Below the pieces are notes generated by a model. The model was not told the DNA's origin, did not search any database, and saw only the letters and a program-made list of their open reading frames with translations. From IMG/VR virus record IMGVR_UViG_3300018962_000001, positions 1 through 64,000 of that record: 64,000 nt of DNA. One strand, given 5' to 3'. Made by a program: the position numbers and the translations under genes. Positions 1 through 64,000 of this stretch are shown piece by piece; positions within the stretch are counted from its first letter, which is position 1, and the number at the start of each line of letters is the position of its first letter.

Positions 1-35
1 CAAGGGGGTATAGCAGCGACCACGCAGGTCGTGTG

Positions 36-425
36 CTACGTGCCTGACCGCTCCGCCTCGGTTGCGTCGGTCACGGTGCCCTCGCCGCCGCAGCGGTTGC
101 AGATCGTCTCCTCACAATGGCAGGGATGCGACACCTCGCCCTGGTCACACCAGCAAGTCTCGCTATCGCAGGGTTCGTCACCGTCAACCGGATGAATCAC
201 CGTGCGGCCTGCGCAAGCCGGGCAGGGGATCGGGCCGTGGGCGGCTTCATGGGCGTGCGCGGCGGCCTTATCGATCGCCGCGTACTCCAGCCCCCAGACA
301 TCGGCAAAGGCGCGCAGATCGCGTACGATAGCCGCGACTGCCTCCGGCAGCGGCAGATCGCCATAGGCGGTATTCATCGCGGCTGCCGCGCGGTCGGCGG
401 CAGCTTGTAAGCGTGCATCAGGCAT
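36..425 (-). CDS. hypothetical protein with Cys-rich, DnaJ-like Zn finger
   Basis: CPACAG...CWCDQG...CNRCGGEG; RBS gaaagga and promoter at 450-477 upstream. Confidence 0.65.
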   Translation of the reverse strand: MPDARLQAAADRAAAAMNTAYGDLPLPEAVAAIVRDLRAFADVWGLEYAAIDKAAAHAHEAAHGPIPCPACAGRTVIHPVDGDEPCDSETCWCDQGEVSHPCHCEETICNRCGGEGTVTDATEAERSGT

Positions 426-449
426 GGCCGGTATCCTTTCGTTTCGTTC

Positions 450-477
450 AGCTTAGCAAAACCACCGGATATGTCAA
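450..477 (-). promoter_or_regulatory. sigma70-like promoter
   Basis: TTGACA-16-TAAGCT on minus strand. Confidence 0.65.
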
Positions 478-483
478 GGGGTT

Positions 484-741
484 TTAAGAGCGACCGTTCG
501 CACGTTCCGCACCGAAGCGTTCCGCTGCCAGGTTGTACAGGCGCGTGTAGGGATTCTGCGCCGAGAAGGTCACGAATGAACTGGTGACGGAGATCCCGTC
601 ATGGCGGCAGGCCGCTTCCCACACCGCCCGGTGCGTTTTGGACCAATTAATCCGGCTACCCGTCACGATCAACAAGGCTCCGAAGGATTCACGCTGGCGT
701 TTTGTAAGCGGTCGCGGCTGGCTCGTTGGAGTGTTCATCAT
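484..741 (-). CDS. hypothetical protein (paralogue of 17929-18228)
   Basis: RBS gaaagga before MMNTP; shared W..AC..DGI....V.FS..NP motif. Confidence 0.65.
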   Translation of the reverse strand: MMNTPTSQPRPLTKRQRESFGALLIVTGSRINWSKTHRAVWEAACRHDGISVTSSFVTFSAQNPYTRLYNLAAERFGAERANGRS

Positions 742-789
742 CAGATTCCTTTCGCGCTCGGCGATCCCGCCGGTGGTGTGCATGGATGC

Positions 790-818
790 AGCTTACAGGT
801 GGTCGGCTACGAAGTCAA
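790..818 (-). promoter_or_regulatory. sigma70-like promoter
   Basis: TTGACT-17-TAAGCT. Confidence 0.7.
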
Positions 819-973
819 GGGGTCACAATACTGTTGATGGCTCGGATGCGAGCCACCGCCGCATCCGAGCCGCGTCCAGGCGACAGGACCAGCACCCGTG
901 TCCATCTCCCCAAGCGCACGTACGGCCAACCAGCGATTCTGAGGCAACCGCAGCCCTGGTCGGTAATACCCCC

Positions 974-1002
974 TTGACAAGCGCTGTATCATGCGCTATG
1001 CT
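974..1002 (+). promoter_or_regulatory. sigma70-like promoter
   Basis: TTGACA-17-TATGCT with GCGC before the -10. Confidence 0.75.
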
Positions 1003-1026
1003 TGGCATAGCTGACAGGAGGACTCA

Positions 1027-1401
1027 ATGGCCCGTATAACCGCAGACATGAAGGCATTTAGCCATCATGGATCGTCCGTGTATCGCGATCGCGTGCCGAT
1101 CGCGGCAGCCGATGAGGTTCTTTTTGGCATTTATCGCCAGAGTTCCATTCACGAGATGGCAATCCGCTGGTATCGCCACGGACGTGAACCCCTGGTTGCC
1201 AGGCTGGAAGCCTTCGCCGATAGCTGGGTGATGTTGACCGAGCTGGCGGAGGTGTTTAGCGCACTCCAACACCTCGCCCACACCCCGATCACCCCGGAGC
1301 AGGTGTGTGATCTCCTCCGATCGCACGGATTTGTTGATCGCACGCCTCGGCAGGAAGCACGCCTCGCCTCAAAAGCTATGAAGGACATCGATCATGGATG
1401 A
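1027..1401 (+). CDS. hypothetical protein
   Basis: RBS aggagg, directly downstream of promoter. Confidence 0.75.
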   Translation: MARITADMKAFSHHGSSVYRDRVPIAAADEVLFGIYRQSSIHEMAIRWYRHGREPLVARLEAFADSWVMLTELAEVFSALQHLAHTPITPEQVCDLLRSHGFVDRTPRQEARLASKAMKDIDHG

Positions 1402-1915
1402 CAAGACGACCGACGCCGCGTTCGAGGACATTCTGCGCCGCGTGCGCGCACGCGATGTAGCGCACGAGCAGCAGATTCGCGATCCCTTCACTCAACTGGC
1501 GGTTGCCCTGGGGCAGTCGCAACATGGCCGTGGATCGCATCGCTACTTCTACCATACGACCAATCCCGACGCCGTGCTCGCGTATAGCCATTACAGCGAC
1601 CCACTGTTTAACCGGGAACGGGGAATTTGTATCTATGGAGCCGACGCGGGTAATCTGACGTGGGTCTATGCCGACCGGCTGCTGCATGCCGATCCTGACA
1701 AATCAGACGCGGCCTGGAAGCAGGCGGTCGAACAGCATGGCAAGGAGCGCACCGCTCGCCGGATCGAAACCTATCTCCGCCTCTACTTTGAGCGTTCCCT
1801 AACACTCGCGTGTATCATCAGTGGGACCCAACAGAGTAATGGGTATCCCTGGTATGCCTACGGCATCCGCTTCCTCAGCGACCAACCAACCCCGCCCGAT
1901 CCGCCCACGGACTAA
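1394..1915 (+). CDS. hypothetical protein
   Basis: RBS aagga; overlaps upstream stop by 8 nt. Confidence 0.7.
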   Translation: MDDKTTDAAFEDILRRVRARDVAHEQQIRDPFTQLAVALGQSQHGRGSHRYFYHTTNPDAVLAYSHYSDPLFNRERGICIYGADAGNLTWVYADRLLHADPDKSDAAWKQAVEQHGKERTARRIETYLRLYFERSLTLACIISGTQQSNGYPWYAYGIRFLSDQPTPPDPPTD

Positions 1916-1922
1916 CCCCACA

Positions 1923-1966
1923 TACGCGCAGATTCACGCAAACCTTTCTGCGTGAATCTGCGCGTA
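1923..1966. terminator. 18-bp perfect inverted repeat (terminator-like hairpin)
   Basis: tacgcgcagattcacgca-N8-tgcgtgaatctgcgcgta right after the 1915 stop; no U tract. Confidence 0.55.
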
Positions 1967-1998
1967 CGGCCCACCAGAGCATTGGAGGAATCCCGTTT

Positions 1999-2325
1999 AT
2001 GTTTGCCTACGAGCGGTCATCGAATCCCCTTGATCCCCAGAATCCCCCAACGTACCGCGTGTATGAGCTGGTCAATGGGCGGCAGATCTGGCTCTGCCGG
2101 TCGAATGAGGAGGGAAATGCCCAGCGAATCGTCCGGCTGCTTAACCTGATCGTCGAGGTGGCCCAGGTCGTACGGGCCTATGCTGACCGCGATCTTCCAT
2201 CTGAAGTCTGTCTCTCACTTATCCAGACTCTCGTGCGGACGGCCAACGATCCGGCGGCGGCGGCGGGATCGACACGCGCCCAAGCGCTGCCTGAAGATCC
2301 TCCGCCCGATAGTGCTCCAGCGTGA
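1999..2325 (+). CDS. hypothetical protein
   Basis: RBS ggagga. Confidence 0.6.
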   Translation: MFAYERSSNPLDPQNPPTYRVYELVNGRQIWLCRSNEEGNAQRIVRLLNLIVEVAQVVRAYADRDLPSEVCLSLIQTLVRTANDPAAAAGSTRAQALPEDPPPDSAPA

Positions 2326-2494
2326 CGGAATGCACCACGCGCCCATCGGCCACATTCACCGTGTCAAAGCGCAGGTTGGTATTCGGCATCTGCCAGACCT
2401 GGAGGCGGCGCTGCACCTCGTTGGCCCAGGCATCAAAGATCAACACCGCGCCGCCTGGGTCGCGATCTCCGATCGCACGCCACTGCATGGTCAT
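2219..2494 (-). CDS. hypothetical protein
   Basis: ATGA-coupled to 2491 ORF; convergent overlap with 1999-2325 lowers confidence. Confidence 0.45.
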   Translation of the reverse strand: MTMQWRAIGDRDPGGAVLIFDAWANEVQRRLQVWQMPNTNLRFDTVNVADGRVVHSVTLEHYRAEDLQAALGRVSIPPPPPDRWPSARESG

Positions 2495-2775
2495 GCGGAT
2501 TCCCCTTTCTGGCGGATCGGTGGTACGGCCAGTGGGCCATTCTCATGGAATCGCCGAGGTCGCCACTCGCGTACATGACGAAACCGAAGGTGCGGAGCTG
2601 CCTGCTGTATCGAGTCAAGATCATCAGGATGGCAGATCAGGAACTCCGGTCCAATGGTCGACTCTGGTATGATCAGCACCTTCCCTGGAATGGCGTGATC
2701 CCAGGTCGCATACCAGATCGTGACGAGATCGAGGAGGGTCCGGTAGGTGTCCAGAATCGAGTCAAGCGTTTGCAT
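2491..2775 (-). CDS. hypothetical protein
   Basis: RBS gaggag before MQTLDS. Confidence 0.6.
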   Translation of the reverse strand: MQTLDSILDTYRTLLDLVTIWYATWDHAIPGKVLIIPESTIGPEFLICHPDDLDSIQQAAPHLRFRHVREWRPRRFHENGPLAVPPIRQKGESA

Positions 2776-3010
2776 GCGGACCCTCCTCGATCGGACGAAT
2801 CGCCTCCAGCGCATCTTCGATCTCGCGCCAGGCATCGGTCATACGACACCCGATCGATCCATCCGGGTAGTGCGTACAGGTAAACATCTGCGGCCAGGTG
2901 GCGGCTCCATCGCCTTCCCAGAAGAAACACGTCTGACACAGGATAAAGTCTAGATCGCCATACTGGTCAATTCGCTTGGGCAGGGAGGTTCGACAGATCG
3001 CACAACGCAT
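2762..3010 (-). CDS. small Cys-rich hypothetical protein
   Basis: CAIC...CQTC; ATGA overlap with upstream ORF. Confidence 0.6.
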   Translation of the reverse strand: MRCAICRTSLPKRIDQYGDLDFILCQTCFFWEGDGAATWPQMFTCTHYPDGSIGCRMTDAWREIEDALEAIRPIEEGPHANA

Positions 3011-3471
3011 CACGCATCCTTCCCACAGACCGCACACCAATTACGGAAGCGGCCATATATTTTCATGCCGACACGATGCCCGCAGCGGAGCGTTGGCCCA
3101 GATCCATCCCAGCACTGGTCGAGCGTCTGAAGCACCTGCTTCGTTAAGTCGATGTGCCGCCGTTCCTCATCCGAAAGATCCTCAGGAATGGGGCGACGCC
3201 CTTCTGCCATTTCATAGAGTTCGTCTGCGCGATCGGTGGTGATGTCCATGTCGACTCCAGTCGGTGAATAGCGCACGACCCGCCGTGCGTGGAGCACCGC
3301 CGCGCGGGTCGAACATCCGGCGCGGCGAAAGATCGTCACGAGATCAAGATCGCCAAAGTCCCCCCGCGCAACGCGGGACGCCGTGAGCATCCCAACATAG
3401 GTGAGATGATCCAGTCGCCACGCCAGGTGTGCCCGCTGGTCTGTGGTCAGTTGGGAAAGATACCGATGCAT
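3010..3471 (-). CDS. hypothetical protein
   Basis: first gene after the minus-strand promoter at 3493-3521. Confidence 0.65.
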   Translation of the reverse strand: MHRYLSQLTTDQRAHLAWRLDHLTYVGMLTASRVARGDFGDLDLVTIFRRAGCSTRAAVLHARRVVRYSPTGVDMDITTDRADELYEMAEGRRPIPEDLSDEERRHIDLTKQVLQTLDQCWDGSGPTLRCGHRVGMKIYGRFRNWCAVCGKDA

Positions 3472-3492
3472 GGCGTTCTCGCTGTCGCGTTG

Positions 3493-3521
3493 ATCTTAGC
3501 GCATCATACCGCGCGTGTCAA
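3493..3521 (-). promoter_or_regulatory. sigma70-like promoter directly after terL stop
   Basis: TTGACA-17-TAAGAT, GCGC before the -10. Confidence 0.75.
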
Positions 3522-3524
3522 GGA

Positions 3525-4949
3525 CTAGAGTCCGACAAAATCTTGGAGGGCGTCGGCAATGTCCTCGTCCAGGGGATCAATGGATTGAGCATCACCATCG
3601 AGATAATTGCAGAGGTAGCGAGTCGTGTCCATCCCGTGGTCATTTTCCTTGATCGGTACTTCTCGCACGGGCCGCCCTTCTCGACCTTGTGGATACACAT
3701 AGAGATCGAATTCCTGGGTGGTTTCCCACGGATGGTTCTTTTTCTCAAGCTCATCATCTTTCTCGACCAGGGCATAATCAAGAAAAAAGAGCCGGGGGCG
3801 CTTATCGCCCGCAACGCGCAGACGACCCTGCACTTTTTGAATCCCGATCTCAATGCGTTTGTCAGCGGGAATATTGGGAATGCCCTCGGCCTCCAGGGTT
3901 TCCCGGCCTTCGCGATCCCAGTCGCAGATAGTGGTTTCAATCGACTCGCCCTCGCTGAGCGCCACAATCAACTTTGCGTGATCGGACACGAGCCGCTGGC
4001 TCATGTAGATCTCGCGGTAGCGGTACGCACGGCCATCCGGGTCAATCGCCCACCACTGACAGACGAATGGGTGCATGAACCCAAAGTCGATGACGCGGAT
4101 ACGTCGCCACTCACGCGGAATCGGGTAGTCGCTGGGCAAGGTGTGGACACCACGTTGAAACTCATACACCGCCCCTTCGGCAGCGACCCATCGCCCATAG
4201 CGCAGGCGATCTTTGCGCACGCCAGTCAACCGATCCAACCGGGCGATGTAGAGTTCTCCGTAGGGCGTCCAGTGCTCCTCGATCTGATTCCACAAGCGCG
4301 GATTGTCGGTGTGCTGTGCGGCGATCATCCGACAGTCTCCGCGATCGCAGCGTTGTTTCAACCAGTGCGTGGGCGGACCGGGGTTACAATCGGCCATGAT
4401 TTGCTGATAGTCCGCCATCCCGTTGCGCAACCGGGTAGTCAGCGACTCCCAATCCTCGGCGGTCAGCTCGGTGGCTTCCTGGACGTAAATAAAATCGTAC
4501 TCGGTCGACATGATCTTGGTGGATTTGTCGATGCCGCCGACATTAAGCATGGAGCCGTTCGGATAGCGATAGCTCTGGCGAATATTGCGCTGCCGGGTGC
4601 CAGCCAGGGGATGGCCGGGTCCCAGCACATGATCTTCAAAGGTTTGGAGCGCGGATTCAGACACGGATTCGCGCGTTTTACGGATGATCAGCCCGCGCGA
4701 TCGGGGATAGCGACGCCCCAGCAACCAGTGGAGCTTTTCCAGGGCCGCACGACTCTTGCCGGTGCCTGCCGGACCACTTAAGAGGACTTCGGGATCACGC
4801 GATTCTTTGAGATCCCACGCCGCGCCATACGGGTGATACTGGCGGTGCTGCGCGCCCTCTTTACGCTTCTGCTCCAGCGTGGCCCGCGCCACATTGCGCG
4901 GCGTCCACCGGGGCAGGGCCGGTTGTTTGGGAGATGATCCGATCGCCAC
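3525..4949 (-). CDS. terL: phage terminase large subunit (PBSX/Terminase_6-like)
   Basis: Walker A GPAGTGKS, Walker B YVQEATE, DCNPG motif, nuclease motifs IDFGFMHP and ENDHGMDTTRY. Confidence 0.95.
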   Translation of the reverse strand: MAIGSSPKQPALPRWTPRNVARATLEQKRKEGAQHRQYHPYGAAWDLKESRDPEVLLSGPAGTGKSRAALEKLHWLLGRRYPRSRGLIIRKTRESVSESALQTFEDHVLGPGHPLAGTRQRNIRQSYRYPNGSMLNVGGIDKSTKIMSTEYDFIYVQEATELTAEDWESLTTRLRNGMADYQQIMADCNPGPPTHWLKQRCDRGDCRMIAAQHTDNPRLWNQIEEHWTPYGELYIARLDRLTGVRKDRLRYGRWVAAEGAVYEFQRGVHTLPSDYPIPREWRRIRVIDFGFMHPFVCQWWAIDPDGRAYRYREIYMSQRLVSDHAKLIVALSEGESIETTICDWDREGRETLEAEGIPNIPADKRIEIGIQKVQGRLRVAGDKRPRLFFLDYALVEKDDELEKKNHPWETTQEFDLYVYPQGREGRPVREVPIKENDHGMDTTRYLCNYLDGDAQSIDPLDEDIADALQDFVGL

Positions 4950-4974
4950 AACGATTCATTCTTGGGGGGCGTGG

Positions 4975-5535
4975 TTAAGGAAGGCTCGGCTCGTCTGCCT
5001 GGTCCCACGTGGGAGCCATCGGATCAGACGACCAATCAACGTCAATAATGTCACCGGCCATCGCGCCCTCAATGTCGGGCGGCACCTGGCGGGTGCGTAA
5101 GTAGAACTGGATCTGTTCGGGAGTCCACGTCGAGAAGTCATACTCCACGGTGATCGCCTGCGGCAAGTTCAGGCCCATCAGTCGGGCACGTTGCTCCTCG
5201 ATCTTCAACACCCGATCGATCGCGCCCAATTCGCCTTTCTTGGCGCGGACATAGACCGCCTTAATCATCTCGTCGAACCGGGCATTGACCAGTTCGCGGA
5301 GGTCATCAACGGTTTCCGCGCGGCGCTCCTCCATAATGCGCTGATACAGCCGCCGTGGGCCGGACTCATCGGCATACCCTAGCTGCTGCGCGATCTGGCT
5401 GAAGTTATAGCCCATCTTCCGCATCTCAAAGATACGATTGATTCGCGCATGCACCTCTACTTCGGCGGCACCGCGTGGACGACCCGGCTGGGGCAGGTGC
5501 GGGGGGGGATGGAGATCGTCGCTCATCGCGTTCAC
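4975..5535 (-). CDS. terS: terminase small subunit (HTH)
   Basis: HTH RKMGYNFSQIAQQLGY; AIDRVLKIEEQRARLMGL; immediately upstream of terL. Confidence 0.8.
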   Translation of the reverse strand: MNAMSDDLHPPPHLPQPGRPRGAAEVEVHARINRIFEMRKMGYNFSQIAQQLGYADESGPRRLYQRIMEERRAETVDDLRELVNARFDEMIKAVYVRAKKGELGAIDRVLKIEEQRARLMGLNLPQAITVEYDFSTWTPEQIQFYLRTRQVPPDIEGAMAGDIIDVDWSSDPMAPTWDQADEPSLP

Positions 5536-5544
5536 CTTTAACGC

Positions 5545-5949
5545 TTAGTAGGCGGGCAACTGGCTCAGATCCCGATCGCCCGGTTCATTCCACAGCCCAG
5601 GCGCGGGAAGGACAAAGGGGGGCTTGAATCCTAACGCTTCCAATAAATCATCCACCGACCGCGCCACGATCACCAGATGCCCGCGCTGTCGGAGATCGCG
5701 ATGCATGGCAACCTGGGCTGGAGAAAGACGGCCTTTTTTATACTTACACTCAACCCACACGACGCGGCCATCCAACAGGACGGCCATCACATCAGGCGTT
5801 CCAGGGGGGCACAATTCCACGTGCATCCGTTGCCCGCGAAGGTCCGTCCCATCAATTGCCCCCGAGTTAAGCCGAAACACCAGGCAGCCGAGTGTTTGGA
5901 GCGCTTCGATGATCGCGCGTTGGACTGCCGTTTCTTTTCCTTTCGCCAC
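5545..5949 (-). CDS. VRR-NUC domain nuclease (PD-(D/E)xK)
   Basis: ETAVQRAI...GTPDVM...VWVECKYKKGRLSPAQ. Confidence 0.85.
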   Translation of the reverse strand: MAKGKETAVQRAIIEALQTLGCLVFRLNSGAIDGTDLRGQRMHVELCPPGTPDVMAVLLDGRVVWVECKYKKGRLSPAQVAMHRDLRQRGHLVIVARSVDDLLEALGFKPPFVLPAPGLWNEPGDRDLSQLPAY

Positions 5950-6045
5950 CGTGCCACCCTCTCCCGATTCCCGCCTGCGTGCTCAATGGGTTGACCTCAG
6001 CAGGTATCGTACCATATCCGACAAGGGTTGTCAGCCGGAGGGATT

Positions 6046-6270
6046 TCAATCGACAACATTTGGCTCGAACCGACCCTCGCGCCGCATCTGGATCTTCTCG
6101 CGAATCGTGCCCAGCATGATGGCTGCATGACGGTGTTTCTCGAACGCGATGCGATCTTCACGCGCCAGGAGGAGACGCGCACAGGTCATTTCCGCATCCT
6201 CCAGGGCGCGGATCTGCGCAAGACACGCATCCAATTCTCGAAGAATCAACTCATCAGCAACCGACAGCAT
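6046..6270 (-). CDS. hypothetical protein
   Basis: RBS gaaggagg before MLSVADE. Confidence 0.55.
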   Translation of the reverse strand: MLSVADELILRELDACLAQIRALEDAEMTCARLLLAREDRIAFEKHRHAAIMLGTIREKIQMRREGRFEPNVVD

Positions 6271-6322
6271 CACGATCCCTCCTTCAAACTGGCGCACATC
6301 TGCATCTTGATCGGGGTAAGCG

Positions 6323-6868
6323 CTACGGGGTCGATTCCATAAGCACCGGCCCGTTGCAATGCGTATCCAGATCGATCGCAAGCTGGACCACCATGTGCAG
6401 CCGGTCCAGCGGCTCCGGTTCGGCGGCGGCGGCGTTCAGTGCCCAATAGGCTCCAGTCGCGTAATCGCAGCCGCACCCGATCGCGGCAAACGGTCCCTTA
6501 AGCAGAACCACCGATCCGTTGCCATCGATTCGATACAACCGCCCATCACAGCCCAGGAGGACATTGCCGGGTCGTTGATTGCCCTCGGCCAATCCATCGC
6601 GCTCCTTCAGCGCGGCATGAATGGCCGGACTATAGGTGACGACCAGATATGAAAATACCGCGTCGGGATCAGCGGGCAGATCCAAGGGGACCACATAGCG
6701 CAGAAGCTGGTTCAGCAGGTAGGTGCCGCTCGATCCAACGACCGCCCGATCCATCCTCCAGATCTTCGGCATCGCGGTTTTATCCAGCTCCGATTGTCCC
6801 ACCACGCCATACGAATCGGCAGCGATCGTCACGCCGCCAGCATGCACTAATCCAGCAATAATCGTCAT
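6323..6868 (-). CDS. Ntn-hydrolase, HslV/proteasome beta-like peptidase
   Basis: N-terminal (M)T, AADS, PKIW, AIGCG: matches the Thr1/Asp17/Lys33/Ser129 pattern with Cys at the last position. Confidence 0.8.
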   Translation of the reverse strand: MTIIAGLVHAGGVTIAADSYGVVGQSELDKTAMPKIWRMDRAVVGSSGTYLLNQLLRYVVPLDLPADPDAVFSYLVVTYSPAIHAALKERDGLAEGNQRPGNVLLGCDGRLYRIDGNGSVVLLKGPFAAIGCGCDYATGAYWALNAAAAEPEPLDRLHMVVQLAIDLDTHCNGPVLMESTP

Positions 6869-6886
6869 CTCGTCATGTTCCTTGTG

Positions 6887-7249
6887 TTAGGCGCAGATCG
6901 CCTGCTCGATGGGGATTCCGCCAACATCGCGCAACGCTTCATCCACTGCGCCCTGCGCAACGAGCGGCAGACCCTGCCGTGATTGCGGATGCACGGCCCA
7001 CCCTCGCCCTGGAGCCGTTCCGGTCAGCAAATACACGCGATACAAGGTCACGGGCTGGCGGCGGCAGGACGGATCAGCCCAGGTTGCCAGGAGATACGTA
7101 TAGCCATCCCCCTGTGGTTCCCACTGCACAATCAGCAGCCATAACCGAGCGCCTGACGGGACTAAGGGTTCAAGATCCGTGAGCAACGGTCCACCTACTT
7201 CATAGGCAGCAGCTTCTGTTGCAACCATTGGATGCGGATCATGGAACAT
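6887..7249 (-). CDS. hypothetical protein
   Basis: ORF in operon orientation, RBS aaagga. Confidence 0.55.
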   Translation of the reverse strand: MFHDPHPMVATEAAAYEVGGPLLTDLEPLVPSGARLWLLIVQWEPQGDGYTYLLATWADPSCRRQPVTLYRVYLLTGTAPGRGWAVHPQSRQGLPLVAQGAVDEALRDVGGIPIEQAICA

Positions 7250-7333
7250 AGCAGATCCTTTCTGGATAGGATGGGGAGGAGCGGGGGGGGAAGGAGACGC
7301 GGCGTGCCGGGGGGAGCGACACGCCGCGTTCGA

Positions 7334-7609
7334 TTAAGACTCGCTGATCACGCGCTGCACTTCGTCAGCGACCGCCTTGGCGATCGTGCGCCGATCCTTG
7401 CCCGTGAGATCCGGGCTGAGCCGTCCGTGCATCTGGCGTGCGGCATCGATGGGGACGGCAATCTGATCGGCAAGCTCGCGCGTGACGCGCGTGCCTCCGG
7501 CCTGAATGGTATCGGCAACCCGCGTGAGATCGCCCTGCCGGGATTCCCGCGCGGCGTCGGCAGCCTCCGTCGATTCTTTCAACGTGTACTGGTGGGTAAT
7601 CGGAACCAT
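7334..7609 (-). CDS. hypothetical protein
   Basis: RBS aaggag before MVPITHQ. Confidence 0.6.
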   Translation of the reverse strand: MVPITHQYTLKESTEAADAARESRQGDLTRVADTIQAGGTRVTRELADQIAVPIDAARQMHGRLSPDLTGKDRRTIAKAVADEVQRVISES

Positions 7610-7624
7610 CGTGCGCTCCTTGCG

Positions 7625-7657
7625 GGTGTGCCCGGACGGGTTCCGTCCGGGCACACC
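7625..7657. terminator. 15-bp perfect hairpin
   Basis: ggtgtgcccggacgg-gtt-ccgtccgggcacacc between the 7662 stop and the next RBS. Confidence 0.5.
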
Positions 7658-7661
7658 ACGG

Positions 7662-7937
7662 TTAACTCGCTGCGCGTTGATCGGCCCGGCGCGGCTGGGA
7701 GTCACGGAGGATCTGCAAGCGCTGCTGCGTGCGCGCCGCCTGAACTTCCGCAACCTGCGTTTGCAGGTCCTGAAGGATCGACACCAGATCATCCGTATCA
7801 ACCACCGCCGTTGAGGCGGGACACCGAATTTCGGTGCGACCATCCTCGCGCATCAACACTTCCACTTTTCCAACCCCGCGAGACGACGGGTAGGTCGCCT
7901 CAAGCACCGCTCCATGTGCTGCAAACTGGTCCGCCAT
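7662..7937 (-). CDS. hypothetical protein
   Basis: RBS aaggag before MADQFAA. Confidence 0.6.
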   Translation of the reverse strand: MADQFAAHGAVLEATYPSSRGVGKVEVLMREDGRTEIRCPASTAVVDTDDLVSILQDLQTQVAEVQAARTQQRLQILRDSQPRRADQRAAS

Positions 7938-8004
7938 AGCGTCACTCCTTGCACAGATCAAGTAGAACAGATGTGCGTATTGTAGCACACCGTCAGTCAT
8001 CTGA

Positions 8005-8931
8005 TCAACCGATTCGGATACTCGGCGGCGGCTCGCGATAGGCAGCTTCGTACGCATCGGCATCGGTGCGGCTCGTTGCCACGCGACGGCCTGGACGCGG
8101 CAACTCGATCGCGGTGAGCGCTTCGCCCCAGCGATCTTGGGCCAGCAGCGGATTGAGAGCGGACGCCGCCATTTTGAATCGCCCACCCGCTCCCTTGCCA
8201 CGCTGCACACTGTTGCCATGAAATCCCCAGGAATCATCGCCCCAGCTATTCGTGCCAAACAGGATCGGCTCGGAATCAGTTCCGACTTTCCCAAGATCAA
8301 CCCCATCTAAACACACGCAGTGCCCACCGACCACCCGCCCCGTCGCATGCAGGAATCCTTCGGCGTCCGTTTCGAGCATCCCCTCGTACCAATCCACGCC
8401 GATAACGACGCAGCCGAGGCCACCAAGCAGATGGTCGATCACCGGCTGAATCTCCCAGGCCCAAGTATACTCGCCAACCAGGGGGATCGGCTCCTGGTGG
8501 CGTGGGGGAATAGCCCGCAGCACCTTCTGGCAGGCTTTCGCCGCTGCCAGCACCGACGTACCGAAATGCAGGTCACCCGCATCATTTTGCGGCCACACAT
8601 CATGTTTACACGACTCGGTATAGATAGCATAGGGATCTGGCCCGGTGGGGGTAAAGGCATACCATCGCCCGGTGCCCAGCATGAACGGGCCACAATCGAG
8701 CTTCCACCGCATCCCATGCCCAACGCAGGTCCCGCCGCGCTGGGTATAGGCGCGTGGAGGGCGTTGATAGTGACGACGACGGACGGCAAAGCGGGGGCGC
8801 TCCGTGCCAAAGGCTGCCGCAATCCGTCGCCGCATCGGAAACTGCTCCGATGCGGGATCGAATTCACGGACGCGCCCGAAGCGATCGACGAACTGCGGAT
8901 CAATCTGATAGGGCGCTGGCCGATCGGTCAT
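8005..8931 (-). CDS. papain-like cysteine peptidase (C1 family)
   Basis: Q-x5-C in QRGGTCVGHG, His in GGHCVCLDG, NSWG. Confidence 0.85.
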   Translation of the reverse strand: MTDRPAPYQIDPQFVDRFGRVREFDPASEQFPMRRRIAAAFGTERPRFAVRRRHYQRPPRAYTQRGGTCVGHGMRWKLDCGPFMLGTGRWYAFTPTGPDPYAIYTESCKHDVWPQNDAGDLHFGTSVLAAAKACQKVLRAIPPRHQEPIPLVGEYTWAWEIQPVIDHLLGGLGCVVIGVDWYEGMLETDAEGFLHATGRVVGGHCVCLDGVDLGKVGTDSEPILFGTNSWGDDSWGFHGNSVQRGKGAGGRFKMAASALNPLLAQDRWGEALTAIELPRPGRRVATSRTDADAYEAAYREPPPSIRIG

Positions 8932-9116
8932 CGTCGCCTCCCACCACTCGTCGGAGGTTTCACGGGTCGGGTATGGGACGGCTCCACGCCCGGATCGGGC
9001 CGGGTATTCCCGACACTATGGGGCGTTCGTGGTTCCTGTGGGCCGCGTTCGGCATTGCGCGGGGGAGTGCCACGGGGGGTCGGCACGCGCTGATTCGGAT
9101 TTTGTTGCTTTGCCAT
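8928..9116 (-). CDS. small Pro/Arg-rich protein
   Basis: RBS gggagg; ATGA-coupled to the peptidase. Confidence 0.55.
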   Translation of the reverse strand: MAKQQNPNQRVPTPRGTPPRNAERGPQEPRTPHSVGNTRPDPGVEPSHTRPVKPPTSGGRRR

Positions 9117-9153
9117 TGCATCCTCCCTCGGTAGGTAGAGATAGCATACCATG

Positions 9154-9624
9154 CTACAGGTCCAATGCGGTCAGGATCATGCGCGCGGGATCGTCCCGGA
9201 GATCCGATCCTGCCACCCGAACGACGCGATAGCCGTGGGATTCGAGATCGGCATCGCGCTGCTGATCGCGCCGCCGCTGGGTCAGCTGATGATGCTGCGA
9301 CCCATCGATCTCCAGGACCACCCGCCCCACCAGAAAATCAACACGGTAGGGACCAACTTGCGCCTGCCAGCGATAGGCGATCCCCGAACTGTTCAGCACT
9401 GCCGCTGTTAAGACTTCCCCGTGCGAAATCTTGCCGCGCGGATAGCCCTGCTGCCGCTGCTGTGCCGCGAGCTGCTGCCGGGCCGCGCGAATCACCAGCG
9501 CGCGGAGCGCCGTGCTGGACCATCCCCGCCGGATCTGATTCGCCATGCGCGTGACATCCTGGGCCGTCAGCGACCGACCACGATGTTTCCCGCAGCGGCA
9601 GTCAGGAGCGCAGTGCTGCGACAT
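9154..9624 (-). CDS. DUF559/Vsr-like endonuclease domain protein
   Basis: QAQVGPYRVDF..VLEIDGSQHH..RDADLESHGYRVVR; start position uncertain. Confidence 0.8.
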   Translation of the reverse strand: MSQHCAPDCRCGKHRGRSLTAQDVTRMANQIRRGWSSTALRALVIRAARQQLAAQQRQQGYPRGKISHGEVLTAAVLNSSGIAYRWQAQVGPYRVDFLVGRVVLEIDGSQHHQLTQRRRDQQRDADLESHGYRVVRVAGSDLRDDPARMILTALDL

Positions 9625-10129
9625 AGGCTGCAATCTCCGATTCCAGACGCTCCATCCCTGGCATAATCCCGCGTCGGAGATACAGGCGCATCCCTGGGAT
9701 AACCACCGGATCGTTTTCCGGCAGCAGCGGAATCCACTGGTCCGGCGGCGGCGGCGCAGAGTCAGGATGCACCTGGAGATAGGTTTCCACGAGAACACAG
9801 ATCGATAACAGGGAAAGATGAGGGACCTGCGTATGGATCTGCTCAGCGACCACGGGAATCCAGCCGTCGCTTCCAATCGGGGTCTGGAGGAGCCGCTCGT
9901 GCAGCGCCTGCATCTCCTGCATCAGCGCGTCGGGGGTCGTTGGGAGCATCATTGTTGTGCCTTTCACTAGCGGGTGCCAGCCGTCCTCGCCGACCCACCC
10001 GGCACAGGGGACGGACTGCCCATTGAACGTATCACCGGCCACCAGAAAGACCGGCAGGTGCTCACTCGGCGGAAGGGTCCAATGCATCACTGCCCAAGCA
10101 AGCTCGTCGTCGTCGGGACGATCACGCAT
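9602..10129 (-). CDS. hypothetical protein
   Basis: in operon, 3 nt after upstream stop. Confidence 0.6.
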   Translation of the reverse strand: MRDRPDDDELAWAVMHWTLPPSEHLPVFLVAGDTFNGQSVPCAGWVGEDGWHPLVKGTTMMLPTTPDALMQEMQALHERLLQTPIGSDGWIPVVAEQIHTQVPHLSLLSICVLVETYLQVHPDSAPPPPDQWIPLLPENDPVVIPGMRLYLRRGIMPGMERLESEIAAYVAALRS

Positions 10130-10132
10130 AGG

Positions 10133-11731
10133 TTACTCCGCAGCACCCTGCGCCGCCAGGCGCACCAGAATCTGTAACGGCCAGTGATCATCCACCATCG
10201 CCGTCTGTATCCAGACCGTTGATCCTGCCGCCCACGGATGCGTCGGCTCCAGGAGCACGGTCCAGTTCGAGGGTGGCGTGGTGTCCTGGACCTGAATGGC
10301 CTGCGAAAGAAGCTGCTGGAGAGTCGAGCTGCTAGGGGGATAGATCAACTGGGAGCGGACGAGGCGGGTCAGGAGTGGAAGAAACTGATCGGTTCCCGCG
10401 GGATGGCGGCGCAGTTGGGCGTCGAAATCCGCCACATTCGTCGCGAGGGACTCCTGAATACGATCGATAGTCTGACGTTCCAGGTGCCGCTGCATCGTGC
10501 GGTGGGTGTTCGCAATCGTGTGCTGGGTCCCCGCAAACGCCGATTGCCGAATTCGGACCTCCTTGCCTGCCGGAATCCAAGGGCTGCCCTCCGCGTCAAA
10601 CACCAGCCACGGATCGTTGGGATCGTCCGATGGCTCGATTTTGGCCGACACCCTGTACGGAGGCCGTTGAATCGTGGCAAACCCATACACCTGGCGAATC
10701 GTCTGCTCCTCGGCCCGCAGAATCGCCTTCTCAACTTCTTGCGCAACCTGCCGATCGCGGGCCGCATCCTCCTCGGTCCACTGCCGGAGGATATTGAAAT
10801 ACTCGGCTGATCCGGACGTGACTCCGGCGAGCTGCGCCTGGCGGTCCCGCACGCGGTCCAGGGCGATCCGCGCCCCGGAGGGATCGGCGGTGATTCGCAC
10901 CGCCGGTTGCGAGACGGTCTGCCCACCCCAGCGTTGCAATGGCCCTTTGCCGAGATTGGGGATCTCACTCGGCCCAGCAGGTAATGGGTTTGGAACAGTC
11001 CAGTGCCCCATACGCAGTGCTGCCCGTGTAATCGGCCCTGGAGCCGGGGGGGACTCATCGGGAAACGTATCAAGAATGAGCTGATGCAGGATCTGGATCG
11101 TATCCGCGATGACCAGGCGGGCGACCGGGCTATCCACACTCAACTTCGCATAGAAGCGCCCCGATCCATCGCCCTGATACCCAAACCGCAGGCCCAAGGG
11201 AAGATCAGGCAACCGACCTTCCAGATCTTTGGGCCGATCAACCACCGGGCCAAGATACGCAGTCGCAGGCTCCTCGCCGCCCGGCTGCCCCCCAGGGGAG
11301 CGAGACCACACTTCATTCTGAAATCCAATCCAGGTGGTATCGGTTCGGGCGAGGGCCGCGCGCTGGGCAATCGCGGTTGGGGCATCAACCAGGGCACGGG
11401 CGTTCATCGGATGGGTCGGATCGGGGGACACGTGCTTAACCGAAGCGGGAGCGACCTCCCACACGAGATCCTCACCAACGATTCGATACGTCAGCGGTGG
11501 AGAGGTCGCTTCAATGGCACTCCACCCCTCGCTCGTATCATCGACCGTCACGATACGCGCGGCAGGAACGAACGGAGCCAGGACATAGGGCACCGCTTGC
11601 GCATCCGGGCCAAAGATGATGGCCCGTGGTCCATCGTCGTGCTCGTTATACCCAATATACGGGTGCTGTCCGCTACAGATCCGGCACGTCCGGCGGGCAT
11701 TATTCCGAATGCGGTAAAAGGATTCTGCCAT
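10133..11731 (-). CDS. large hypothetical protein (532 aa)
   Basis: long ORF with RBS gagagg; no recognisable domain. Confidence 0.75.
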   Translation of the reverse strand: MAESFYRIRNNARRTCRICSGQHPYIGYNEHDDGPRAIIFGPDAQAVPYVLAPFVPAARIVTVDDTSEGWSAIEATSPPLTYRIVGEDLVWEVAPASVKHVSPDPTHPMNARALVDAPTAIAQRAALARTDTTWIGFQNEVWSRSPGGQPGGEEPATAYLGPVVDRPKDLEGRLPDLPLGLRFGYQGDGSGRFYAKLSVDSPVARLVIADTIQILHQLILDTFPDESPPAPGPITRAALRMGHWTVPNPLPAGPSEIPNLGKGPLQRWGGQTVSQPAVRITADPSGARIALDRVRDRQAQLAGVTSGSAEYFNILRQWTEEDAARDRQVAQEVEKAILRAEEQTIRQVYGFATIQRPPYRVSAKIEPSDDPNDPWLVFDAEGSPWIPAGKEVRIRQSAFAGTQHTIANTHRTMQRHLERQTIDRIQESLATNVADFDAQLRRHPAGTDQFLPLLTRLVRSQLIYPPSSSTLQQLLSQAIQVQDTTPPSNWTVLLEPTHPWAAGSTVWIQTAMVDDHWPLQILVRLAAQGAAE

Positions 11732-11746
11732 CGGACCCTCCTCTCG

Positions 11747-12079
11747 TTAAGCCGTCAGCGGCGTGGGGCGATCATCGGAAATGCCGTCAGGAAAAACCAT
11801 CTCGGCAACCTGGACCTGAAAGCGATTCATCGGTTGCGCATGCGGTCCCAGGGACGAATAACCTGCGGCAACGGCCATTGCCTGCCCAAGAAACCACCCG
11901 ATCTGGTGGAGATTACCGCGAAGGATCGTAATGCAAAATCGACGATCCAGCACCAGCTCGATCGCGGCAGAGTCTGCCTGATCCTGGGGATTGACAGGGT
12001 GGGCAGTCAGATACGGCACCCGATACCCATCCACAACCACATCATAGCCATCGGGTCGCGGGCCAATCAACTCAACCAT
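11747..12079 (-). CDS. hypothetical protein
   Basis: overlap-coupled in operon. Confidence 0.65.
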   Translation of the reverse strand: MVELIGPRPDGYDVVVDGYRVPYLTAHPVNPQDQADSAAIELVLDRRFCITILRGNLHQIGWFLGQAMAVAAGYSSLGPHAQPMNRFQVQVAEMVFPDGISDDRPTPLTA

Positions 12080-12704
12080 AGGTTCGTCCTTCCAGATCGT
12101 CGGTCAGGACTCCGGCCTGAAGAAATCCATGATACCGCTCGGTTAAGATACTCGGCTGGGCGGTGATCATCGGTGGGGTGCCTGATCGGGTCCACCCCGG
12201 ATCACCCGTGCGCGAGCTTGGCCCGTCAATGCTCCAGTCACGACCATCCGGCAAGCGAACCGTTAAACTCCGCCCATCGCTGCCCCGCCAGAACGACAGC
12301 CAGGGAGCATCCCACATCGCTCCTGGCGGGGCAGCGGGAGTCCCGTCCGGCGGTGCCTGAAAACGCAGGACATACCGACTCCCCGGAACGATCAAACATC
12401 CTGGGACAGTGGTGGTTACCACGAAGATCTGCTCGTGCCGGACCTGCCACTCGTCGTCGTCGGTAAAGACCACCCCACAGGCATCGCAGCTGGTGGGCCA
12501 GCGGGGATCATCATGCGGCCAGAGATCCCCGCTGGTTTGGATCAGGCCGGATGCATTGCGCGCCGCCCCGGCGTCGTCGATCCGTCGCTGGGCCTCATGT
12601 CCAGCCGATCCCACCGCACAGGGACGCTTCGATCCATACGTGAACCGCCGAAGCCATCGTTCGACCTGATCACCGGGTTCAAGCCAAAAACAGGGCGTTG
12701 GCAT
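12072..12704 (-). CDS. hypothetical protein, C-terminus DUF6527-like
   Basis: RBS ggagg; WTRSGTPPMITAQPSIL..YHGFLQAGVL resembles DUF6527. Confidence 0.55.
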   Translation of the reverse strand: MPTPCFWLEPGDQVERWLRRFTYGSKRPCAVGSAGHEAQRRIDDAGAARNASGLIQTSGDLWPHDDPRWPTSCDACGVVFTDDDEWQVRHEQIFVVTTTVPGCLIVPGSRYVLRFQAPPDGTPAAPPGAMWDAPWLSFWRGSDGRSLTVRLPDGRDWSIDGPSSRTGDPGWTRSGTPPMITAQPSILTERYHGFLQAGVLTDDLEGRTYG

Positions 12705-12715
12705 GCTTCCTCCGC

Positions 12716-13327
12716 TCACGCATCGTGCGCAAGATACAACGCATCTTGAATCGTGACCCGCTGCCATCCGGCGGCGGCGGCGGCTTCCAAACAGCGCACC
12801 CGCAGCCGCGTATCGGGAACGGTTAAACACAGCGCCGCTTCGGGAATGACGCGCGCGATCAGGCGGCTCCGCTCATAATCATCCGGCGTGCGCACGGTTA
12901 CCTGAATACTCCCCCGCGATGGACCATGTGCCAGCATGGCACGGACGGCCTGCGCCTGATCGATCACGCTGCCGGTCGTCCGTGGCACTGTGACCACTAA
13001 ATAGTCAAGCAGCCGGTGCCACGATTCGGAAGGAACCGGCGGCGATTCGAGGACCACCTGATCCTCGCGCTCATGGACGGCCTGGATAAACAAACGGATC
13101 GCACTTGGCTGATCCGTTTGGTTGTCGAGGAGCCGGATCAGCGTGGGGCCAGGCGCACGCGACCGCACCGATCGGAGGATCTCGCCGGGCAGGCAGGCGC
13201 TCCCGATCGACTTCGCAAGCCGAACCGTCACACAGACTCGGCCCTGAAGCACGCCGTGCGGCACGAGCATCGGCCCGTTGATTCCAGATACCGCGAGCGG
13301 TATCCCTGGCGGGGCATTCATAATCAT
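12716..13327 (-). CDS. hypothetical protein, probably leaderless
   Basis: ATG lies 6 nt after a TATACT -10; no SD. Confidence 0.55.
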   Translation of the reverse strand: MIMNAPPGIPLAVSGINGPMLVPHGVLQGRVCVTVRLAKSIGSACLPGEILRSVRSRAPGPTLIRLLDNQTDQPSAIRLFIQAVHEREDQVVLESPPVPSESWHRLLDYLVVTVPRTTGSVIDQAQAVRAMLAHGPSRGSIQVTVRTPDDYERSRLIARVIPEAALCLTVPDTRLRVRCLEAAAAAGWQRVTIQDALYLAHDA

Positions 13328-13333
13328 AGCCAT

Positions 13334-13362
13334 AGTATAGCGCAAAGATTCGCGCATGTCAC
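13334..13362 (-). promoter_or_regulatory. sigma70-like promoter (divergent pair with 13390)
   Basis: GTGACA-17-TATACT. Confidence 0.65.
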
Positions 13363-13389
13363 CTGGCGCAACAACCTTGCTCCATCCCC

Positions 13390-13418
13390 TTGACGTGCGC
13401 GCATAGTTGCGCTATACT
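13390..13418 (+). promoter_or_regulatory. sigma70-like promoter
   Basis: TTGACG-17-TATACT. Confidence 0.8.
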
Positions 13419-13443
13419 GGCACGGCAAAGGAAGGATAGGGGC

Positions 13444-13722
13444 ATGGGTACGCACGACGGTGTTCACCGCGGCATGATCGTCTTCAAATGGCACGACACC
13501 CGCGCCTTCGGCATGACCCAAATGTACGCCGAGGTGATCCGGGTCAATCGAGTCACCGTGACCGTTGAATGGCTCCGATCTGGGATACGGCAGCGCCTGC
13601 CGTTTGGCGACCTGCATCCTACGCATCCCGACGAACGGGCCGATATTCTGGCCGCTGAGGATCGGCGCATGCAGGTGATTGATCGGAACCCCTATGCCTA
13701 TGTGGAGATCGAAGATGCCTGA
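13444..13722 (+). CDS. hypothetical protein
   Basis: RBS aagga after promoter. Confidence 0.65.
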   Translation: MGTHDGVHRGMIVFKWHDTRAFGMTQMYAEVIRVNRVTVTVEWLRSGIRQRLPFGDLHPTHPDERADILAAEDRRMQVIDRNPYAYVEIEDA

Positions 13723-14146
13723 ACCATTGAAGGTCCACTACAGCGATTGTGATTCCATTCGTGGCGTCGGGCGCTGTAATTGTGGCGTACTCTGCCACGG
13801 GCGGGACTGTGACTGCTGCCCGATCCCCGAATCAGTCCCGGAAGGGACCGAGCACCCGGTGGAGCGCCCGATCGGTGAAACGTTCCTGGTTACGTTGCAG
13901 CGCGAGTGGGTTGTGCTGGACGGGACAACGCCCCCTGGACGGCGCGGCCATGCAACCATTCCTGCCGGAACGCATCGGATGGAGCGCATTCGACAACCCG
14001 GTGGGAAGGCGTATTGGTTGGTGCTGGAAGGCACGCTGACCGGCATGAGCGAAGGGGCCTGGCGGCAATGGGGCATGGATGACACGTGGGACCGGACTGA
14101 TCCCGCCTTTGTGCAGATTGATCCGCTCTCCCCGGAGGACGCATGA
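13715..14146 (+). CDS. Cys-rich hypothetical protein
   Basis: overlap-coupled; HYSDC..CNC..C..CDCC. Confidence 0.6.
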   Translation: MPEPLKVHYSDCDSIRGVGRCNCGVLCHGRDCDCCPIPESVPEGTEHPVERPIGETFLVTLQREWVVLDGTTPPGRRGHATIPAGTHRMERIRQPGGKAYWLVLEGTLTGMSEGAWRQWGMDDTWDRTDPAFVQIDPLSPEDA

Positions 14147-14850
14147 CCACATTTGATGATCTGGTGGAACGGCTGCGCCTCGCGCTGAATGAGGCCGATC
14201 AGTCCTTTAGCTGGAATCAGGACCCACGCTACCGGTCTAGCACCGTTGGTGTGCTCACCGATCGCGGAGGGGCGAGCCTCTTGATCCGTGCCGAAGGAAC
14301 GGGCGACGATCCACAAGCGCTGGTGGTGATCGGACGCTATAGCGACGCAGAGCGCCAGTTCCTCCAGCCGGACGAATATGACTTGGCGGCGGTTTCGGTG
14401 AGCGACCGCGCCCGGTCGCGACCGCACGGGTTTGCTCAGGCCATTCTCAGGCATCTCCTGCCGGTGTATCAGCCGCTGCTCGCTACTGTCAAGCTCCGCA
14501 TGCAGAACCAGAGCCAGGCCGGGGCAGGGAATGAGACTCCCCTGCCTAAGCATAAGCACGAATCCCCGACGCAGCTTGTTGCGCGCACCAGCTATGCGTA
14601 CGGACGATCCAACGGCTGGAGTCATGAAGACTCCCTCCGCGTGACAATCCGCGAGATTCGAGACCAAACCGCCTTGTCGCTCGACGACGCCCACAGGGTC
14701 GCGCTCATGACAGCGATTGACTGGATCGACGATCAGGATCGCCAGCTCCACGCGCTGCGATCCTCCTGCGTGGAAGCACTGATCACCCTACGTCGAGCCA
14801 GCCTGTCCATCCCGGCGGAATCCCCAGAACAACAAGAAGGAGAATCCTGA
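14143..14850 (+). CDS. hypothetical protein
   Basis: RBS ggagg, ATGA overlap. Confidence 0.7.
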   Translation: MTTFDDLVERLRLALNEADQSFSWNQDPRYRSSTVGVLTDRGGASLLIRAEGTGDDPQALVVIGRYSDAERQFLQPDEYDLAAVSVSDRARSRPHGFAQAILRHLLPVYQPLLATVKLRMQNQSQAGAGNETPLPKHKHESPTQLVARTSYAYGRSNGWSHEDSLRVTIREIRDQTALSLDDAHRVALMTAIDWIDDQDRQLHALRSSCVEALITLRRASLSIPAESPEQQEGES

Positions 14851-15065
14851 TGACGGATCGAGTCCATGTATTGACGGTTGCGCTGAAAGAACCGATGCGT
14901 ACCGATGATGTTGAAGCCCTAGTGAATGCCATCCGGCTGTTGCACAACGTCGCCTCCGTGACGACGGAGATCGTCACCCCCGATGCCTACTGGGCCGCCG
15001 AACGGGCACGTCAAGACTTAGCGAGTCAAATCTGGGCCGTCCTGCATCCAACAATGCGGCCATGA
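14850..15065 (+). CDS. hypothetical protein
   Basis: RBS aaggag, TGATG overlap. Confidence 0.65.
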   Translation: MTDRVHVLTVALKEPMRTDDVEALVNAIRLLHNVASVTTEIVTPDAYWAAERARQDLASQIWAVLHPTMRP

Positions 15066-15221
15066 CGTTTCGGGTTCCTCGGTGGGTATCCTGGCTCCTG
15101 GTTATCTGGGCGGCGATCTACACCATCAGCGTGTGTCCGATGGCCGCCTTCTGGATCGCGCTGGCCTGGCTGAGCTTTTGGACGCTGATCCTCGACTTCC
15201 CCCCCAACCCGTCACCACCCC

Positions 15222-15250
15222 TTGACGTATGCGCCAAACTGCGCTATACT
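15222..15250 (+). promoter_or_regulatory. sigma70-like promoter
   Basis: TTGACG-17-TATACT. Confidence 0.8.
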
Positions 15251-15299
15251 CTGAGCATGACGAACCGGCGATCCCGCCGAGCGAGAAAGGATACGACAC

Positions 15300-15701
15300 A
15301 TGGCTCAGATGACCGTCCGGGGGCAGAGCTTTGAAGCGGTGAGCGCCCAATGGGCCGGGATGACCGCCCACGCGCAAGCACGCTACGAGCGGCAGGCCCG
15401 GTTTGATCGCGAGATCGTTCCCCTGTGGGACTCGCTCACAGACGGCGAGCGCCGCGCCCACGATCTGTTTGCCGCCCAACGACGACGCGCCGAGATCTAC
15501 GGCTGGCACGAGGAACGCCGATGGGACGATGCGATTCAGGCGGCGGATCGGGCCGATATGGACCGGGCCATGCACTATAAGCTATTTCAACGCGATCAGG
15601 TTCCGCATACCAATGTCTGTCCACTCCACGCGGAGCACTACGACGGCGAGGACTTCGGTCCCTGTCCCATGTGTCTGCGGGGCATGGGAAGGGAACAGTA
15701 A
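15300..15701 (+). CDS. hypothetical protein
   Basis: RBS gaaagga. Confidence 0.7.
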   Translation: MAQMTVRGQSFEAVSAQWAGMTAHAQARYERQARFDREIVPLWDSLTDGERRAHDLFAAQRRRAEIYGWHEERRWDDAIQAADRADMDRAMHYKLFQRDQVPHTNVCPLHAEHYDGEDFGPCPMCLRGMGREQ

Positions 15702-16000
15702 TGCACGAGCAGTATGACGCGATCGGCACGCTGATCGCCAAAGACGGTTGGCGGAAACCGTCTCCGTACACCAGCACCGAGCGCTTCCGCACGGGTGATC
15801 GCATCCGGCTCAAATGGACCGGCGAGGCCGGGCTTCCCCACATCCACGACAATTCCCGTGCGGAGGTGCTGCGGGTGAACCGGAAACGCCTCCGCATCCG
15901 GGTGATCGGATGCAACACGATCCTCCATATCTATCCCAGCCAGGTACTGGAGATTTGTGAGCGTCCGGTGCCGGTGATGGAGCACACCCATGCAGGATAA
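15701..16000 (+). CDS. hypothetical protein (SH3/KOW-like beta barrel possible)
   Basis: TAATG overlap. Confidence 0.6.
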   Translation: MHEQYDAIGTLIAKDGWRKPSPYTSTERFRTGDRIRLKWTGEAGLPHIHDNSRAEVLRVNRKRLRIRVIGCNTILHIYPSQVLEICERPVPVMEHTHAG

Positions 16001-16472
16001 CCTGGAACGCGCCCTCCCGCGGGTTGAGTACGAGCGACGGCGCGATCTGATGGAACAGGTCAAAACCATTGATGGCGCGGACGCCCGCCTGGTCGGCCTG
16101 CGCTGCCGGTTCCCGATTATTCAGAATCGCGAAACCGGGGCGGAATACGAATATAGCTGGGAAACCGTGGCTCGGATCTGTGCCGCCGGAGGACACTTTC
16201 AGACCGGCGCGAAAGCGCGGCCCACCGGCCCGATCGATCTCGATACTCCACAAGGGTTTAAGTGGGCACTCCAGGCCGCCGTGGACCTGGCAATCGACGA
16301 CCATGCCACTGCTGAGCCGACACGAACCGCCAAGGACGTGCTCAGTGCGATCCAGGTCCGCGGCAGAGACGAAACGCGGCACCCCATCCGATCCCGGCAC
16401 GGCCATCTCCGCGCGCTGTTGGCAACCTATACAACAACGCGCCAGATGTTGAATGGATGGAATCCACTATGA
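15990..16472 (+). CDS. hypothetical protein
   Basis: overlap-coupled, RBS ggag. Confidence 0.65.
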   Translation: MQDNLERALPRVEYERRRDLMEQVKTIDGADARLVGLRCRFPIIQNRETGAEYEYSWETVARICAAGGHFQTGAKARPTGPIDLDTPQGFKWALQAAVDLAIDDHATAEPTRTAKDVLSAIQVRGRDETRHPIRSRHGHLRALLATYTTTRQMLNGWNPL

Positions 16473-16714
16473 CCTACTCGTATAAAGGAGCTACCGCGCA
16501 TACCGCAGCGGAGGTGGTAGGCACCGATACGGTCATCCAGGAGTTTCGCACCCGCCGCGACGCGCGCATCATGGCCGAGGCCGACATGGTTGGAGCGCTG
16601 GCCCGCTTGGCGTGGAAGCCGGTCAAAGTTGGCCGGTGGTGGCGCATTCAGGTCGAGGACGCTTTTTGGCTTGATAGTCATGGCTGGCTATGGGAAAAGG
16701 AGGCACCGGAATGA
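16469..16714 (+). CDS. hypothetical protein
   Basis: ATGA overlap. Confidence 0.6.
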   Translation: MTYSYKGATAHTAAEVVGTDTVIQEFRTRRDARIMAEADMVGALARLAWKPVKVGRWWRIQVEDAFWLDSHGWLWEKEAPE

Positions 16715-17172
16715 TCGACCCAGACGGAGCACCCGCACCCGATGATCGCCGCGATGCCCTGCGGGCACGGAAGCTGTCCACGCTCCTACCGTTAGCCCAA
16801 CGTGGGTATATTCGCCTGTGTGTCGCCGCCGATGCTCTGGTGGCCGTCCTGGACCGGCCTGGAGATGACCGGGAGCGCATCGCTGCCGAGCAACGACTGC
16901 TGGAAGCCAACGCGGACCAGAAGGCGATCCTGCTGTATCATCCGGTGGTCGATCCAGCAGCCGATCCGGCAGCCGTGGGATTGCGTCTGATCGCCGTGTG
17001 GGAAAGTCTCGATGAGCGGGGCAAGCAGCTCTATGCTGATCTGTGCGCGGCGACGGATCAGCACCATGTGGTTGCTGGCTACTCGTCCGACCATCCCGAT
17101 CGGCGGGCGACGGAAACGGCGGCGGCGGCGGCGTATCGGGCAATGGCGCAGTATTGGGAGGAAATGCCATGA
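16711..17172 (+). CDS. hypothetical protein
   Basis: RBS aggagg, ATGA overlap. Confidence 0.7.
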   Translation: MIDPDGAPAPDDRRDALRARKLSTLLPLAQRGYIRLCVAADALVAVLDRPGDDRERIAAEQRLLEANADQKAILLYHPVVDPAADPAAVGLRLIAVWESLDERGKQLYADLCAATDQHHVVAGYSSDHPDRRATETAAAAAYRAMAQYWEEMP

Positions 17173-17477
17173 GTTCCATACGGAAAACCGCCGATCTCGT
17201 TCGCCAATTGGCCCAGGAACATCTCGGTCCCTTGGCGGACCTTGATCCGGCGCTGGTCGCGCGGATTGATGCGATTCTTGATGACCAACCAACCGGGCGA
17301 CATGCCCGGTTGGCGATCGAGGCCGCCGGAATCACTATCAGTGACCGTCACCTCCGGGCACGCTGGAATGCGGCCATGCAGCGCCGACTTCGTTGGATGG
17401 TCGCAGCGGCGGCTGCGAATGGGGAAACACCGCTGATTCTCGCGCACGGGTGCGATCAGAAGGATCTGCCGAGATGA
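17169..17477 (+). CDS. hypothetical protein
   Basis: RBS ggagg, ATGA overlap. Confidence 0.65.
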   Translation: MSSIRKTADLVRQLAQEHLGPLADLDPALVARIDAILDDQPTGRHARLAIEAAGITISDRHLRARWNAAMQRRLRWMVAAAAANGETPLILAHGCDQKDLPR

Positions 17478-17713
17478 TCTTTCAAGCGTTGTCGCCGTGG
17501 CAAGCGGCCCATGTCGTGAAGCGGAGTCCCGATGCCATCCGCCGGGCGTATCGATCCGGCAAGCTCCCGGCCCGCAACCTGGGCACCGCAACCCGGCCCC
17601 AGTACGTTATTGATCGGGACGACCTGTTGCGGTGGCACGCGGCGAATCCGCCGCGTGCCACGCGCAGGCAACCCCAGGAGGCTCCTGATGTCTCAGAATC
17701 TTCCCGACCCTGA
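17474..17713 (+). CDS. excisionase-like HTH DNA-binding protein (HTH_17)
   Basis: LSPWQAAHVVKRSPDAIRRAYRSGKLPA...YVIDRDDL. Confidence 0.8.
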   Translation: MIFQALSPWQAAHVVKRSPDAIRRAYRSGKLPARNLGTATRPQYVIDRDDLLRWHAANPPRATRRQPQEAPDVSESSRP

Positions 17714-17942
17714 GTCCGATTTGGCAGAGTCCGTGCGCGAGCTTGCGGATCGGCTGCACGTCGTCGCACGGTACCCGTATCTCTTGGAAGGACAACTCCA
17801 GAAAACCGACCCCCTGATTCGAGCCGCGGTTCGTGCGTTTGTCGGCGAGATGGAGCAGTATCTTGCGGTCCACACCTTTGCGCTCACCCTGGCTGAAGCC
17901 ACTACGTCACCGCCTCCGGAGACTCCTGATGGATGCGGTTGA
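17688..17942 (+). CDS. hypothetical protein
   Basis: RBS aggagg. Confidence 0.6.
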   Translation: MSQNLPDPESDLAESVRELADRLHVVARYPYLLEGQLQKTDPLIRAAVRAFVGEMEQYLAVHTFALTLAEATTSPPPETPDGCG

Positions 17943-18228
17943 GCAGATCGATCGGATGGGGGATGCCACCGTGGCGGATTGGGCGGCCACGGTGCGGCAG
18001 TGTTGGGTCCGCGCGTGCGAAGCCGATGGGATTGATCCGGCGGCGGCGGCGGTCGTCTTTTCTGCCGACAACCCGGTGGTTCTCTACTTAAATCGGGCGA
18101 TCCAGTCGTACCAAGAAGCGCTGGCGAATCGTACCGCGTTCGGATACACCGGTCTCGTCATTACCGGGGGGAAGGCCAAGATTCCCCCACCAGTGAAAGG
18201 AACCCGTCGTGGAAAAAAGCCCGTGTGA
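17929..18228 (+). CDS. hypothetical protein (paralogue of 484-741)
   Basis: CWVRACEADGIDP..VVFSADNP. Confidence 0.65.
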   Translation: MDAVEQIDRMGDATVADWAATVRQCWVRACEADGIDPAAAAVVFSADNPVVLYLNRAIQSYQEALANRTAFGYTGLVITGGKAKIPPPVKGTRRGKKPV

Positions 18229-18736
18229 GGTTGGCACCCCGGCCAGCCGTGGCTACCAGGCCGCCGCTGCGATGTATGGAGTACGCAGGGAAATGGGGCA
18301 CGCCCATGAGGATGCTCTGCGGAGCGCCACGGCCATCACCATCTTGTACGTCCCCCCATCAGAGGCGCGGGAGATCGCCGCACGCGCGGCCCTGCTTTGG
18401 GCACGAAGCCATGAGCGGGATCACCTCGGTGCGCGACTCCACGCCTGGGGGGAAAGTCGCCGGGTTCCTGGCGTCCCTCGCCCCGCCGCCGATCGATCCG
18501 GCACATGGCGACTCACCTGCCTCATCGATGCGTGTTGTTTCCAAACATGCTCCTTGATCGCGATGCAGGAACATCAGATGGATGCGCATGGGATCTCGCG
18601 CCGCGATCTTATGCTGGCCGAACGCTGGCCCGTCGATGATGGTCTCGACCACTACCAGTGGAGCTTCCCAAGCCAGGACCAGCTCCCCAGTATGCACGCC
18701 GATCGAATTACCCGCCCCACCGAACAGCACCCCTAG
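18209..18736 (+). CDS. hypothetical protein
   Basis: overlap-coupled ORF ending just before a promoter. Confidence 0.5.
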   Translation: MEKSPCEVGTPASRGYQAAAAMYGVRREMGHAHEDALRSATAITILYVPPSEAREIAARAALLWARSHERDHLGARLHAWGESRRVPGVPRPAADRSGTWRLTCLIDACCFQTCSLIAMQEHQMDAHGISRRDLMLAERWPVDDGLDHYQWSFPSQDQLPSMHADRITRPTEQHP

Positions 18737-18811
18737 ACGTGGACCATGATCAGAGCGGCGACAGTGGGGCACGTCTGCCCGTCCAACCCTGTATGATCTC
18801 TGTATAACCCC

Positions 18812-18840
18812 TTGACGACCTCGGCCCGCTCCGGTAAGAT
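18812..18840 (+). promoter_or_regulatory. sigma70-like promoter
   Basis: TTGACG-17-TAAGAT. Confidence 0.75.
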
Positions 18841-18866
18841 GCGTGCGTAGCAGAAAGAGGAGCAAG

Positions 18867-19187
18867 ATGTTTCGACGACCACGCCGGGCCAGTGAGCCGG
18901 TTGATCCGCAGCTTGAACAGCGGATGCGTGAGCAGGACTGGGCCTTTACGGAAACGGATCTCCAGGCAATGGCGGCCCATGTTCGATCGACCAATAGCCG
19001 CACCCGGACCCTGACGGGTCGGGCCACACGCACGTTACCGGGACTGGGGCCAGTGAGCTTGATGGACAGCCCGAACGGCTGGATCTTACTTCGGGAACGC
19101 ACCGCTCTGGTAGTCGGGGATATGGCGACCATTAAGCGGTATATTCGACAGCAGCAAGGATTCCCTGATCCCCCGGAGGAAGCATGA
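18867..19187 (+). CDS. hypothetical protein
   Basis: RBS agagga. Confidence 0.65.
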   Translation: MFRRPRRASEPVDPQLEQRMREQDWAFTETDLQAMAAHVRSTNSRTRTLTGRATRTLPGLGPVSLMDSPNGWILLRERTALVVGDMATIKRYIRQQQGFPDPPEEA

Positions 19188-19325
19188 GGGGACGGACGCG
19201 CGCCTGGGCACGCTACCGGCTGGAATCGTGGGCACGGCTCATGGGGATCAGTTGGCGCATCCGGTGGCGCATGGCGCACCAATCGCTGACTCGGCGACGA
19301 TCAACACCATCTGTGGAGGCACCGC

Positions 19326-20141
19326 ATGCGGGCAAATGAATTTACGTATTATCGCTGGTTCAATCTGATCAGTCCTGAAGCACGGTTTCTGACCAATATT
19401 CTGGATCGCTATACGATCCAAACCATCATCGATCCGTGGAATCAATGGACGGAAGATCAGATTCCAGCAGCACGGGTCTTACCGTTTAACCTGGATGCCC
19501 ACGGCCACTATCTTAGGCCGGTGCTCATGGAGGCGTTGCACTGGATTGAATCACATCCGCGCCTGCGGAAACCGGAGAAGGGTCCCGTGCTCCGCTTAGT
19601 TGCCGCGTATCGTACGGGGATGCCCACGTCCACTGATCACGAGGGCGGGGGGTATCGGACCTGGGATGAGATCGCGGCAGCGATCGGGACATCATCGAAG
19701 TATGCGCAAACCCTGGGCGGGTGGGCGTTTCGGATCTTGCGCCATCGGAGTGATGGCAATCCGGTAGCGCCCATGTTAAATGTGTACCATCAAGCCCATG
19801 CATTATTGTTAGCCGATGGCGTGCCGGACTATCCTCCCCCCGGACTCTTCCGGTGCGCCCGGTGTTATCGTCCGTGGGCCGGGGATCTCCTGTTTCGGCC
19901 AGGGCCGCGCGACGAGGGTGGCGTGCCCAATCCCGGCCACTGGGATACGATGGAGTGCCCCGACCCGCAGTGCCGCGGAGCACTGCGCACTGTCATGCCA
20001 CCGTGGAACGAGCACGACTCCACCGTGTATCCGTTCCAACGAACGCGAGACGGCTATGCCGTGGTGCCGAACACGCCGGACGAGCTGCGCCAGCTGCGGG
20101 AGGGTGAGGATGCCCAAAAGGTGAAGGTGGTGGTGCGATGA
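19326..20141 (+). CDS. protein with sigma70 region 4-like HTH and C-terminal Zn finger
   Basis: VLRL..YRTG...RTWDEIAAAIGTSSKYAQTL...AFRILRH; CARC...CPDPQC. Confidence 0.6.
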   Translation: MRANEFTYYRWFNLISPEARFLTNILDRYTIQTIIDPWNQWTEDQIPAARVLPFNLDAHGHYLRPVLMEALHWIESHPRLRKPEKGPVLRLVAAYRTGMPTSTDHEGGGYRTWDEIAAAIGTSSKYAQTLGGWAFRILRHRSDGNPVAPMLNVYHQAHALLLADGVPDYPPPGLFRCARCYRPWAGDLLFRPGPRDEGGVPNPGHWDTMECPDPQCRGALRTVMPPWNEHDSTVYPFQRTRDGYAVVPNTPDELRQLREGEDAQKVKVVVR

Positions 20142-20683
20142 CGAGTGATCCCGACTATCCCTACAAACGCTTCCTTGATCTGGTTGCTGCCGCGCTGGAA
20201 CGTGGGGATACGACCAGCGCGGTGGCAATCATTCGTCCGTTTCTGGATAAAGTCGTCGATCGGGCACGGCACTTCCTGGCCTTGCCCCTGGACGACATCA
20301 TCGATGATGCCGCTGATGCGGCGTCGGAAACCGCAGATCTCCAACGCATTGCTGCGCGACGGGCGGTGCGCACCTGGCAAACCGGGCAGGAGTGGATTGC
20401 CGAGCAAGAAGCTGCCGGAGCTACCGCGATTCAGGCGCGGGTCGCGGCCCAGGGAGGACCGCCGCCGCCGCCGGAGTCCCCTGGTCCCGCCACGCCACCC
20501 GTTCCTCCACGAAATCGCGCCGTGCGTCGTCCCGGAGTAAGCCCACTCGCCGAAGTCGAGGATATTCCAATCCCGCCCCTCGCAACACGTGACTCCAACG
20601 ACCCATCGCCCGCGCTGCGCCAGGTTGATCCCGCCGAGGTCGAGCGGCTGCGCGCGGCGATGGACTCGGAAGATTATCTTTAA
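20138..20683 (+). CDS. hypothetical protein
   Basis: ATGA overlap. Confidence 0.65.
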   Translation: MTSDPDYPYKRFLDLVAAALERGDTTSAVAIIRPFLDKVVDRARHFLALPLDDIIDDAADAASETADLQRIAARRAVRTWQTGQEWIAEQEAAGATAIQARVAAQGGPPPPPESPGPATPPVPPRNRAVRRPGVSPLAEVEDIPIPPLATRDSNDPSPALRQVDPAEVERLRAAMDSEDYL

Positions 20684-20697
20684 CCCGATCTTACCCC

Positions 20698-20726
20698 TTG
20701 ACGTGCGCGTGCCTACGCGGTAAGCT
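20698..20726 (+). promoter_or_regulatory. sigma70-like promoter
   Basis: TTGACG-17-TAAGCT. Confidence 0.75.
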
Positions 20727-20758
20727 GTCCAGCAGACGAAGCACGAAAGGATACGAGG

Positions 20759-21433
20759 ATGATCGATACACAGACCTTCCGATTTAACCTGAAACAGATC
20801 GCTGCCCATGTTGATCACGCCAAAACGACGAGTTCCGACCCGCAGCTGTTGTTTGTCCATGATCAGGGCTGGTACCTGATGAGCAACGGCGATTATGCCT
20901 CCCGTCCGCCGGTCGTCTATGCCGCCGGATCAGGGCCGAACGACGGAGGGTATGGTGATGATTTTGCTGAGCCGTTGCCCATCGCCGACTTTGAAGCGGC
21001 CCTGGCCGGTGGCGGAACCAGCCTGACGATCAAGGTCAAGGATCTCGGACTCGATGAAGGAATCAGCTTTCAACTTGGTTATACCCAGATCATTCGCCCC
21101 GAAGATGTGACTCCCCGGATACGCGCGGAGGCCATGTTCAAAGGCGCAGCGGCAAAGGCCCGCAAGTGTCCCGGCGGGTGCCGGTTCACGATCCAGGACC
21201 GGCCCTGGCTCCTGCGGTTCATGGGAGGGCAGACCTATAGCATTGCCCCGCTGAGCAGCGCCGAACGACCGCAGCATGGAAGTCGTAAACAGATCATCAC
21301 GATCATGGAGCGGTTGTATCAGGATGGCTCACCCGCGCCCCACTCGACGCCTACGGCACCACCATCCTCCGCCGCGCAGCCTGCGCGTAGGCCCCGGCAA
21401 GGCACAACGCCGCTTGTGCCGCTTAAAAAGTAA
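20759..21433 (+). CDS. DUF3085-like protein
   Basis: LLFVHDQGWYLMSNG..VVYAAG..GDDFAEPL. Confidence 0.7.
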   Translation: MIDTQTFRFNLKQIAAHVDHAKTTSSDPQLLFVHDQGWYLMSNGDYASRPPVVYAAGSGPNDGGYGDDFAEPLPIADFEAALAGGGTSLTIKVKDLGLDEGISFQLGYTQIIRPEDVTPRIRAEAMFKGAAAKARKCPGGCRFTIQDRPWLLRFMGGQTYSIAPLSSAERPQHGSRKQIITIMERLYQDGSPAPHSTPTAPPSSAAQPARRPRQGTTPLVPLKK

Positions 21434-21438
21434 TACCT

Positions 21439-21690
21439 ATGCCGCCATCTTCTGAATCAGAACCCAGGAGCGTTCTCGCGGTCCTGGGCGACTTGCACCG
21501 AAAATGCCATGCCCACGGAAAGGCGTTTCAGCGGACCTTCGGGGTGCCAATCACCCCGTTTATCGACATCGGCTTTGATGTGGTCGCCTTCGATGCCTGG
21601 CTTGGGGTTCCCGACGATCGTTCTACCGAGGATGTGGTGCGCGAGCGGTTTGGTGACGACGCTGTTGCGCTAATCTATCGATTGATCTAA
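21439..21690 (+). CDS. hypothetical protein
   Basis: in operon. Confidence 0.6.
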   Translation: MPPSSESEPRSVLAVLGDLHRKCHAHGKAFQRTFGVPITPFIDIGFDVVAFDAWLGVPDDRSTEDVVRERFGDDAVALIYRLI

Positions 21691-21710
21691 GCCGCCGCAA
21701 GGAGTCACCC

Positions 21711-22025
21711 ATGCCGCCTCGGATTACCGATCAGGCAATGGCCGCGTTTATGGTCAGCCTGCCGTGGATGTCAATGATGAGCCACCCAACGCAGGCGGTC
21801 ATCTGCGGAGCCATGATTCATTTCGGCATTTCGGAGCGTGCGGCAGCGCGCTTGTATGGCCGCGTGACTGAGCGGGGGTTGGTCCAGCGTCAATGGGAGG
21901 ATCGGTGGAGCAAAACGCACCGAGATGGAGCGCTGAGTCCAGGCGGCTGGCTGGCGCTCACGCGGTATCAGCGGTGGACCTACCCTGACTCCCAACCCGG
22001 CCAGGTGGACGCCGAAACCCCTTGA
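21711..22025 (+). CDS. hypothetical protein
   Basis: RBS aaggag; stop codon lies in the next -35 box. Confidence 0.65.
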   Translation: MPPRITDQAMAAFMVSLPWMSMMSHPTQAVICGAMIHFGISERAAARLYGRVTERGLVQRQWEDRWSKTHRDGALSPGGWLALTRYQRWTYPDSQPGQVDAETP

Positions 22026-22050
22026 CATACGCTAGGTACTGCGCTAAGCT
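22022..22050 (+). promoter_or_regulatory. sigma70-like promoter
   Basis: TTGACA-17-TAAGCT. Confidence 0.8.
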
Positions 22051-22072
22051 TATAGCAATGAAGGAGGACACG

Positions 22073-22528
22073 ATGCCCATGCAGCCGAATGATGCCGCCG
22101 CGACGAAGATTCGACGTGACTATGAAACGCGCGTGTGGTTTGCCACAGCTCGGATTACGGAAGCCGCTGCGGTGTTTTGTTTTGACCTGTTGTATCACGG
22201 CTATCTGCCGGACTTCAACGACGTGCCAGGCAATATAGACGCGATCGAAGCGGCGGCGGCGGACTTTTACGAGATCGACGAGGGAGATGTCGAACTGGGC
22301 GACCCAGAACGCGCCGCCTACGGCATCTGGGAGCGTCTGGGGAAGCCCCTCGCCGACGACGCGGCCCGCACGCGCATTGCAACCGTCGAAGACCGGATCG
22401 CGATGGATGCCGAGGAGTGGGAGTCGTGGTTTCCCCCAATCCAGCCGTATTTCGAGGAGCGACGGATTCTGAGTCCGAAGCGCGAAAGCGAGACGATCGA
22501 TGGCCCTGCTTCCACGACACGAGGATAG
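22073..22528 (+). CDS. acidic hypothetical protein
   Basis: RBS aaggagg. Confidence 0.7.
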   Translation: MPMQPNDAAATKIRRDYETRVWFATARITEAAAVFCFDLLYHGYLPDFNDVPGNIDAIEAAAADFYEIDEGDVELGDPERAAYGIWERLGKPLADDAARTRIATVEDRIAMDAEEWESWFPPIQPYFEERRILSPKRESETIDGPASTTRG

Positions 22529-22679
22529 CTTTTTCTGGAACGGCAAGCTCAGTGCGGAGCGAAAGCAGCAGATTATCACGTTCCTTCAGCAGCTCCCGCC
22601 AGAGCAACAAGATCTCATCAAAGATCTGCTGGATGACCAACGTGCGGAGACGAAATGGGAATGCAGCGATCCCGATTAA
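22500..22679 (+). CDS. 59-aa hypothetical protein missing from the ORF track
   Basis: MALLPRHEDSFFWNGKLSAERKQQIITFLQQLPPEQQDLIKDLLDDQ...; fills the gap between neighbours. Confidence 0.5.
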   Translation: MALLPRHEDSFFWNGKLSAERKQQIITFLQQLPPEQQDLIKDLLDDQRAETKWECSDPD

Positions 22680-22702
22680 TGACCGATGAGCAAGGAGAAT
22701 CC

Positions 22703-22960
22703 ATGCGGTACCTCGTCACCGGCCTGCCCTACGCGCGGGCCATCCAATTACAGGCGGCGCTTAATAGCGCCGGGATCGATGCTGGAATCATCCCCAGCGC
22801 GCTGGGGATCTACCCGACCGAGGACCAAACCGCAACCATGCAGAGCATCTGCGCGCAGTTCGACACCGAGGCGGTCCAGGGTTATACCAACACCGAGGCG
22901 CGCATCGAAAGCCTCCGTCAATCCATGTATCCAGCTGACCACAACGAGAGTGCAGGGTAG
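22703..22960 (+). CDS. hypothetical protein
   Basis: RBS aaggag. Confidence 0.65.
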   Translation: MRYLVTGLPYARAIQLQAALNSAGIDAGIIPSALGIYPTEDQTATMQSICAQFDTEAVQGYTNTEARIESLRQSMYPADHNESAG

Positions 22961-22961
22961 T

Positions 22962-23255
22962 ATGGCCGAATCCATGCCCCCTGCGGCGATCGACGACTCG
23001 CCATCGCAGATGCGATCAGCCACCGAGATCGCGGATCAGATCGCCAAGCTTGAACGGCGCAGTCAGGAATTGCACGCACTCTTACTCCAACACTGCCGCG
23101 ATGTGGTCCATCCACAGCTTGTGGATGATCGACCAAGTTTCTGGCAGATTACTGAGACGATCGCGCGCTGGCGACGCGAGGCCGAACGAATCGATGATCA
23201 ACTCCGAGTCCTGAAGTGGGTGAGTGGCAAATACGAGGTGTTTCCGTGGCATTAG
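22962..23255 (+). CDS. coiled-coil hypothetical protein
   Basis: starts 1 nt after upstream stop. Confidence 0.6.
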   Translation: MAESMPPAAIDDSPSQMRSATEIADQIAKLERRSQELHALLLQHCRDVVHPQLVDDRPSFWQITETIARWRREAERIDDQLRVLKWVSGKYEVFPWH

Positions 23256-23276
23256 CCACCAGATGGGAGAACAGGG

Positions 23277-23582
23277 ATGGGACAACGATTTACCCCTAGT
23301 GAGCCGCCGAAGGCCGGGATCAGCTTGAAGCTTTGGATCTGGTTTACCAATCAAGCATTTCTGATTCCGCACCGCAGCCAGGAAAAACCGCAGGGCGTTC
23401 CTCCAGATGGCCTGTATGTGATTCGACCTGGGGCGGTGCAACGGAATCACGGTGCGGCCAGCTACGAGATTCGCTGGCAAGGGACCGCGTTTTTGGTCCA
23501 TGAAGCAACCGAAACCCTGAACCGCCCGTTACAGCTCAACATCGCCGACACGATTCATTCGATCTGTAGTTATTCCATTTAA
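23277..23582 (+). CDS. hypothetical protein
   Basis: RBS ggag/agg. Confidence 0.55.
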   Translation: MGQRFTPSEPPKAGISLKLWIWFTNQAFLIPHRSQEKPQGVPPDGLYVIRPGAVQRNHGAASYEIRWQGTAFLVHEATETLNRPLQLNIADTIHSICSYSI

Positions 23583-23596
23583 CAGGAGCCTGGATC

Positions 23597-23917
23597 ATGA
23601 CTCGGATGATGCGCCCGTGGGCAATCCTGCGTCCCCTGTTAGTCGCGCAGGGCGGAACCCACCTCATCCCGGCAGATCGCCGCCAGCCCGATCGCATGAT
23701 CGCGCAGGTCTATCGCACGCTGCCGGACGGGAAGATTCAAGTCCGTGAGCTGGAGCCGAGCCGCCGGGCCGACTATTGGCGACCCATCTATCGCTGGGTG
23801 ACCGTCGACTCAATTCCGAGCGCGGCGATCACGCTGGACACTGCCGCGAGTGGATTCGGGCAGGCGACCTGCCCAACCGAGCGCGCCGAGGAGATCGCGT
23901 ATGCCCAGGCCATCTGA
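23597..23917 (+). CDS. hypothetical protein
   Basis: RBS aggag. Confidence 0.65.
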   Translation: MTRMMRPWAILRPLLVAQGGTHLIPADRRQPDRMIAQVYRTLPDGKIQVRELEPSRRADYWRPIYRWVTVDSIPSAAITLDTAASGFGQATCPTERAEEIAYAQAI

Positions 23918-24464
23918 GCACGATCGCATCACCGCCGGGCTGCCGTACCTGATCGCCAGTGATCGGGCTGCTCACATTGCGGAGGAGGCCTATCGCGCGT
24001 TGCACCACCTCCGCAAGACCGCCATCCCGCAGCTTGCTGCGGCGATTCAGGCGGCGCAGGAGGCCAGCGACCATCTCGGCGACTTCAGTGAATCAGGATG
24101 GCGCACGGTGTATCGCTTTCTGTATGAGCAAACCATGCAGATCCCCCTGGTCCCTCGTGTCTCCACCGCAGGCGATCAGTTGGTCGTGGACACACGGGCC
24201 TCCTGTATCCAGGCATGCCGGGAACTGCACGCCTTGCTGGAACCGGCCCGCCGTCAGGCGATCGTCCACGCGGCGCAGAGCGCCTATCAGGCGGAGCTGC
24301 GCCCTCCGGTAGCGCAGCCCGGCGCGGATGACGCAGCGCGGCGCAGCGCGGCCCTCGATAGGCTCCAGCGCACGCTCACCCGTGCGGCGATTGATCAGCT
24401 CTCGACCGAGGAACTCGAAGCCTTGGTCGCCGACCTTCATCGTACCCTTCATCGTACCCGTTAA
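23901..24464 (+). CDS. hypothetical protein
   Basis: RBS gaggag. Confidence 0.65.
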   Translation: MPRPSEHDRITAGLPYLIASDRAAHIAEEAYRALHHLRKTAIPQLAAAIQAAQEASDHLGDFSESGWRTVYRFLYEQTMQIPLVPRVSTAGDQLVVDTRASCIQACRELHALLEPARRQAIVHAAQSAYQAELRPPVAQPGADDAARRSAALDRLQRTLTRAAIDQLSTEELEALVADLHRTLHRTR

Positions 24465-24476
24465 GGAGTCTCCGCT

Positions 24477-24752
24477 ATGTCTCACCCCATGATCGACCAT
24501 CCCGCCCAGCGCGCGGCCTGCGTTCCTGACTATTGGCACCTCCTCGAAACCAGGCTGCACGCAGGCTGTTTGACTCTGGTGTATGCGGTGCCCCAACCCG
24601 AAGCGCAGGCCGCGTATGCCGCGCTGGCGATCGATCTCGTGACGTTGAAGCAGGTCGCGAGCGTTGATCATGCCGCCTCGTTGGAACAGGCACGCGAGTC
24701 GATCGCCGCCGCCGCCGCCGCCCTCGACCTGGATAGGTATCATCGTCGTTGA
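24477..24752 (+). CDS. hypothetical protein
   Basis: RBS aaggag. Confidence 0.65.
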   Translation: MSHPMIDHPAQRAACVPDYWHLLETRLHAGCLTLVYAVPQPEAQAAYAALAIDLVTLKQVASVDHAASLEQARESIAAAAAALDLDRYHRR

Positions 24753-24763
24753 CAGTCGTACCC

Positions 24764-24792
24764 TTGATATACGCGCCGAACTGCGCTAAGCT
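24764..24792 (+). promoter_or_regulatory. sigma70-like promoter
   Basis: TTGATA-17-TAAGCT. Confidence 0.7.
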
Positions 24793-24829
24793 GATGCAGA
24801 GAGTCGCTGGCGATGAAAGGAGCGAGACC

Positions 24830-25177
24830 ATGCCGTTACGGATAACCGGCTATACCATTATGCAAGCTGCGCTGGGCGACTCGGTCGTCATCGCAGGCGC
24901 GGACGCCGAGAACGACGAGATCGGGACGGTCGTTGGATTTGACGTACTCCAGGACAGCGATCTCCTGGTGGCCGTCGTGTATTCTACAAATACCGGCGTG
25001 ATTCACTTTCTCCGGGAGCCATACGCCTATACCTATCCCGATCTTCCGTTCGTCAAGGTCTGGCGACGAGAAACCACGGTTGCCGGGATCATGGATGCCC
25101 TACGATCAAACGCCGCCCATTATCGCGACCACCGCACGGGGCCGGAATGGCGCTTCTTCCCCGTGGTGATCGGGTGA
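24830..25177 (+). CDS. hypothetical protein
   Basis: RBS aaggag. Confidence 0.65.
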   Translation: MPLRITGYTIMQAALGDSVVIAGADAENDEIGTVVGFDVLQDSDLLVAVVYSTNTGVIHFLREPYAYTYPDLPFVKVWRRETTVAGIMDALRSNAAHYRDHRTGPEWRFFPVVIG

Positions 25178-25185
25178 TCCAACTC

Positions 25186-25214
25186 TTGACATACGCATCA
25201 ATATACGATAGTAT
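25186..25214 (+). promoter_or_regulatory. sigma70-like promoter
   Basis: TTGACA-17-TAGTAT. Confidence 0.7.
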
Positions 25215-25252
25215 AGACAGGCAGCAGTATCCCATCCGACCACGCCCCCCAG

Positions 25253-25289
25253 TGCGGCGGTGACTCCTTTGAGTCACCGCCGCAGTTTT
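25253..25289 (+). terminator. intrinsic terminator-like hairpin in a 5' leader
   Basis: tgcggcggtgactc-cttt-gagtcaccgccgca then gtttt. Confidence 0.7.
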
Positions 25290-25307
25290 ATACAGGAGGA
25301 AAATCTC

Positions 25308-25487
25308 GTGAGTTCCAAAAAAACAACGTACACCTGGCTCTTTATTTTGACCCTCGGCCCAGTTCCAGCGCAGGATCAGGCCATGCATCGGCTGTTGGTG
25401 GCCTTAAGCGAGAGTTTACAGATTAAGCAGCGGATTGGTGCTAACGAGCAGGTGGACGTGTATCTTCGTGATTGCCTGGATTCCTAG
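25308..25487 (+). CDS. 59-aa small protein with hydrophobic N-terminus
   Basis: RBS aggagg, GTG start. Confidence 0.55.
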   Translation: MSSKKTTYTWLFILTLGPVPAQDQAMHRLLVALSESLQIKQRIGANEQVDVYLRDCLDS

Positions 25488-25936
25488 ATCGATCGCGCGG
25501 GAGCGGGACGCCAGACGGGACACAGGCGGGAATGATTCCACGGCGGGCGATTTGCCGGGTGCCCACAGTGCGGGCACAGATCGGGGATATTCGGCAGCGC
25601 CGGTGCCAGATCCTGGGGCGGATCGACGCTGGCAACATGGGCAAAGGCCGCATCCCACCGGCGGTCGGTCCGTGTGTAGGAGAGGGAATCGAGCCGACTC
25701 ACGCCGTCATCGCCAAGGGAATCGATCGACTCGGTAGCGCTCCACACCGATCCATCGGGATCGAGTCGATAGGCATGAGCGTCGGTGCCAAGGGCATACA
25801 CAGGGTGGCCGGTATGCCAGATCGCCTGCGCGCGCAGAACACCATCAAGAATCCAGCCCGTGGCCGAGTCAAAGAGAATGGGGGACCGACGCAAACCAAA
25901 GCGATCAGCAGGGTCCATCCGCTGGCTCCTCCCCAT
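25484..25936 (-). CDS. hypothetical protein with C-terminal CPHC...HSRLC motif
   Basis: part of the leftward cassette from promoter 26797-26825. Confidence 0.55.
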   Translation of the reverse strand: MGRSQRMDPADRFGLRRSPILFDSATGWILDGVLRAQAIWHTGHPVYALGTDAHAYRLDPDGSVWSATESIDSLGDDGVSRLDSLSYTRTDRRWDAAFAHVASVDPPQDLAPALPNIPDLCPHCGHPANRPPWNHSRLCPVWRPAPARSI

Positions 25937-26111
25937 CCGCAGCGGCCAACCCGTGCGCGGCCAGGCGGCGTTGTACCGATTGGGCCGCGCACGGCGGGAT
26001 CATGCCCTGCGCGACCAGCAACCGGCACGCATCACAAATCTGGCGATTCTGGGTTGGCACATTGCCACACCCAAAATCACAGAAGCGAACAACGTTGTTG
26101 ATCTGGGCCAT
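25905..26111 (-). CDS. small Zn-ribbon protein
   Basis: CDFGC...CDAC. Confidence 0.5.
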   Translation of the reverse strand: MAQINNVVRFCDFGCGNVPTQNRQICDACRLLVAQGMIPPCAAQSVQRRLAAHGLAAADGEEPADGPC

Positions 26112-26131
26112 CAGCTATCCTTCGGGGGGTG

Positions 26132-26524
26132 CTAGTCATCTGGTGCAAGGGCCGTCCACACCGCCGCATTCTCCGCAACAATCTGGTCAATGCGGGCACT
26201 GATCTCCGGTCGGACGCTGGACTCAGCAGCGGTTATCCGCCGGAAGGCTTCGGTGACATCGACGGATTCCAGGGTGTTCCAATCAAGATTATTAATCCGA
26301 TCGGCGTCGGTAGGTTCAAGCGTCGGACACTGCGGACAGAGATCGACGAGGTGACCATCTACATACGTGGTGCGGTACCCATAGTGGCGCGCAACATGGG
26401 CACGCGCACGCCGCACCTGGGCCGTTCCACCACCGGATTCCCAACTCCCACAATTATCACAAAAAACATCCACATAGGTCCGCGCTGCCATACGGCCTCC
26501 TACCGCCGAGGAATCGGCCCACAC
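26132..26524 (-). CDS. Cys-containing hypothetical protein
   Basis: CDNC...CPQC. Confidence 0.55.
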   Translation of the reverse strand: MWADSSAVGGRMAARTYVDVFCDNCGSWESGGGTAQVRRARAHVARHYGYRTTYVDGHLVDLCPQCPTLEPTDADRINNLDWNTLESVDVTEAFRRITAAESSVRPEISARIDQIVAENAAVWTALAPDD

Positions 26525-26763
26525 CGAATCGTGGAGCAGCGAGGCACGCGCGGACGAACCTCCTGATCCGCGACCGCCTCCACCGCCGTCAGATAATCCG
26601 CAAGCGCTTGATCGTAGCAGGCCCAGTCACCCTCGGTGGCGTCCATACAATTAAGCTGGGCGTGGGCCTGCGTGAGCCGCTCCCACAAGGTAAGGATTTC
26701 AGGATAAGCCATACTGCGCAACCAATCGGTATGCGCGATCGCACGATAGTTCAGCCCTGCCAT
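26500..26763 (-). CDS. hypothetical protein
   Basis: RBS aggag after promoter. Confidence 0.6.
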   Translation of the reverse strand: MAGLNYRAIAHTDWLRSMAYPEILTLWERLTQAHAQLNCMDATEGDWACYDQALADYLTAVEAVADQEVRPRVPRCSTIRCGPIPRR

Positions 26764-26796
26764 AGATTAGTGCTCCTGCTACTCATTGTTCCTGGC

Positions 26797-26825
26797 ATCT
26801 TAGCGCGCCTGCGTGCGCGTGTCAA
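26797..26825 (-). promoter_or_regulatory. sigma70-like promoter (divergent pair with 26847)
   Basis: TTGACA-17-TAAGAT. Confidence 0.75.
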
Positions 26826-26846
26826 GCCCATTGCCTCCAACACCCC

Positions 26847-26875
26847 TTGACTTTTGCGGTGCCGTGCGCTATGCT
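26847..26875 (+). promoter_or_regulatory. sigma70-like promoter
   Basis: TTGACT-17-TATGCT. Confidence 0.75.
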
Positions 26876-26906
26876 CCTGGTACATAGCAGGAAGCGAGGG
26901 ACCGTG

Positions 26907-27371
26907 ATGGCAGCAATGAGTCCGAACAATGCGGTTGGTACATCCCTGATCGAACGGGCGATCAAGATCGCCGTAGAGGCCCATGCCAGCCAGCGCGACA
27001 AGCAGGATAAACCCTATCTTCTGCATGTGTTTCGCGTTGCGATGGCCGGACGGACGGAGGAGGAACAGATCGTCGGATTCCTCCATGATGTCGTCGAGGA
27101 TACCAGCTACACCCTGGACGACCTGCGGGGATTCGGCTTTCCAGCCCCGATCGTGGATGCCGTAGATGCCCTGACTCGGCGGTCGGAAACAGGCGAAAGC
27201 TATACCGCGTTTATCGAGCGGGTTGCGACGAATGATCTGGCCCGGCGGGTCAAACTCCATGATCTCCGAGATAACCTCAGTCGGATTGGTGGTGTTCCTC
27301 CGGCGACGGCGGCGGGACTCGGCAAACGGTATGGGCTGGCTCTCGCGCGGCTGAGCCGCGAGGAAGGATAG
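26907..27371 (+). CDS. stand-alone RelA/SpoT-type HD hydrolase (SAH/Mesh1-like)
   Basis: AVEAHASQRDKQDKPYLLHVFRVA..GFLHDVVEDT..VDALT..VKLHDLRDN. Confidence 0.88.
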   Translation: MAAMSPNNAVGTSLIERAIKIAVEAHASQRDKQDKPYLLHVFRVAMAGRTEEEQIVGFLHDVVEDTSYTLDDLRGFGFPAPIVDAVDALTRRSETGESYTAFIERVATNDLARRVKLHDLRDNLSRIGGVPPATAAGLGKRYGLALARLSREEG

Positions 27372-27377
27372 CGCGAC

Positions 27378-27647
27378 ATGGGCGCTCGGAAAGCCTGCTT
27401 TTGCTGCGGGCGCTACCTCCGAAAACTCGCAGGACTCAAGGGAGGCCGAGCGTGTCCGGTGTGCGATCCCCGCTGCGGGAGCGGCTGTCCGGTCTGCAAA
27501 AACCAATGGCGCAAGCTGTGGAAAGATCAGGCCGCGCACGATCAGGCGGTCACACGCCGGGCGGCGACAGCAAAACCCCCGCCGAAGGTACTCCGGCAGG
27601 CGTTGTTAGAATTTGATCTCGCTATGATCCGCGACGGCGAGGATTAA
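27378..27647 (+). CDS. small Zn-finger protein
   Basis: CFCC, CPVC, CPVC. Confidence 0.55.
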   Translation: MGARKACFCCGRYLRKLAGLKGGRACPVCDPRCGSGCPVCKNQWRKLWKDQAAHDQAVTRRAATAKPPPKVLRQALLEFDLAMIRDGED

Positions 27648-27675
27648 TCGTGTAACGTGATCGGCTCACGATCGT

Positions 27676-28431
27676 ATGAATACGTATAAGGAGGCGAGTT
27701 CTATGCTGAAGATAAGATGGCGTGCGTGGGCGGGGATTATGGCCCTAGTGGTGCTAATCCTGACCGGCTGTGGATCAGTGGTGCAACCAAATGCGGAGGC
27801 CGCGATTGAAGCTGCTCCAGCGATCGGCAAAGAAAACTTCTTGGAGCGACAAATGATCAATCGCATCGAGTGGATCACGGACCAGCCAGGCGGGATCTAC
27901 TTCGTGTATTTTCTCGGACCGGATGGGGTATCCCCGCTCCAACTGGCCTGTATTGGTCGCCCAACCTCATCCACCGAGTCGCTGGAACCCAACGATGCGC
28001 AGTACGCCTATAAACACAGCGATGGCGATTATACGTTTAGGCCGTTTCTTTTCCCGCTCGGCGAGAATGCTGACGGGGTGGAAGTCATGGCTGGAACAAC
28101 GGAGCAAGCTGGTCGGGACGGGACCTATGGCGAACCCGTGGACTTCCGACAATGTGCAACGCCCACCAACGGTTATCGTGACTTTCCGGCAGGACAGGGA
28201 GCCTATCTGCCGATTGTCAGTAATGAACCGCTGAGCTTTAACAACGGTATTCAGGAGATCAACCGCGAGATGCTGGCAAAACAGCTGATCGCCGAGAAAG
28301 CCCTAATGGACGGCAAGTGCGTGGATGCAAATCTCGATGTCACCGAGTGTCCACGTATTATCCCAACCCCGGTACCAAGCGGGAATCCCGCTCCGGCGGT
28401 CACGCCAACCACGGTACCAATCCAACCCTAA
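27676..28431 (+). CDS. predicted lipoprotein
   Basis: signal peptide with lipobox LTGC; RBS aaggagg. Confidence 0.75.
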   Translation: MNTYKEASSMLKIRWRAWAGIMALVVLILTGCGSVVQPNAEAAIEAAPAIGKENFLERQMINRIEWITDQPGGIYFVYFLGPDGVSPLQLACIGRPTSSTESLEPNDAQYAYKHSDGDYTFRPFLFPLGENADGVEVMAGTTEQAGRDGTYGEPVDFRQCATPTNGYRDFPAGQGAYLPIVSNEPLSFNNGIQEINREMLAKQLIAEKALMDGKCVDANLDVTECPRIIPTPVPSGNPAPAVTPTTVPIQP

Positions 28432-28455
28432 CCAGAGGATCGAGCAGGAGATTCT

Positions 28456-28971
28456 ATGAGCTATTATGACGACGATGATCGGGTCCGTGATCGACGCGCG
28501 TTCCGGGCCGATGTCCGCGAGGGCAGCTATTTCTTCAGCGTGTTATTGGGCTACTGGTGGATCTGGCTGCTGGTCATCATGCTGCTGGCAACGGCAACCG
28601 GCATCATCGGTACCCGGCTGAACTGGTGGGCCGACTGGCAGAACGAGCCGTATGATCGGACCGGCGTTCAGAACGTCAAGCGCGAATACAGCTGGTTCTA
28701 TGAGAATCGACGCGGCCTGGAAGCAGCAGCGTCCAGCATCCAAGGAACGGATGCTAAAATCGCCAACCTCAAAGCGGTACATGGCGACGAGGTTGCTCAG
28801 TGGCCTGCTGCTGCAAAGATCGAATTCCAGTCGCTTTCCGATGCGCAACAATCGCAGATCCAGGGCTATAACAATCTGTGCGCAAGTTATCTGGCGCGCT
28901 GGGATAACGAGTTTCATAGCAGCGTTGCGCCGCCCGATCTGCCCCGATCCTGCGAGTACGCCAAACCTTAA
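28456..28971 (+). CDS. single-pass membrane protein with coiled-coil ectodomain
   Basis: TM WWIWLLVIMLLATATGIIG; RBS aggag. Confidence 0.7.
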   Translation: MSYYDDDDRVRDRRAFRADVREGSYFFSVLLGYWWIWLLVIMLLATATGIIGTRLNWWADWQNEPYDRTGVQNVKREYSWFYENRRGLEAAASSIQGTDAKIANLKAVHGDEVAQWPAAAKIEFQSLSDAQQSQIQGYNNLCASYLARWDNEFHSSVAPPDLPRSCEYAKP

Positions 28972-28991
28972 CAACCGCGCACCGGAAGCCG

Positions 28992-29027
28992 TATCAAGGG
29001 GGAGTGATGTATCACTCCCCCTTGATA
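28992..29027. terminator. 17-bp perfect inverted repeat overlapping a -35 box
   Basis: tatcaagggggagtgat-gt-atcactcccccttgata. Confidence 0.55.
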
Positions 29028-29050
29028 TATGCACTGATATGCGCTATACT
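29022..29050 (+). promoter_or_regulatory. sigma70-like promoter
   Basis: TTGATA-17-TATACT. Confidence 0.75.
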
Positions 29051-29077
29051 GAAGGCACAAGCAGGAGATGTGTCTGT

Positions 29078-29332
29078 ATGTTTATTGAACACCCGGAGCA
29101 GCGACGATCCTTTCTGGTCTATCAGGACGAGGATGATACCTACTATCTTAACTCGTACTGGCGTGATCCCGATGCCCAGTTGACCATGCGCACGACGATC
29201 GCCTCCGGCATACCGACCCAGGAGCTTGCGGAGCAGATTTGCCACACTTGGGAATCCTATGAAGCGGCGCGCTGGAAGGCGCACACGGCCTATGTCGATG
29301 CCCAGCAGGCGACGGGCATCTATAAGCACTAA
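29078..29332 (+). CDS. hypothetical protein
   Basis: RBS aggag. Confidence 0.6.
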   Translation: MFIEHPEQRRSFLVYQDEDDTYYLNSYWRDPDAQLTMRTTIASGIPTQELAEQICHTWESYEAARWKAHTAYVDAQQATGIYKH

Positions 29333-29341
29333 GGAGAACTG

Positions 29342-29857
29342 ATGAACGAGTCACCGGCGGGACTTCATTTCATATCGATCCCTCACTGGCTCCGGGAAGG
29401 CACAGTTCTAAACAATATCCCGACCGACGAGGAGATTGCGGCGGCGGCGGCGGCGTATGTAGCAGCGGCAATGGACGTGTTTCGATCGGTTCATGCGTCA
29501 CCGGAGACCTTAATGCGTCGCCTGGATGCTCATCATGCGTTATACGCGATGATGCAACGCTGTCCCTGGGTTGGCGCGCACTACCATATCATCGGAAGCG
29601 CAAGCGGAGAACGAATCGGGTGTTTATACGACGGGGCGAACTATCGAGATGTGCTTGCCGAGGAACCAGGGGCCAGCTTTGTTCTGGTTGATCCAACGAC
29701 CTGTATCTGCCGCACTGAGAATGCCGATGAAGAAGACGAGGCGGGGCAATACGAGTGTCACGAATGTGGATCAACTTATCACCCCACCAGCGAATGCCCA
29801 AACAAGCTGCCGCCCGATCGTGAAACGATCCCTGATGAAAATGAGGACCCTCGATGA
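29342..29857 (+). CDS. hypothetical protein with C-terminal CHECG..H..C
   Basis: RBS aaggag. Confidence 0.65.
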   Translation: MNESPAGLHFISIPHWLREGTVLNNIPTDEEIAAAAAAYVAAAMDVFRSVHASPETLMRRLDAHHALYAMMQRCPWVGAHYHIIGSASGERIGCLYDGANYRDVLAEEPGASFVLVDPTTCICRTENADEEDEAGQYECHECGSTYHPTSECPNKLPPDRETIPDENEDPR

Positions 29858-30240
29858 AACAGCGTCCGATGCACTTTGATCTGGTGCGGCCCTGCGCTGA
29901 TTGCCCATTCCGCACCGACCGAACGATGTATCTTGGCCGTGCGCGTCGCACGGAGATTAGTGACAGCTTGGCTGCCCACGACCAAATGTTCGAGTGTCAC
30001 AAAACTACGGGCGTCGGCGGCAAGCGTGCCAAAGTTGGGCAGCACTGCGCGGGAGCGCTGATCATGCTTGCAAAGGCTGGACAGCTCTGGAACAATTTTC
30101 GCCTCCGGTTGGCGGCGATGAAGGGCCTGTTCGATCCGAATCGCCTGGATTGCAGTGCGCCCGTGTATCCCTCGCCGGAGGCATTTATCCACGGCGAAGA
30201 CCGGGAAAGGACGAAGGATGATGCGCCGCATACCGAGTAG
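29854..30240 (+). CDS. Cys-rich phage protein (DUF6283-like)
   Basis: PCADCPFR..FECHKTT..QHCAGAL. Confidence 0.6.
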   Translation: MKQRPMHFDLVRPCADCPFRTDRTMYLGRARRTEISDSLAAHDQMFECHKTTGVGGKRAKVGQHCAGALIMLAKAGQLWNNFRLRLAAMKGLFDPNRLDCSAPVYPSPEAFIHGEDRERTKDDAPHTE

Positions 30241-30389
30241 ATTCGAGCATCATCATACGCAGCATTTCGAACTGGCCCCGTTCATGCAGGGGTTGATGCA
30301 TGCTTCCCGGCGGCGGCGGCGGGATCTGCATAGGTATCGCCGGTTCAGTCCGCTGCGCTACGTCCGCACCCCGTACTGTTGGAGGAATC

Positions 30390-30626
30390 ATGGGCAAAAG
30401 CGGGCCGTATCTGGTCTATGATCGTCAAACGACTAAGGACGAGGCTATCGCGATCTTGACGGCTACGGAAACGACAGAACTGTATCTCTGTGCCCGCTGC
30501 GTCTATCTGGCCGCGCGTGCGATTAGCACGTGGCGGTGGCAGGTACCGCCACGCATCTATGAAATAGCACTTAAGCTGTATATGGAACACCGCGATGATC
30601 CCCCAGTCCGACATACCCAACACTGA
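30390..30626 (+). CDS. hypothetical protein
   Basis: RBS ggagg. Confidence 0.55.
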   Translation: MGKSGPYLVYDRQTTKDEAIAILTATETTELYLCARCVYLAARAISTWRWQVPPRIYEIALKLYMEHRDDPPVRHTQH

Positions 30627-30882
30627 TACCGGCACCTGGGTATGCTGGTCCCTCGAACAAGAGGAACGATTCCGTAGCAGCATGGGCATGAACGGCTATA
30701 TTCTCGCGGTCCATCTGCAAGCTAGGGACTTCGGGGGTAAGGACGACCGGACTCTCTGCGGCATTGATACCAGCGGTGCGTGGACCTTTCTCTGGCATGC
30801 GTACCCACCCGATCAGTTTATTGGATGCCTCCGCTGTATGCGATCCTACCACGCCTGGAAACGTCGCCACGAAACCCCTTGA
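30595..30882 (+). CDS. hypothetical protein (H..TLCG..C..C)
   Basis: stop codon inside the next -35 box. Confidence 0.55.
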   Translation: MIPQSDIPNTDTGTWVCWSLEQEERFRSSMGMNGYILAVHLQARDFGGKDDRTLCGIDTSGAWTFLWHAYPPDQFIGCLRCMRSYHAWKRRHETP

Positions 30883-30907
30883 CAAGCGCGCATATGTACG
30901 CTATTGT
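30879..30907 (+). promoter_or_regulatory. sigma70-like promoter
   Basis: TTGACA-17-TATTGT. Confidence 0.7.
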
Positions 30908-30931
30908 ACTGACATCGCAAAGGAAAGTATT

Positions 30932-31474
30932 ATGCGCGACCAGCTTCTTATTCCATCGAGGATCGCAACTCCTGTTCTCGGCTGGCTCATTAACGTTGCT
31001 AGTGCCTATGAGCTTGAAACAGTCGAAAAAGGAGTCCTGGCGATTGTCCATGAGTCTCTCATTCCCGAACTCCGGGCTGCCATTCGGGCGGGAACTCGCT
31101 GGATCAGGTTGTGCAAATGGACGGACGATCCAAAACTTCAATATCTGGAGCGCTGGTTTGATCGCGAGGGTATTGTTCATCGCCGGAATGGACACAGCTT
31201 TCATGCTCCTATTTTGGAGGTAGCCGTCGAAGATTACAACGATGCGTATGACTTGTTGATTGGCATTTGGGATGGCGAAGAAGATGATGAAGGGAATCCG
31301 CAGCGATTCGACGATGTGCCCGATGATGCCGATTTCTTTGAGATGACCTACCAGGGAAGCTATCTCTCCTTCGATGCCGAAAGTGACCCGGATGATACAC
31401 TATTCCAGATCAGTTACCCCATCGCCTATTCGACGCTGCATCACCGAGCGACCAACCCAGACACCACCCCTTGA
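30932..31474 (+). CDS. acidic hypothetical protein
   Basis: RBS aagga; lower GC than neighbours by eye. Confidence 0.65.
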   Translation: MRDQLLIPSRIATPVLGWLINVASAYELETVEKGVLAIVHESLIPELRAAIRAGTRWIRLCKWTDDPKLQYLERWFDREGIVHRRNGHSFHAPILEVAVEDYNDAYDLLIGIWDGEEDDEGNPQRFDDVPDDADFFEMTYQGSYLSFDAESDPDDTLFQISYPIAYSTLHHRATNPDTTP

Positions 31475-31499
31475 CTTATGCTCAGTCATGCGCTAAGAT
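31471..31499 (+). promoter_or_regulatory. sigma70-like promoter
   Basis: TTGACT-17-TAAGAT. Confidence 0.75.
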
Positions 31500-31547
31500 A
31501 GCAGCACTGAGCCGTGGTGAGGATCACCGTACCGAAAGGATTCATCC

Positions 31548-32342
31548 ATGCCGGAATACAATTTACCGCTGGCGTATCTCCGACCCGTCCCGCGATTCGT
31601 GGTTGTCGCCGAGGAGCATCGGGCAACCAATACCCACACTTCAGGGCGGGACCGCGATGGGCTGGTGCTGGCAATCAACGGCGGCCACTTCAGCAAAGGC
31701 TGGCTATCCACCGGGATCGTCTCGTTTCAAACACCGTACGGGCAAGGCACCGGCCTGGGCGTACAAGCCACCGAAGTCCGCGACGCGACCTGGGATGAGA
31801 TTCGGAACGCTATCACGAGCGATCATGATCATGGCTGGCGCTTCCGCCCCAATTGCCGGGAAGCGGCGAACGCCTCCTTTCAACTCGTGATGTCCAAGGT
31901 CGTCGGCAACTGGACCACCGATGGTCCCTATGCCGGACATACCAAACCGATCCTGCCGGTCTCAACGCACCAGATCCTCTCCGCTGGAGAGCAGGCCGCC
32001 CAGCGCCACACCCAGATCCTGGGCGCGTGGACGATGCTCGTCGAGGCCCAACGCCGCGAGATCTTCACGGCCTATGGCGAACGGCTGGTCGTGGATCGCG
32101 ACTACCGGATCAAGCTGGCGCGGGATGCCTGGTTTGACCAGGGGACGATCCTGACCGAATCGAATATGTACGAGTTTCTTAACCTGATCCCCAATCTACT
32201 TGCGCCCTTTGGCGACCAGCAGTTTACGCTTTCGGACGAGTATGCCGCCAGCTTCGGATCATACGAAACCCGCTGCGCCGAGATCTTCCGCGAGCTGGAT
32301 CTGCCGATCGAGATCGATGCGTATGGCCGGAGGCGGGGATGA
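31548..32342 (+). CDS. hypothetical protein, tandem paralogue A
   Basis: VPRFV..VSFQTPYGQ..ATWDEI. Confidence 0.7.
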   Translation: MPEYNLPLAYLRPVPRFVVVAEEHRATNTHTSGRDRDGLVLAINGGHFSKGWLSTGIVSFQTPYGQGTGLGVQATEVRDATWDEIRNAITSDHDHGWRFRPNCREAANASFQLVMSKVVGNWTTDGPYAGHTKPILPVSTHQILSAGEQAAQRHTQILGAWTMLVEAQRREIFTAYGERLVVDRDYRIKLARDAWFDQGTILTESNMYEFLNLIPNLLAPFGDQQFTLSDEYAASFGSYETRCAEIFRELDLPIEIDAYGRRRG

Positions 32343-32971
32343 TTCACGATCTGATCGCCGTGTATAGCCTCGCGGTGCCCCGGTTTGTCACTGTTGATCC
32401 GGGGGTGCTTGGTCCCCCGGATCGCGTGTATGCGATCGTGGGGGTGCGACCGGGCGGATTCTATCTCCTGGGAGAAGTGAGCTTTCAAACGCCCTTTGGT
32501 CAAAGTCCCATCGTGACCATTCCGGCCAGCGCCTGCTGCGTCGCCACCTGGACCGAGATTCAGACGGCCCTGCTCCGGGATCATTCGAGTGCTTGGAGCT
32601 ATCGCCCGGCTGCTGATCCGTGGCAAGGCACGTTGTCGCAGGCAACGTGGGAGAAGATCCTCCGTGAGTGGGCGACACTTTGCGATCGGATGCGCCGGGT
32701 CATCTATGCCCACTACCATCAGTCTTACTATCTTTCCCGCCAAGCCTTGATTCACCGCCGCCTGCGCTTTGCCCAACGCAGGCAGAACATCCCGGCACTC
32801 GAAGAATTTGCGGTCGATCTCGCCATTGCCGTTCGCCGGACGCGCGATTGGTGCTTGGATCACGATTTCCCGCTGCCCGATCCCGGTTCACCAGAACTGA
32901 GTGTTGCCATGCAGGAGATCGAGTATCTCTTTCGGTATGACTCGCAGCAATATGCGGAGACGCTCGGATGA
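32339..32971 (+). CDS. hypothetical protein, tandem paralogue B
   Basis: VPRFV..VSFQTPFGQ..ATWTEI. Confidence 0.7.
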   Translation: MIHDLIAVYSLAVPRFVTVDPGVLGPPDRVYAIVGVRPGGFYLLGEVSFQTPFGQSPIVTIPASACCVATWTEIQTALLRDHSSAWSYRPAADPWQGTLSQATWEKILREWATLCDRMRRVIYAHYHQSYYLSRQALIHRRLRFAQRRQNIPALEEFAVDLAIAVRRTRDWCLDHDFPLPDPGSPELSVAMQEIEYLFRYDSQQYAETLG

Positions 32972-33447
32972 AACAGCTCACCACCTTAATCGACGTGCAT
33001 CGTATTCTCGCGACCGAGGTGTTGGGCTGGCGCTTGGTGCGTGGGATGAATCTGCCGGGGCCGGAGCAAACGGACGAGGTGTGGGTGTACATCCACCCGC
33101 ACGATGGAGTCCTCCGAGGGCAGCCCTATCGCGTCACAACGCGAACCGGCACGACGTTTCAGGATCACTCCTGGGAACGCTGGCAGCCGCAGACCAATCC
33201 TGCGGACGCGAAGGAGGTCCTCCGGGCAATGGCCCGCCACGGATTCCTCTGTGAGATAACATATCGCGACACTGGCGATGGGCCGCCGGATGCGTGGGTG
33301 ACCTTCACCCCGCGGAAGGTCAGCTTTCCCGAAGTGTACTACCGAGGCATGGCGGACGACATCGAACCGGCGATCTGTCTGGCTGCACTCCATTGGCGCG
33401 GCTATCAGGTTGATCCGGCATTACTGCGCGCTCCGCGCGCAGACTAA
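32968..33447 (+). CDS. phage ABA-sandwich-like protein
   Basis: LATEVLGW..WQPQTNPADAKEVLRAM..PAICLAAL. Confidence 0.65.
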   Translation: MKQLTTLIDVHRILATEVLGWRLVRGMNLPGPEQTDEVWVYIHPHDGVLRGQPYRVTTRTGTTFQDHSWERWQPQTNPADAKEVLRAMARHGFLCEITYRDTGDGPPDAWVTFTPRKVSFPEVYYRGMADDIEPAICLAALHWRGYQVDPALLRAPRAD

Positions 33448-33462
33448 GCGTGGGAGGAATCT

Positions 33463-34587
33463 ATGCCCGAACAGTTAGTGGACATCGTTATCAGCTTCGA
33501 CACGACCGGATCGATGTATCCGGCGCTGACGCAGGTGCGGCGGCGGGTGCGTGAACTGGTGGAGCGGCTCTTTCGGGACATCCCCGGAATCCGTATCGGA
33601 ATCACCGCGCACGGTGACTATTGTGACGCGCGCAGCGCCTATGTGACGCGCCACCTCCATCTTTCGGATGATCCCGCGCATATCGTGCGTTTTGTGCAGG
33701 ACGTAGCGGCCACGCACGGCGGCGACTCGCCCGAATGCTACGAGCTGGTGCTCCACGAGGCCCGGAGCTTCTTGTGGCGACCGGGAGCGACGCGCGTCCT
33801 GGTCTTAATCGGGGACGACGTGCCACATGGTCCCGCGCAGAACCCTTCACGTCTTAACTGGCGCGACGAGGTAACCGCGCTCACCGATCTTGGGGTAACC
33901 GTTTATGGTGTCCAGGCGCTGGGTCGTGGCTACGCTACCTCGTTTTACCGGGAACTGGCGGAACGGTCGGGCGGGTATCATCTGACGCTCGATCAATTTG
34001 CGACCTTAACCGACTTGCTGCTGGGCATCGGCTATCGCCAGGCGGGCGCGGATCAGCTAGGCCAGTACGTCACCGAAGTGCAAACCAGTGGCCGCATGAA
34101 TCGGGAGTTGGCACGGGCCTTTGGCACGATGACGGGCGCGACGATTTCGTTTACGGAGCCGCGTGCTCGTCGTGATCGTGGCGTGTCGTTGGATGCACTG
34201 CCGGTTGATCCCGCATCCCTGGTTCCGGTCCATCCGTCGCGCTTCCAGGTGCTGGAGGTGGATCACACCACCGATATTAAGACCTTTGTGACCGATCAAG
34301 GACTGGGCTTCCGGGTGGGACGGGGCTTCTACGAGTTTACCAAGCCCGAAACGATTCAGTCTCGCAAAGAGGTCGTGCTTCAGCGCAAAGATGGATCGGG
34401 AGAAATGTTTACCGGCCCAGCGGCACGATCGCTCATCGGGTTGCCCCACGGGACCAATGCCCGCCTGCGGCCCACGGCCCTGGAGGAATATCGCGTCTTT
34501 GTGCAATCCACCTCCGCCAATCGGAAGTTGATCGGCGGCACCGGATTTCTCTACGAGGTCGAGGATTGGGATCGGAGTGCGGCATGA
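33463..34587 (+). CDS. von Willebrand factor A domain protein
   Basis: DIVISFDTTGSM (MIDAS DxTxS), GDYCD, GGDSPECYE, LIGDDVPH. Confidence 0.88.
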   Translation: MPEQLVDIVISFDTTGSMYPALTQVRRRVRELVERLFRDIPGIRIGITAHGDYCDARSAYVTRHLHLSDDPAHIVRFVQDVAATHGGDSPECYELVLHEARSFLWRPGATRVLVLIGDDVPHGPAQNPSRLNWRDEVTALTDLGVTVYGVQALGRGYATSFYRELAERSGGYHLTLDQFATLTDLLLGIGYRQAGADQLGQYVTEVQTSGRMNRELARAFGTMTGATISFTEPRARRDRGVSLDALPVDPASLVPVHPSRFQVLEVDHTTDIKTFVTDQGLGFRVGRGFYEFTKPETIQSRKEVVLQRKDGSGEMFTGPAARSLIGLPHGTNARLRPTALEEYRVFVQSTSANRKLIGGTGFLYEVEDWDRSAA

Positions 34588-35039
34588 GCAGTGGCTGGAC
34601 CCGCGGCGATCCGACTACCCTTAACGACCTGAGTCCCGGATCGCTCTTTATGACCACAGACGGAACCTGGGCCGTGAAAACCGAGTATCGGTATCCAAAC
34701 GGCCAGTGCGAATGTGCTCTCCTTGCGAGTGGTGAGTATGCTCACTTTGCAGATGGAGATGCGACGCTCGTCTGGCCGATTCAGATTCACGAGAAAGTCC
34801 CGGTCGATCCACTCTGGGAGGCGTTGGAGATCCTTCGTGTCCAGTGGACAACCGACGATCCCGGTGAACCGTACAAGTGGGAGATCACCAGCTACCCCGA
34901 TGGCTGGCGGGCCGACATCGTATGGGATCATCACGATGGCCCGATTCATTGTTGGGGCGCTCCTGGAGCAACGCCCCAGGACGCGATTCGGGAGACTCTC
35001 GCGCAGTATTCGCAGCGCCACGATCACGATGACCCTTGA
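34584..35039 (+). CDS. hypothetical protein
   Basis: ATGA overlap. Confidence 0.6.
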   Translation: MSSGWTRGDPTTLNDLSPGSLFMTTDGTWAVKTEYRYPNGQCECALLASGEYAHFADGDATLVWPIQIHEKVPVDPLWEALEILRVQWTTDDPGEPYKWEITSYPDGWRADIVWDHHDGPIHCWGAPGATPQDAIRETLAQYSQRHDHDDP

Positions 35040-35064
35040 CAAGCGCAAGATGATGCCGTAAGCT
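35036..35064 (+). promoter_or_regulatory. sigma70-like promoter
   Basis: TTGACA-17-TAAGCT. Confidence 0.75.
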
Positions 35065-35094
35065 GTCCACGTAGCAGCACAAGGAGGCAGAGAC

Positions 35095-35400
35095 ATGCAG
35101 CAGGCAGAAGGGACGACGATGGATCAAACGCTGGAGGGAGTGCTCGCGGCGCGGCAGGCAATCTTAGTCGGCCTGATCGCCCAGCGCGATGATGGAACCA
35201 AGCCGCTGGCCGAGCGGATTGCAGCGGCGCGTGATGCCTTTGGGATTCTCAAGGGAGATTATTACCAGGGGCGCGTTTCATACGAAACGGCGGCGGCGGC
35301 GGCGCGCATCCACCTGGAACTCGGCAATCAGGCCCGGACGGCACGCGGCGCGCGGCCTGTCCGCATTACCCCACTGACGATTTCGATGCAGATGCGCTAG
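35095..35400 (+). CDS. hypothetical protein
   Basis: RBS aaggagg. Confidence 0.6.
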   Translation: MQQAEGTTMDQTLEGVLAARQAILVGLIAQRDDGTKPLAERIAAARDAFGILKGDYYQGRVSYETAAAAARIHLELGNQARTARGARPVRITPLTISMQMR

Positions 35401-36148
35401 ACAGGAGCGCACGACCCGCAGCGGTCGGCGAGGGACCGAGGACGTTCCAAAACAGGACGCGCCCGGCCCCTCGTCGTTGGCGGCAGATCTGCCAGGCTTT
35501 GCGGTCGTAATTGGGGCAGGAATCAAAGGGCACCGCGATCTTCAATTCTTTCTCAAACGGCAACGCATACTCGATTACCGTGGCGCGACCGGGATCATCC
35601 ACATGCCGTCCGACCTGCACGGCATAAAAGCGGGCAGCGGGCATACCGGCTTGCAGTCCCCGCGTTAACACCCCCGATCCCGCCGCCGACCAGACCTCAT
35701 CAAACGGGCCATAGGTCTCCCAGACCTGCCGCGCCGCCCGTGCAATCGCGGCGTGCGCCCCCGCTCCGGCCCCGCCGAACTCCATATAGTGCGCGCCCTG
35801 CTCCTTGCAGTAGAGCTGGCATTTGGCCTGCACATGACTCAAGTAGCCATGTGGAACCTGGAAGATCCGCGCGCCGAGGGCTTTGGCTTCGAGCGTGCGC
35901 GGATGTGGCTCCTTGCGCTTTGCCACAAAGATCGTCGCGCGGCGGCCTGTGATCCGCGCACAGGCCGCCAGCGCCAGCTGTGCGCCGCCATACGCGGGCG
36001 AGGCATAGGCCACTTCCGCGTAGCGGGTAAACAACTGGATGAGATACCGCCCTTTGGTTCCCCCCGGCAGGCGATCGTCGCGAACCACGGCAATGCCCTG
36101 ATGATCCTCGACGATCGGCACGGTCTCATAGATCGCAGCAGTGGTCAT
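35366..36148 (-). CDS. PLP-dependent enzyme, fold type II (ACC deaminase/cysteine synthase-like)
   Basis: VRDDRLPGGTKGR (candidate Schiff-base Lys), AAGSGVLTRG phosphate loop; ATGA-coupled to the MTase. Confidence 0.8.
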   Translation of the reverse strand: MTTAAIYETVPIVEDHQGIAVVRDDRLPGGTKGRYLIQLFTRYAEVAYASPAYGGAQLALAACARITGRRATIFVAKRKEPHPRTLEAKALGARIFQVPHGYLSHVQAKCQLYCKEQGAHYMEFGGAGAGAHAAIARAARQVWETYGPFDEVWSAAGSGVLTRGLQAGMPAARFYAVQVGRHVDDPGRATVIEYALPFEKELKIAVPFDSCPNYDRKAWQICRQRRGAGRVLFWNVLGPSPTAAGRALLSSASASKSSVG

Positions 36149-38277
36149 AATTCCTCGCCATAGCGTCCTTCCGGCACCACCGGCGCGGCATGCCACGCTC
36201 CGGCGGACTGAATCGCGGACGGAATCGGATCAGCCACCGTGGGATCGGCAGCGGAGTCATCATAGGTGCCGGTCGGCACCTCGGCTCCGGTTTCCTCATC
36301 CACTTCGGTATCGTCCTCAATGTCGCCAAACTCGACCGGCCCGACCCACTCGGTCGCCTTGCGCCAATCGCCCTTGATGAAAATGAGGACGTTCTGATGA
36401 CTCTTACCCAACTTCCTCGCTTTTTCAAACTGACGCCCCACGCGCACGGCCAGCGATCCGATCGGCGTGACAAAGATGGCCTCATTATACAAGCGTGCCC
36501 CGGCATCTTCAAACGCCTGGATCGTGTGGCTCACAAAGTTGTGGTAGTGGCCGTCTTTATCGCGGACATCGCCAACCACAAAACACGCAAAGCGATCGGG
36601 CCGCAGCCGGGCGACCGCATGCGCGATAATTTCTCGGTAGATCGTGTGAAAATCCGCATAACTCATATTAGAAATATCACGGGGATCGTCCGAATAGACC
36701 TCCAGATCGGCATAGGGCGGACAACTGAAAATCAGATCAGCCTCAAAGTCCGGCCCCACCAGATCCGGCAACGTCCGCGAGTCGCCGCAATGCCAGATCG
36801 GCGTCGGGTCATCCGGGCGCAGGATCGATTCGATCTGGGATCGATTCGCGGCAACCTGCTCCGGGCGTAAATCAATGCCGGTATAGTGACGGCCCAGGTA
36901 GCCTGCGACGATTCCACGCACCGATCCCCCGGCAAAGGGATCAAGAATCTGCCCACCTTCCGCACAGAACCAGCGATACGCCAGCTCGGTCAGCACCGGG
37001 TCGAAGACGGACGTGCCGGTTTGCGACAAGCCCTCACCGGTCTGTTGGTTTATGTAATGGTCCCTTTGGAATTCCTCGGTCGTGAGCGGGCGGCCCAACT
37101 CCCGCTCTTTTTCGCGCTTTTGCTTATAGTAGCTCGGATCACGGCCCGAATCCGAGGTAAACAGCACGCCCGATGTATCGCGGGGAGCCTGTTTGCCGCT
37201 GGTCTTCATCCAGGCAGAATTCGGGCCGCCGCCGCCGCCGGGCGTGATCGCCTTTTCGCGTCGCCGGGCCTCACGATCGGTCCCCTCGCCTTCGGCCATG
37301 CGTGCCGAAAGTCCTCCGCCCCCGGCAGCGAGGCGATTGGACCCAGAAATGCCCTTGCCGTTGCCAATCGTATGTTCGCCCTTCATCAGATCTTGCCCGA
37401 AGGTGCGGCCATAGGACCGGGCCGCCCGTGCGCCTTGGGGCGAGTGCGCGTCCTCCCCGTCGCTGTCCGGCGGCGCATCAGCCTCTGCGCCGTCATGGTC
37501 CAATCGAGCCGCATACGCCTTCCGATCCCGGCGATACAGCTCCGATTCGCCACTGAGATTCTGGAGATTCGGGCCGCGCCCCAGCTCGCTCTGGATACCG
37601 AGTTTTAGCCAGGCTTTCTTGCGATCCGACCAATATCCTTGGCGGGCGTCGAGCACCGAGAAGGGCGGTACGCCAAACCGATCCGCCAGGGTTGCGCGCG
37701 CGGCTTCGGTGCTGGGCGTCGGAGCGGTCGCTGAGGAATCCGATCCAGAGTCATCCTGCGATTCCAGGTGCTCCAGCATATCGATCAAGGCCCGATCTTC
37801 GGCGGCCAGCTGGTCGTACAGCTCGGTATATTGTTCCTCGTCGCGAACCGCCAACGCGGCGATCGGGTCGAACGTCATCAAGGCCAGACGTTCTTCTTCC
37901 TGGCTGAGATGGACATAGATGACATCGATGAGCGGCAACCGGCGGCGCTGCGCGAGACTGACCCGGAGATGGCCGTCCACGATAAAGCCGGTTACCTCAT
38001 TGACGATGATCGGGGCGATAATCCCGATCCGGTTCATAATTTCCGTGAGGGCATCTTGTTGAATGCGAGTATGGATGCGCCAGTTTTCCGGGTGATTCAG
38101 CAGCGTATCCGGCGGTACCTTGACGAGCTTCACGATCTTGCTTTCCCACAGGGCGGCAAAATCGTCCGGGTCCGCCTGTTGGTGGGCCAGAATCTCGTCG
38201 ACGCGCTCCTCGCTGAGATCATGGATCTCAATCACGGGATGATCCGTGTCGTCCGATTCGGGGGCATGCGTGGTCAT
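36145..38277 (-). CDS. ParB/Srx N-terminal domain fused to SAM-dependent amino-methyltransferase-fold domain
   Basis: HPENWRIH..IVDGHLRV (ParB-like); ILDPFAGGSVRG (motif I); FSCPPYADLE (motif IV); RBS aaggag. Confidence 0.88.
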   Translation of the reverse strand: MTTHAPESDDTDHPVIEIHDLSEERVDEILAHQQADPDDFAALWESKIVKLVKVPPDTLLNHPENWRIHTRIQQDALTEIMNRIGIIAPIIVNEVTGFIVDGHLRVSLAQRRRLPLIDVIYVHLSQEEERLALMTFDPIAALAVRDEEQYTELYDQLAAEDRALIDMLEHLESQDDSGSDSSATAPTPSTEAARATLADRFGVPPFSVLDARQGYWSDRKKAWLKLGIQSELGRGPNLQNLSGESELYRRDRKAYAARLDHDGAEADAPPDSDGEDAHSPQGARAARSYGRTFGQDLMKGEHTIGNGKGISGSNRLAAGGGGLSARMAEGEGTDREARRREKAITPGGGGGPNSAWMKTSGKQAPRDTSGVLFTSDSGRDPSYYKQKREKERELGRPLTTEEFQRDHYINQQTGEGLSQTGTSVFDPVLTELAYRWFCAEGGQILDPFAGGSVRGIVAGYLGRHYTGIDLRPEQVAANRSQIESILRPDDPTPIWHCGDSRTLPDLVGPDFEADLIFSCPPYADLEVYSDDPRDISNMSYADFHTIYREIIAHAVARLRPDRFACFVVGDVRDKDGHYHNFVSHTIQAFEDAGARLYNEAIFVTPIGSLAVRVGRQFEKARKLGKSHQNVLIFIKGDWRKATEWVGPVEFGDIEDDTEVDEETGAEVPTGTYDDSAADPTVADPIPSAIQSAGAWHAAPVVPEGRYGEEL

Positions 38278-38287
38278 GGAACACTCC

Positions 38288-38674
38288 TTAGCGATCGAAG
38301 GCAGGCAAGACACCGGGCGTCGTTGGCGAGTCTGGAGGAAAGCGTCGCAGAAGATCGGCCAGCATCCCCTGAGTCGCGGCAAGCTGCGCTCCCAGCTCGG
38401 TCAGCTGGTCCTGCATCGCATCATCACCATCTCGACTTTGGGGAGAATCTTTGAACCGAAACCACCGCGCCAGAACGATAAACGCGCCGACCTGATGATA
38501 TTCGGACGCGAGGTTTTCAAAGGTCGTGGTGAGAAAATCAAGCCACCAGGGGGCAAGGTGCGGTGGGTAGCCCTCCTGCTGCCAATAGGTCAACATCGCA
38601 TGGGTGGCCCAGGTCAGGAGCCACCCACCGAGATACATCCAGCCTAACGAGTACTCATGCCAGAGGCGTTTCAT
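38288..38674 (-). CDS. small membrane protein (DUF6766-like)
   Basis: TTFENLASEYHQVGAFIVLARWFRFKDSPQSRD; two TM segments. Confidence 0.65.
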   Translation of the reverse strand: MKRLWHEYSLGWMYLGGWLLTWATHAMLTYWQQEGYPPHLAPWWLDFLTTTFENLASEYHQVGAFIVLARWFRFKDSPQSRDGDDAMQDQLTELGAQLAATQGMLADLLRRFPPDSPTTPGVLPAFDR

Positions 38675-38918
38675 CAGCGGACTCCTCTCCGAGATCGATC
38701 TGCGCGGGATCGATGATGCCCGCGTGGGTCAGCGCGCTTGCGAGCAGGCTGATCCGGTGTTCGAGGCGTTCGAGGCGCAGGCGTACCTCGGCGACCGTCT
38801 CCGGAAGATGCTCCACGTCGATCGGCGAACCGCGGGGAGCGCGCGTAGGTCCAGGCGCGGCGCGTGTCATCATCGTCCTCCTCAGAATCATCGGCGAAGC
38901 GTACGGCATCGGGTTCAT
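38655..38918 (-). CDS. coiled-coil hypothetical protein
   Basis: overlap-coupled. Confidence 0.5.
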   Translation of the reverse strand: MNPMPYASPMILRRTMMTRAAPGPTRAPRGSPIDVEHLPETVAEVRLRLERLEHRISLLASALTHAGIIDPAQIDLGEESADETPLA

Positions 38919-38983
38919 CGGGGAAATCGGTCGCGCCGGTGGCGCGATGAGAGATCAAGGTCGTCAAGCACCCAACGCGGGGA

Positions 38984-39802
38984 TCAAGGGTCCGGTTCGG
39001 CACGTGGCTCCGGTCCTTTCTGGTCGGCAGAATCATCGGGAACCGGACGCACCGCCAGGCCCGGCGTCGCCCAGGCGCGCACTTCGTCCTCAACCGGCTC
39101 CCCACGGAGCCGAAGAATCCCGGTGAACTTCGCGCCATCCGTGGTGCGCAGCTGGGTAACGGTCAGCTCCAAGCGAATCTCGGCTCCGGCTTTGGTTAAT
39201 CCGACCACCGCGATGGGGCGGCCCAGAATAGCGCTTTCGCCCGTGAGTAGATACCGCCGAACCCCCCGCTCATGGGCTACACGATAGCGCTCCGGCATCA
39301 AGCAGGTTAGCGGCTCGCCGATCATCTCACGTGCGCTATAGCCAAACAAGAGTTCAGCCCCTGGCGACCAGGATCGGACTCGCCCCTCGCGGTCCATACT
39401 GATCACGCCATCCAGGGCCGGATCAACCGCGCCTTGGCGGCGGCGGCGGAGTTCTTGGAACAGGGCGACTCGTTCCAGACGATCCAGCAGGGTCGATGCG
39501 ATCATGGCGATGCCAATCAGGGTAAACCCAAACGCAATGAGGTAGCGCACCTCGATCGGCGACGGCGGCATAAACAAGAGCACTACGCCAATGACCAGGA
39601 CAATCAGGGTCACCGTGAAGCGGAACAGGACATTGCGGAGATTTCCGATCGCAACAATGCGCTTCCCGCCATTCACACGGGCGCGCTCAATCAAGAGGAA
39701 GTCCGTCACAGCGCACCACAACCCCCAAGCATTCAGTGCAACGCCCAGGATCGCAGCCACGATCTGGAGTACCTCCGGCCACGGGATCAGCTCAGGTCTC
39801 AT
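38984..39802 (-). CDS. 3-TM holin-like protein fused to a FixL-like PAS domain
   Basis: three hydrophobic segments then DGVISMDREGRVRSWSPGAELLFGYSAREMIG..LMPERYRVAH..FTGILR; RBS gaggag. Confidence 0.88.
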   Translation of the reverse strand: MRPELIPWPEVLQIVAAILGVALNAWGLWCAVTDFLLIERARVNGGKRIVAIGNLRNVLFRFTVTLIVLVIGVVLLFMPPSPIEVRYLIAFGFTLIGIAMIASTLLDRLERVALFQELRRRRQGAVDPALDGVISMDREGRVRSWSPGAELLFGYSAREMIGEPLTCLMPERYRVAHERGVRRYLLTGESAILGRPIAVVGLTKAGAEIRLELTVTQLRTTDGAKFTGILRLRGEPVEDEVRAWATPGLAVRPVPDDSADQKGPEPRAEPDP

Positions 39803-40001
39803 GATCGGACTCCTCATGGTACCGCGCGTGGAGGGCGACCTGGCGCTCCACTTCCAACGCTTCTAACCGCACGGCTTGTTCTTCTTGCTGCTGGCGAAGA
39901 CGGCGCTGGCTCCGCCAGGCATCGAGGGCTTGGGGATCGGCGTGCCGTGGGGTGATGGGCTGCCCCAAGATCCAGCCTAACAACCGTAGCAACCGTAACA
40001 T
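39792..40001 (-). CDS. small basic coiled-coil protein, copy 2
   Basis: resembles 40777-40989; overlaps the PAS gene start. Confidence 0.6.
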   Translation of the reverse strand: MLRLLRLLGWILGQPITPRHADPQALDAWRSQRRLRQQQEEQAVRLEALEVERQVALHARYHEESDHET

Positions 40002-40062
40002 GGGCGTTTCCCAATACCAGCGAGATTGCCGACTTTGCTTCAGGGCTGGTGGCGAAGCGGGT

Positions 40063-40341
40063 CTAATCTGTGCCACGGCGGCGCTCCTCGTGATTTGGGG
40101 GCGTGCTGTCACGGGGGACCGAGCGGGTGACGCGCTCGGCTAAGCCGAGCGCTTTATCTGCCGCAAGCGTCCCGTTCAAGGCGAGTTCGCGCCACTCGGT
40201 AAGTTGGGTCTGCAATTCGGTATATTGCCACCCAAAGACCCACCATTTTTTATGCCCACCGATGAGGATCAGCAGCGCAATGACCGGCAGGCCGCCCTGA
40301 GAAATAAGATTCCAAATGTCGGCAATGGTCATGTCCCCCAT
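40063..40341 (-). CDS. holin-like small membrane protein
   Basis: single TM GGLPVIALLILIGG then WWVFGWQY and a coiled coil. Confidence 0.7.
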   Translation of the reverse strand: MGDMTIADIWNLISQGGLPVIALLILIGGHKKWWVFGWQYTELQTQLTEWRELALNGTLAADKALGLAERVTRSVPRDSTPPNHEERRRGTD

Positions 40342-40802
40342 GATCCTTCATCTTTCTGGGATGGCCGACCCTGCGGGGGGTTTGCAGTCCCGGCCACGGG
40401 AGTTCGTCCCAGTTCTTCGCGGATCAACGCCCGCCGGTCGCGTCGATCCAATAGGGCATCGACCACAATCCAGATCTCGGCAAGCACCAATAACCAGCGA
40501 CTAATGGATTGAGTCAGCGATGCGTTGGTCCCAATCCGCGGAGGGACAAACATTTGAATCACCCCAATCGTCGCAAGGACGAGCAGAATCACCAGAAAGG
40601 AGCTTGCCTTGCGAAGATTGCTGTGAATGATAATCTTCACTGATCGGGCGATCGGAACCCCAGATTCTTCGGCGTCTGCAAGGGCATAGCGCCGATCACC
40701 CCAATAGTCAATCACTAAAAGCAGATTGATGCCCAGACCGAGCAGGGCGATCAAGGTCCAGAGTACCTCCAGAAAGTCAACGGTGCGGGTAAGTACGAGC
40801 AC
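40329..40802 (-). CDS. 3-TM holin-like protein without PAS (paralogue of 38984-39802 N-terminus)
   Basis: EVLW..LGINL / NLRK..MFVPP / LLDRRDRRAL; RBS aaggag, GTG start. Confidence 0.75.
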   Translation of the reverse strand: MLVLTRTVDFLEVLWTLIALLGLGINLLLVIDYWGDRRYALADAEESGVPIARSVKIIIHSNLRKASSFLVILLVLATIGVIQMFVPPRIGTNASLTQSISRWLLVLAEIWIVVDALLDRRDRRALIREELGRTPVAGTANPPQGRPSQKDEGSWGT

Positions 40803-40989
40803 GGGTCGAATCTCCTTTCCTCCGCGCCTGGAGGCGCGCTTCTTCAGCCAGAGCGGCTAACCGCGCGTCAATCATGCGTTGGCGTTCGCGCGCGCGTGCG
40901 CGCGCAAGATCATCTGGCGTCGGCCCTGAATCGGTGGGCGTAGGTCGGTGGAACAGCTGCCGCAGCCATGTCAGCACTACGTTGCGCAC
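40777..40989 (-). CDS. small basic coiled-coil protein, copy 1
   Basis: WLRQLF..ARLAALAEEARL; GTG start inferred. Confidence 0.55.
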   Translation of the reverse strand: MRNVVLTWLRQLFHRPTPTDSGPTPDDLARARARERQRMIDARLAALAEEARLQARRKGDSTRARTYPHR

Positions 40990-40990
40990 A

Positions 40991-41512
40991 TCACCCTCGA
41001 TCCGGGAGGCCGACGAGCGCACGCGCCTGAGCATAGCCAGCCGATCCTCGATACCATTCTCGATCTGGTGGAAACCCAAAGCCCCAGTTCTGGGTCGCTT
41101 CCTGAACCCCCCGCATGACCTGCACAACATCCATCAACGACTCCCAGGTCACGAGGGACGCCGGATCGGCGTGCACAGGCAGGGTGCGTACCTCGCCAAG
41201 CCAGCGGGTAAAGGTCCGCCGTTGCGGATCGCGATACGATCGCAGCACGGCAGGCGCTCCGACCGGCAGCACGCCGCGCAACATGGTTTGCGCGGCGCGA
41301 CCCGCCTCACGCTCGGCAGCGGTGCCCCGGCGGCTTTCGGGCGTTTGAAGTCCCAGCAACCGAATCTCGATGTCCAGGGCCACTTCAAACCCCGGCCCGC
41401 CCAGAACATACACGGAGTCGCCATCGACGACCTCGGTGATCACCACGCGATAGATGGGCCAGGGCGCGACGGCTTTCAACGCAGCGGGAAACAGATCAAA
41501 CGGTCGAGGCAT
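40991..41512 (-). CDS. thermonuclease (SNase-like) protein
   Basis: VVDGDS, IRLLGLQTPE, TRWLG; RBS aaggagg. Confidence 0.8.
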   Translation of the reverse strand: MPRPFDLFPAALKAVAPWPIYRVVITEVVDGDSVYVLGGPGFEVALDIEIRLLGLQTPESRRGTAAEREAGRAAQTMLRGVLPVGAPAVLRSYRDPQRRTFTRWLGEVRTLPVHADPASLVTWESLMDVVQVMRGVQEATQNWGFGFPPDREWYRGSAGYAQARALVGLPDRG

Positions 41513-41529
41513 GCTATGCCTCCTTTCGG

Positions 41530-42585
41530 CTAAGGAATCTCCTGCGCGGGGGGGAGGGCAGGAACAGTGATCGGCGGACTGGCCGGAGCCTGTTCGAGTC
41601 GATGATGGACCACGGCGCGGCACCAGCGCTGGTAGAACAGGTCAAACAGTTCGCGCGCGTCCGGCGCATACGCCTTGGATCGATCGAGCCAGGTACGGAG
41701 CGTCGCACGGGCCTGCGTGCGGGCGATCTCGACCATCTGGCCGCGGAGCGTGTCGACAATCTGGGCGGCGATCAGATCGGGAGTACGGGCAGCAAGGTCG
41801 GCTAACGCTTGCTCAATCCGCGCACGCAAGTCATCGGGAAACACCGGACTCGTCTGACCGCCGGTATGCGCGCGGTACCGATCGATCCACCACGGGTTCC
41901 CAAACTGCCACAGGGCATCAGGAAACTTCGCCCACAGCACGCCCGCAATATGATCGTCGCTCACCGGCGACACCGCCGGAAGCTGGGCAATGCGAGTCTG
42001 TGCGTCGGCGGCGAGATCCTTGGCATAGTTGGCCCGCTCCACGGCATAGCTGGCCTGCTTCGCGGCGTCCGTTGCCAGCGTTCGGGCAGTGGTGGCAAGC
42101 CCCCGCGCCTCGGCGTCAATCGCCGGGCCAGGCGCGGGGGCTGACCCTCCTCCGCCCCCGATAGCCTCAACAAAGTGCGGCACCGACTCAAAATGACGAG
42201 CCCCAGCGGGATCGGTAAAGGCCATCTGGAGTCCCCAACCAGGCTGGTACGAAAGTTGGCCGCTTTCTTGGCGCGGGGTGACAAACTGTGCCCCCGCAGC
42301 ACTTTGACGCACCACATACCAGCCAAACTGGTTGTTGTCTTTCGGCGCATGGGCCTGGAAGAAAAACCCACTCCAAAAGATCGCGCCATCTGCCGATCGG
42401 TATGCGGCCTGCTGGTGCCCATACGTGGCATAGGAGGATGGTGATCCAATTCCCGCCTGCGCCGGACGCGGACGGTCGCCGTGGATCGCCTGAAGCTCCT
42501 CGGCAAAGCGGAGCATGGCATACTCCGCGGGATCGATCGCGGTAAATCCCGCTGGGGTATCTAACTGGAGGGTTGGAGCACTCAT
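41530..42585 (-). CDS. hypothetical protein in lysis operon
   Basis: ATGA-coupled to endolysin; Gly/Ala/Pro linker. Confidence 0.7.
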   Translation of the reverse strand: MSAPTLQLDTPAGFTAIDPAEYAMLRFAEELQAIHGDRPRPAQAGIGSPSSYATYGHQQAAYRSADGAIFWSGFFFQAHAPKDNNQFGWYVVRQSAAGAQFVTPRQESGQLSYQPGWGLQMAFTDPAGARHFESVPHFVEAIGGGGGSAPAPGPAIDAEARGLATTARTLATDAAKQASYAVERANYAKDLAADAQTRIAQLPAVSPVSDDHIAGVLWAKFPDALWQFGNPWWIDRYRAHTGGQTSPVFPDDLRARIEQALADLAARTPDLIAAQIVDTLRGQMVEIARTQARATLRTWLDRSKAYAPDARELFDLFYQRWCRAVVHHRLEQAPASPPITVPALPPAQEIP

Positions 42586-43745
42586 GATCCACCTTCCGGC
42601 CAGAAAACGCGCGCACCCGTCGCTGCGGTCCAGGCAATAATGCAGTGTGCAAAGACCTGATAGGTGGTCGAATCAATCAGGACTTCCGGGGCGGTTGCCG
42701 GGCCGGGATTGCGTCCGGCATCGACCAGCTCGCGCCACAAGCTCGCAATCCCCCACTCGGCAATATACGGAGCCTCCGTGCCCCACAGGCCGTGATAATC
42801 AGCCATATCATCGCTCCAATCGGTAATCCAGCGGCGCATGGTCAGGGCATCGGCGAATGGATTATTGGCCCCATCGCCGACCGGACTCCAGATGCACCGC
42901 ACGGTCGCAAGTTCATCATTGCCACTTGGGAAGTAGTCAGGTTTCTGCTCCAACCGATCCAGCACATCGTCCAGCGAATCCAGCCAGGAGTGAAAGACCG
43001 GCCAGCCCTCGACGGTGGCACGGACTCGACCGGGATTCATCGGCGTGCGCACATTTCCCCAATTCAGGGTGCGCGTCGCCACTCCCTCGGTGCCAAACGA
43101 CGATTCCTTCCCAATCAACGCCAGGATCGGACCCGGTTTGATTTTGCGCCGGAGAACGCGCGCGTAGCCATCCTGCGCATCCTCTGGCGACAGGATGGGC
43201 CGGAGCGCCCGAACCCACGGACTCAGGGGAATGTCGGGTGGCCCCCGAAGCTCATAGGGCGTCTGAAAACACAGATCGCGGAAGCTTGCCCAAAATGGGA
43301 AGTCGGTCGGATCGGTACGCGGCCCATTCAGCGAGGCAGGGCGACCCGCGGCGATGTCTTGGTGGCGCAGCAATCGCGGAAGCCGCAACGTTTGGCAGTC
43401 TCCCCGAATGACCTGGAGGCAGCGGGCGAGGTGTTCCGGGGACCAGCGTTCCCCCTTGCGATGCCCGATTTCCCAACCGACCCACTGGCTATTCCAGTGA
43501 TTACTCCAGGAATCAGACGCCGCGAGGCGTCCCCACCCCGCATGGTAGGCCACATGGCTCAGGGGGACCATCTCATACACGATGCCCTTGCGGCGCGGGA
43601 TGTACTTATGAATGCTGACGTTGGTGGTCAGGGCGGCGAGATCGCCCGGCTCGTGGCCCTCGGTGGTATGCACAATCCCACCGAGGGTGACCTTGCGCGG
43701 CCCACTGGTCGGTCCCCGTTTCGAGGTATTCACGCGGTAGTTCAT
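42582..43745 (-). CDS. endolysin: Amidase_2 + glucosaminidase/lysozyme-like domain + LGFP-like C-terminus
   Basis: IVHTTEG, SIHKYI, AYHAG, VGWEI (Zn amidase); GKESSFG..NWGNVR..VFHSWLDS. Confidence 0.88.
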   Translation of the reverse strand: MNYRVNTSKRGPTSGPRKVTLGGIVHTTEGHEPGDLAALTTNVSIHKYIPRRKGIVYEMVPLSHVAYHAGWGRLAASDSWSNHWNSQWVGWEIGHRKGERWSPEHLARCLQVIRGDCQTLRLPRLLRHQDIAAGRPASLNGPRTDPTDFPFWASFRDLCFQTPYELRGPPDIPLSPWVRALRPILSPEDAQDGYARVLRRKIKPGPILALIGKESSFGTEGVATRTLNWGNVRTPMNPGRVRATVEGWPVFHSWLDSLDDVLDRLEQKPDYFPSGNDELATVRCIWSPVGDGANNPFADALTMRRWITDWSDDMADYHGLWGTEAPYIAEWGIASLWRELVDAGRNPGPATAPEVLIDSTTYQVFAHCIIAWTAATGARVFWPEGGS

Positions 43746-43748
43746 CGC

Positions 43749-44126
43749 TTAGCCCTCCGGGATCGGATCATCCGACCTGGATTCAGTGGTGGACTCAGGA
43801 GCCGGGCGGCGGCGGCGGCGGTTTTGACGGCCTGCCGCCGCCTGGCTGGTGCTATTGAGTCCCGTCGCCGTGAGCCAGGCGCTGATGCTGGTAATCCCGA
43901 TCTGTGCCCAGGTTTGCCGAGTCCACGGATCGTCCACGGGCAGGGTTGCGGCAGCGAGAATGATCGTGAGCAGGATAGAGAGGCCCAAACCACCAAAAAA
44001 GGCGACCCAGCCCGGTCGTTCGGGCCAGTACATCGTTAACCCATTAATGGTGGCGAAAATAACCGCCGCGATCGACGATGCAAAAAGACCGATCTCGCCA
44101 GCCGTTTGAATTAAAGAACTATCCAT
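43749..44126 (-). CDS. putative holin (3 TM)
   Basis: three hydrophobic helices, basic C-terminal tail; directly upstream of endolysin; RBS ggagga. Confidence 0.75.
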   Translation of the reverse strand: MDSSLIQTAGEIGLFASSIAAVIFATINGLTMYWPERPGWVAFFGGLGLSILLTIILAAATLPVDDPWTRQTWAQIGITSISAWLTATGLNSTSQAAAGRQNRRRRRPAPESTTESRSDDPIPEG

Positions 44127-44290
44127 ACCATTCCTCCGCACGGTTGGCGGGGCATGCGCGAGGTGCGCCGGTGGGGGCTGGGCACAACACCTCTGGGGGG
44201 CGCGGCAGTCACCGCAGGTTGTGTTCTTGCAAGTGTACCACAGCCAAGCAGCATGTTGCACGCCACGAGCGAATTGATGGCGGTGCTGTA

Positions 44291-44319
44291 TTGACATGGG
44301 CAGATCAGCGCGCTATACT
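44291..44319 (+). promoter_or_regulatory. sigma70-like promoter
   Basis: TTGACA-17-TATACT. Confidence 0.8.
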
Positions 44320-44370
44320 ATACAGCAAACTCGGTGTATGCCGACACATGTCTAGTGAGGATGAACCACA

Positions 44371-44766
44371 ATGGCAACAGGCAGTAGCCCGCGGACGACC
44401 CGGACGATCCGGGCACGCGGACGCTTAATTACTTTCCCAGAAAAGCTCAAAGCGCTGGGACCCAATGATCAAGCGCGCGGCCAGGCGCTCGGCTTGTCGC
44501 GGCGCTGTGTCCAGGCATACTCGCAAGGCGAGTTTCCGCACGGGTTAGAACAATTGATGTTATCGCCCGACTTGCTGCGCGCCTTGGCCGATGATGCCGA
44601 CCGTATCCTGCTCGAAAATGCGGAACAGATCGCCGACCAGGCCAATCCAGAGTCGAACGCTGATAGCACGACCAGCGACTCCGCGCAGGACGGCAGCCTC
44701 ACCGAGTCCCCGGAGACCGAGCAGCCCGTGCTCGCGGTCCAGGACTCCCCGGTCGATCCTACGTAG
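44371..44766 (+). CDS. Cro-like HTH protein with acidic tail
   Basis: DQARGQALGLSRRCVQAYSQG. Confidence 0.6.
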   Translation: MATGSSPRTTRTIRARGRLITFPEKLKALGPNDQARGQALGLSRRCVQAYSQGEFPHGLEQLMLSPDLLRALADDADRILLENAEQIADQANPESNADSTTSDSAQDGSLTESPETEQPVLAVQDSPVDPT

Positions 44767-44767
44767 C

Positions 44768-44794
44768 CATCCCCGGTCACCCTGACCGGGGATG
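44768..44794 (+). terminator. 12-bp perfect hairpin
   Basis: catccccggtca-ccc-tgaccggggatg just after stop. Confidence 0.55.
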
Positions 44795-44859
44795 TGATTC
44801 CCCGCCGATCGTCCAGGGCGGTGCGCTCCCACCGCCGGATTCGGAGTCACCCCAACCTC

Positions 44860-44888
44860 TTGACATAGGCACGTTCTTGCGCTATCCT
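44860..44888 (+). promoter_or_regulatory. sigma70-like promoter of replication operon
   Basis: TTGACA-17-TATCCT. Confidence 0.75.
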
Positions 44889-44906
44889 TGAGCCGAAGAA
44901 GGAGGC

Positions 44907-45377
44907 GTGATGACGACACCACCCCTGCCCCACCGCAATCGCACGACGGCGGGCCGCACCAAGATCCCGGATGATGCCGTGCTCGTTCCCGGCGAGCTGG
45001 TGATTTGGGGCAATGGATCGCCGACCAATGCCCTGCCCATGCGCGTTGTTCGCGTGGTCGGTCAGCACCACGATCTCGATCGTGAGATTTTCTGCGATGA
45101 TGATCCCAAGATCTGCTACGACATCTCGGCGCTCTATTACCCGACCGACGAGGAGAAGGACGCATACTATGCGTGGGAGTCCCGTGCGCCGATTCAGATG
45201 ATCCATGCCGCGCTGTGGAAACATGGCATGACTCTATTCCGAGTCCATTCCCACCAAATCCCGACCCATGATTGGTGTAGTATTAACGGCGCGGCCCTTT
45301 TGGGAGTCGAGTGGATTGGAAAGCACGCGCTGGATGTCGATCGCCGCCGCCTGGCGCAAAACGATGCGCTATGGTAA
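44907..45377 (+). CDS. hypothetical protein
   Basis: RBS aaggagg. Confidence 0.65.
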   Translation: MMTTPPLPHRNRTTAGRTKIPDDAVLVPGELVIWGNGSPTNALPMRVVRVVGQHHDLDREIFCDDDPKICYDISALYYPTDEEKDAYYAWESRAPIQMIHAALWKHGMTLFRVHSHQIPTHDWCSINGAALLGVEWIGKHALDVDRRRLAQNDALW

Positions 45378-45583
45378 GATAGCACGGACGCCCCCCGGCG
45401 AAAGGCTCTGGCAGGCCGAACGATGTGGAGCACCAATACGCGAGTCCGAGTGGCACCTGCCCTGCGGGCTGGTCTTTGACATTCCCTGCATCGGGAATTG
45501 CCAGATGTCAAAGCCCGGCCCAGAGGGCAGGTGTCTTGCTATCGTGAAAAGAAGCCCTGACCTGAAACATGGAAGGAGCACGT

Positions 45584-46498
45584 ATGCCCCCAGCGAAAAT
45601 ACATGACCGGCGACGATGGGGCTTTGGACAGGTTGATGAGGAAGTCGTGAAAGTGCATGGTCCCCAGATCGGCGCGATCGGGATTGCCATTTACACGGCG
45701 CTCGCAACCTATGCCCACGGGAAAGACGAATGCGATCCCAGTATCGGGACGATCGCCGAGCATCTTGATGTCACCAAACCCACCGTCCGCAAATATCTCA
45801 ATAAGCTCCGGGCCGCTGGACTCGTCGATTGGCCCGATCCCCCGGAACGAATCAAAGGAACCCCTGGTGATCCACGGCTGTACCGCTTATTACCCGTTGA
45901 TAAAGCCGATCCCCTGAAGGTGAATGCGCGGTACTACCGCCAACTCGCGGCCCAAACCCCGCATCAGAACGTAGGAAACGACGTTGACTACCCGCAGGGG
46001 GTAGGAAACGACGTTGACCACGGGGGTCAATCTCCTTTACCACCCCAGGAAACGACGTTGACTACCCCTGGTCAAACAGCTATACCACCCGTAGTAAATG
46101 ACGTTGACCCGAATAAGAGATCCGGCGAAAGAGTCTTAGATCGGCGGCGGCGTGAGTCGGATGCGCCGGAGGATCGCGTTCAGGCTGTGCGCAAAGTGCT
46201 GGCTGAAATGAATATGTTTCGGTCGCAGATCGAGAAATGTTTACGGGGCCGACCGGATCTCACGGTCGAGGAGCTGACGACCTATGCGCCGAAGTTTCTG
46301 GCGGCCAAGAAACGGGAGGGCAAGTTCAAGCCGATCGTCTTTTTAGTCGAGTTATTCGAGAACGGGGGAAGTTTGATTCCGGCCACGCGCGAGGACGATT
46401 CTCCGGCGGCGGCGGCGGAAACCCAGGCCGATGAGATTCGGCGGCGTGCCTTGGAACGCAACCGTCGATCCGATCCGACCTATCCCGGAGACCGCTAA
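45584..46498 (+). CDS. phage replication initiator (winged HTH)
   Basis: AIYTALATYA..PSIGTIAEHLDVTKPTVRKYLNKLRAAGLV; internal iterons; abuts dnaB. Confidence 0.85.
   Translation: MPPAKIHDRRRWGFGQVDEEVVKVHGPQIGAIGIAIYTALATYAHGKDECDPSIGTIAEHLDVTKPTVRKYLNKLRAAGLVDWPDPPERIKGTPGDPRLYRLLPVDKADPLKVNARYYRQLAAQTPHQNVGNDVDYPQGVGNDVDHGGQSPLPPQETTLTTPGQTAIPPVVNDVDPNKRSGERVLDRRRRESDAPEDRVQAVRKVLAEMNMFRSQIEKCLRGRPDLTVEELTTYAPKFLAAKKREGKFKPIVFLVELFENGGSLIPATREDDSPAAAAETQADEIRRRALERNRRSDPTYPGDR
45971..46108 (+). repeat. four iteron-like direct repeats (candidate replication origin)
   Basis: gtaggaaacgacgttgac at 45971 and 46001, aggaaacgacgttgac at 46047, gtagtaaatgacgttgac at 46091. Confidence 0.8.
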
Positions 46499-47860
46499 AT
46501 GGAAAAAGCACTACCGCACAATGAAAGCGCGGAACGGGCCACGCTCGGCGCAATCCTCCTGGATCGCGATGCCATCATCCCCGTCGCTTCCTGGTTGGAC
46601 GAGTCACATTTTTATGTCGAAAAGCATGGGTGGGTGTACGCGGCGCAGGTAGCCTGCCTTAAGCGCCATGTGCCACCGGATCTCGTCAATGTTGCCGAGG
46701 AGTTACGCACGCGCGGGCAGTTAGATCAGATTGGTGGCGTTCCCTTCCTCGTCGATCTCTCCAATAGCGCACCGACCTCCGTTCATGTGGAGTATTATGC
46801 GCACGCGGTTTGGAAAACCGCGAGGAATCGTCGCGGGATCGCGGCTGGTGGGCAGATCGCCGCGCTCTATTACGAGGAAGATCGCGACTCCGAGGAGCTT
46901 GACCAGGAAGCGCGGCGGCTGCTCCACGCCGCCCAGTCGGAACAACTCGACACCGATCTTCAAACGATCGCACAGGTTGTTGCCGAGCGCGAAGCGCAGT
47001 TTAACAAGCCTGTGGAACCGGCGATCTCGACGGGGTTGATCGATCTGGACCGGCTGCTGAATGGTGGCTATCACAAGGACGATCAGATCATCATTGCCGC
47101 GCGGCCCGGTATCGGCAAAAGCTCGCTGATGGGGCATACCATGCGCCATAACCTGTTTTTGCCAGCGCCGCCGCGCATCCATACGTGCGAACTGGAAATG
47201 CGCAATCTGAACCTGCTCGACCGCATGCTCGCGTCCGATACCGGCCTGGATCTGTCCTTGTTTCGGCGCAATGACTTTACCGATGAGCAACTCGTCATGG
47301 TCATGGAGGCCATGTATCGGTACGAGGGCGTGCCGCTCTCACTCGATCAACGCATGAGCGTGGATATTGATGGCCTGTGGAAACGGATTGAGCTTCAGGC
47401 CAGTCGCGTTGGCAAGCCGGATCTCTTGTTCGTTGATTATCTCCAACTCGTCGGCGGCGGCTTTGTGAAAAAGGGTCGATCGGCAGCGAACCGCCAGGAA
47501 GAAGTGGCGTATGTGTCGGCACGACTCAAAGCGCTGGCACGCGAGTTAAATATCCCCGTGGTGGCGTTGGCGCAATTATCGCGGGAGATCGAGAAACGGG
47601 GCGGCCCGCCCATGCTCGCCGACTTACGCGAATCCGGCGCGATCGAGCAGAACGCCGATATAGTGATTCTGGCCTGGCGTCCCGATCTGGAAGAAGAAAC
47701 GCAGGAGGAGCGGACCGAACGGCAACGGTTAAAAATTCCGGTTCGCGTCGAACTGATTGTGGCAAAACATCGCAACGGACCAACCGGCGCGGTGAACGTG
47801 CTGGTGCAGGATTGGGATGGGGTCTGGTTAAACGCATCCGATCGGGTTGATCAGTACTAA
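46499..47860 (+). CDS. dnaB: DnaB-like replicative helicase
   Basis: LPHNESAERATLG, AARPGIGKS, VDYLQL, LAQLSR, LADLRESGAIEQNAD, AKHRNGPTG. Confidence 0.96.
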   Translation: MEKALPHNESAERATLGAILLDRDAIIPVASWLDESHFYVEKHGWVYAAQVACLKRHVPPDLVNVAEELRTRGQLDQIGGVPFLVDLSNSAPTSVHVEYYAHAVWKTARNRRGIAAGGQIAALYYEEDRDSEELDQEARRLLHAAQSEQLDTDLQTIAQVVAEREAQFNKPVEPAISTGLIDLDRLLNGGYHKDDQIIIAARPGIGKSSLMGHTMRHNLFLPAPPRIHTCELEMRNLNLLDRMLASDTGLDLSLFRRNDFTDEQLVMVMEAMYRYEGVPLSLDQRMSVDIDGLWKRIELQASRVGKPDLLFVDYLQLVGGGFVKKGRSAANRQEEVAYVSARLKALARELNIPVVALAQLSREIEKRGGPPMLADLRESGAIEQNADIVILAWRPDLEEETQEERTERQRLKIPVRVELIVAKHRNGPTGAVNVLVQDWDGVWLNASDRVDQY

Positions 47861-47874
47861 GGAGGAGACGAAGC

Positions 47875-48435
47875 ATGAGCCAGAGGAACCCAAGCTTATT
47901 CGATCCGCCCCCACCGGAGGCGACCGGCCTGCGCGTGGTCTGCCGAAAATGCGGCACCATTGTCACGGAGGGCGTGCCGCCGAATCAGGTGGTGGACACC
48001 TGTGGGTCGTGTCGATCAACGCCACGCGCTGCTCCGGTTGCGGCGGCCATTCGCCCGCCGCGCTATTTTGGGATGGTTCGCATGCTGCCCTTAGATGCGG
48101 CGACCTACACGTTCCCACCGCAAGGACCGGAGGCGGAACCGGCAGCGATTCGCCTCCTGTATGACCAATCGCGCCGGACCAGTACCCGGCGGGTGGCGGA
48201 GAATCTGCGCAAAATGCGCGTGAGTCTCCATTGCTGGCGGGGATGGGTGTTTCTTACGCTGGCGCGCAAAGAACGACGCATCAGTGACACCGAGATCTTA
48301 AATGCCCGTACGGTATTCGGCATTCCCGGCGGTGCCGTGCGGTGTCCGCCCACCGGGTTGCAATCGACGATCATCAGCGGCAGTGTTTGGTATGACGTGT
48401 GCTATGCTTGGTGGGAACCACAGGAGAGTCGCTAA
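47875..48435 (+). CDS. hypothetical protein with Zn ribbon
   Basis: CRKC..CGSC; RBS aggag. Confidence 0.6.
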   Translation: MSQRNPSLFDPPPPEATGLRVVCRKCGTIVTEGVPPNQVVDTCGSCRSTPRAAPVAAAIRPPRYFGMVRMLPLDAATYTFPPQGPEAEPAAIRLLYDQSRRTSTRRVAENLRKMRVSLHCWRGWVFLTLARKERRISDTEILNARTVFGIPGGAVRCPPTGLQSTIISGSVWYDVCYAWWEPQESR

Positions 48436-48459
48436 CCATTGAGCAGCGTGGAGGCTTTG

Positions 48460-50355
48460 ATGAAGTGTTTGGTTCTTCGTTCCCTGATGCTGGTCAGCGT
48501 GCTGGCCCTACTGATCAGCATCTCGTCCACCCACCCCCCAATCGCCCGCGCGGCATCCGCGAATTTACTCTGGAAGCCGTATTTACAACAACTGACCGAT
48601 ACCGGCGTGGTCGTCCGGTGGACGACCAAAACAGGAACGACCTCGGTGGTCCGCTATCGAACCGGGAGCGACGCGCTCGCCTCGGCATCGGGCACGCCAC
48701 GGACGATTGCCGCCTTGGGCGCGCAGATGCATCGCGTTGCGTTAACCGGCCTGCGTCCGAACACGACCTATACGTATGAGATCGTCACCGATGGAGAAAC
48801 GTTGTGGCCGGACGGCGTGATGTCCTTCCGCACCGCTCCCGCGCGCGGGAGCGGCACGCCGGTCACATTTGCCGCGTTTGGGGACATGGGCAAAGGCACG
48901 ACGAGTCAACGCCTCCTGCGGGATCAGATGGCTGCCGACTCGTTGTCGTTCGTGCTGTCCACGGGCGACAACGCCTATGATGCCGGAACGTATGCGGAGT
49001 TTGACACAAAGGTCTTCCAGATCTACGGCGACGTGTTCTCCAGGGCAGCGTTCTTTCCGACTCTGGGCAATCATGACTATGCAACCAGCAGTGGTGCCCC
49101 GTATCTCGATCTCGTCAGCCTGCCGTACCAGGCGCTGCGCGCGAGTGATCACGAACGGTATTACTCGTTTGACTATGGCAATGTGCATGTCGTCGCTCTC
49201 GATACGAATGCTCCCTTGAATGTGACCGATAGCGCCGCGACCGATGATATGTTTGACTGGCTGCGGGCGGATCTCGGGGCGACGCAGCAGCCCTGGATTA
49301 TTGCGGTCACGCATCATGCGCCGTACTCGACGGGATCGCATGGGTCGGACGCGCGCGTGCGATCCAAGTTGGTCCCGATCTTTGAGCAGTACGGCGTCGA
49401 TCTGGTGTTAAGCGGCCATGATCATATTTATCAACGGAGCAAGCCGCTGCGCGGCGGCGTGGTGACTCCGATTGCGCAGGGCGGCATTCCCTATATTGTC
49501 ACGGGCGCGGGTGACGCCGCATTGTATGCCTGCGGGACCGCCGAGTGGGTTGTCGTTTCGTATTGCGCGAAGCCGTATGGAATCTATAACCGTATCCGCG
49601 TGGCAGGCGATCAGCTGGTGATTGAGGCGATTGATAATACCGGCGTGCTACGGGATTCCTATACGATGGGAGAGGCAACGCCGCCGCCGGGCATTCCCGT
49701 GCCCGGTACGATCCAGGCCGAGGACTATCGTGTTGGTGGGCCACAGGTAGGCTACGCGGATAGTACCGCAGGGAATAGTGGCGGTGTGTATCGCACGGAT
49801 GACGTGGACATCCAGGCAACCAACGATCCGGCGGGTGGTGGCTACAATATCGGGTGGATGACCGCCGGGGAATGGCTGGCGTATGACATCGAGGTGACCA
49901 CGCCGGGAATGTATCAGCCGTCGCTTCGCATCGCGACACCGCATAGTGCCCGGCAGGTGAGTCTGGTCGTTGATGAAGTCAGCTCGCCCCCCGTGATCCT
50001 CCCCACGACGGGTGACTGGCAAACCTGGACCACCGTTCGCGCCGATCCGATCAGCCTTACGGCTGGGCGGCATACGCTCCGCATGGTGGTCGATACCCCC
50101 AGCCAGAACATAAACTGGATTCGCCTTGATCTGGTCCCGCCAACCCCGACTCCCGCGCCAACCCAGACCGCAACGGCGACGACCGTTGCCACGGAGACCG
50201 TGGAGCCAACGGCCACGGCGACGGTGACCGCTTCCCCGACGAGGACGCCCACTCCTACGGTCGCGCCAACTTCGACCCCTGTGGTCTTGCGGTTCCCACT
50301 GGTGACCGATCCCTACCCGCGTCCTGAGGAGCCACCCCCGTATCCCGCCCCGTAG
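48460..50355 (+). CDS. secreted purple acid phosphatase-family metallophosphoesterase with FN3-like N-domain and CBM6
   Basis: signal peptide; GDMG, GDNAY, GNHD, GHDH; QAEDY..IGWMTAGEWLAY; Pro/Thr-rich tail. Confidence 0.92.
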   Translation: MKCLVLRSLMLVSVLALLISISSTHPPIARAASANLLWKPYLQQLTDTGVVVRWTTKTGTTSVVRYRTGSDALASASGTPRTIAALGAQMHRVALTGLRPNTTYTYEIVTDGETLWPDGVMSFRTAPARGSGTPVTFAAFGDMGKGTTSQRLLRDQMAADSLSFVLSTGDNAYDAGTYAEFDTKVFQIYGDVFSRAAFFPTLGNHDYATSSGAPYLDLVSLPYQALRASDHERYYSFDYGNVHVVALDTNAPLNVTDSAATDDMFDWLRADLGATQQPWIIAVTHHAPYSTGSHGSDARVRSKLVPIFEQYGVDLVLSGHDHIYQRSKPLRGGVVTPIAQGGIPYIVTGAGDAALYACGTAEWVVVSYCAKPYGIYNRIRVAGDQLVIEAIDNTGVLRDSYTMGEATPPPGIPVPGTIQAEDYRVGGPQVGYADSTAGNSGGVYRTDDVDIQATNDPAGGGYNIGWMTAGEWLAYDIEVTTPGMYQPSLRIATPHSARQVSLVVDEVSSPPVILPTTGDWQTWTTVRADPISLTAGRHTLRMVVDTPSQNINWIRLDLVPPTPTPAPTQTATATTVATETVEPTATATVTASPTRTPTPTVAPTSTPVVLRFPLVTDPYPRPEEPPPYPAP

Positions 50356-50394
50356 TTATGTCAAACGGTCGGACGTTCCACAGGTTGACCATAA

Positions 50395-50427
50395 ACCAAC
50401 CCGCGCTCACTGTGAGCGCGGGTTGGT
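50395..50427. terminator. 16-bp perfect inverted repeat
   Basis: accaacccgcgctcac-t-gtgagcgcgggttggt immediately before a promoter. Confidence 0.6.
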
Positions 50428-50429
50428 CC

Positions 50430-50458
50430 TAGACAAGCGCATCAATATGCGCTATACT
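50430..50458 (+). promoter_or_regulatory. sigma70-like promoter
   Basis: TAGACA-17-TATACT. Confidence 0.75.
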
Positions 50459-50486
50459 GGACAGGAATACGAGGAGGTACAGGCAC

Positions 50487-51518
50487 ATGAGTATCGTTCC
50501 CGCCCCGAATAGTGGCGTATCGATCGAGACGTTCAACTCCGATATGCTGATGCCTGCATTTAGTGTGCAGGAAGCCGCCCGGCGGCATAAAGCGATCATC
50601 GACTATGTTTCGAAGCTCCTGGTTCCCGGTCAGGATTATGGCATCGTCCCTGGGACCAGTCGCAAAGATCCGCAGACCGGCGAAGAGTTGGCGAAGAACA
50701 CGTTATACCTACCGGGCGCACAAAAGCTCTGCTCCTTTTTTGCCCTTACGCCGATCTTCGAGGTCGAGGACAAAGAGAAAGACTGGACGGGCGAACGCCA
50801 CCGGGATAAGAACGGCAATCCCGAACCGTTCTTTGCCTTCGACATTAAGTGTAAGTTGTATCGGGGATCATATCTGGTCGCCGAAGGCAACGGCCACTGC
50901 AATAGCTGGGAGAAGAAGTATCGGTATCGAGAAGCGAAGCGACTCTGCCCGGAGTGCCAACAGCCAACCCTGAACAAATCCAAGAAACGACCCGATGGCA
51001 GTGGCGGCAAAGGCTATTACTGCTGGCAAAAGATCGGGGGCTGTGGGCAACAGTTTGATTCTCCTGACCTGATTGCCGAGATCGAGCGGCAGGAGGTCGG
51101 CCAGATCCCGAATCCCGATATTGCCGATGTCGTGAACACGGTGCGGAAGATTGCCGACAAACGCGCGTTTGTCGCTGCGATCTTGACAGCCACCGGAGCC
51201 TCGCAGTTCTTTACCCAGGATCTCGAAGATCTGTATATGGATCGGTTATCTCAGGTGCTTCCCGCTCCCCCACGTATCGCCTCCGTCGAGGAAGCCGAGG
51301 ATCGGTTCTGGCAGAAGTTCGCGGGGATCGTTGGCGGTGCGGAATGGGAAGCCGTCCAACTGTATCTCAACGATCGACAGCGCATGAAGCCAACTACCAT
51401 CGACGGGTGGATCGAGGCCGGGAAGTTCCTCAATGACGCGGTGCTTGCGAAGGCCGCCTTGCAGCAGCATCTGGGGCCGCTGGCCGAGGATATGGCGGGC
51501 CAGGAGGTAGCTCCGTGA
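50487..51518 (+). CDS. conserved phage protein, possible recombination/ssDNA-annealing factor
   Basis: LYLPGAQKL, EGNGHCNSWEKKY, NTVRKIADKRAFVAAILTATGASQFFTQDLED; function not established. Confidence 0.55.
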   Translation: MSIVPAPNSGVSIETFNSDMLMPAFSVQEAARRHKAIIDYVSKLLVPGQDYGIVPGTSRKDPQTGEELAKNTLYLPGAQKLCSFFALTPIFEVEDKEKDWTGERHRDKNGNPEPFFAFDIKCKLYRGSYLVAEGNGHCNSWEKKYRYREAKRLCPECQQPTLNKSKKRPDGSGGKGYYCWQKIGGCGQQFDSPDLIAEIERQEVGQIPNPDIADVVNTVRKIADKRAFVAAILTATGASQFFTQDLEDLYMDRLSQVLPAPPRIASVEEAEDRFWQKFAGIVGGAEWEAVQLYLNDRQRMKPTTIDGWIEAGKFLNDAVLAKAALQQHLGPLAEDMAGQEVAP

Positions 51519-52066
51519 ACCTTGATCCCGATCGCCTTGCGGATCTGATCCATGCGCTCGACCAATGGGGGAGGCCCACGCCACCTCCCCCAGCTCCGGG
51601 TGATCCAGTCCCGGTGGACCCTGAGAAGCTGCGGCACGCGCTGCGCTATTTCGACCGCATGGACTCGGTGCTTTCGGATGTCGCGCGTGCCGCCGCGCAT
51701 GAACTCAGCCCCCAGGATGATATGCCGGAACTGCTGGCGGCGGCGGCGGCGGCGCGGGCGCTCGTGGGTGAAATGATCTATCCCATGAACTGGCCGCAGG
51801 AGGTTCGTCGCCTGTCCGAGCAGCAGGCCGCGTTGGAGCGAACACTCCCACTTGTGCTCGTCGCCGCGATTCGGGGCCGCCCCATGCCCGATCTACCACT
51901 GACGATTCTGGATGTTCGCGCCGATCACCGGACTCAGACGCTGCATCTCCGGCTGACCGATGGCCCAAACCATTACGAGGCCATTCTTGAGACGCGCCAT
52001 ACCCTCGGCTTCGCGATCCCCCAAAAAGGAGAGTCTGATGGATCAGTCCCCCCGGCCAACGAATAG
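51515..52066 (+). CDS. hypothetical protein
   Basis: GTGA overlap, RBS ggagg. Confidence 0.6.
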   Translation: MNLDPDRLADLIHALDQWGRPTPPPPAPGDPVPVDPEKLRHALRYFDRMDSVLSDVARAAAHELSPQDDMPELLAAAAAARALVGEMIYPMNWPQEVRRLSEQQAALERTLPLVLVAAIRGRPMPDLPLTILDVRADHRTQTLHLRLTDGPNHYEAILETRHTLGFAIPQKGESDGSVPPANE

Positions 52067-52802
52067 CGCCGAAGATCACTATGGGGTCTTCGTCCTGGCG
52101 CGGCTTGATGGGCAGGCACTTCCCACGGACGGACGCTATTTTGTCCTGAACTATGCCCATGACCCCCTCGCGCGGCGCGCGTTGTGGTCGTATATGCAGG
52201 CGGCAAAGGCGGCAGGATCGACGGCGCTGGCGGACGATCTGCGGATCGAGTTGACCCGGACGGAGTACCGCGCAACCGGCGAGAGTCCGAGTGGCCTGGC
52301 CGTCGCCAATCGTCCGCCCGCGTTGGAAGAACATCTGCGCGCCACGGAAATCGCCCTGTACTATTTTCTGAAGGATAGTACGGGCATGCCCGCGCCATAC
52401 CGCGCGCAGCTTGATGAAATCTATAGCGCGATCGCCATCGCCGCCCAGGTACCGGAACGCCCCTTGCCCCCCCCACGTCAGGCCGAGTGGGAGGCGCAGG
52501 TGGATGCGATGATCGCCCTCCATCAGATCCTCGGTGGTTCACTGGATAGCCCGATCGACGAGACCGATGTGATTCAGCGCGCGATCGACCGGATTAAGGC
52601 TGATAGGGCATACAGTGCTGCCCTGGAACAGAAATGTCGGTCCCGCCTTGATCGCGGAGATGCGTACCGGGTGGCGGAAACGGAACTCCACGCGACTCTG
52701 GTTGCCCGTGGCGCGATTGGCCCGGATGCCGATCCCACCCGTGTCTTGTTGGTCGCCGATCGGCTCCTGGCCGACACCGCCGAGGTGCGCGATGACTCGT
52801 GA
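52038..52802 (+). CDS. hypothetical protein
   Basis: YFVLNYAHDPLARRAL motif; RBS aaggag. Confidence 0.65.
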   Translation: MDQSPRPTNSAEDHYGVFVLARLDGQALPTDGRYFVLNYAHDPLARRALWSYMQAAKAAGSTALADDLRIELTRTEYRATGESPSGLAVANRPPALEEHLRATEIALYYFLKDSTGMPAPYRAQLDEIYSAIAIAAQVPERPLPPPRQAEWEAQVDAMIALHQILGGSLDSPIDETDVIQRAIDRIKADRAYSAALEQKCRSRLDRGDAYRVAETELHATLVARGAIGPDADPTRVLLVADRLLADTAEVRDDS

Positions 52803-53214
52803 GCGCGATCTGGATGCGGCGATCAGTCTGGTGCAGGCCCATCTCACTGATCAGCGTCCGATGACTCTCGATTCGCTGGCAGAAATGCAGCACTTCCTTG
52901 CCAATATCGCCGCCGCCGGGGAAACGACCCTGGTTGGATGTCATAGCTGTGGGCGGGGCGTACGGCCCCGTGATGCGGTGTTGGGTCGTTGTGCGGCCTG
53001 TGCGGCAGCGTGTTTAACCGGCCAGATCGATGACGCGCTCCGGCTGGCCCAGGAGTTTCTCGCGGGCTATTTTGCCATTATTCCCTTCGAGGATTTGGGC
53101 GACGCCCAGGGGATGGGCCTCGATCACCTGCGGACCACGCTACGGACCACGCGGAGACTCATCCGGGAGGAATATCCGAGCGCGCCAGCGCCTTCCCTAG
53201 AGTCGTCCCCTTAA
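52792..53214 (+). CDS. hypothetical protein with CHSC..CAAC
   Basis: overlap-coupled. Confidence 0.55.
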   Translation: MTRERDLDAAISLVQAHLTDQRPMTLDSLAEMQHFLANIAAAGETTLVGCHSCGRGVRPRDAVLGRCAACAAACLTGQIDDALRLAQEFLAGYFAIIPFEDLGDAQGMGLDHLRTTLRTTRRLIREEYPSAPAPSLESSP

Positions 53215-53220
53215 TACCTC

Positions 53221-53249
53221 TTGACATATGCGTATATCTGCGCTACACT
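53221..53249 (+). promoter_or_regulatory. sigma70-like promoter
   Basis: TTGACA-17-TACACT. Confidence 0.75.
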
Positions 53250-53282
53250 CCTGATACGATCCCCTATCAGGAGTGTTTGTCT

Positions 53283-53546
53283 ATGAGACGAGTCTGGTTG
53301 GAGGGCGAAGGCTGGGTGGAAGAATATGACCTTGCCGACCTCGTGCCGCTTCCGGCGATATGCCCACGGTGTCGGCGTGCGTTCGTTGGCCGGGAGGCAA
53401 TTCTCGCGCCGAGCCTCGCTAATGTCTGTTGCTTTTGGTGTGGGCCAAGTCGAGCCATCCGGCTCCAGCCCCATCCCGACTATCCGGGCGTGGTGGATGC
53501 CCGCACACGGGCGCATGCCGCCGGATGGCAGGAGTCCTTGCTATGA
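53283..53546 (+). CDS. small Zn-ribbon protein
   Basis: CPRC..CFWC; RBS aggag. Confidence 0.6.
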   Translation: MRRVWLEGEGWVEEYDLADLVPLPAICPRCRRAFVGREAILAPSLANVCCFWCGPSRAIRLQPHPDYPGVVDARTRAHAAGWQESLL

Positions 53547-53848
53547 CCTGTGTTGATTGTGGGGTCCCACTTGATGTGTATTACGGCGACACAACTGCGC
53601 CGCGCTGCCTGGAGGACTGGATTATCTCCTATTACGAGGTCACTCCGGCGGAACGCGCCACGATCGATCAGCAGATCACGCTCTACCGGGAGTTAGGAAA
53701 ATCCGAGGAGTTCCTAGCGTCCCTGCGCCGCCGCCGGTTGTGTCAGATTGCGGCCAGTCGGTCCCGTGCGGTCTTTGCGGAGCCAGTGGCCGCGAATCCG
53801 CGAGACGCGGCCACCATGCCACCGGAGGAACCACGCGATGCCGCTTGA
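53543..53848 (+). CDS. hypothetical protein
   Basis: ATGA overlap. Confidence 0.6.
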   Translation: MTCVDCGVPLDVYYGDTTAPRCLEDWIISYYEVTPAERATIDQQITLYRELGKSEEFLASLRRRRLCQIAASRSRAVFAEPVAANPRDAATMPPEEPRDAA

Positions 53849-54380
53849 AATCATTGTGGTGATTGACCGGGTGCGTCGTCCGACTGGGGCGACGGAGCTG
53901 CGTTTGCGCGGCGCGTTCTCGGCTGCGTGGCTGGCACAGATCGCGGAGACGCTTGACTTTGATCATTGGTTGGACGAGGGTGAAGTCCTGATCGGGCGAG
54001 TCCAGCAGATCGTGTATGTCGATGTTCGCGACTCGACTCGCCTGCTGCTTGACGACTCACTCGGTCCTCAGGGCCAGCCGCATCCCCTGCTCCTCCCTTC
54101 GGAGGATCGGCTCACGCTGGCCTTGCTGGTTGCCGAGTATGGCTGTGATCGGTGTCATACCAGCCAGGACGACCCTTCGTGGCGCTGGAATGGTACGCGC
54201 TGGGAGCACAAGTGTCGACTCGATCATCCGCAATGTGGCTATGACGTGATGCTGCCCCTGCCGCTGGAGATGACCGATCGTGGGGCCATTCAGTATCTTC
54301 GTCCCTATGCCATTCAGAATCGTTATGGTCAAACAGTCGAACGTTCGACCACGGAGCCGGACGACGATGCCGATCGCTGA
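53838..54380 (+). CDS. hypothetical protein
   Basis: RBS ggagg. Confidence 0.6.
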   Translation: MPLEIIVVIDRVRRPTGATELRLRGAFSAAWLAQIAETLDFDHWLDEGEVLIGRVQQIVYVDVRDSTRLLLDDSLGPQGQPHPLLLPSEDRLTLALLVAEYGCDRCHTSQDDPSWRWNGTRWEHKCRLDHPQCGYDVMLPLPLEMTDRGAIQYLRPYAIQNRYGQTVERSTTEPDDDADR

Positions 54381-54657
54381 ACGCTGTGAAAACCACTACG
54401 ATCCCGATCCTTGTGTGACCTGTCGGGGTGTCGGCGGCAAGAGTGAACGGGACTATCAGGGTGTTGCTCCCTGGGGGGAGCAGGTGGCCTATTTTGATCC
54501 CTGCGCCGATTGTTGGGATAAAGGCGTGTGTCCCGGCTGTGGCGAACCGATCGACACCCGTGTTGGCATGGATGACGCTGGCTGCGAGTCGTGCGGCTGG
54601 ATCTATGACCCGGATCGTGAGACCGTGGTGTGGGAGGACCCCGAACCGTGGGATTAA
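54367..54657 (+). CDS. DnaJ-like Cys-rich Zn-finger protein
   Basis: CVTCRG, CADCWDKG, CPGCG, CESCG. Confidence 0.6.
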   Translation: MPIAERCENHYDPDPCVTCRGVGGKSERDYQGVAPWGEQVAYFDPCADCWDKGVCPGCGEPIDTRVGMDDAGCESCGWIYDPDRETVVWEDPEPWD

Positions 54658-54808
54658 GACGGCAACACCGACCATCCCGATCCTATCCGATCGGGTATCT
54701 GACGGACTGGAGGCGCGGGATTCGGGCGCTCCGCACGCTCAATCCGCGCACAGGCCGGTGGTATCGAGCGCGGGTGTATGAGCGTGTTCTTTTTGTCGAG
54801 AGGTGGAT

Positions 54809-55165
54809 ATGATCTGTTCGCTGTGCCAGGATCGCGGATGTCTCGCCTGTCCCCAGGCGCGGGTGCGGTATCTGAAACGACTCACCGAACCGGCCTTTGT
54901 CGCGCGAACCCCGGAGGATCTCGATCTGCTGAAGCAGGCGGTTGGCGCGGAGGAACTCCAGCGGATTCACGCGGCGACCGGCGGTGATCCGCAACGGATG
55001 GCAGCGGAAATCACCTATAACCTCGGCGTTGCCCAGTTTATTCAGGGGATGCACGCCCTCCAGAACAAGCCGCCCCGGCGGGCACGGATCTATAAGATCC
55101 CAACGCCGGTGCAAGAATCGCCCGACTGGATGCAGCCCCAATTCCCGAAACGGCGGCGGCGATGA
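54809..55165 (+). CDS. hypothetical protein
   Basis: CSLC..CLAC; RBS gagg. Confidence 0.55.
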   Translation: MICSLCQDRGCLACPQARVRYLKRLTEPAFVARTPEDLDLLKQAVGAEELQRIHAATGGDPQRMAAEITYNLGVAQFIQGMHALQNKPPRRARIYKIPTPVQESPDWMQPQFPKRRRR

Positions 55166-55416
55166 CACCCGAACGACAACGGGGACGACGGCAGGTGATC
55201 TGGACGGAGGTTCAGGACAACGGGATCTGGTGTACCCTCGACTGCGGGCACCACACCCTGGTTCGTCGTCAGAACTTTGTGAAAGCGCTCTCCCGTGGCG
55301 TGTTCCTGCGCCCACAGCGTATCCCTGAACGATTAAACTGTCCGCTGTGTGATAGTCCGGCCATGCGCATCGCCCAAGCTGCCGCAGGCGATGCCCCGAC
55401 CAACGACGTGGGATGA
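55162..55416 (+). CDS. small Zn-ribbon protein
   Basis: LDCGH..CPLC; ATGA overlap. Confidence 0.55.
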   Translation: MTPERQRGRRQVIWTEVQDNGIWCTLDCGHHTLVRRQNFVKALSRGVFLRPQRIPERLNCPLCDSPAMRIAQAAAGDAPTNDVG

Positions 55417-55420
55417 TCCG

Positions 55421-55735
55421 ATGCGCCAATGGATTGTGCCAAACCAAAGCTGGTGGACGCTTGATCGCATAGAACGATTTGCTCACTTGACGGGGATGCA
55501 AACGATTGAGCGTCCGGTTACGGGCGAGGCCTTTGGCTGTGCTACCTTTGAGACGGACGCGATCGTGTTCCTTGCCGCCCTCAAGAGTCCGCAGACCGTG
55601 CTCGCGGCGGTGTCAGAGGGACACCAAAAGCAGACGGATTGGGCAACGCGATTCAAAGATACGAACGGAACAAGCATTGTTGGCACCATGTGGGATCGCA
55701 TGGTGCGCCCGTTCCCCATTGATCAGGAAGGATAG
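55421..55735 (+). CDS. hypothetical protein
   Basis: in operon. Confidence 0.55.
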   Translation: MRQWIVPNQSWWTLDRIERFAHLTGMQTIERPVTGEAFGCATFETDAIVFLAALKSPQTVLAAVSEGHQKQTDWATRFKDTNGTSIVGTMWDRMVRPFPIDQEG

Positions 55736-55740
55736 TCAAC

Positions 55741-56673
55741 ATGGGGAAAACTAAGATTGAATGGTGTACCTATCAGCGCCCAGATGGGTCGTGGGTGCCC
55801 GGTTATACGTGGAATCCCTGGTGGGGCTGTACCAAGGTGTCGCCCGGCTGTACGCATTGCTATGCCGACAGCCTCTCGACTCGGTGGGGCTACGACATCT
55901 GGGGGCCGAAGGCCGACCGCCGATTCTTTAAGCCCGACCATTGGAAGGAACCGCTGATCTGGCAAGCCGAGGCCGCCGCCGCCGGGGAGTATCGCTATGT
56001 CTTTTGTGCCTCGATGGCCGATCTGTTTGAGTTTCATCGCCTGGGTGCCGTGCGCCGTAAGCAAGATGAAGCGCGTCAGCGAACGTGGGATCTGATCGCC
56101 ACCACCCCGAATCTTATCTGGCTGCTCCTCACCAAGCGACCCGAACAGATTCGCTACATGGTCCCCAATACCTGGCTTCAACACTGGCCGATTCATGTAT
56201 ACACCGGCACCTCCCTGGAAACGCAGGAGGAGCAAGTGCGCGTCGATGATCTGCTGCGGGTGCCGGGCACCCACTTCTTGTCCTGTGAGCCGCTGCTCGG
56301 CCCGATCGATCTGCATGATCTGGTCATCCCGCAGGTGGTTGGCGATCATCATCTCTCCTGTCTGGAAGTGGATGTGGCTGTCGAGGATGATGGCGACTAT
56401 CACGGCAGTGTGGTGAACTGGGTGATTGCCGGTGGTGAGTCCGGAGGTGGCGCACGGGCAATGGACCCGGAGTGGGCACGCGATCTGCGCGATCAATGTG
56501 CGATCTCCACGCCTCCCCCTGGAACCGCCTTCTTTATGAAGCAGATGGGGTCGATCTGGGCACGCCAGCACGGACTCAAGGGAAAGGCCGATGATCTGCA
56601 TGAGTTGCCCGAAGACCTGCGTATCCGCCAGTTCCCGCCGCTCCCGGCGCTGCCGCAGGAGGTGGTGCGATGA
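55741..56673 (+). CDS. phage Gp37/Gp68 (DUF5131) family protein
   Basis: TKIEW..TWNPWWGCTKVSPGCTHCYA, VFCASMADLF, LLTKRP, FLSCEPLLGP, WVIAGGESG, FFMKQMG. Confidence 0.92.
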   Translation: MGKTKIEWCTYQRPDGSWVPGYTWNPWWGCTKVSPGCTHCYADSLSTRWGYDIWGPKADRRFFKPDHWKEPLIWQAEAAAAGEYRYVFCASMADLFEFHRLGAVRRKQDEARQRTWDLIATTPNLIWLLLTKRPEQIRYMVPNTWLQHWPIHVYTGTSLETQEEQVRVDDLLRVPGTHFLSCEPLLGPIDLHDLVIPQVVGDHHLSCLEVDVAVEDDGDYHGSVVNWVIAGGESGGGARAMDPEWARDLRDQCAISTPPPGTAFFMKQMGSIWARQHGLKGKADDLHELPEDLRIRQFPPLPALPQEVVR

Positions 56674-56891
56674 GTAACGTCGGCCCGGCGGATACCTGTG
56701 ATCGATCGCCTGGAGCGCGGATTCGGGCTTGGTGCCAGGAGCGGTCATTTGCGGACGACAATTACTTTGTTCGGAATCTCCGTCAGTTTCTGCCCGACGA
56801 GCAGATTATCTTGGTGCTGGATCTTCTGGATTTAACCTGCTCCTGCTGTTTTGATTCCGATCGTGCGTGTCAGTGCTGGAATGACGACTAG
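56670..56891 (+). CDS. small hypothetical protein
   Basis: ATGA overlap. Confidence 0.55.
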   Translation: MSNVGPADTCDRSPGARIRAWCQERSFADDNYFVRNLRQFLPDEQIILVLDLLDLTCSCCFDSDRACQCWNDD

Positions 56892-56896
56892 GAGGA

Positions 56897-57172
56897 ATGA
56901 TGCCTGATCCCCAAGATGAGGTCCAGATTGTTGATTCGTTAATCCTCCTCCATCTCGTCGATGGACGGACGCTCCGGCTCGATCTGCATGACGGCGCGTG
57001 GGCTACCCTGATTACCTATGGCTTGGTGGACGATCGCGGGAAGTCCTCCACCTGGCATGGCCTGACGCTGCGGTTTCCTGAAGGCCGCAGCGAGGTAAGC
57101 ATCCATGCGCCGGTGCGGGAGGTAGTCCTCCCCGTCGATTTCCAGAACCCGTTTCAGGAATCCGGCGAGTGA
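56897..57172 (+). CDS. hypothetical protein, tandem paralogue A
   Basis: IVDSLILLHLVDGRTL..FQNPF. Confidence 0.65.
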   Translation: MMPDPQDEVQIVDSLILLHLVDGRTLRLDLHDGAWATLITYGLVDDRGKSSTWHGLTLRFPEGRSEVSIHAPVREVVLPVDFQNPFQESGE

Positions 57173-57477
57173 CGACGATGAGTACCTTTCGGATTGTTGA
57201 TAGTTTGATCATTCTGCACCTTGATGATGGCCGGACCTTAAAGGTCGATCTGCCCGAAGGAGCCTGGGCCGATCTTCTGGCGCAGTACCCCGACATGGAG
57301 CTGATGGATGAGTATGGACCCTTTCGGTATCATCGGCCCCAGGTTGAGCATCAGCTGATCGTACGATTCGGAGCGGGAACACTCACGATCTATGACGCGG
57401 CACCGATCGGTGCGGACACGACTCCGTTTCAGAATCCCTTTGACTCCGATCCTCCAGGCAGTGGGAGCAGTGGGTGA
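57169..57477 (+). CDS. hypothetical protein, tandem paralogue B
   Basis: IVDSLIILHLDDGRTL..FQNPF. Confidence 0.65.
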   Translation: MTTMSTFRIVDSLIILHLDDGRTLKVDLPEGAWADLLAQYPDMELMDEYGPFRYHRPQVEHQLIVRFGAGTLTIYDAAPIGADTTPFQNPFDSDPPGSGSSG

Positions 57478-57485
57478 TATGGGTC

Positions 57486-57514
57486 TTACCGAGCGCACAT
57501 AATTGCGCTATACT
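57486..57514 (+). promoter_or_regulatory. promoter with degenerate -35
   Basis: TTACCG-17-TATACT with TGCGC extension. Confidence 0.6.
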
Positions 57515-57547
57515 AGACCGGACGTACCGTGATTCAAGGAGGGCTGT

Positions 57548-58207
57548 ATGCCTGAACAAGATCCTGAATTTTCGATTGCCGAGGACGGACGGCGGATCGC
57601 TGAGGAACTGATCCCACAGTTTCACGCCGATCTGGTCGATGTTCCCATTCTGTATATCTATACGTACAAGGAAAAGAAAAAGAGCGGCAAGCGAATATTG
57701 GGCACGCTCAAAAAAGCCAGCGGCCTGACGCGCTGGTTGTCGCGCGGCTATTGCAGCGCGGATTCGGAGGACATGCGCGAGGCCGAGTACATCATGACTC
57801 TCGACTGGGGCTTCTGGCATAACGAGGCCACCAATGCCCAACGATATGCCCTGGTCGATCACGAACTCTGTCACGCCGAGGTCACGTTTGATGATGAGAC
57901 CGATGAGCCAAACTACGGTCTGAAGGGGCATGACATCGAAGAGTTTGGGATCATCGTGGAGCGGCACGGACTCTATCTGCTCGATCTTCAGGTCTTCGCC
58001 GATAAGATTGAGCAATTGCGACTGCCTGGCATGGAGCGCCGGGTGCCCCGCGGCCCGGCGTCCAGTGGGCGGTGGCACGATGGGCCGGTCCAGCCAGATC
58101 GCACGACCGAGACTCCAGAGGTAGAGCTTCGCGGACGGTTGTTGGGGCAGGACATCAACTGGTCGGGCAGCGCGGAGGATCTCAGCCGCCTGGCCGACGA
58201 TCGCTAG
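57548..58207 (+). CDS. putative phage metallopeptidase
   Basis: ALVDHELCH (HExxH)..HDIEEFGIIVERHG. Confidence 0.85.
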   Translation: MPEQDPEFSIAEDGRRIAEELIPQFHADLVDVPILYIYTYKEKKKSGKRILGTLKKASGLTRWLSRGYCSADSEDMREAEYIMTLDWGFWHNEATNAQRYALVDHELCHAEVTFDDETDEPNYGLKGHDIEEFGIIVERHGLYLLDLQVFADKIEQLRLPGMERRVPRGPASSGRWHDGPVQPDRTTETPEVELRGRLLGQDINWSGSAEDLSRLADDR

Positions 58208-58254
58208 ACCGGATCGGCGCGGCGATCGTCAGAGTCATACAAAGGAGCCGGAGC

Positions 58255-58815
58255 ATGATTGCCGCGCTGTACACCGATGGGGGACTCATCCTGGGAAATC
58301 CCAGCCCCTTCGGTGGCACCTGGGCCTATTGCCAGGTGGATGAACACAATGAACGGATCGAATCGGGATCGGCCTGGGGCATGGTGTATCTCCATCAATT
58401 TCCAGGCTGGCCGATGACGAACAACGTAACGGAGATGGCTGCGGTGATTCGCGGCCTGGAATCCCTGCCGCTGCGGTGGCAGGGAACCATCTATTGTGAT
58501 TCCAAGATCACCATTGAGCGGGTCAGTGAAGGCGCGTCGATGGAGGGGATTCCCGACGCCATGATCCAGCGCCTGGCCTTGGCGTGTCGGCGGGTCTGCA
58601 TGCCCCGCATCCAGTGGATTCATGTTGCCGGTCATCCAACGCGCGCCGAACTCGCCGCCGGGGTGAGTGTGGAGGGTGTCCCGGTCAGTCGGCACAATGT
58701 CTGGTGCGATACGCAGTGCAAGGCCGTCGCGACCCGCTGGAAGGCCAAGCATCCTGAAGAAGTCGCGCGCTGGCAGGCGCAGCGACGGCGACGGCAGGAG
58801 GAGGTGGCCGCATGA
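58255..58815 (+). CDS. ribonuclease HI-like protein
   Basis: YTDGG, TNNVTEMAA, IYCDS, HVAGH, NVWCD. Confidence 0.85.
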   Translation: MIAALYTDGGLILGNPSPFGGTWAYCQVDEHNERIESGSAWGMVYLHQFPGWPMTNNVTEMAAVIRGLESLPLRWQGTIYCDSKITIERVSEGASMEGIPDAMIQRLALACRRVCMPRIQWIHVAGHPTRAELAAGVSVEGVPVSRHNVWCDTQCKAVATRWKAKHPEEVARWQAQRRRRQEEVAA

Positions 58816-59129
58816 TCTTCGAAGCCGTATGGGAGAGTGCCCAACGAGGTGAATTAATCCTTGTCGATGGCGGGATGGTCCGCTTTCACGTCCGGCGAGA
58901 CGGTCAGCTTACCATCCATGAGCTGATCGTGCTCACGCCACGGCAGGGCATTGGGACGCGCCTCCTGGACCGCTTGAAACAGGTGCCGGGCGTGGTCCGG
59001 ATCGCCGCGCGTTGCCCCGCCGATCTGGCGGCGAATTCCTGGTATCAGGCGCGGGGCTTTCAGTTTGGCGGGTCGGCCCTCACGCGATCAAACCGACGAA
59101 TCAACACATGGTATCTCCCCCTCGCTTAA
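58812..59129 (+). CDS. GNAT-family acetyltransferase
   Basis: RQGIGTRLL (acetyl-CoA loop), ANSWYQARGF. Confidence 0.75.
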   Translation: MIFEAVWESAQRGELILVDGGMVRFHVRRDGQLTIHELIVLTPRQGIGTRLLDRLKQVPGVVRIAARCPADLAANSWYQARGFQFGGSALTRSNRRINTWYLPLA

Positions 59130-59887
59130 TCTTCTGTGCGGGCGGCAACGCGGGCTTCTACGAGATCGCCGCCGCCGCCGGATTTGCCTACGGATCGCAG
59201 CTTCCTGAGACGGTCTATGGCCCGCTGCTGTTTGCCGACCAGGATTTCAAGCGTCCCAATCGCGCGGCCTATATGGCCGCGCTCGCGCACCATCGCCCCC
59301 AGATGGCAACCGTCCTGGATTTGGAGCAGGCAGCCCAATGCACGACTGTGTTGGACTGGGCCGCCGAGGCTGCGCACTATGTCGCCCAGGTGATTATCAT
59401 TCCGAAATATCCAGGCGCGATTCAGCGCCTCCCTCGATCGATCGGACCGGCAGAGGTGGTCCTTGGGTACAGTATCCCCACTCGCTATGGCGGTGCGCCG
59501 CCGGAGCTTGATCTGGCCGAGTTTGCTGGGTTTCCTGTCCATCTCCTGGGCGGGTCGCCGCATCACCAAATCGCGTTTTATTGTGCGTTTACGGGTCGCC
59601 CCGCCCCGCGGTGGATGGGACCGCGCCTGCGCCACTTTCTCGCTCGATATGCAACCTTTGGCCCCATCGCCGAGGTCCGCAGCGTTGACGGCAATATGAT
59701 GCAGCTCCAGGCAAACCGGCGTTGTGCCTTTTGGCGACAGGAAGTCGGGGCACGTGGGCATTGGGTGCAGCTGTCGGAGGTTGGAGCCGGTGGCTTTGGC
59801 CGGGACAGCCACCGTGAGGCCTTTCGGCGATCCTGTCGAAACATTATTCAGGCGTGGAGCGATCTCCATGCCAGGGAGGACGAATGA
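59108..59887 (+). CDS. TIM-barrel protein with TGT/DpdA-like motifs (DUF6610-like)
   Basis: FADQDF, ATVLD, IIIPK, GYSIPTRYGG, PVHLLGG, SVDGN. Confidence 0.55.
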   Translation: MVSPPRLIFCAGGNAGFYEIAAAAGFAYGSQLPETVYGPLLFADQDFKRPNRAAYMAALAHHRPQMATVLDLEQAAQCTTVLDWAAEAAHYVAQVIIIPKYPGAIQRLPRSIGPAEVVLGYSIPTRYGGAPPELDLAEFAGFPVHLLGGSPHHQIAFYCAFTGRPAPRWMGPRLRHFLARYATFGPIAEVRSVDGNMMQLQANRRCAFWRQEVGARGHWVQLSEVGAGGFGRDSHREAFRRSCRNIIQAWSDLHAREDE

Positions 59888-60726
59888 CTCATCCTGACAT
59901 CCCCCGGAGCATCCGGCGTTGGCTGGAAGAACGTGGCTGGTATGGGTCCGTGAGGAATCTGAATCGCAATCAGCTCGATCTGGTCAAAGGGTCGATCCTG
60001 CGGCATGGCCGACTCTCGCTCCATGCGCCCCACTCCCGTGCGCTTTATGTCGAATGGTATGGGCCGGACCCACGGATCGGTGGGCGCATACGCTGGAGTG
60101 AAAATCTCCACCTGTCGGTGCATGCAGGCCTCGTCCATCTGCACCTTTCTGTCCAGGGACTCCTGCGGGAACCACGTGACCCCCGGACACCACGACTCTG
60201 GCGGGGCGAGAAGCGCTACTACGGGGATCGTGAGTTGAGTGTCCAGCTCGCCTACGATCGTGATTGCATCACGCCCCTTGGCGTGTACTACACCCTCTGG
60301 ACCGCTGATGACGACCTGTGGGAGCAACGACCGCGCTGGCGGCACGGCGTGATCTGGCCCTTTGAGACTCTGTTTGGGGCAATGGATGTGCAGTGGCGTG
60401 ATGTGCGCCGAACAACGCTGGCAATCCCGCTGCCGGAGCGCACATACACGGCGACTGCGGTGTATCGCGAGGGGATCTGGACCTGGCGGCGGTTGCCCTT
60501 CTATCGCAAACGCCTGGTGCGAGTCGAGGTGACCCCCGATCTCCCGATCCCGTATCCAGGGAAAGGCGAAAATAGCTGGGATGGCGGCGAACGGGGCATG
60601 GAGGACTTTTCTGGACCCTACCAGACCGATCATGAGGCGGTGGGGGCAATCGTGCAAACGATCCTGCGCGATCGCATGCGCTACGGAGGAGCGGACTGGC
60701 AACCCGCAGAGTTTACCGAGTCGTAA
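59884..60726 (+). CDS. hypothetical protein
   Basis: RBS ggagg, ATGA overlap. Confidence 0.65.
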   Translation: MTHPDIPRSIRRWLEERGWYGSVRNLNRNQLDLVKGSILRHGRLSLHAPHSRALYVEWYGPDPRIGGRIRWSENLHLSVHAGLVHLHLSVQGLLREPRDPRTPRLWRGEKRYYGDRELSVQLAYDRDCITPLGVYYTLWTADDDLWEQRPRWRHGVIWPFETLFGAMDVQWRDVRRTTLAIPLPERTYTATAVYREGIWTWRRLPFYRKRLVRVEVTPDLPIPYPGKGENSWDGGERGMEDFSGPYQTDHEAVGAIVQTILRDRMRYGGADWQPAEFTES

Positions 60727-60727
60727 G

Positions 60728-60749
60728 CGGGTATGAGCGCTCATACCCG
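60728..60749. repeat. 22-bp perfect palindrome directly before a promoter
   Basis: cgggtatgagcgctcatacccg. Confidence 0.65.
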
Positions 60750-60752
60750 TCC

Positions 60753-60781
60753 TTGACATATGCGCCATCTTGCGCTACACT
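60753..60781 (+). promoter_or_regulatory. sigma70-like promoter
   Basis: TTGACA-17-TACACT. Confidence 0.75.
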
Positions 60782-60809
60782 GGCCGCGATCACGGAGGTG
60801 TGTGTAACG

Positions 60810-61625
60810 ATGGCAGGAACATGGCGACCCACAGATAAAGAGTTGTTCGAGTTGACGCGCAGCGAGCTGGCCGCTCGTACCGGGCACTCAACCCGGCAGA
60901 TCGGGCGATGGCGGGGAGCTGCGCGTCAACGGCTACGGGTCCCTGCGGACATGGACCCCATCTTTGACTCCCAGGGCCGGGTCACGGGTACCCGTCCGAC
61001 GCGGATCGAACAGCGTCCTCAGGAACCGATCCCCTACGTCCCACCCCTTCGTCCTGAGCCATTTGTGCCGCCGCCGCCGGTCATTTCTGGCGGACGTGCC
61101 CCCCAATCGCCCCCAGACACCCTCCGTACCGGAGGCGGATCACCATCCGTCGATCGTGAGTCCGCGACTCAGCCGATCACCTTGGACGATCTCTTAGCCG
61201 CTGATCCCGGCCCGTCCAGGCCAGCAACCCCCCCAGCAACGTCCCCGGCAGCACCCGGTCGTCCCCCCCGGACAGGCCCACCAGCAGCCCCCCGGACACG
61301 TCCTATGGACCAACTCCCGGACACCGCCCGGTTTTCGAGCCAGAGCCAGGACCAACCCCTGCTGGCACCCCTGCTTGGCCGGTTGGCGGCTCGCGTGCAA
61401 CGACCGACCAGGCGGGCCACCCCGCCTGATCCGTTGGTGAGGGTGCTGGTGACACGAGGCCGATCGTTCGTGATTGCGGTCGGGTGGCTCGCGGTGGTGC
61501 TGGTGCAGGGGCTTGGGCTTGGAGCCAGCCGGGGGTGGTTTCTCTGGCAGGGCTGGGGGGATCGGAAGTGGTTAGTCCTGGCAATGCTGGTGACCTTGAT
61601 TCTGTGTAGCGTCTGGATCTTTTAG
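60810..61625 (+). CDS. N-terminal HTH, Pro-rich linker, two C-terminal TM helices
   Basis: TRSELAARTGHSTRQIGRWR; VIAVGWLAVVLVQGLGLG; WLVLAMLVTLILCSVWIF. Confidence 0.7.
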   Translation: MAGTWRPTDKELFELTRSELAARTGHSTRQIGRWRGAARQRLRVPADMDPIFDSQGRVTGTRPTRIEQRPQEPIPYVPPLRPEPFVPPPPVISGGRAPQSPPDTLRTGGGSPSVDRESATQPITLDDLLAADPGPSRPATPPATSPAAPGRPPRTGPPAAPRTRPMDQLPDTARFSSQSQDQPLLAPLLGRLAARVQRPTRRATPPDPLVRVLVTRGRSFVIAVGWLAVVLVQGLGLGASRGWFLWQGWGDRKWLVLAMLVTLILCSVWIF

Positions 61626-61634
61626 GAGGGGCTG

Positions 61635-61916
61635 ATGGCGATTGGCGATCCGGCATGGATCAAACAGACCGAGGTGTGGCGCAGGCGGTTTCAAACCCTC
61701 GCCGATGCGCTGTCCGCCGAGCTTGCGGACGTGCCCCATGATGTGCTGCTCCGGGCCGAGCGTGATGGCTGCCAATCGATGGCAGATGATCTCCAAGCGC
61801 AGCTTGACTCGGCGCGGGCATCCCAAGAAGGAATCATACATGATCTCACGCCGAATGATGCTCAAGTTCCTCGCGAGTCTCGTTCCCAGCCTGGCGCTGG
61901 GAACGAAGCAGGCTGA
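61635..61916 (+). CDS. hypothetical protein
   Basis: RBS ggagg. Confidence 0.55.
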   Translation: MAIGDPAWIKQTEVWRRRFQTLADALSAELADVPHDVLLRAERDGCQSMADDLQAQLDSARASQEGIIHDLTPNDAQVPRESRSQPGAGNEAG

Positions 61917-62256
61917 GGCGAAGCCAACGCGCCCGGTCGTCCGGCCCGGCTTTGCCGCCCATTACCGGCCCGGCAAGATGGAACAGGTCGCGAAAAACCG
62001 GGGCTTGCCGCGGGTAAAACATATGGCCGCCAGTCCGCACCATGCGATCGGAACCTGGGTGACGGCAGAACACCCGACGAAAGGCATCCGCATTAAGGTG
62101 TTGATCGTGGACTGTCCCCAGCCGCAGCATTGGCAGCGGATCGTGAACAAGGGGATCGTCTTAGAGTTCGACTTCAAAACCGCCCAAATGCTGTATAACA
62201 TTAAGCGGGTCAATCAAAAGGCTCCCCGCGACTGTCCGATCGTGGTGTACGGATAG
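61840..62256 (+). CDS. exported RlpA-like double-psi beta-barrel protein
   Basis: SRR Tat-like leader; GFAAHY..AASP..GTWVT..KVLIVDC. Confidence 0.6.
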   Translation: MISRRMMLKFLASLVPSLALGTKQAEAKPTRPVVRPGFAAHYRPGKMEQVAKNRGLPRVKHMAASPHHAIGTWVTAEHPTKGIRIKVLIVDCPQPQHWQRIVNKGIVLEFDFKTAQMLYNIKRVNQKAPRDCPIVVYG

Positions 62257-62262
62257 AAAGAG

Positions 62263-62934
62263 ATGGGCGTGACCGATCAGGCAACGCAGGAGCGCTGGCT
62301 CTATGGTGGTGATCCCGACGCCGTTCCGACGCAGGATGACATCACGCATGAGCATTTTCGCACGCCGCTGTGGGTGATTGATGCGGCCATCCGCTTAATC
62401 ACCTGGATTCCCTCCGATTGCCCGCTCCGCATCTTGGATGCTGGAGCGGGCAATGATGCCCGCTGGGGCGTGGGAGCCAAGACTCGCTGGCCGTCCTCGC
62501 AGCTCACGGCAGTCGAGGCCCGTGCGGTTCCGGCGGCGGCGGCGGTGGATCGGTGGGTCCATGCCAGCCTCTTTGATTCCTGGGACCCGGAACCGTACGA
62601 TCTGATCGTGACCAATCCGCCGTTTAGCCGGTCTCTCGATTGGGCACAGTGGTGTATCGCGCACTGTGCCCCCGGTGGAACGATCCTGCTGTATATGCGC
62701 AACGCATTCGGGCACGGCTGGCGACGCTATTCGCAACTGCATCGCCAGCAGCCGTTTGCAATCGAGGGGAAGCTGGTGCAACGCCCCGTGCATGAACATG
62801 GCTCGTCCGACCGCGCGCAGGAATATAGTTGCTACTACTGGCGTGATCCCTGGCCCAACGCCACCCCCGATCCAATCATTAAATGGCTCAGTCGCGTGGA
62901 TCTGCCCCCCGAACAACAACAATCCTTTCTATAG
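62263..62934 (+). CDS. DNA N6-adenine methyltransferase-like protein
   Basis: HFRTP, ILDAGAG (motif I), IVTNPPFS (motif IV). Confidence 0.8.
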   Translation: MGVTDQATQERWLYGGDPDAVPTQDDITHEHFRTPLWVIDAAIRLITWIPSDCPLRILDAGAGNDARWGVGAKTRWPSSQLTAVEARAVPAAAAVDRWVHASLFDSWDPEPYDLIVTNPPFSRSLDWAQWCIAHCAPGGTILLYMRNAFGHGWRRYSQLHRQQPFAIEGKLVQRPVHEHGSSDRAQEYSCYYWRDPWPNATPDPIIKWLSRVDLPPEQQQSFL

Positions 62935-62945
62935 CCTGGGATGCC

Positions 62946-62974
62946 TTGACGTATGCACTATTGTGCGCTATACT
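62946..62974 (+). promoter_or_regulatory. sigma70-like promoter
   Basis: TTGACG-17-TATACT. Confidence 0.8.
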
Positions 62975-63009
62975 CTGCCTGTGGAACTGCACGAATCAAG
63001 CGAGGCGCT

Positions 63010-63228
63010 ATGGATGGCCCAGTAGAAATTGTTTGTCCAACCTGCCGCACCCCCGTCCGCGATAAGTGGTGGTTCAGCCACTTCCGCCAGGGATCAACTG
63101 AGCTGCCCTGCCTGGATGGGTGTGGGCAATCGTTTCTCGTGATCCGTACGGGCGCGGAGATCACCACTACTGCCATTCACACCGTGGAACCGGCGAGCCA
63201 GGTGTGGATCGGGCCACCCGGAGAGTAG
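63010..63228 (+). CDS. small Zn-ribbon protein
   Basis: CPTC..CLDGC; RBS gagg. Confidence 0.55.
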   Translation: MDGPVEIVCPTCRTPVRDKWWFSHFRQGSTELPCLDGCGQSFLVIRTGAEITTTAIHTVEPASQVWIGPPGE

Positions 63229-63265
63229 ATCGTGTCCACTGGACACTGCCCGAAAGGAGACTCGG

Positions 63266-63508
63266 ATGGTCCCAGAATACATCACCTTTGCCTGTCCGGT
63301 CGGCGAGCCATTTGTGTTGATGAACGGAGAGATGATCGCGCTCCGTGAGCTGTCTGGACAAACCTGCGGCTGCTGGTTTGTTGGGTGGGCTTCCGGGCGG
63401 GAGTATCCAATCTTTCCAGCCCAGGACACGCCCACGATTACCCTGTGGGCCGAAGCGTGCGCGCCGTGGATGCCGCAGCGCCCTGATCAGGAGATGACCC
63501 CTGTATGA
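63266..63508 (+). CDS. hypothetical protein
   Basis: RBS aaggag. Confidence 0.55.
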   Translation: MVPEYITFACPVGEPFVLMNGEMIALRELSGQTCGCWFVGWASGREYPIFPAQDTPTITLWAEACAPWMPQRPDQEMTPV

Positions 63509-64000
63509 GCGACCTTAAACACGGTCGGTGGTATTACTTTGAAACCGGACGTGAGTTTCCAGACAAGGAATCCGCCGCGCGTGCCTGGAACCATGCCGTT
63601 GTGCCTTCGGCCATCGGCTGGACCGACTATATCCAGGGCACGGCGGTTGCCGAAGGTGGGGAGTGCCTCCTTCCGCCGGAGCGCTGCCGGTGTAATCGAG
63701 TCTGGACCTATTGGCAGACCGAGAATCAAACGCCCGCCCGCCCGATTCATTCCCTGGTGTTTGAAGCGGCGCGCGACTCGCTTGGTATCTATCCTCAATC
63801 GATCAGGCGTGCTGGGGTTCAGGTCGAGCGCACTCCGTGGCAGGATGGCTGGAATGCCGCGATCTTCGCTATGCTGGAGGCGAGTGCCGTCCTCCATGCC
63901 TGGTATGCCGAGTTAACCCCTGAACAGGCGGATGCCTTGCTGGTGCTCTTGCGGGCAGATGCCGCCTTTTTCTCCCTGAATGCCGCGACCATTAAGTGCT
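63505..64000 (+). CDS. hypothetical protein, runs off the window
   Basis: ATGA overlap; MSDLKHGRWYYFETG... with no stop seen before the window end. Confidence 0.55.
   Translation, partial: MSDLKHGRWYYFETGREFPDKESAARAWNHAVVPSAIGWTDYIQGTAVAEGGECLLPPERCRCNRVWTYWQTENQTPARPIHSLVFEAARDSLGIYPQSIRRAGVQVERTPWQDGWNAAIFAMLEASAVLHAWYAELTPEQADALLVLLRADAAFFSLNAATIKC

What the first reader, a model, noticed from the sequence alone, without database searches (positions are those of the whole stretch)
450..62974. About 25 near-identical promoter modules divide the genome into shufflable cassettes
Seen: a (C)CCCTTGAC-N17-TA(T/A)(A/G)CT motif, usually with (T)GCGC just before the -10, recurs on the + strand at 974, 13390, 15222, 18812, 20698, 22022, 24764, 25186, 26847, 29022, 30879, 31471, 35036, 44291, 44860, 50430, 53221, 57486, 60753, 62946 and on the - strand at 450, 790, 3493, 13334, 26797. 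Several are followed by the same GAAAGGATA leader. None was seen inside the lysis/MTase operon (35.4-44.1 kb) or among the terminase-proximal genes (3.5-7.2 kb). Established: repeated promoter cassettes mediate modular gene shuffling in T4-type phages (PeSL elements), and SPO1-like host-takeover regions use many strong promoters. Inference: these are early promoters and possibly recombination joints. The conserved GCGC may be a host- or phage-factor recognition element.
Basis: partly seen in the sequence, partly recalled or inferred. Interest (0 to 1): 0.6.

Follow-up and report, generated by a model that had tools for sequence, protein, structure and literature searches.

The report
Repeated host-type early promoters in phage
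A large, previously undescribed soil-crust phage carries about 59 copies of one very strong, bacterial-type promoter (25 of them in this window) in front of its early genes; this arrangement is ordinary for big lytic phages, except that two extra conserved ATGCGC boxes sit between the two promoter hexamers, and nothing shows that the copies act as gene-shuffling joints.

Summary
All 25 listed sites exist, and the whole 204,685-bp phage contig has 59. The consensus is CCC-TTGAC-ATGCGC-N6-ATGCGC-TAtrCT, which is a canonical sigma70-type -35/-10 pair with a 17-bp spacer.

- **Strength of the signal:** 56 sites score above 20 bits, against a best control score of 12.3 bits.
- **Position:** 57 of 59 sites lie outside called genes and are co-oriented with the next gene. 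The start codon lies a median 34 nt after the -10.
- **Distribution:** the motif is absent from the virion and lysis blocks, so the sites are most likely early/middle promoters read by host RNA polymerase. No phage sigma factor or RNA polymerase was detected.
- **Shuffling joints:** this part is not supported. Conservation stops at about 37 bp, flanks match at chance level, and modules share a median of 8 identical bases in a row. Stem-loops precede only 8 of 59 sites. No relative exists to compare.
- **The GCGC boxes:** they are under selection and specific to the phage. Eight of 9 phage promoters have GCGC before the -10, against 1 of 157 comparable promoters in ten bacterial genomes. Their reader is unknown.

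No transcription data exist. I file this as a new member of a known kind, of moderate interest.

The parts
450..481 (-). Promoter module (TTGAC at 477) with a 16-bp spacer and no GCGC boxes; drives the gene at 425..36
   Evidence: 19.1 bits with the spacer-minus-1 matrix; start codon 24 nt after the -10
790..822 (-). Promoter module (TTGAC at 818) without boxes. An ATG at 783 lies 7 nt after the -10, so the ORF 783..484 is a candidate leaderless mRNA.
   Evidence: 14.5 bits, the weakest site
970..1002 (+). Promoter module, divergent from 818-; drives 1027..1915
   Evidence: 39.2 bits; 25 nt to the start codon
3493..3525 (-). Promoter module between the terminase gene and the genes at 3471..2219
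   Evidence: 35.6 bits; 22 nt
13334..13366 (-). Promoter module with a weak -35 (GGTGAC) at the head of the leftward packaging/head block 13270..3525. It lies back to back with 13390+.
   Evidence: 28.1 bits; 64 nt
13386..13418 (+). Promoter module; start of the long rightward gene array
   Evidence: 42.5 bits; 26 nt
15218..15250 (+). Promoter module
   Evidence: 40.8 bits; 50 nt
18808..18840 (+). Promoter module without boxes, followed by GTAGCA at the predicted start site
   Evidence: 25.2 bits; 27 nt
20694..20726 (+). Promoter module
   Evidence: 36.8 bits; 33 nt
22018..22050 (+). Promoter module
   Evidence: 39.9 bits; 23 nt
24760..24792 (+). Promoter module with -35 TTGATA
   Evidence: 37.3 bits; 38 nt
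25182..25214 (+). Promoter module with a 94-nt leader that holds CACGCCCCCCA and a strong hairpin followed by a T-run (25253-25284)
   Evidence: 32.7 bits
26797..26829 (-). Promoter module, back to back with 26847+; drives 26763..25484
   Evidence: 25.5 bits; 34 nt
26843..26875 (+). Promoter module
   Evidence: 34.1 bits; 32 nt
29018..29050 (+). Promoter module with -35 TTGATA; an upstream hairpin overlaps the CCCC
   Evidence: 41.6 bits; 28 nt
30875..30907 (+). Promoter module
   Evidence: 39.3 bits; 25 nt
31467..31499 (+). Promoter module
   Evidence: 42.9 bits; 49 nt
35032..35064 (+). Promoter module; last rightward unit before the leftward lysis/methylase block
   Evidence: 33.6 bits; 31 nt
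44287..44319 (+). Promoter module in the divergent region next to the head of the lysis/methylase block
   Evidence: 22.7 bits; 52 nt
44856..44888 (+). Promoter module ahead of the replication genes (HTH protein 45584-46498, DnaB 46499-47860)
   Evidence: 34.3 bits; 22 nt
50426..50458 (+). Promoter module with -35 TAGACA, directly preceded by a perfect hairpin (50395-50427)
   Evidence: 37.7 bits; 29 nt
53217..53249 (+). Promoter module
   Evidence: 40.6 bits; 67 nt
57482..57514 (+). Promoter module with a degenerate -35 (TTACCG) but both boxes intact
   Evidence: 24.7 bits; 34 nt
60749..60781 (+). Promoter module preceded by a hairpin; 689 nt to the next called gene
   Evidence: 35.9 bits
62942..62974 (+). 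Promoter module
   Evidence: 34.8 bits; 36 nt
3525..13270 (-). Leftward packaging/head-assembly block with no internal module (terminase 3525-4892, peptidase-like 8005-8931, 532-aa portal-sized ORFan 10133-11731)
35366..44126 (-). Leftward block with no module (710-aa N6/N4 DNA methylase 36145-38277, Amidase_2 endolysin 42582-43745)
44232..44240 (-). Candidate extended -10 promoter (TGGTACACT, no -35) at the head of the lysis/methylase block. Similar candidates lie at 6006-6014(-), 7979-7987(-) and 9143-9151(-).
   Evidence: weak statistics

Best explanation
The 25 motifs in the window (59 in the whole 204.7-kb phage genome) are promoters of the bacterial primary-sigma type: -35 TTGACA, a 17-bp spacer and -10 TAnnnT. 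The host's own RNA polymerase most likely reads them soon after infection. They transcribe the early and middle genes (replication genes, tRNA arrays and many small genes of unknown function) as short units with a median spacing of about 2.5 kb. The virion and lysis blocks lack them and appear to use another promoter class.

The copies stay alike through selection on function, not through recent copying.
- The hexamers, the CCC in front of the -35 and two ATGCGC boxes 12 bp apart inside the spacer are conserved.
- The bases between the boxes and outside the module are random.

The boxes are specific to this phage. They are most likely read by an additional factor, either a phage-encoded regulator that switches the whole early set together or a particular contact with the host polymerase.

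What is shown: the motif, its statistics, its position and orientation, its distribution by gene class, and the specificity of the boxes. What is inferred: that transcription starts there, that it is early, that the host holoenzyme does it, and what reads the boxes.
For: - **Motif and chance:** 10 strict matches against 0.01 expected. Fifty-six sites score above 20 bits, while the reversed-sequence control peaks at 12.3 bits.
- **Canonical geometry:** TTGACA/TAnnnT with a 17-bp spacer in 57 of 59 sites. The independent sigma70 scan picks up the same sites.
- **Position:** 57 of 59 overlap called genes by less than half, where 14% of the genome is intergenic (binomial p about 6e-46). All are co-oriented with the next gene. 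The distance from the -10 to the start codon has a median of 34 nt, is 60 nt or less in 45 of 59, and includes a Shine-Dalgarno sequence. Some sites sit directly in front of tRNA genes (99639+, 105786+).
- **Gene class:** none lies in 128.3-176 kb, which holds a 2547-aa tape measure, tail fibres and the major head protein. None lies in 35.4-44.1 kb or inside 3.5-13.3 kb.
- **Polymerase:** no sigma-factor or single-subunit RNA polymerase domain was found in six frames. No integrase or resolvase was found.
- **Selection, not copying:** spacer positions 12-16 carry 0.1-0.3 bit next to positions with 1.0-1.7 bit. Flank identity is 0.28 against 0.26 expected.
- **Boxes are phage-specific:** 8 of 9 phage sites passing the filter CTTGAC-N18-TANAMT have GCGC before the -10. 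In bacterial genomes the figures are 1 of 75 in five Chloroflexota genomes and, in five Bacillota/Actinomycetota genomes, only the 3 of 85 hits by which those genomes had been chosen.
- **Boxes co-occur:** presence of the left and right box is linked (Fisher p = 0.008).
Against: - There is no transcription evidence. No RNA run holds this sequence, and contigs cannot show RNA 5' ends.
- The host is unknown, so 'host polymerase' and 'not a host feature' rest on sampled genomes from three phyla only.
- The information content is unusually high for housekeeping promoters. This could mean a dedicated phage factor, and a divergent sigma-like protein would escape Pfam.
- Gene calls come from my own heuristic caller.
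- One module (13362-) heads the packaging/head block, so the class is not strictly 'early only'.
- The major-head operon has a perfect TTGACA-N17-TATACT without boxes (168585-). Box-less -35/-10 promoters therefore exist, and the timing rule is unclear.
Confidence: 0.8

Rival explanations
1. PeSL-like mobile regulatory cassettes. The modules would be preferred sites of homologous recombination that insert, delete and swap the genes between them, as in the T4-type phages RB49 and phi1.
For: - There are many similar promoter copies in one orientation between small genes of unknown function.
- A few pairs are more alike than column-shuffled controls allow: 33 pairs at 18 of 34 variable columns or better, against 11.6 expected.
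- A five-member family of 'promoter plus small gene' lies at 198.8-203.3 kb.
- T4-type recombination needs only short homology patches (PMC2839356).
Against: - PeSLs are conserved over about 100 bp and contain a stem-loop terminator (PMC2839356). Here conservation covers about 37 bp interrupted by random positions.
- The longest shared run between modules has a median of 8 bp, a 95th percentile of 13 bp and a maximum of 20 bp.
- Flanks match at chance level.
- Strong upstream hairpins occur at 8 of 59 modules, against 7 of 120 random 55-mers.
- Terminator-like sites number 12 against 12.1 expected.
- No joints or structural variants appear in the contigs of three runs.
- No relative is available to show indels bounded by modules.
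Confidence: 0.08
2. Promoters of a phage-encoded sigma factor or polymerase-retargeting protein rather than of the unmodified host holoenzyme. The extra conserved positions (CCC, two ATGCGC boxes) would be its specificity determinants.
For: - The information content is very high and the score distribution is sharply bimodal.
- The conserved spacer positions are not seen in 157 non-ascertained bacterial promoters.
- Most phage genes have no recognisable family, so a divergent factor could hide among them.
Against: - The hexamers and spacing are exactly those of primary sigma factors.
- No Sigma70_r2, Sigma70_r4_2 or T7-type polymerase match was found in six frames. The only weak r4_2 hit, at 13.3 bits, is the HTH protein next to DnaB.
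- The first genes expressed must use the host enzyme, and the five box-less sites keep the same hexamers.
Confidence: 0.1
3. The boxes are only the host polymerase's own preferred spacer and extended -10 context (TGCGC resembling the TRTGn '-16 region' of Gram-positive promoters). The phage would simply copy the host's strongest promoters and no extra factor would be involved.
For: - TGCGC matches TRTGn at three of four specified positions; that comparison is from my own knowledge.
- Isolated promoters of the form CCCTTGACA...TGCGCTATAAT occur in many unrelated genomes and metagenome contigs, and their unforced positions look like real promoters.
- The strict pattern is over-represented in Chloroflexota (8 of 40) and Bacillota (about 17 of 40) and nearly absent from Proteobacteria (1 of 40).
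Against: - In ten sampled genomes from those phyla, GCGC before the -10 is at background level, 1 non-ascertained case in 157.
- The left box has no known polymerase contact.
- C at -15 is invariant (57 of 57), where the known extended -10 has T.
- The head-operon promoter at 168585- lacks the boxes.
Confidence: 0.25
4. Repressor-binding repeats of the 'stoperator' kind known from mycobacteriophage L5. These would be sites that bind an immunity repressor throughout the genome and need not initiate transcription.
For: The sites are many, asymmetric, orientation-coupled and intergenic. The L5 site also contains a reversed CTTGACA; that point is from my own knowledge.
Against: - Every site has a full -10 at the correct distance, followed by a Shine-Dalgarno sequence and a start codon.
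- No integrase or resolvase was found, so the phage is probably virulent.
- The double box does not occur as a stand-alone intergenic element above the level of other spacings.
Confidence: 0.03

Closest known systems
Early promoter families of large virulent phages read by host sigma70 holoenzyme (T4 early promoters, T5 and SPO1 early promoters; from my own knowledge)
   Same: Dozens of near-consensus -35/-10 promoters lie in one orientation in front of early genes. Their extended consensus goes beyond the two hexamers. They are absent from late virion genes.
   Different: The extra conserved elements here are GC-rich: CCC before the -35 and two ATGCGC boxes in the spacer. Other phage early promoters have AT-rich UP-like regions instead. 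The host and the timing are unknown, and no expression data exist.
PeSL (promoter-early stem-loop) cassettes of T4-type phages (PMC2839356, PMC4122927)
   Same: Repeated strong sigma70-like promoters sit between small genes of unknown function. A minority (8 of 59) have a hairpin just upstream.
   Different: The stem-loop is not a constant part of the module. Conservation covers about 37 bp rather than about 100 bp, and the flanks are unrelated. There is no evidence of recombination between copies and no relatives with indels at the modules.
Thermus phage P23-45 temporal programme, which switches from -35/-10 promoters to extended -10 promoters through phage proteins that bind host polymerase (from my own knowledge)
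   Same: The early/middle genes have -35/-10 promoters. The heads of several virion and lysis operons carry T(R)TGnTAnnnT without a -35.
   Different: The late class is only weakly supported here: TGnTAnnnT is intergenic in 31% of cases, against 18-22% for the AGN, GGN and T[A/C/T]N controls and 31% for CGN, which holds the modules themselves. No homologues of the P23-45 factors were sought or found.
Stoperators / repressor sites of cluster A mycobacteriophages (from my own knowledge)
   Same: Many copies of one asymmetric motif lie in intergenic regions, with orientation coupled to transcription.
   Different: Here each copy is a complete promoter. No integrase or immunity functions were found.

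Membership tests
Bacterial primary-sigma (sigma70/sigmaA) -35/-10 promoter | -35 hexamer close to TTGACA | tested here: met
   T0 56, T1 56, G2 56, A3 56, C4 55 and A5 33, each out of 57
Bacterial primary-sigma (sigma70/sigmaA) -35/-10 promoter | -10 hexamer TAnnnT at 17 +/- 1 bp from the -35 | tested here: met
   T23, A24 and T28 are invariant. The spacer is 17 bp in 57 sites and 16 bp in 2.
Bacterial primary-sigma (sigma70/sigmaA) -35/-10 promoter | Lies upstream of, and co-oriented with, a gene or RNA gene | tested here: met
   57 of 59 sites are outside called genes. The start codon is a median 34 nt after the -10. Two sites sit directly before tRNA genes.
Bacterial primary-sigma (sigma70/sigmaA) -35/-10 promoter | Transcription starts about 7 nt downstream of the -10 | not testable with these tools
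   No RNA run holds the sequence. Only assembled DNA contigs were available.
Phage early promoter class | Serves early genes and is absent from late (virion, lysis) genes | tested here: met
   Absent from 128.3-176 kb (tape measure, tail fibres, head protein), from 35.4-44.1 kb and from inside 3.5-13.3 kb. One exception: 13362- heads the packaging/head block.
Phage early promoter class | Active in the first minutes of infection | not testable with these tools
   No host and no time-course data are available.
PeSL mobile regulatory cassette | Strong sigma70-like promoter | tested here: met
   Met by sequence only.
PeSL mobile regulatory cassette | A stem-loop (terminator) as a constant part of the element | tested here: not met
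   A strong upstream hairpin occurs at 8 of 59 modules, against 7 of 120 random 55-mers. The module itself gives mean z = -0.43. Terminator-like sites number 12 against 12.1 expected.
PeSL mobile regulatory cassette | Sequence conservation over about 100 bp, giving homology for recombination | tested here: not met
   Conserved columns span about 37 bp, flanks match at chance level, and the longest shared run has a median of 8 bp and a maximum of 20 bp. Self-BLAST detects only one module pair.
PeSL mobile regulatory cassette | Indels and replacements between related genomes end at the elements; mini-circles form | not testable with these tools
   No related genome was found. The second run holds the identical strain with no joints.
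Stoperator-type repressor sites | Temperate phage with an immunity repressor and integrase | tested here: not met
   No Phage_integrase or Resolvase match was found in six frames. A repressor cannot be excluded.

The most novel reading that the evidence does not exclude
The two ATGCGC boxes, 12 bp apart in the spacer, would be the operator of one phage-encoded (or hijacked host) factor that turns about 50 early promoters on or off together. The five box-less promoters, four of which cluster at the contig ends (477-, 818-, 200852-, 201358-), would be the immediate-early set. The T(R)TGnTAnnnT sites without a -35 would be the late set. Together these would form a three-class temporal programme, written in promoter-spacer sequence, in a jumbo siphovirus with no known relatives.
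Probability: 0.2. Interest if true: 0.55.

Novelty: new member of a known kind. Interest (0 to 1): 0.35.

Why it matters
If confirmed, the set gives an unusually clean promoter map of 59 sites, each above 14 bits and 56 above 20 bits, for an uncultured 205-kb siphovirus from desert soil crust whose genes are almost all unannotated. The map splits the genome into early and late transcription units without any expression data. It also provides ready-made strong promoters for whatever host is eventually found.

The phage-specific spacer boxes are a concrete, testable handle on how such a phage times its early genes. The negative result also matters: repeated promoters alone are not evidence of PeSL-type gene shuffling.

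Tried and rejected
- **Expression evidence:** the run search found only three DNA runs from one biocrust study and no RNA. Laying contigs on 24701-30500 showed the source assembly and a second sample with the identical sequence, with no differing letters, indels or joints. This gives neither TSS data nor variants.
- **Relatives by DNA or protein:**
  - Megablast against the phage collection found nothing.
  - The portal-sized protein has no homologue in 5.8 billion proteins and none in the phage collection.
  - The terminase is only 40-50% identical to those of Thermobifida and Streptomyces phages, with one 17-kb IMG/VR contig at 46%.
  - Major-head relatives (33-61% identity) are 25-52-kb contigs without the module.
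- **Relatives by the motif itself:** IMG/VR gave 29 contigs, all with single hits. The metagenome scan gave 120 or more stretches, with two copies only in unrelated contigs (L113, L174/L181, L155, L210). The phage itself has 17-22 exact matches to those patterns.
- **Locus left out:** L098 comes from a human-gut metagenome assembly and was excluded from all scripts.
- **Host identification:**
  - The taxonomic spread of strict-pattern hits and the atlas neighbours hint at Chloroflexota or Gram-positive lineages, but they are not evidence.
  - The 428 Chloroflexota hits turned out to reflect general promoter enrichment, not a preference for GCGC.
- **GCGC as a restriction or methylation target:** GCGC is not avoided, with observed/expected = 1.02.
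- **Boxes as stand-alone operators:** they are not enriched outside the modules.
- **Regulators behind box-less promoters:** ten small proteins gave no Pfam family.
- **Rfam:** only one tRNA was found.
- **Covariation with a lenient box definition:** not significant (p = 0.11). The strict definition gives p = 0.008.

Full report
**Source and context.** The window is the first 64 kb of a 204,685-bp IMG/VR virus record, rated 100% complete by CheckV. The record is contig Ga0193589_1000010 of JGI sample 3300018962, a biocrust metagenome. GC content is 60.8%.

My own codon-usage gene caller gives 335 genes at 86% coding density. These calls are heuristic. The genome has the following main features:
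- 39 tRNA genes between 99.7 and 129 kb.
- A 2547-aa tape measure, tail-fibre genes and a major head protein on the minus strand between 130 and 175 kb.
- A terminase at 3525-4892.
- DnaB, a CCA-adding enzyme and a 710-aa DNA methylase.

It is therefore a jumbo siphovirus. It has no close relatives:
- Megablast against the phage collection finds nothing.
- The portal-sized protein has no homologue among 5.8 billion proteins.
- The terminase is at most 50% identical to those of actinobacterial phages.
- No integrase or resolvase was found, so it is probably virulent.

**Check of the observation.** Every one of the 25 coordinates is real.
- A regex finds 20 sites.
- A weight matrix trained on the genome-wide set finds the other five, which have one or two -35 mismatches (24764+, 29022+, 50430+, 57486+, 13362-).
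- The strict pattern has 10 matches in the window against 0.01 expected.
- Genome-wide there are 59 sites, 48 on the plus strand and 11 on the minus strand.
- The scores are sharply bimodal: 56 sites score above 20 bits, and the reversed-sequence control reaches at most 12.3 bits.

The consensus is a-c-C-C-C-TTGAC-a-t-g-C-G-C-g-c-N5-a-T-G-C-G-C-T-A-t-g-C-T. This contains three elements:
- A TTGACA-type -35 preceded by CCC.
- A TAnnnT -10 at the canonical 17-bp distance.
- Two copies of (A)TGCGC inside the spacer, 12 bp apart, at positions 5-10 and 17-22.

The 'GAAAGGATA leader' is simply the Shine-Dalgarno sequence. GAAAGGA precedes 26 of 335 genes, and it is somewhat more frequent at promoter-proximal genes (10 of 58 against 16 of 277).

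**Evidence that these are promoters.**
- 57 of 59 modules overlap called genes by less than half, in a genome that is 14% intergenic (binomial p about 6e-46).
- All point towards the next gene on their own strand.
- The start codon follows the -10 by a median of 34 nt (inter-quartile range 26-60), which leaves room for a leader of about 25 nt with the ribosome-binding site.
- Three pairs are divergent, and two of them are back to back: 13362-/13390+ and 26825-/26847+. These mark the points where the direction of transcription changes.
- Two modules stand directly before tRNA genes.
- The independent sigma70 consensus scan returns the same sites.
- In the long rightward array from 13.4 to 128.3 kb there are 43 modules with a median spacing of 2.5 kb.

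**Gene classes served by the modules.** The modules are absent from these blocks:
- 128.3-176 kb, which holds the virion genes.
- 35.4-44.1 kb, which holds the methylase and the endolysin.
- The inside of 3.5-13.3 kb, which holds packaging and head-assembly genes.
- 183-198.9 kb.

The genes behind the modules are replication genes, tRNAs and mostly small proteins without any family. No sigma-factor domain or single-subunit polymerase was detectable in six frames. The parsimonious reading is early/middle promoters used by the host holoenzyme.

Two caveats apply. Module 13362- heads the packaging/head block. The major-head operon has a perfect TTGACA-N17-TATACT without boxes at 168585-.

**Selection or copying.** Spacer positions 12-16 carry only 0.1-0.3 bit, directly beside positions carrying 1.0-1.7 bit. 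Sequence outside the module is no more alike than chance, 0.28 against 0.26.

Recent spread of a mobile element would leave uniform similarity. This pattern instead means that each conserved position is held by function. A small excess of similar pairs exists at variable columns: 33 pairs at 18 of 34 or better, against 11.6 in column shuffles. That excess comes mainly from a five-member family of 'promoter plus small gene' at 198.8-203.3 kb and a few pairs such as 818-/200852-.

**The recombination-joint idea.** PeSLs of T4-type phages are composite elements. They combine a strong early promoter with a stem-loop terminator, they are conserved over about 100 bp, they flank indels between close relatives, and they produce mini-circles (PMC2839356). 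The comparison here is as follows:
- The longest run of identical bases shared by two modules has a median of 8 bp, a 95th percentile of 13 bp and a maximum of 20 bp.
- Self-BLAST registers only one module pair.
- Strong hairpins precede 8 of 59 modules, against 7 of 120 random 55-mers.
- Terminator-like sites are at the shuffled expectation, 12 against 12.1.
- The contigs of three runs show no joints, and a second sample holds the identical sequence.

The decisive comparison with relatives could not be made.
- Motif scans of IMG/VR, of one genome per prokaryote species and of JGI metagenomes found only single or double hits in unrelated contigs. The phage itself holds 16-22 exact matches to the same patterns.
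- Contigs related by their head protein lack the module.

The shuffling idea is therefore unsupported but not formally refuted.

**The GCGC boxes.** GCGC is not avoided in the genome, with observed/expected of 1.02. The double box does not occur as a free-standing intergenic element. Left and right boxes are present or absent together (40, 13, 1 and 5; Fisher p = 0.008). The five promoters lacking both are 477-, 818-, 18812+, 200852- and 201358-, and four of them lie at the two contig ends.

To ask whether the boxes are a general bacterial promoter feature, I listed all CTTGAC-N18-TANAAT or TANAMT sites in ten genomes. These sites exceed the reversed control 75:4 and 85:4, so they are mostly real promoters.
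- In five Chloroflexota genomes, 1 of 75 has GCGC before the -10.
- In five Bacillota/Actinomycetota genomes, only the 3 of 85 hits by which those genomes had been chosen have it.
- In the phage, 8 of 9 sites passing the same filter have it.

The boxes are therefore specific to this phage's promoter set, at least relative to the sampled lineages. The true host is unknown. The enrichment of TTGAC-N14-GCGCTANNNT in Chloroflexota (428 hits in 301 genomes) only reflects general promoter enrichment.

What reads the boxes cannot be decided here. The candidates are a phage regulator acting on the whole early set, or a special polymerase contact. On the second idea, TGCGC resembles the Gram-positive TRTGn element, but C at -15 is invariant where T is expected.

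**Other signals seen on the way.**
- **RTAGCA start motif:** twelve of 59 modules have RTAGCA, with the purine 7 nt after the -10. This is 36-fold over expectation and probably marks the start site.
- **Candidate extended -10 class:** heads of several virion and lysis operons carry T(R)TG(C/G)TAnnnT-A without a -35, at 175977-, 157689-, 192607-, 159229-, 130316-, 7979-, 6006-, 9143- and 44232-. The enrichment is weak. TGNTANNNT is intergenic in 31% of cases, against 18-22% for the AGN, GGN and T[A/C/T]N controls. CGN, which holds the modules themselves, is also at 31%.
- **C-rich leader motif:** the motif (CAC)GCCCCCCA recurs in leaders.

**Verdict.** The promoter and early-gene reading is well supported by sequence but untested by expression. 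The cassette-shuffling reading is not supported. The GCGC inference is partly supported, in that the boxes are phage-specific, selected and paired.

This is a new member of the known class of phage early promoter families. Its one unusual feature is the pair of GC-rich spacer boxes. I rate the interest as moderate.

Noticed in passing
whole record G000 (window = 1-64000); tRNAs at 99684-129065: The source is a 204,685-bp siphovirus from a biocrust metagenome. It has 39 tRNA genes, a 2547-aa tape measure, and giant proteins of 1991, 2235 and 1686 aa. It has no close relative in any collection searched. Another assembly of 224,726 bp carries the same portal-sized protein.
   Followed up: partly
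window 6006-6014(-), 7979-7987(-), 9143-9151(-), 44232-44240(-); genome 130316-, 157689-, 159229-, 175977-, 192607-: A candidate second promoter class, T(R)TG(C/G)TAnnnT-A without a -35 hexamer, sits at the heads of virion and lysis operons. It may be a late, extended -10 class. The statistical support is weak.
   Followed up: partly
genome 168557-168585 (-), L037:4557-4585: A perfect TTGACA-N17-TATACT without CCC or GCGC boxes lies upstream of the major-head operon. It is a box-less canonical promoter in the late region.
   Followed up: no
L039:8786-13394 (genome 198.8-203.4 kb): A family of five units is 74-77% identical over 90-156 bp. Each unit has a promoter module, a conserved leader CTATCAAAT(G/T/A)AATC, and a small gene that begins with repeated ACC/GCT codons and carries a run of alanine codons (GCC). 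This is the only repeated cassette in the genome.
   Followed up: partly
window 18841-18853, 35065-35077 and ten other modules genome-wide: RTAGCA with the purine 7 nt after the -10 occurs in 12 of 59 modules, 36-fold over expectation. It may be a start-site or initial-transcript motif. With the GCTA of the -10 it forms an imperfect inverted repeat.
   Followed up: partly
window 4963-4970(-), 25244-25251(+), 44194-44201(-), 61098-61105(+); genome 175961-, 192567-: The C-rich motif (CAC)GCCCCCCA recurs in 5' leaders. Nine of 17 copies are intergenic, although only 14% of the genome is intergenic.
   Followed up: no
window 783-790 (-); genome 119100-119110 (+): Two modules have an ATG 6-8 nt after the -10: 818- with the ORF 783..484, and 119072+. 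These are candidate leaderless mRNAs.
   Followed up: no
window 60782-61469; genome 136925-141162: Two long stretches have no called gene. One is 689 nt behind promoter 60753+. The other is 4.2 kb inside the tail-gene block. They may hold genes my caller missed or non-coding RNA. Rfam found nothing in the window.
   Followed up: no
window 48460-50355 (+): A 631-aa protein combines a purple-acid-phosphatase/metallophosphatase domain with a CBM35/CBM6 carbohydrate-binding module. This is an unusual auxiliary gene for a phage.
   Followed up: no
L113:2765-4963, L174:583-872, L181:403-719: Unrelated metagenome contigs (GC 41-68%) are full of small ORFs without Pfam families. They carry two copies each of a similar promoter, CCCTTGACA...TGCGCTATAAT-AC. 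Other phage-like elements may therefore use a comparable promoter design.
   Followed up: partly

Follow-up and report, generated by a model that had tools for sequence, protein, structure and literature searches.

Known systems closest to the ParB-transferase and PLP gene pair

Phage ParB-N6/N4 DNA methyltransferase fusions have been surveyed (PMC12704722), and the B. cereus ParB-methylase BCE_0392 has been cited (PMC5512222). In these proteins a ParB/Srx-like N-terminus is fused to a PF01555-type SAM domain, and the genes lie in phages and prophages, often beside the terminase. We analyzed a 64,000-nucleotide stretch of IMG/VR virus record IMGVR_UViG_3300018962_000001 (positions 1 to 64,000, hereafter the window), which carries a gene of this general type, ORF A, followed by a gene for a small vitamin-B6 (PLP) enzyme, ORF B. 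In comparison with the described fusions, motif I precedes motif IV in ORF A, motif IV is CPPY, and there is a dedicated partner, a PLP enzyme or in other phages an AdoMetDC, that none of these papers mentions.

Other systems share some features with this locus or its relatives. In SpeD and SpeE (AdoMetDC plus spermidine synthase, a methyltransferase-fold aminopropyltransferase) a decarboxylase gene sits next to a methyltransferase-fold enzyme with an acidic residue in the Gly-rich cofactor loop, as in a sister clade of ORF A described below. However, the acceptor here would be DNA (ParB domain, PPY motif) and not a polyamine, and the window copy has a SAM-type pocket and a PLP partner instead of SpeD. 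In CmoA/CmoX/CmoY of Synechococcus phage S-B43 (PMC12783734), a methyltransferase homologue transfers a non-methyl group, a partner enzyme acts on SAM, an ATP-dependent amide ligase extends the adduct, and ParB-domain proteins are often nearby. CmoX is a C5-cytosine enzyme that uses carboxy-SAM, and no PLP enzyme is involved; ORF A is of the amino-methyltransferase type and not the C5 type, and CmoA was not searched for in this study. That paper reports finding no N6-A or N4-C counterpart.

In nocardicin biosynthesis, SAM-dependent 3-amino-3-carboxypropyl transfer by Nat is followed by NocJ, an ACC-deaminase-like PLP enzyme that acts at the alpha-carbon of that group. The substrate is a small molecule and not DNA, NocJ epimerises, whereas the reaction of ORF B is unknown, and identity of NocJ to ORF B is only 21%. 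The thymidine hypermodification pathways of phages M6 and ViI (PMC8989533, PMC5889632) are post-replicative, include PLP-dependent tailoring and give cationic bases. Those pathways start from 5-hmdU made by a ThyA homologue, followed by a kinase and aGPT-Pplase. The PLP enzymes of these phages are of other folds. Finally, the carboxyspermidine dehydrogenase/decarboxylase route and the dcSAM route to spermidine (PMC12979288) show two convergent orders of events, in which decarboxylation precedes transfer, or a carboxy-aminopropyl unit is transferred first and then decarboxylated by a PLP enzyme. This is an analogy of logic only, since the enzymes are unrelated and the acceptors are polyamines.

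Structure of ORF A and ORF B

First, the gene arrangement was examined, and the observation made in the first-pass annotation, a ParB-methyltransferase gene overlapping a fold-type-II PLP enzyme gene by ATGA, was found to be correct. ORF A runs from 38277 to 36145 on the minus strand (710 aa plus stop). It starts at an ATG 6 nt after a GGAG ribosome-binding site (38287-38284, minus strand) that directly follows the TAA of the upstream gene. ORF B runs from 36148 to 35366 on the minus strand (260 aa plus stop), and its start codon overlaps the stop codon of ORF A in an ATGA at 36148-36145, with GAGGA 3 nt upstream (36156-36152). The pair ends a minus-strand operon that also holds an amidase gene (42585-43745), small membrane proteins, a nuclease-like gene and a PAS-domain protein, and it converges on plus-strand genes. 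The whole 204,685-bp virus genome has no ThyA or ThyX homologue (no PF00303 and no PF02511, whereas positive controls were detected), and a 5-hmdU-type pathway was rejected on this basis; a kinase or aGPT-Pplase homologue was not sought. The M6 and ViI PLP enzymes cited in the annotation belong to an unrelated pathway that is absent here.

The N-terminal part of ORF A (37561-38142, minus strand, residues 46-239) is a ParB/Srx-like domain, which matched PHROG 15396 (1e-15), PHROG 620 (4e-13) and PHROG 8071. It includes DGHLR (37963-37977, residues 101-105) and the conserved segment PFSVLD..W..RK..W..LGI.SE.GR (37576-37665). Pfam ParB_N was not reported for the window copy at E <= 0.01, but homologues carry PF02195. 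The next part (37021-37560, minus strand, residues 240-419) is a Gly-rich, low-complexity linker, which makes this copy about 200 aa longer than typical relatives. The class-I transferase domain (36298-37020, minus strand, residues 420-660) contains motif X TSVFDPVL (36982-37014), motif I DPFAGGSVRG (36913-36942, with G451 and R454) and motif IV FSCPPY (36712-36729, residues 517-522), and relatives have a domain-insertion hot spot near residue 492. The C-terminal tail (36148-36297, minus strand, residues 661-710) is acidic and not conserved.

The transferase domain passed the Pfam N6_N4_Mtase (PF01555) cut-off (41.7 bits against 26.7, in two stretches). Motif I, with the FxGxG-type SAM loop DPFAGGS at residues 446-452, was present in 107 of 110 relatives. 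However, two features of N6/N4 amino-DNA methyltransferases were absent. The residue before PPY is Cys, so that motif IV is F[S/T]-C-PPY and not a canonical D/N/S-PPY, which corrects the annotation; this Cys aligns with the S of SPPY in 2ZIE. In addition, motif I (446) precedes motif IV (517), so that the order is not the permuted beta-class order, and the two Pfam/2ZIE stretches aligned in swapped order. Methyl transfer and SAH release were not assayed. The acidic Gly-loop residue (GGGD/E) of SpeE-like dcSAM-dependent aminopropyltransferases was also absent from the window copy, which has G451.

ORF B passed the Pfam PALP (PF00291) cut-off (39.6 bits against 35) and matched PHROG 7093. The Schiff-base lysine K32 in GGTK (codon at 36053-36055) was invariant in 40 homologues and aligned with GGNK of the ACC-deaminase homologue 1J0A, and the phosphate loop AAGSGVL (35666-35686) aligned with AAGSGG; NYDRKAW lies at 35492-35512. 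The structure model had pLDDT 95.6 and a complete PLP fold core, and Foldseek gave probability 1.00 and TM 0.6-0.7 to many family members. However, ORF B is a minimal enzyme and not a full-length two-domain enzyme of about 300 aa or more. Family members are typically 230-250 aa, and TM scores normalised by target length were only 0.35-0.6. The top Swiss-Prot structural neighbours were a Thermotoga putative ACC deaminase, plant D-cysteine desulfhydrase/ACC deaminase and enteric DcyD, StDCyD entries were among the top PDB hits, and NocJ was also among the neighbours. At the sequence level there was no NCBIfam equivalog hit and identity was 15-21%; Y214-D215 is nearly invariant, but its equivalence to the catalytic Tyr and following Glu (ACC deaminase) or Thr (D-cysteine desulfhydrase) rests on our reading of motifs and not on a superposition, which leaves membership at the sequence level undecided. 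The PLP family is basic, with a median pI of 9.4 against 5.1 for the transferase domain.

Linkage, fusions and a decarboxylase-linked sister clade

Absence of co-occurrence in other genomes had been set out in the annotation as an outcome that would count against its proposal. We therefore examined other loci, and co-occurrence was found. From the PLP side, the transferase was adjacent in 79 of 80 viral loci overall, in 74 of 74 viral loci with enough flank, and in 67 of 76 prophage loci; the other nine prophage loci had the PLP gene without the transferase within 4 kb. The two are also naturally fused in at least two topologies, in which the PLP domain is joined end to end or inserted at one hot spot inside the transferase domain. 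The pairing is not chance. A single-sequence scan with the window's transferase domain found no viral loci, but an alignment-based scan did. In contrast to the PLP side, only 29 of 74 transferase-centred loci had the PLP gene, which is gained and lost across the transferase tree without any change in the transferase. The PLP partner is optional and dispensable for most family members. No residues separated PLP-linked from partner-less transferases, the largest frequency difference being 0.47, at variable sites. A third gene always present with the pair was not found; recurrent clusters were antisense shadows or terminase-side genes of related phages. A reading of ORF B as an independent metabolic gene was rejected because of the linkage and the fusions.

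In a sister clade of ORF A, the same slot holds an S-adenosylmethionine decarboxylase. In Croceibacter phage P2559S, gp66 (same family, FSCPPY) overlaps gp67 AdoMetDC. Of 77 AdoMetDC-centred viral loci, 70 had the transferase directly upstream and none had the PLP gene. Six of six of these decarboxylase homologues passed Pfam AdoMet_dc, and the P2559S AdoMetDC is experimentally genuine (PMC9992855). The substitutions F425L, G451D, R454F, Y465F, W495Y and F617M are fixed between the two clades, which are separated by a branch with 100% support. The D was present in 100% of copies of the AdoMetDC-linked clade, and an acidic residue in the Gly loop is the dcAdoMet motif of aminopropyltransferases (PMC11107197).

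Further tailoring domains were found in some relatives, namely an Amidoligase_2 fusion, an insertion of PLP plus an Asp/Asn-hydroxylase-like domain, and a GGACT neighbour, although these associations rest on three, one and one cases, respectively. The extra C-terminal domain of one protein (P0165) was modelled by AlphaFold2 on a three-sequence alignment, which gave an unusable model (pLDDT 37), but its amidoligase identity was shown transitively. Pfam and PHROG scans of the roughly 200-aa inserts of two other proteins (P0202 and P0175) and of linker regions found nothing, and the insert of P0202 is not a PLP domain. Full-text literature searches found no description of the pairing of PLP or AdoMetDC genes with ParB-transferases.

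Interpretation and rival explanations

The annotation proposed that the transferase adds the aminocarboxypropyl part of SAM to A or C, that the PLP enzyme then processes it, and that ParB could couple this to packaging, and this interpretation was partly supported. Our analysis demonstrates the coupling of the two genes here and their linkage or fusion in hundreds of phages and prophages, the intact SAM-binding motif I and invariant F[S/T]CPPY catalytic motif of ORF A, the PLP lysine and confidently predicted ACC-deaminase-like fold of ORF B, and the sister clade with a genuine SAM decarboxylase and a dcSAM-type pocket. The remainder is inference, which we favor only tentatively. In this view, the pair modifies the phage's own DNA after replication, and the family alkylates an exocyclic amino group of A or C with the propyl arm of the sulfonium cofactor rather than with its methyl. 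The decarboxylase-linked clade would use dcSAM and give an N-(3-aminopropyl) base. The window's clade keeps G451 and R454, so in this model it binds carboxylate-bearing SAM and would give an N-(3-amino-3-carboxypropyl) base plus MTA. ORF B, held on the DNA by its positive charge and by contact with ORF A, would then act at the alpha-carbon of the DNA-tethered amino acid, either by decarboxylation, which would converge on the same cationic aminopropyl base, or by epimerisation, as in NocJ. The ParB domain would load or slide the enzyme on DNA, in most relatives close to the time of packaging, and the product would shield the DNA from restriction. Coupling to packaging fits relatives in which the module abuts the terminase, but in this genome TerL lies about 31 kb away.

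The decarboxylase displacement with its pocket covariation, the amidoligase and hydroxylase fusions, the basic PLP protein and the NocJ neighbour give this reading independent support, and SAM, SAH or a transferred acp group are the only amino acids available in such a reaction. However, no chemistry was measured, and the prior for proteins that pass the Pfam DNA-methylase model is plain methylation. As PLP-linked and partner-less transferases could not be told apart, the whole clade would have to be acp transferases. Putrescine N-methyltransferase and spermidine synthase show that one family can hold both methyl and propyl transferases, so homology to the dcSAM clade does not fix the group transferred. 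We know of no fold-type-II PLP decarboxylase. A complex prediction of the transferase domain plus ORF B with SAM and PLP scored 0.00 and gave no answer, which is not evidence either way. The transferase domain was not modelled with SAM and flipped-base DNA, and no natural insertion-type fusion was modelled. A broader reading, which is possible but less likely than not, is that a very large, undescribed family of phage ParB-linked, methyltransferase-fold enzymes writes N-(3-amino-3-carboxypropyl) or N-(3-aminopropyl) groups onto adenine or cytosine in DNA by two convergent routes, with a SAM decarboxylase acting first or a DNA-bound ACC-deaminase-like PLP enzyme acting afterwards, and with an amidoligase or a hydroxylase added in some lineages.

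Among the alternatives, the least unlikely is that ORF A is an ordinary, probably low-specificity, N6-adenine or N4-cytosine DNA methyltransferase, and that ORF B removes the inhibitory by-product, for example by gamma-elimination on SAH or homocysteine, or otherwise balances SAM metabolism during mass methylation. ORF A matched the Pfam, PHROG and NCBIfam methylase models, the transferase works without the PLP gene in most loci and shows no sequence change when the partner is present, SAH is an amino acid, and ACC-deaminase-type enzymes handle vinylglycine-type intermediates. However, this does not explain why a SAM decarboxylase fills the same slot with a matching pocket change in its transferase, the amidoligase or hydroxylase fusions, or the invariant Cys in place of the canonical D/N/S of motif IV, and it gives no reason for a small-molecule enzyme to be strongly basic or inserted inside the transferase fold. 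It is also unlikely, and somewhat more so, that ORF B acts before transfer, by converting free or ORF A-bound SAM into an analogue that keeps its carboxylate, such as the alpha-epimer or a keto form, or by forming a PLP-vinylglycine electrophile from SAM, which ORF A then delivers to the base. The slot equivalence with AdoMetDC, which acts on free SAM, the precedent of CmoA making Cx-SAM for CmoX (PMC12783734), the tight fusions, which would suit channelling of a scarce cofactor, and the retention of R454, so that the cofactor keeps its carboxylate, agree with this. In contrast, partner-less transferases have an identical pocket, so no special cofactor seems to be required, and the positive charge of ORF B fits DNA better than SAM. 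A related possibility, that the PLP enzyme is a SAM decarboxylase acting before transfer, was disfavored because the window clade keeps the carboxylate-type pocket (G451, R454).

Two further readings are very unlikely. In one, ORF B makes a PLP-aminoacrylate from serine, O-acetylserine or cysteine, and the base flipped out by ORF A attacks it and becomes a beta-substituted alanine, as plant cysteine-synthase-like enzymes do with free heterocycles. O-acetylserine sulfhydrylases were the best sequence matches in the PDB, and beta-replacement is the commonest fold-type-II chemistry, but the SAM motifs of ORF A stay invariant in PLP-linked copies, the decarboxylase displacement points to SAM's own amino-acid arm, and the structural neighbours favor the ACC-deaminase group over O-acetylserine sulfhydrylases. 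In the other, ORF B is a non-catalytic or regulatory PLP-fold scaffold that binds ORF A or DNA, as CysK binds partner proteins. The truncated fold of about 235-260 aa instead of 300 or more, the basic charge, and a position inside the transferase domain where other methyltransferase classes carry a target-recognition domain agree with this. However, the Schiff-base Lys, the RDD..GGTK motif, the SG phosphate loop and the Y..K motif are invariant or nearly so across more than 1000 homologues, and the model has a complete PLP fold core.

If the chemistry holds, this would be a new class of DNA base modification, an N-linked amino-acid or aminopropyl side chain on A or C, made directly from SAM by enzymes found in thousands of phages and prophages of cyanobacteria, alphaproteobacteria and other bacteria. 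Four cultured phages, Microcystis phage Mae-JY30, Pseudanabaena phage Pam4 and Erythrobacter phages R6L and ZS04, are of the PLP type and one, Croceibacter phage P2559S, is of the decarboxylase type, and there are many lysogens. The module would also offer compact enzymes that install amine or carboxyl handles on DNA. Phage speD is called the commonest phage "polyamine" gene (PMC9992855). If the broader reading is true, many phage speD genes now read as polyamine auxiliary metabolic genes would in fact be cofactor suppliers for DNA modification, and where speD sits behind this transferase, it would be part of an anti-restriction pathway.

Sequence features of ORF A and ORF B

The positions of the two minus-strand genes were first examined, and they lay exactly where the first-pass annotation had placed them. 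ORF A runs 38277..36145 and encodes 710 aa, and its ATG follows a GGAG that sits directly after the TAA of the upstream gene. ORF B runs 36148..35366 and encodes 260 aa, and its ATG overlaps the TGA of ORF A as ATGA, with GAGGA just upstream. ORF A passed the Pfam N6_N4_Mtase cut-off, its N-terminus matched PHROG ParB families, and it carries DPFAGGS at residues 446-452 and FSCPPY at residues 517-522 (36712-36729). This motif IV, F[S/T]-C-PPY, was invariant across all three clades, with Cys replacing the D/N/S of amino-methyltransferases, and the role of this Cys is unexplained. ORF B passed the Pfam PALP cut-off and matched PHROG 7093.

The virus genome of 204,685 bp, of which the window is the first 64 kb, was rated complete by CheckV. 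The pair closes a minus-strand operon that also holds an amidase, small membrane proteins, a nuclease-like gene and a membrane-anchored PAS-domain protein (38987-39817, minus strand), which is two genes upstream of ORF A, while a DUF6766-like membrane protein lies at 38291-38674. The converging plus-strand gene set includes a von Willebrand factor A domain protein (33463-34587), and its last ORF (35095-35400) overlaps the 3' end of ORF B by 35 nt. No ThyA, ThyX, AdoMetDC or Amidoligase_2 homologue was found in the genome, and ORF B is its only PALP protein. The same genome has two further N6_N4_Mtase-type genes outside the window, at 121118-121822 and 116666-116854, one of which is a strong match at 156 bits.

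Next, we analyzed the ORF B family. More than 1000 homologues exist, nearly all of them metagenomic and typically 230-250 aa long. In an alignment of 40 homologues, R23-D24-D25, G29-G30-T31-K32, Q57, R78, H82, R84, S158-G159, K217, W219 and F233-W234-N235 were invariant. The AlphaFold2 model of ORF B was confident (pLDDT 95.6), and its structural neighbours were fold-type-II enzymes at TM 0.6-0.7 and 12-21% identity. The ACC-deaminase/D-cysteine-desulfhydrase group led the Swiss-Prot list, and the nocardicin C-9' epimerase NocJ was at rank 7. A profile alignment to the ACC-deaminase homologue 1J0A put GGTK on its GGNK lysine motif and AAGSG on its phosphate loop. A prediction of the complex of the transferase domain with ORF B gave no answer, and one further structure prediction, of the extra C-terminal domain of the relative P0165, gave no usable model. 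The ORF B family was uniformly basic, with a median pI of 9.4, in contrast with the acidic transferase domain (median pI 5.1).

Linkage and fusion of the transferase and the PLP enzyme

The loci around the PLP gene were then investigated. Starting from the PLP protein, 79 of 80 viral loci carried the ORF A-type transferase, as did 74 of the 74 loci with at least 900 nt of upstream sequence, and the order was almost always ParB, then transferase, then PLP, on one strand and a few tens of bases apart. Loci were sampled as the best 80 per scan, so the counts describe the nearer relatives. In bacterial genome contigs, mostly prophages of Alphaproteobacteria, the transferase was present in 67 of 76 loci and directly adjacent in 64. 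However, nine loci had the PLP-family gene without a detectable transferase within 4 kb, namely L248 and L326, which are from Vampirovibrionales MAGs and whose copies are longer (302-342 aa), and L261, L292, L295, L298, L308, L324 and L325.

The two proteins were also found to be naturally fused in two ways. In the proteins P0165, P0137, P0223, P0171 and P0148 they are joined end to end as ParB-transferase-PLP, whereas in Pam4 gp70, P0208, P0239, P0235, P0146, P0197, P0224 and P0135 the PLP domain is inserted inside the transferase fold, near the position of window residue 492. In Microcystis phage Mae-JY30 the three parts are three overlapping genes. In Erythrobacter phage R6L (KY006853), a gene annotated as PAPS reductase (395-1438 of the locus) lies about 1.4 kb upstream of the fused ParB-transferase-PLP gene (gp1). 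A weak, sub-threshold match to DUF3109 lies between the transferase and PLP domains of two end-to-end fusions (P0171, residues 335-540, and P0218, residues 330-540). Inserts of about 200 aa and of unknown family sit at the same hot spot of the transferase domain in P0202 (residues 335-540) and P0175 (residues 140-350), but these are not PLP domains and have no Pfam or PHROG match.

Starting from the transferase, however, only 29 of 74 loci with enough flank held the PLP gene. On a tree of 110 transferase domains, the partner-less copies (no partner within 4-5 kb) were scattered among the PLP-linked ones; the tree needs 15 changes, of which at least 4 are forced by well-supported branches, and some sister pairs differ only in having or lacking the partner. 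No alignment column separated the two groups, and both keep DPFAGGS and F[S/T]CPPY. The transferase therefore does the same thing with or without ORF B. In ordinary-sized relatives the module sits directly upstream of the terminase genes, whether or not the PLP gene is present, and eight of ten downstream large ORFs are TerL. In this genome TerL (Terminase_3/6N) is at 3528-4949 on the minus strand, next to an ORF (4978-5535, minus strand) homologous to the small ORF found between the transferase and TerL in relatives and to Pam4 gp72. The module is therefore about 31 kb from the packaging genes in this genome.

We also examined additional tailoring domains in relatives. P0165, P0223 and P0241 add a C-terminal domain of roughly 290 aa after the PLP domain, giving four-domain natural fusions of ParB, transferase, PLP and Amidoligase_2 (L165, the locus of this fusion at 6001-9366, has a GpA-type terminase and a portal gene just downstream). 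A language-model atlas pointed to phage Amidoligase_2 for this domain, and a profile of the domain found 322 homologues, of which four of the ten scanned passed the Pfam Amidoligase_2 cut-off. The 1234-aa protein P0222 (2035-5739 of locus L164) carries, at the insertion hot spot, a PLP domain (hhalign probability 94%) followed by an Asp/Asn beta-hydroxylase-like domain. A separate ParB_N gene lies upstream of it, DUF6011 and GGACT genes lie downstream, the GGACT gene being two genes downstream, and a Pyr_excise gene is nearby. All of these enzyme types work on carboxyl, amino or side-chain carbons of amino-acid-like groups. These cases are few.

A sister clade linked to S-adenosylmethionine decarboxylase

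A tblastn search of the transferase domain against cultured phages found 27 records. One was Croceibacter phage P2559S (NC_018276: 42666-44307; our locus L166), in which the homologue gp66 overlaps a downstream gene annotated as S-adenosylmethionine decarboxylase (AdoMetDC). Scanning viral contigs with that decarboxylase gave 80 loci (L167-L246 in our series). In 73 of them, and in 70 of the 77 with enough flank, the F[S/T]CPPY transferase lay directly upstream behind a ParB domain, and none of them carried the PLP gene. All six decarboxylase homologues that were scanned passed Pfam AdoMet_dc. The P2559S protein has been shown by others to be a genuine AdoMetDC, which restores spermidine in E. 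coli lacking speD (PMC9992855). That paper reads phage speD as a polyamine gene, and it is treated in the literature as a polyamine auxiliary metabolic gene, but the neighbouring transferase is not mentioned there.

The decarboxylase-linked transferases formed one side of a branch with 100% support and differed from the PLP-linked and partner-less copies at six fixed positions. Three of these lie in the motifs that hold the amino-acid end of the cofactor: F425L in motif X, and G451D and R454F in motif I, giving DPFAGGSVRG against D[C/P]FAGD[T/S]VFG. An acidic residue in this glycine loop is the dcAdoMet-binding signature of aminopropyltransferases (PMC11107197), and gaining an Asp and losing an Arg is what one expects when the cofactor loses its carboxylate. 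That clade therefore most likely uses dcSAM, and the only known use of dcSAM is as an aminopropyl donor. In contrast, the window's clade keeps G451 and R454, so it is inferred to bind a cofactor that still has its carboxylate.

Interpretation of the module and comparison with other systems

Fusions of ParB and methyltransferase domains in phages are known, and their role is described as unclear (PMC12704722; PMC5512222). It has been suggested that ParB directs modification enzymes during packaging (cited in PMC8256090). The CmoA/CmoX/CmoY system shows that a methyltransferase homologue can transfer a non-methyl group that a ligase then extends, and its authors report finding no N6-A or N4-C counterpart (PMC12783734). 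The paper on Erythrobacter phage R6L annotates its fused gene simply as a CcrM-like methylase (PMC5463345). Full-text literature searches found no description of the PLP or AdoMetDC pairing, and we regard the module as a probable form of phage DNA hypermodification that differs from those described in this pairing.

The linkage, the fusions and the decarboxylase pairing were observed in the sequences, whereas the chemistry is inferred and nothing has been measured chemically. A PLP enzyme needs an alpha-amino acid, and in a SAM-transferase reaction the only candidates are SAM, SAH, or the aminocarboxypropyl (acp) arm of SAM once it has been moved to the acceptor. The pieces fit best if the family transfers the propyl arm, and we tentatively prefer this reading, although it falls short of being more likely than not. 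The proposal in the first-pass annotation that an aminocarboxypropyl group is added to the base and then processed by the PLP enzyme was supported in part. Plain methylation, with ORF B as a helper enzyme directed at SAH or SAM, appears unlikely, and action of ORF B on SAM before transfer somewhat less likely again, but neither is excluded. Against the preferred reading, we know of no fold-type-II decarboxylase, one protein family can hold both methyl and propyl transferases, and nine prophage loci have the PLP gene alone.

In the preferred reading, the decarboxylase-linked clade would transfer aminopropyl from dcSAM, while the window's clade would transfer aminocarboxypropyl from SAM, and the basic, often fused ORF B would then act on the DNA-tethered amino acid. 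Epimerisation has the closest precedent in NocJ, which works on an acp group placed by a SAM-dependent transferase. Decarboxylation, on the other hand, would bring both module types to the same cationic product, which mirrors the two known routes to spermidine.

What the first reader, a model, noticed from the sequence alone, without database searches (positions are those of the whole stretch)
38984..40989. Lysis operon with a duplicated holin-like module, one copy carrying a FixL-like PAS sensor: possible signal-gated lysis
Seen: downstream of the holin (43749) and endolysin (42582), a two-gene unit occurs twice. Each unit is a ~70-aa basic coiled-coil gene followed by a 3-TM gene (40777-40989 + 40329-40802, then 39792-40001 + 38984-39802), with a 1-TM holin-like gene between the units. 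The two 3-TM proteins align by eye (EVLW/EVLQ, NLRK..MFVPP / NLRN..LFMPP, LLDRRDRRAL / LLDRLERVAL). Only the second continues into a full PAS domain and has no kinase or other output domain. Its LMPERYRVAH segment keeps a His where FixL PAS domains have the haem-ligating His. The RRRR after TM3 suggests the PAS is cytoplasmic. Established: class I holins such as lambda S105 have 3 TMs with a cytoplasmic C-terminus, and holin/antiholin pairs set lysis timing. Inference: the PAS copy is a sensor-antiholin (or sensor-holin) that hetero-oligomerises with its PAS-less twin and ties lysis timing to O2, redox or a metabolite. I know of no described PAS-holin fusion, but cannot exclude one without a search.
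Basis: partly seen in the sequence, partly recalled or inferred. Interest (0 to 1): 0.87.

Follow-up and report, generated by a model that had tools for sequence, protein, structure and literature searches.

The report
Haem-type sensor fused to lysis-cassette protein
A large uncultured phage, and a second unrelated phage, carry a membrane protein of a previously undescribed lysis-cassette family fused to a FixL-type PAS sensor domain, which suggests that some phages tie host-cell lysis directly to a chemical signal such as redox state or a gas.

Summary
38984-39802(-) encodes a 272-aa protein with three membrane helices followed by a PAS domain and no output domain. By sequence and by predicted fold, the PAS domain's nearest solved relatives are all FixL haem domains. 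The haem-ligating His is kept, but the O2-binding distal Arg is lost. 40329-40802(-) encodes a PAS-less paralogue of the membrane part.

Both belong to an undescribed family of about 130-aa 3-TM proteins, with 183 clusters in 1.84 billion proteins and no Pfam, PHROG or NCBIfam model. In every context long enough to judge, the family gene overlaps the end of a small upstream gene of about 65 aa. Often a conserved 1-TM gene comes first. A peptidoglycan hydrolase lies nearby in eight contexts.

The two window copies are distant paralogues, not a recent duplication. The same two-copy layout recurs in another contig.

The key new result is a second 3-TM/FixL-type PAS fusion in an unrelated 47.8-kb viral contig. 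There it sits between a GH108 endolysin and a Pfam-confirmed holin.

The most likely reading is a sensor-bearing regulator of lysis timing. Haem binding, the signal sensed and the effect on lysis are all inferred, not shown. I found no description of such a fusion. Interest is high.

The parts
38984..39802 (-). 3-TM/PAS fusion protein of 272 aa. Membrane family domain at residues about 1-125, continuous TM3-to-PAS helix at 83-125, FixL-type PAS at about 128-232, disordered tail at 235-272.
   Evidence: Pfam PAS 4.5e-8. The top 8 PDB sequence hits are all FixL. The top 20 Foldseek hits are FixL haem domains, with target TM-score up to 0.92. The family profile built without window sequences gives 113.6 bits. 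AF2 mean pLDDT is 80.4. There is an SD sequence (AGGAG) 7 nt before the ATG at 39802.
39792..40001 (-). Small partner gene of 69 aa. It has an N-terminal amphipathic W/L-rich segment, a Pro-rich linker and a coiled coil. Its 3' end overlaps the PAS gene start by 11 nt.
   Evidence: ORF. It aligns with the small genes that precede family members in L004, L005, L006 and L028. The same overlap occurs in all contexts.
40063..40332 (-). 1-TM protein of 89 aa, the first gene of the conserved trio. Motif GGHKKWWVFGWQY...EWRELALNGT.
   Evidence: One hydrophobic helix at 6-24. It is 53% identical to the L044 99-aa protein (E 2e-29), 46-49% to the L004 85-aa protein and 39% to the L006 79-aa protein, and 42% to the L047 protein.
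40329..40802 (-). PAS-less 3-TM paralogue of 157 aa, GTG start.
   Evidence: Family profile built without window sequences gives 109.9 bits. AF2 pLDDT is 88.9, with three helices at 10-47, 53-85 and 96-133. Its nearest relative is P0020, not the PAS copy. There is an SD sequence (AAGGAG) 9 nt upstream.
40777..40989 (-). Second small partner gene of about 70 aa from the GTG at 40989 (JGI aa from 41034). It is basic and overlaps the start of the 157-aa gene by 26 nt.
   Evidence: ORF. Its N-terminus VLTWLRQLFHRP fits the family motif in alignment A6.
40991..41512 (-). SNase-like endonuclease of 173 aa, in the same transcription direction, between the endolysin and the modules.
   Evidence: phrog_452 endonuclease 1.1e-9. 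Weak NCBIfam nuclease hits.
41530..42585 (-). 351-aa protein of unknown function directly downstream of the endolysin.
   Evidence: No family hit. Faint similarity to the cut 226-aa protein upstream of the module in L044 (E 0.008).
42582..43745 (-). Endolysin of 387 aa with an N-terminal Amidase_2 domain.
   Evidence: PF01510 1.4e-10, 42.1 bits against a cut-off of 26. PHROG amidase/endolysin hits.
43749..44126 (-). Holin candidate of 125 aa with 2-3 hydrophobic helices and a charged RRRRR-rich C-terminus, directly upstream of the endolysin.
   Evidence: Hydropathy. Only sub-threshold holin Pfam hits. A promoter-like site on the minus strand at 44344-44317 lies upstream.
38288..38870 (-). Two downstream genes in the same direction: a 71-aa coiled-coil protein (38655-38870) and a 128-aa DUF6766-like protein (38288-38674). 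Whether they belong to the module is unknown.
   Evidence: ORFs and JGI gene calls. PF20554 31.4 bits against a cut-off of 27.

Best explanation
The 272-aa protein is a sensor-equipped member of an undescribed phage lysis-cassette module. The module has three parts:
- a 1-TM protein of about 85 aa;
- a small protein of about 65 aa, predicted to be soluble and coiled-coil, and translationally coupled to the next gene;
- a 3-TM protein of about 130 aa, N-out/C-in. Its conserved motifs (loop NG.R.I.A.GN.R.E..R and C-terminal LDRRDR..L) sit on helical extensions at the cytoplasmic face.

I propose that the module assembles at the inner face of the membrane and sets when the holin/endolysin pair acts, either as an accessory holin or as a holin regulator. 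In this phage and one other, the variable cytoplasmic tail of the 3-TM protein is replaced by a FixL-type PAS domain, joined through one unbroken helix from TM3 into the PAS N-cap. The PAS domain probably carries haem on His177. A change in its state (iron redox state, or binding of a gas or other ligand) would alter PAS dimer geometry. That change would pass up the helix and alter the packing or oligomerisation of the membrane domain, advancing or delaying lysis according to the host's redox or energy state.

Shown: the domain architecture, family membership, gene order, recurrence next to endolysins and holins, a second independent example of the fusion, and FixL-type sequence and predicted fold with the proximal His kept.

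Inferred: haem binding, the nature of the signal, any effect on lysis, and interactions among the three proteins.
For: Family
- A profile of the two membrane domains finds 183 clusters at E<=1e-3 among 1.84e9 proteins. Nearly all are 120-160 aa and full length. The alignments show the conserved motifs.

Context
- A peptidoglycan hydrolase lies within about 4 kb in the window (Amidase_2), L004, L006, L013, L028 (GH25), L037, L045 (GH25, weak precomputed Pfam hit) and L047 (GH108).
- An overlapping small upstream gene is present in every context that includes the upstream DNA.
- The 1-TM gene is conserved at 39-53% identity.

PAS domain
- The top PDB hits by sequence are all FixL (1d06, E 2.7e-14, ungapped over 108 aa).
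- The best NCBIfam model is FixL.
- Foldseek gives an rmsd of 1.4-1.5 A over 104 residues to BjFixLH. DosP/EcDOS and another haem PAS come next.
- The proximal His is invariant across both phage proteins and four cellular homologues.

Second fusion
- In L047, a 247-aa protein at 6353-7096 has a 3-TM domain that the family profile scores at 37.8 bits, plus a PAS domain whose top seven PDB hits are FixL.
- It is flanked by the 1-TM and small genes, a GH108 endolysin and a Phage_holin_10 holin (49.2 bits against a cut-off of 27).

Model and alternatives excluded
- The AF2 model has helix 83-125 running from TM3 into the PAS domain.
- The TM domain is not a host sensor anchor.
- There are no defence-system hits.
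Against: - No member of the 3-TM family, the small-protein family or the 1-TM family has any experimental or annotated function.
- No holin model in Pfam, PHROGs or NCBIfam matches, and there is no structural match in BFVD.
- The family was not found among 50,697 isolated-phage records by tblastn. No cultured system is therefore at hand.
- In the window the module is separated from the endolysin by two unrelated genes.
- The haem pocket is incomplete.
  - BjFixL R220 is Ile in the window and Ser in L047.
  - H214 is Ala in the window.
  - R206 is Asp in L047.
- The two phage PAS domains share only about 18% identity (32 bits over a 45-residue local match). Conservation of a common ligand is therefore not demonstrated.
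- Only two fusions were found.
Confidence: 0.4

Rival explanations
1. The 3-TM proteins are themselves class-I-type holins or antiholins. The PAS copy hetero-oligomerises with its PAS-less twin and ties hole formation to O2.
For: - Three TM helices with N-out/C-in topology, a size like lambda S, and a charged segment after TM3.
- Lysis-cassette location (see the contexts under the best explanation).
- A two-paralogue layout flanking the 1-TM gene recurs in L044.
Against: - The second fusion locus, L047, has no PAS-less 3-TM partner but does have a bona fide holin next door.
- The window also has its own holin candidate beside the endolysin.
- The conserved motifs are cytoplasmic and partner genes are conserved. 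That fits a regulatory complex better than a bare hole-former.
- The distal Arg needed for FixL-type O2 binding is absent.
Confidence: 0.2
2. The module is lysis-related, but the PAS domain is a ligand-free dimerisation or scaffold domain. On this view it is a degenerate FixL fold that only replaces the coiled-coil tails seen in other family members.
For: - Longer family members carry low-complexity or coiled-coil C-terminal tails in the same position.
- Several haem-pocket residues are lost, and lost differently, in the two fusions.
- PAS domains commonly dimerise through their N-cap helices (established knowledge; see also the dimeric FixL PAS entries 8js5/8js6).
Against: - The proximal His is kept in both phage proteins even though the two domains are barely alignable to each other.
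- Both remain closest to haem-binding PAS domains among all solved structures.
- Two diverged phages both carry this particular PAS subtype rather than any other dimeriser.
Confidence: 0.2
3. The protein is a membrane-tethered PAS decoy. It heterodimerises with host FixL-like PAS-GGDEF or PAS-kinase sensors and rewires host signalling during infection. It does not control lysis.
For: - The nearest sequence relatives of the PAS domain are cellular membrane-bound PAS-GGDEF and PAS-histidine-kinase proteins (36-38% identity).
- The phage protein has no output domain of its own.
Against: - The membrane domain is not that of those sensors. It belongs to the lysis-cassette family.
- In both phages the fusion occupies the 3-TM slot of the trio next to lysis genes.
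Confidence: 0.1
4. The trio is not a lysis function at all. It would be, for example, a superinfection-exclusion or membrane-remodelling module that merely travels in the late-gene region near the lysis and tail genes.
For: - No functional annotation exists for any member.
- The position relative to the endolysin varies: upstream, downstream, or separated by other genes.
Against: - The module stays linked to peptidoglycan hydrolases of three different families (Amidase_2, GH25, GH108), in contigs with G+C from 44% to 71%.
- Where compared (window against L004), the endolysins are no longer alignable.
- There are no PADLOC hits.
Confidence: 0.1

Closest known systems
FixL haem-PAS oxygen-sensor domain (Bradyrhizobium japonicum and Sinorhizobium meliloti FixL; PDB 1dp6, 1d06, 2vv6)
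   Same: - It is the best match by sequence (E 2.7e-14, ungapped) and by predicted fold (target TM-score 0.92, rmsd 1.5 A).
- The motif LMPxxxRxxH...RY is shared, with the proximal His, R206 and Y207 kept in the window protein.
   Different: - There is no histidine kinase or any other output domain.
- The domain is attached C-terminally to a phage 3-TM domain, not N-terminally to a kinase.
- The distal O2-binding Arg (R220) is replaced by Ile, and H214 by Ala.
- Haem binding is untested.
Class I holins and the holin/antiholin pair of phage lambda (S105/S107)
   Same: - A small 3-TM membrane protein, predicted N-out/C-in, with a charged cytoplasmic C-terminal segment, encoded in a lysis cassette.
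- Two related forms are present in one phage.
   Different: - There is no profile or structural similarity to any described holin family.
- There is no dual-start motif. The upstream ATG at 39817 lacks an SD sequence, whereas 39802 has AGGAG.
- The two forms are separate, distantly related genes.
- Dedicated partner genes are present (1-TM and small).
- A separate holin is present in the same cassettes.
T4-type lysis inhibition (holin T with antiholins RI and RIII) and ICP1 lysis inhibition
   Same: - Lysis timing is changed after translation, by proteins that bind the holin in response to an environmental cue.
- One partner (RIII) is a small cytoplasmic protein (PMC11413866, PMC8385771, PMC7182436).
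   Different: - The cue there is superinfection, sensed in the periplasm.
- There is no homology.
- There is no ligand-binding sensor fold of the PAS type.
Multi-component holin-like sets of actinobacteriophages and P1 (LysF1a/LysF1b; LydA-D)
   Same: Several small TM proteins in one lysis cassette jointly set lysis timing (PMC13056207, PMC9025707).
   Different: - The topologies and sequences differ.
- None carries a sensor domain.
Output-less ('short') PAS/LOV proteins and other phage-encoded PAS proteins
   Same: - A PAS domain with only helical extensions and no enzymatic output. Short LOV proteins appear among the fold hits.
- PAS proteins do occur in phage and giant-virus proteomes.
   Different: - Those are soluble, or are parts of kinases or GGDEF proteins.
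- None is reported fused to a lysis-cassette membrane domain.

Membership tests
PAS domain (Pfam clan PAS_Fold) | Profile match above the curated threshold | tested here: met
   PF00989 scores 33.5 bits against a cut-off of 22.6. PAS_4 and PAS_9 are also above their cut-offs. TIGR00229 scores 53.4 bits against 22.9.
PAS domain (Pfam clan PAS_Fold) | Five-stranded antiparallel sheet flanked by helices | tested here: met
   The AF2 model has strands at 132-136, 141-145, 197-202, 208-220 and 223-232, with helices between them. Foldseek probability is 1.00 to many PAS structures.
FixL/DOS-type haem-binding PAS sensor | Proximal His on the F-alpha helix that ligates haem iron (BjFixL His200) | tested here: met
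   His177 aligns without gaps to the FixL His. It is invariant in alignment A10, which includes the second phage fusion.
FixL/DOS-type haem-binding PAS sensor | Distal Arg on G-beta that binds O2 and drives the switch (BjFixL Arg220) | tested here: not met
   The column where 1y28 (R220A) differs from 1dp6 is Ile197 in the window protein and Ser in L047.
FixL/DOS-type haem-binding PAS sensor | Residues that contact the haem propionates (BjFixL Arg206, His214) | tested here: inconclusive
   In the window protein R183 corresponds to R206 and is kept, while A191 corresponds to H214 and is lost. In L047, R206 is Asp and H214 is Arg. The FixL residue numbering is from established knowledge.
FixL/DOS-type haem-binding PAS sensor | Bound haem b and ligand-dependent spectra | not testable with these tools
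   This needs purified protein.
FixL (the two-component sensor kinase itself) | Histidine-kinase transmitter domain following the PAS domain | tested here: not met
   There is no HisKA or HATPase hit. The protein ends 40 residues after the PAS domain in a disordered tail. The NCBIfam FixL equivalog scores 54.6 bits against a cut-off of 850.
Holin (class I) | Small membrane protein with three TM helices, N-out/C-in | tested here: met
   Hydropathy and positive-inside charge distribution. AF2 gives three helices. This is a prediction only.
Holin (class I) | Encoded in a lysis cassette with an endolysin | tested here: met
   For the family, this holds in eight contexts. The window copies lie 1.8-2.8 kb downstream of the endolysin in the same gene string.
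Holin (class I) | Match to a described holin family | tested here: not met
   No Pfam, PHROG or NCBIfam holin model matches either window protein or 46 family members. The best BFVD fold hit has E 0.26.
Holin (class I) | Forms lethal membrane lesions that release endolysin at a set time | not testable with these tools
   This needs expression and complementation assays.
Antiholin | Binds and inhibits the cognate holin | not testable with these tools
   No multimer prediction or interaction assay was available.
New 3-TM lysis-cassette family (defined here) | Full-length match to a profile built from other members, with the motifs E..W, D..D, NG.R.I.A.GN.R.E..R, PP and LDRRDR | tested here: met
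   Against the profile built without window sequences, the scores are 113.6 bits (PAS copy), 109.9 bits (157-aa copy), 94.9 bits (L044 second copy) and 37.8 bits (L047 fusion).

The most novel reading that the evidence does not exclude
Some phages carry a built-in chemical sensor in their lysis machinery. A haem-PAS domain on a lysis-cassette membrane protein reads the host's redox, gas or energy state. It gates the moment of lysis directly, after translation, without any transcriptional circuit. The 1-TM, small and 3-TM trio would then be a new, widespread lysis-timing device, of which the PAS fusions are the signal-responsive form.
Probability: 0.3. Interest if true: 0.9.

Novelty: new variant of a known kind. 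Interest (0 to 1): 0.78.

Why it matters
Lysis timing is a central life-history trait of phages. It is known to be set by holin accumulation and membrane energisation. Among the cases I compared, the environmental cue that retunes it is superinfection (T4 and ICP1 lysis inhibition).

A ligand-sensing PAS domain wired into a lysis-cassette membrane protein would be a direct route by which oxygen, redox state or another small molecule could advance or delay lysis. That bears on phage ecology in soils, sediments and other habitats with redox gradients. It would also supply a compact natural part for signal-gated cell lysis.

Whatever the PAS domain does, the work defines an undescribed three-gene module found next to endolysins in many uncultured phages. 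That module is a concrete target for lysis research.

Tried and rejected
- Near-identity and protein searches of 50,697 isolated-phage records found nothing for the region, the PAS protein or the 1-TM protein.
- The word-indexed protein search found only PAS-level hits for the fusion and nothing for the 157-aa protein. It found only four hits for the family profile.
I replaced them with degenerate DNA patterns.
  - Most pattern hits were chance matches and were removed by HMM screening.
  - One viral scan gave nothing.
- A dual-start (lambda S107-like) reading of MRSPIM was considered and rejected, because only the second ATG has an SD sequence.
- I considered the idea that TM2-TM3 were captured together with the PAS domain from a host PAS-GGDEF protein, since the BLAST alignment to P0003 starts at residue 69. 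I rejected it because the family profile does not see that protein's TM region.
- The weak DUF202 hit (E 0.007-0.06, below threshold) was not pursued.
- The holin candidates and endolysins of the different contigs are not alignable to one another, so they gave no extra linkage evidence.
- An attempt to extend L044 through its 1-TM protein found only the same contig.
Full report
**Source and setting**

The window is the first 64 kb of a 204,685-bp metagenomic contig (JGI 3300018962, Ga0193589_1000010). IMG/VR lists the contig as a viral genome, and window and contig coordinates coincide. The window encodes:
- a large terminase, 49.6% identical to that of Thermobifida phage P1312;
- a DnaB-type helicase, a replication initiator and a ParB-methyltransferase fusion.

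There are no tRNAs. G+C is about 61%. There is no nucleotide match to any isolated phage.

A promoter-like site on the minus strand at 44344-44317 sits in a divergent intergenic region. From there a string of co-directional minus-strand genes runs down to about 35.4 kb:

| Coordinates | Product |
|---|---|
| 43749-44126 | Holin candidate, 125 aa |
| 42582-43745 | Amidase_2 endolysin |
| 41530-42585 | 351-aa unknown |
| 40991-41512 | SNase-like nuclease |
| 40777-40989/41034 | Small gene |
| 40329-40802 | 3-TM gene, 157 aa |
| 40063-40332 | 1-TM gene, 89 aa |
| 39792-40001 | Small gene, 69 aa |
| 38984-39802 | 3-TM/PAS gene, 272 aa |
| 38655-38870 and 38288-38674 | Two small genes |
| 36145-38382 | ParB-methyltransferase |

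**Checking the observation**

The ORFs, the three hydrophobic helices in each of the two larger proteins, the single helix in the 89-aa protein and the RRRR after TM3 are all present. The charge distribution favours an N-out/C-in topology, which places the PAS domain in the cytoplasm.

The start at 39802 is supported by an AGGAG 7 nt upstream. The start at 40802 is supported by an AAGGAG 9 nt upstream. Both starts lie within the end of the preceding small gene, so each pair is probably translationally coupled.

The two membrane domains are significantly similar (28% over 74 aa, E 3e-6). The two small proteins are not detectably similar in a pairwise comparison (E 23).

**The PAS domain**

Pfam calls a PAS domain above threshold, and nothing follows it.
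- Against all PDB sequences, the eight best hits are FixL haem domains. The best is E 2.7e-14, ungapped over 108 residues. DosP/EcDOS follows.
- The best NCBIfam model is rhizobial FixL, at domain level only.
- An AlphaFold model (mean pLDDT 80.4) gives a PAS fold. Its 20 best Foldseek matches in the PDB are all FixL haem domains (target TM-score up to 0.92, rmsd 1.4-1.5 A over 104 residues). Other haem PAS domains follow.
- His177 aligns with the haem-ligating His. R183 and Y184 match BjFixL R206 and Y207.
- The column where the R220A mutant entry 1y28 differs from wild type is Ile in the phage protein. H214 is Ala (FixL residue numbering is from established knowledge).

The domain is therefore of the haem-PAS lineage and keeps the iron ligand. 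It lacks the Arg that FixL uses to hold O2.

**The membrane domain is a new family**

Word-indexed searches found no relatives. A profile of the two membrane domains, run against 1.84 billion representative proteins, found 183 clusters at E<=1e-3.
- Almost all are 120-160 aa and match over their full length.
- They share clear motifs: E..W at the start of TM1, D..D after TM1, NG.R.I.A.GN.R.E..R before TM2, PP after TM2 and LDRRDR..L after TM3.
- A profile built without the window proteins still scores them at 113.6 and 109.9 bits.
- No Pfam, PHROG, NCBIfam or PADLOC model matches the family.
- A confident model of the 157-aa protein (pLDDT 88.9; three helices of 33-38 residues, longer than a bilayer is thick) has no structural match in BFVD.
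- The profile does not recognise the TM regions of the cellular PAS-GGDEF and PAS-kinase proteins that are the nearest relatives of the PAS domain. The anchor was therefore not imported with the PAS domain.
- Longer family members have low-complexity or coiled-coil C-terminal tails and no globular domains.

**Genomic context of the family**

I obtained eleven further contexts.
- The family gene is preceded by an overlapping gene of about 60-75 aa in L004, L005, L006, L028, L036, L037, L038, L044 and L045, and as an uncalled ORF in L035.
- These small proteins share an N-terminal W-L-R-R-L-L-x-x-P motif and a C-terminal coiled coil.
- A 1-TM protein with the motif WW.FGWQY...EWR.LAL.G precedes the pair in the window, L004, L006, L035, L036, L045 and L047. 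In L044 it lies between the two 3-TM genes. Identity to the window protein is 39-53%.
- A peptidoglycan hydrolase is nearby in eight contexts:
  - Amidase_2 in the window, L004, L006, L013 and L037;
  - GH25 in L028 and L045;
  - GH108 in L047.
- The loci range from 44% to 73% G+C. The one genome hit is a Chloroflexi MAG.

The recurring unit is thus a trio, linked to lysis genes across very different phages.

**The two window copies**

They are not sisters. The 157-aa protein groups with P0020 (local support 96). The PAS copy lies elsewhere in a poorly resolved tree, and their best BLAST partners differ.

The contig carrying P0020 (L044, 1,987 bp) has the same layout as the window:
- a small gene;
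- 3-TM gene A;
- the 1-TM gene (53% identical to the window protein);
- a second 3-TM gene, cut by the contig end just after its DRRERR motif.

The two-paralogue arrangement is therefore conserved rather than a recent accident. Whether the second copy in L044 carries a PAS domain is unknown.

**A second fusion**

A search with the 1-TM protein found a 47.8-kb viral contig from another metagenome (IMG/VR UViG_3300036850_000027; L047/L049). Its gene order is:
- a GH108/PG_binding_3 endolysin;
- two small genes, one of them a 1-TM coiled-coil protein;
- the trio's 1-TM gene;
- the small gene;
- a 247-aa protein;
- a Phage_holin_10 holin above the Pfam threshold.

The 247-aa protein has three hydrophobic helices that match the family profile (37.8 bits, E 1.3e-4 at the size of the whole library). 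It also has a PAS domain whose seven best PDB hits are FixL. It aligns with the window protein across the membrane domain, the junction and the first half of the PAS domain (27% over 176 aa, E 6e-12).

The proximal His is kept. R220 is Ser and R206 is Asp.

Each phage PAS domain is closer to cellular FixL-type PAS domains (81 and 61 bits) than the two are to each other (32 bits). The fusion is therefore either old and fast-evolving or arose twice. Either way, this PAS subtype has been retained in this slot. Two further pattern scans of IMG/VR found no third case.

**Interpretation**

The evidence places the 272-aa protein in the 3-TM slot of a conserved, uncharacterised lysis-cassette trio, with a FixL-type PAS domain replacing the usual variable cytoplasmic tail. 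The model shows one helix running from TM3 (residue 83) to residue 125, at the edge of the PAS core. This is the kind of rigid connection that sensor proteins use to pass conformational changes along.

I therefore favour a sensor-bearing regulator of lysis timing. The PAS domain, probably with haem on His177, would report redox state or a diatomic gas or other ligand to the membrane domain.

A bona fide holin beside the fusion in L047, and a separate holin candidate in the window, argue that the 3-TM protein is an accessory or regulator rather than the sole holin. Loss of the distal Arg makes FixL-like O2 sensing unlikely as such. Redox state, CO, NO or a non-haem ligand remain open. All functional steps are inferences.

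**Novelty**

Full-text searches for holin or antiholin together with PAS, sensor domain or haem returned no description of such a protein. The nearest concepts are:
- T4 and ICP1 lysis inhibition (PMC11413866, PMC8385771, PMC7182436);
- multi-component holin-like sets (PMC13056207, PMC9025707).

I rate it a new variant of a known kind, namely post-translational control of lysis timing, built on a new protein family.

Noticed in passing
L044:1618-1986 (Logan SRR32206248_43574): A second 3-TM family gene follows the 1-TM gene, as in the window. The contig ends right after the DRRERR motif, at the exact point where the window protein continues into its PAS domain.
   Followed up: partly
L043:39102-40734 (Cellulophaga phage phi18:3, KC821620): BFVD fold hits to the whole fusion model include small uncharacterised phage proteins. 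One is a 172-aa protein of phage phi18:3. A 172-aa gene with one N-terminal TM helix (gp090) lies just before a multi-TM protein (gp091) and a GH108 endolysin (gp092). gp090 has no Pfam PAS hit. The link to the BFVD entry rests on length alone.
   Followed up: partly
L028:849-1511 and L036:733-1397: In two related contigs the 3-TM gene is followed by a conserved hydrophobic protein of 145/146 aa (72% identical between the two contigs) and a GerE/LuxR-type HTH gene. In L028 a GH25 lysozyme follows; in L036 the next gene is a cut, unidentified 321-aa ORF. A transcription regulator inside a lysis cassette is unusual.
   Followed up: partly
window:48439-50355 (+): A 638-aa phage protein. The precomputed Pfam hits are purple acid phosphatase N-terminal, metallophosphatase, and the carbohydrate-binding modules CBM_6 and CBM_35.
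   Followed up: no
window:40991-41512 (-): An SNase-like endonuclease gene (phrog_452) sits inside the lysis gene string, between the endolysin and the membrane modules.
   Followed up: no
window:35366-36196 (-) and 36145-38382 (-): A PALP (pyridoxal-phosphate-dependent enzyme) gene follows a 710-745-aa ParB-like/DNA-methyltransferase fusion at the end of the same gene string.
   Followed up: no
window:38288-38674 (-): A 128-aa protein just downstream of the PAS gene matches DUF6766 above the Pfam cut-off (31.4 bits against 27). It is Trp-rich and its function is unknown.
   Followed up: no
window:3525-4949 (-) against the whole contig: The large terminase resembles those of 50-70-kb Thermobifida and Streptomyces siphophages (up to 49.6% identity). 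The contig is nevertheless 205 kb, and the same protein also occurs on a 225-kb contig. Whether the whole contig is one jumbo phage genome was not checked.
   Followed up: no
window:33463-34587 (+): A phage-encoded 374-aa protein with a von Willebrand factor A domain (precomputed Pfam hit).
   Followed up: no
L047:5596-5961: A 121-aa protein with an N-terminal TM helix and a long coiled coil lies between the GH108 endolysin and the trio. It resembles an i-spanin, but no lipoprotein partner was seen.
   Followed up: no
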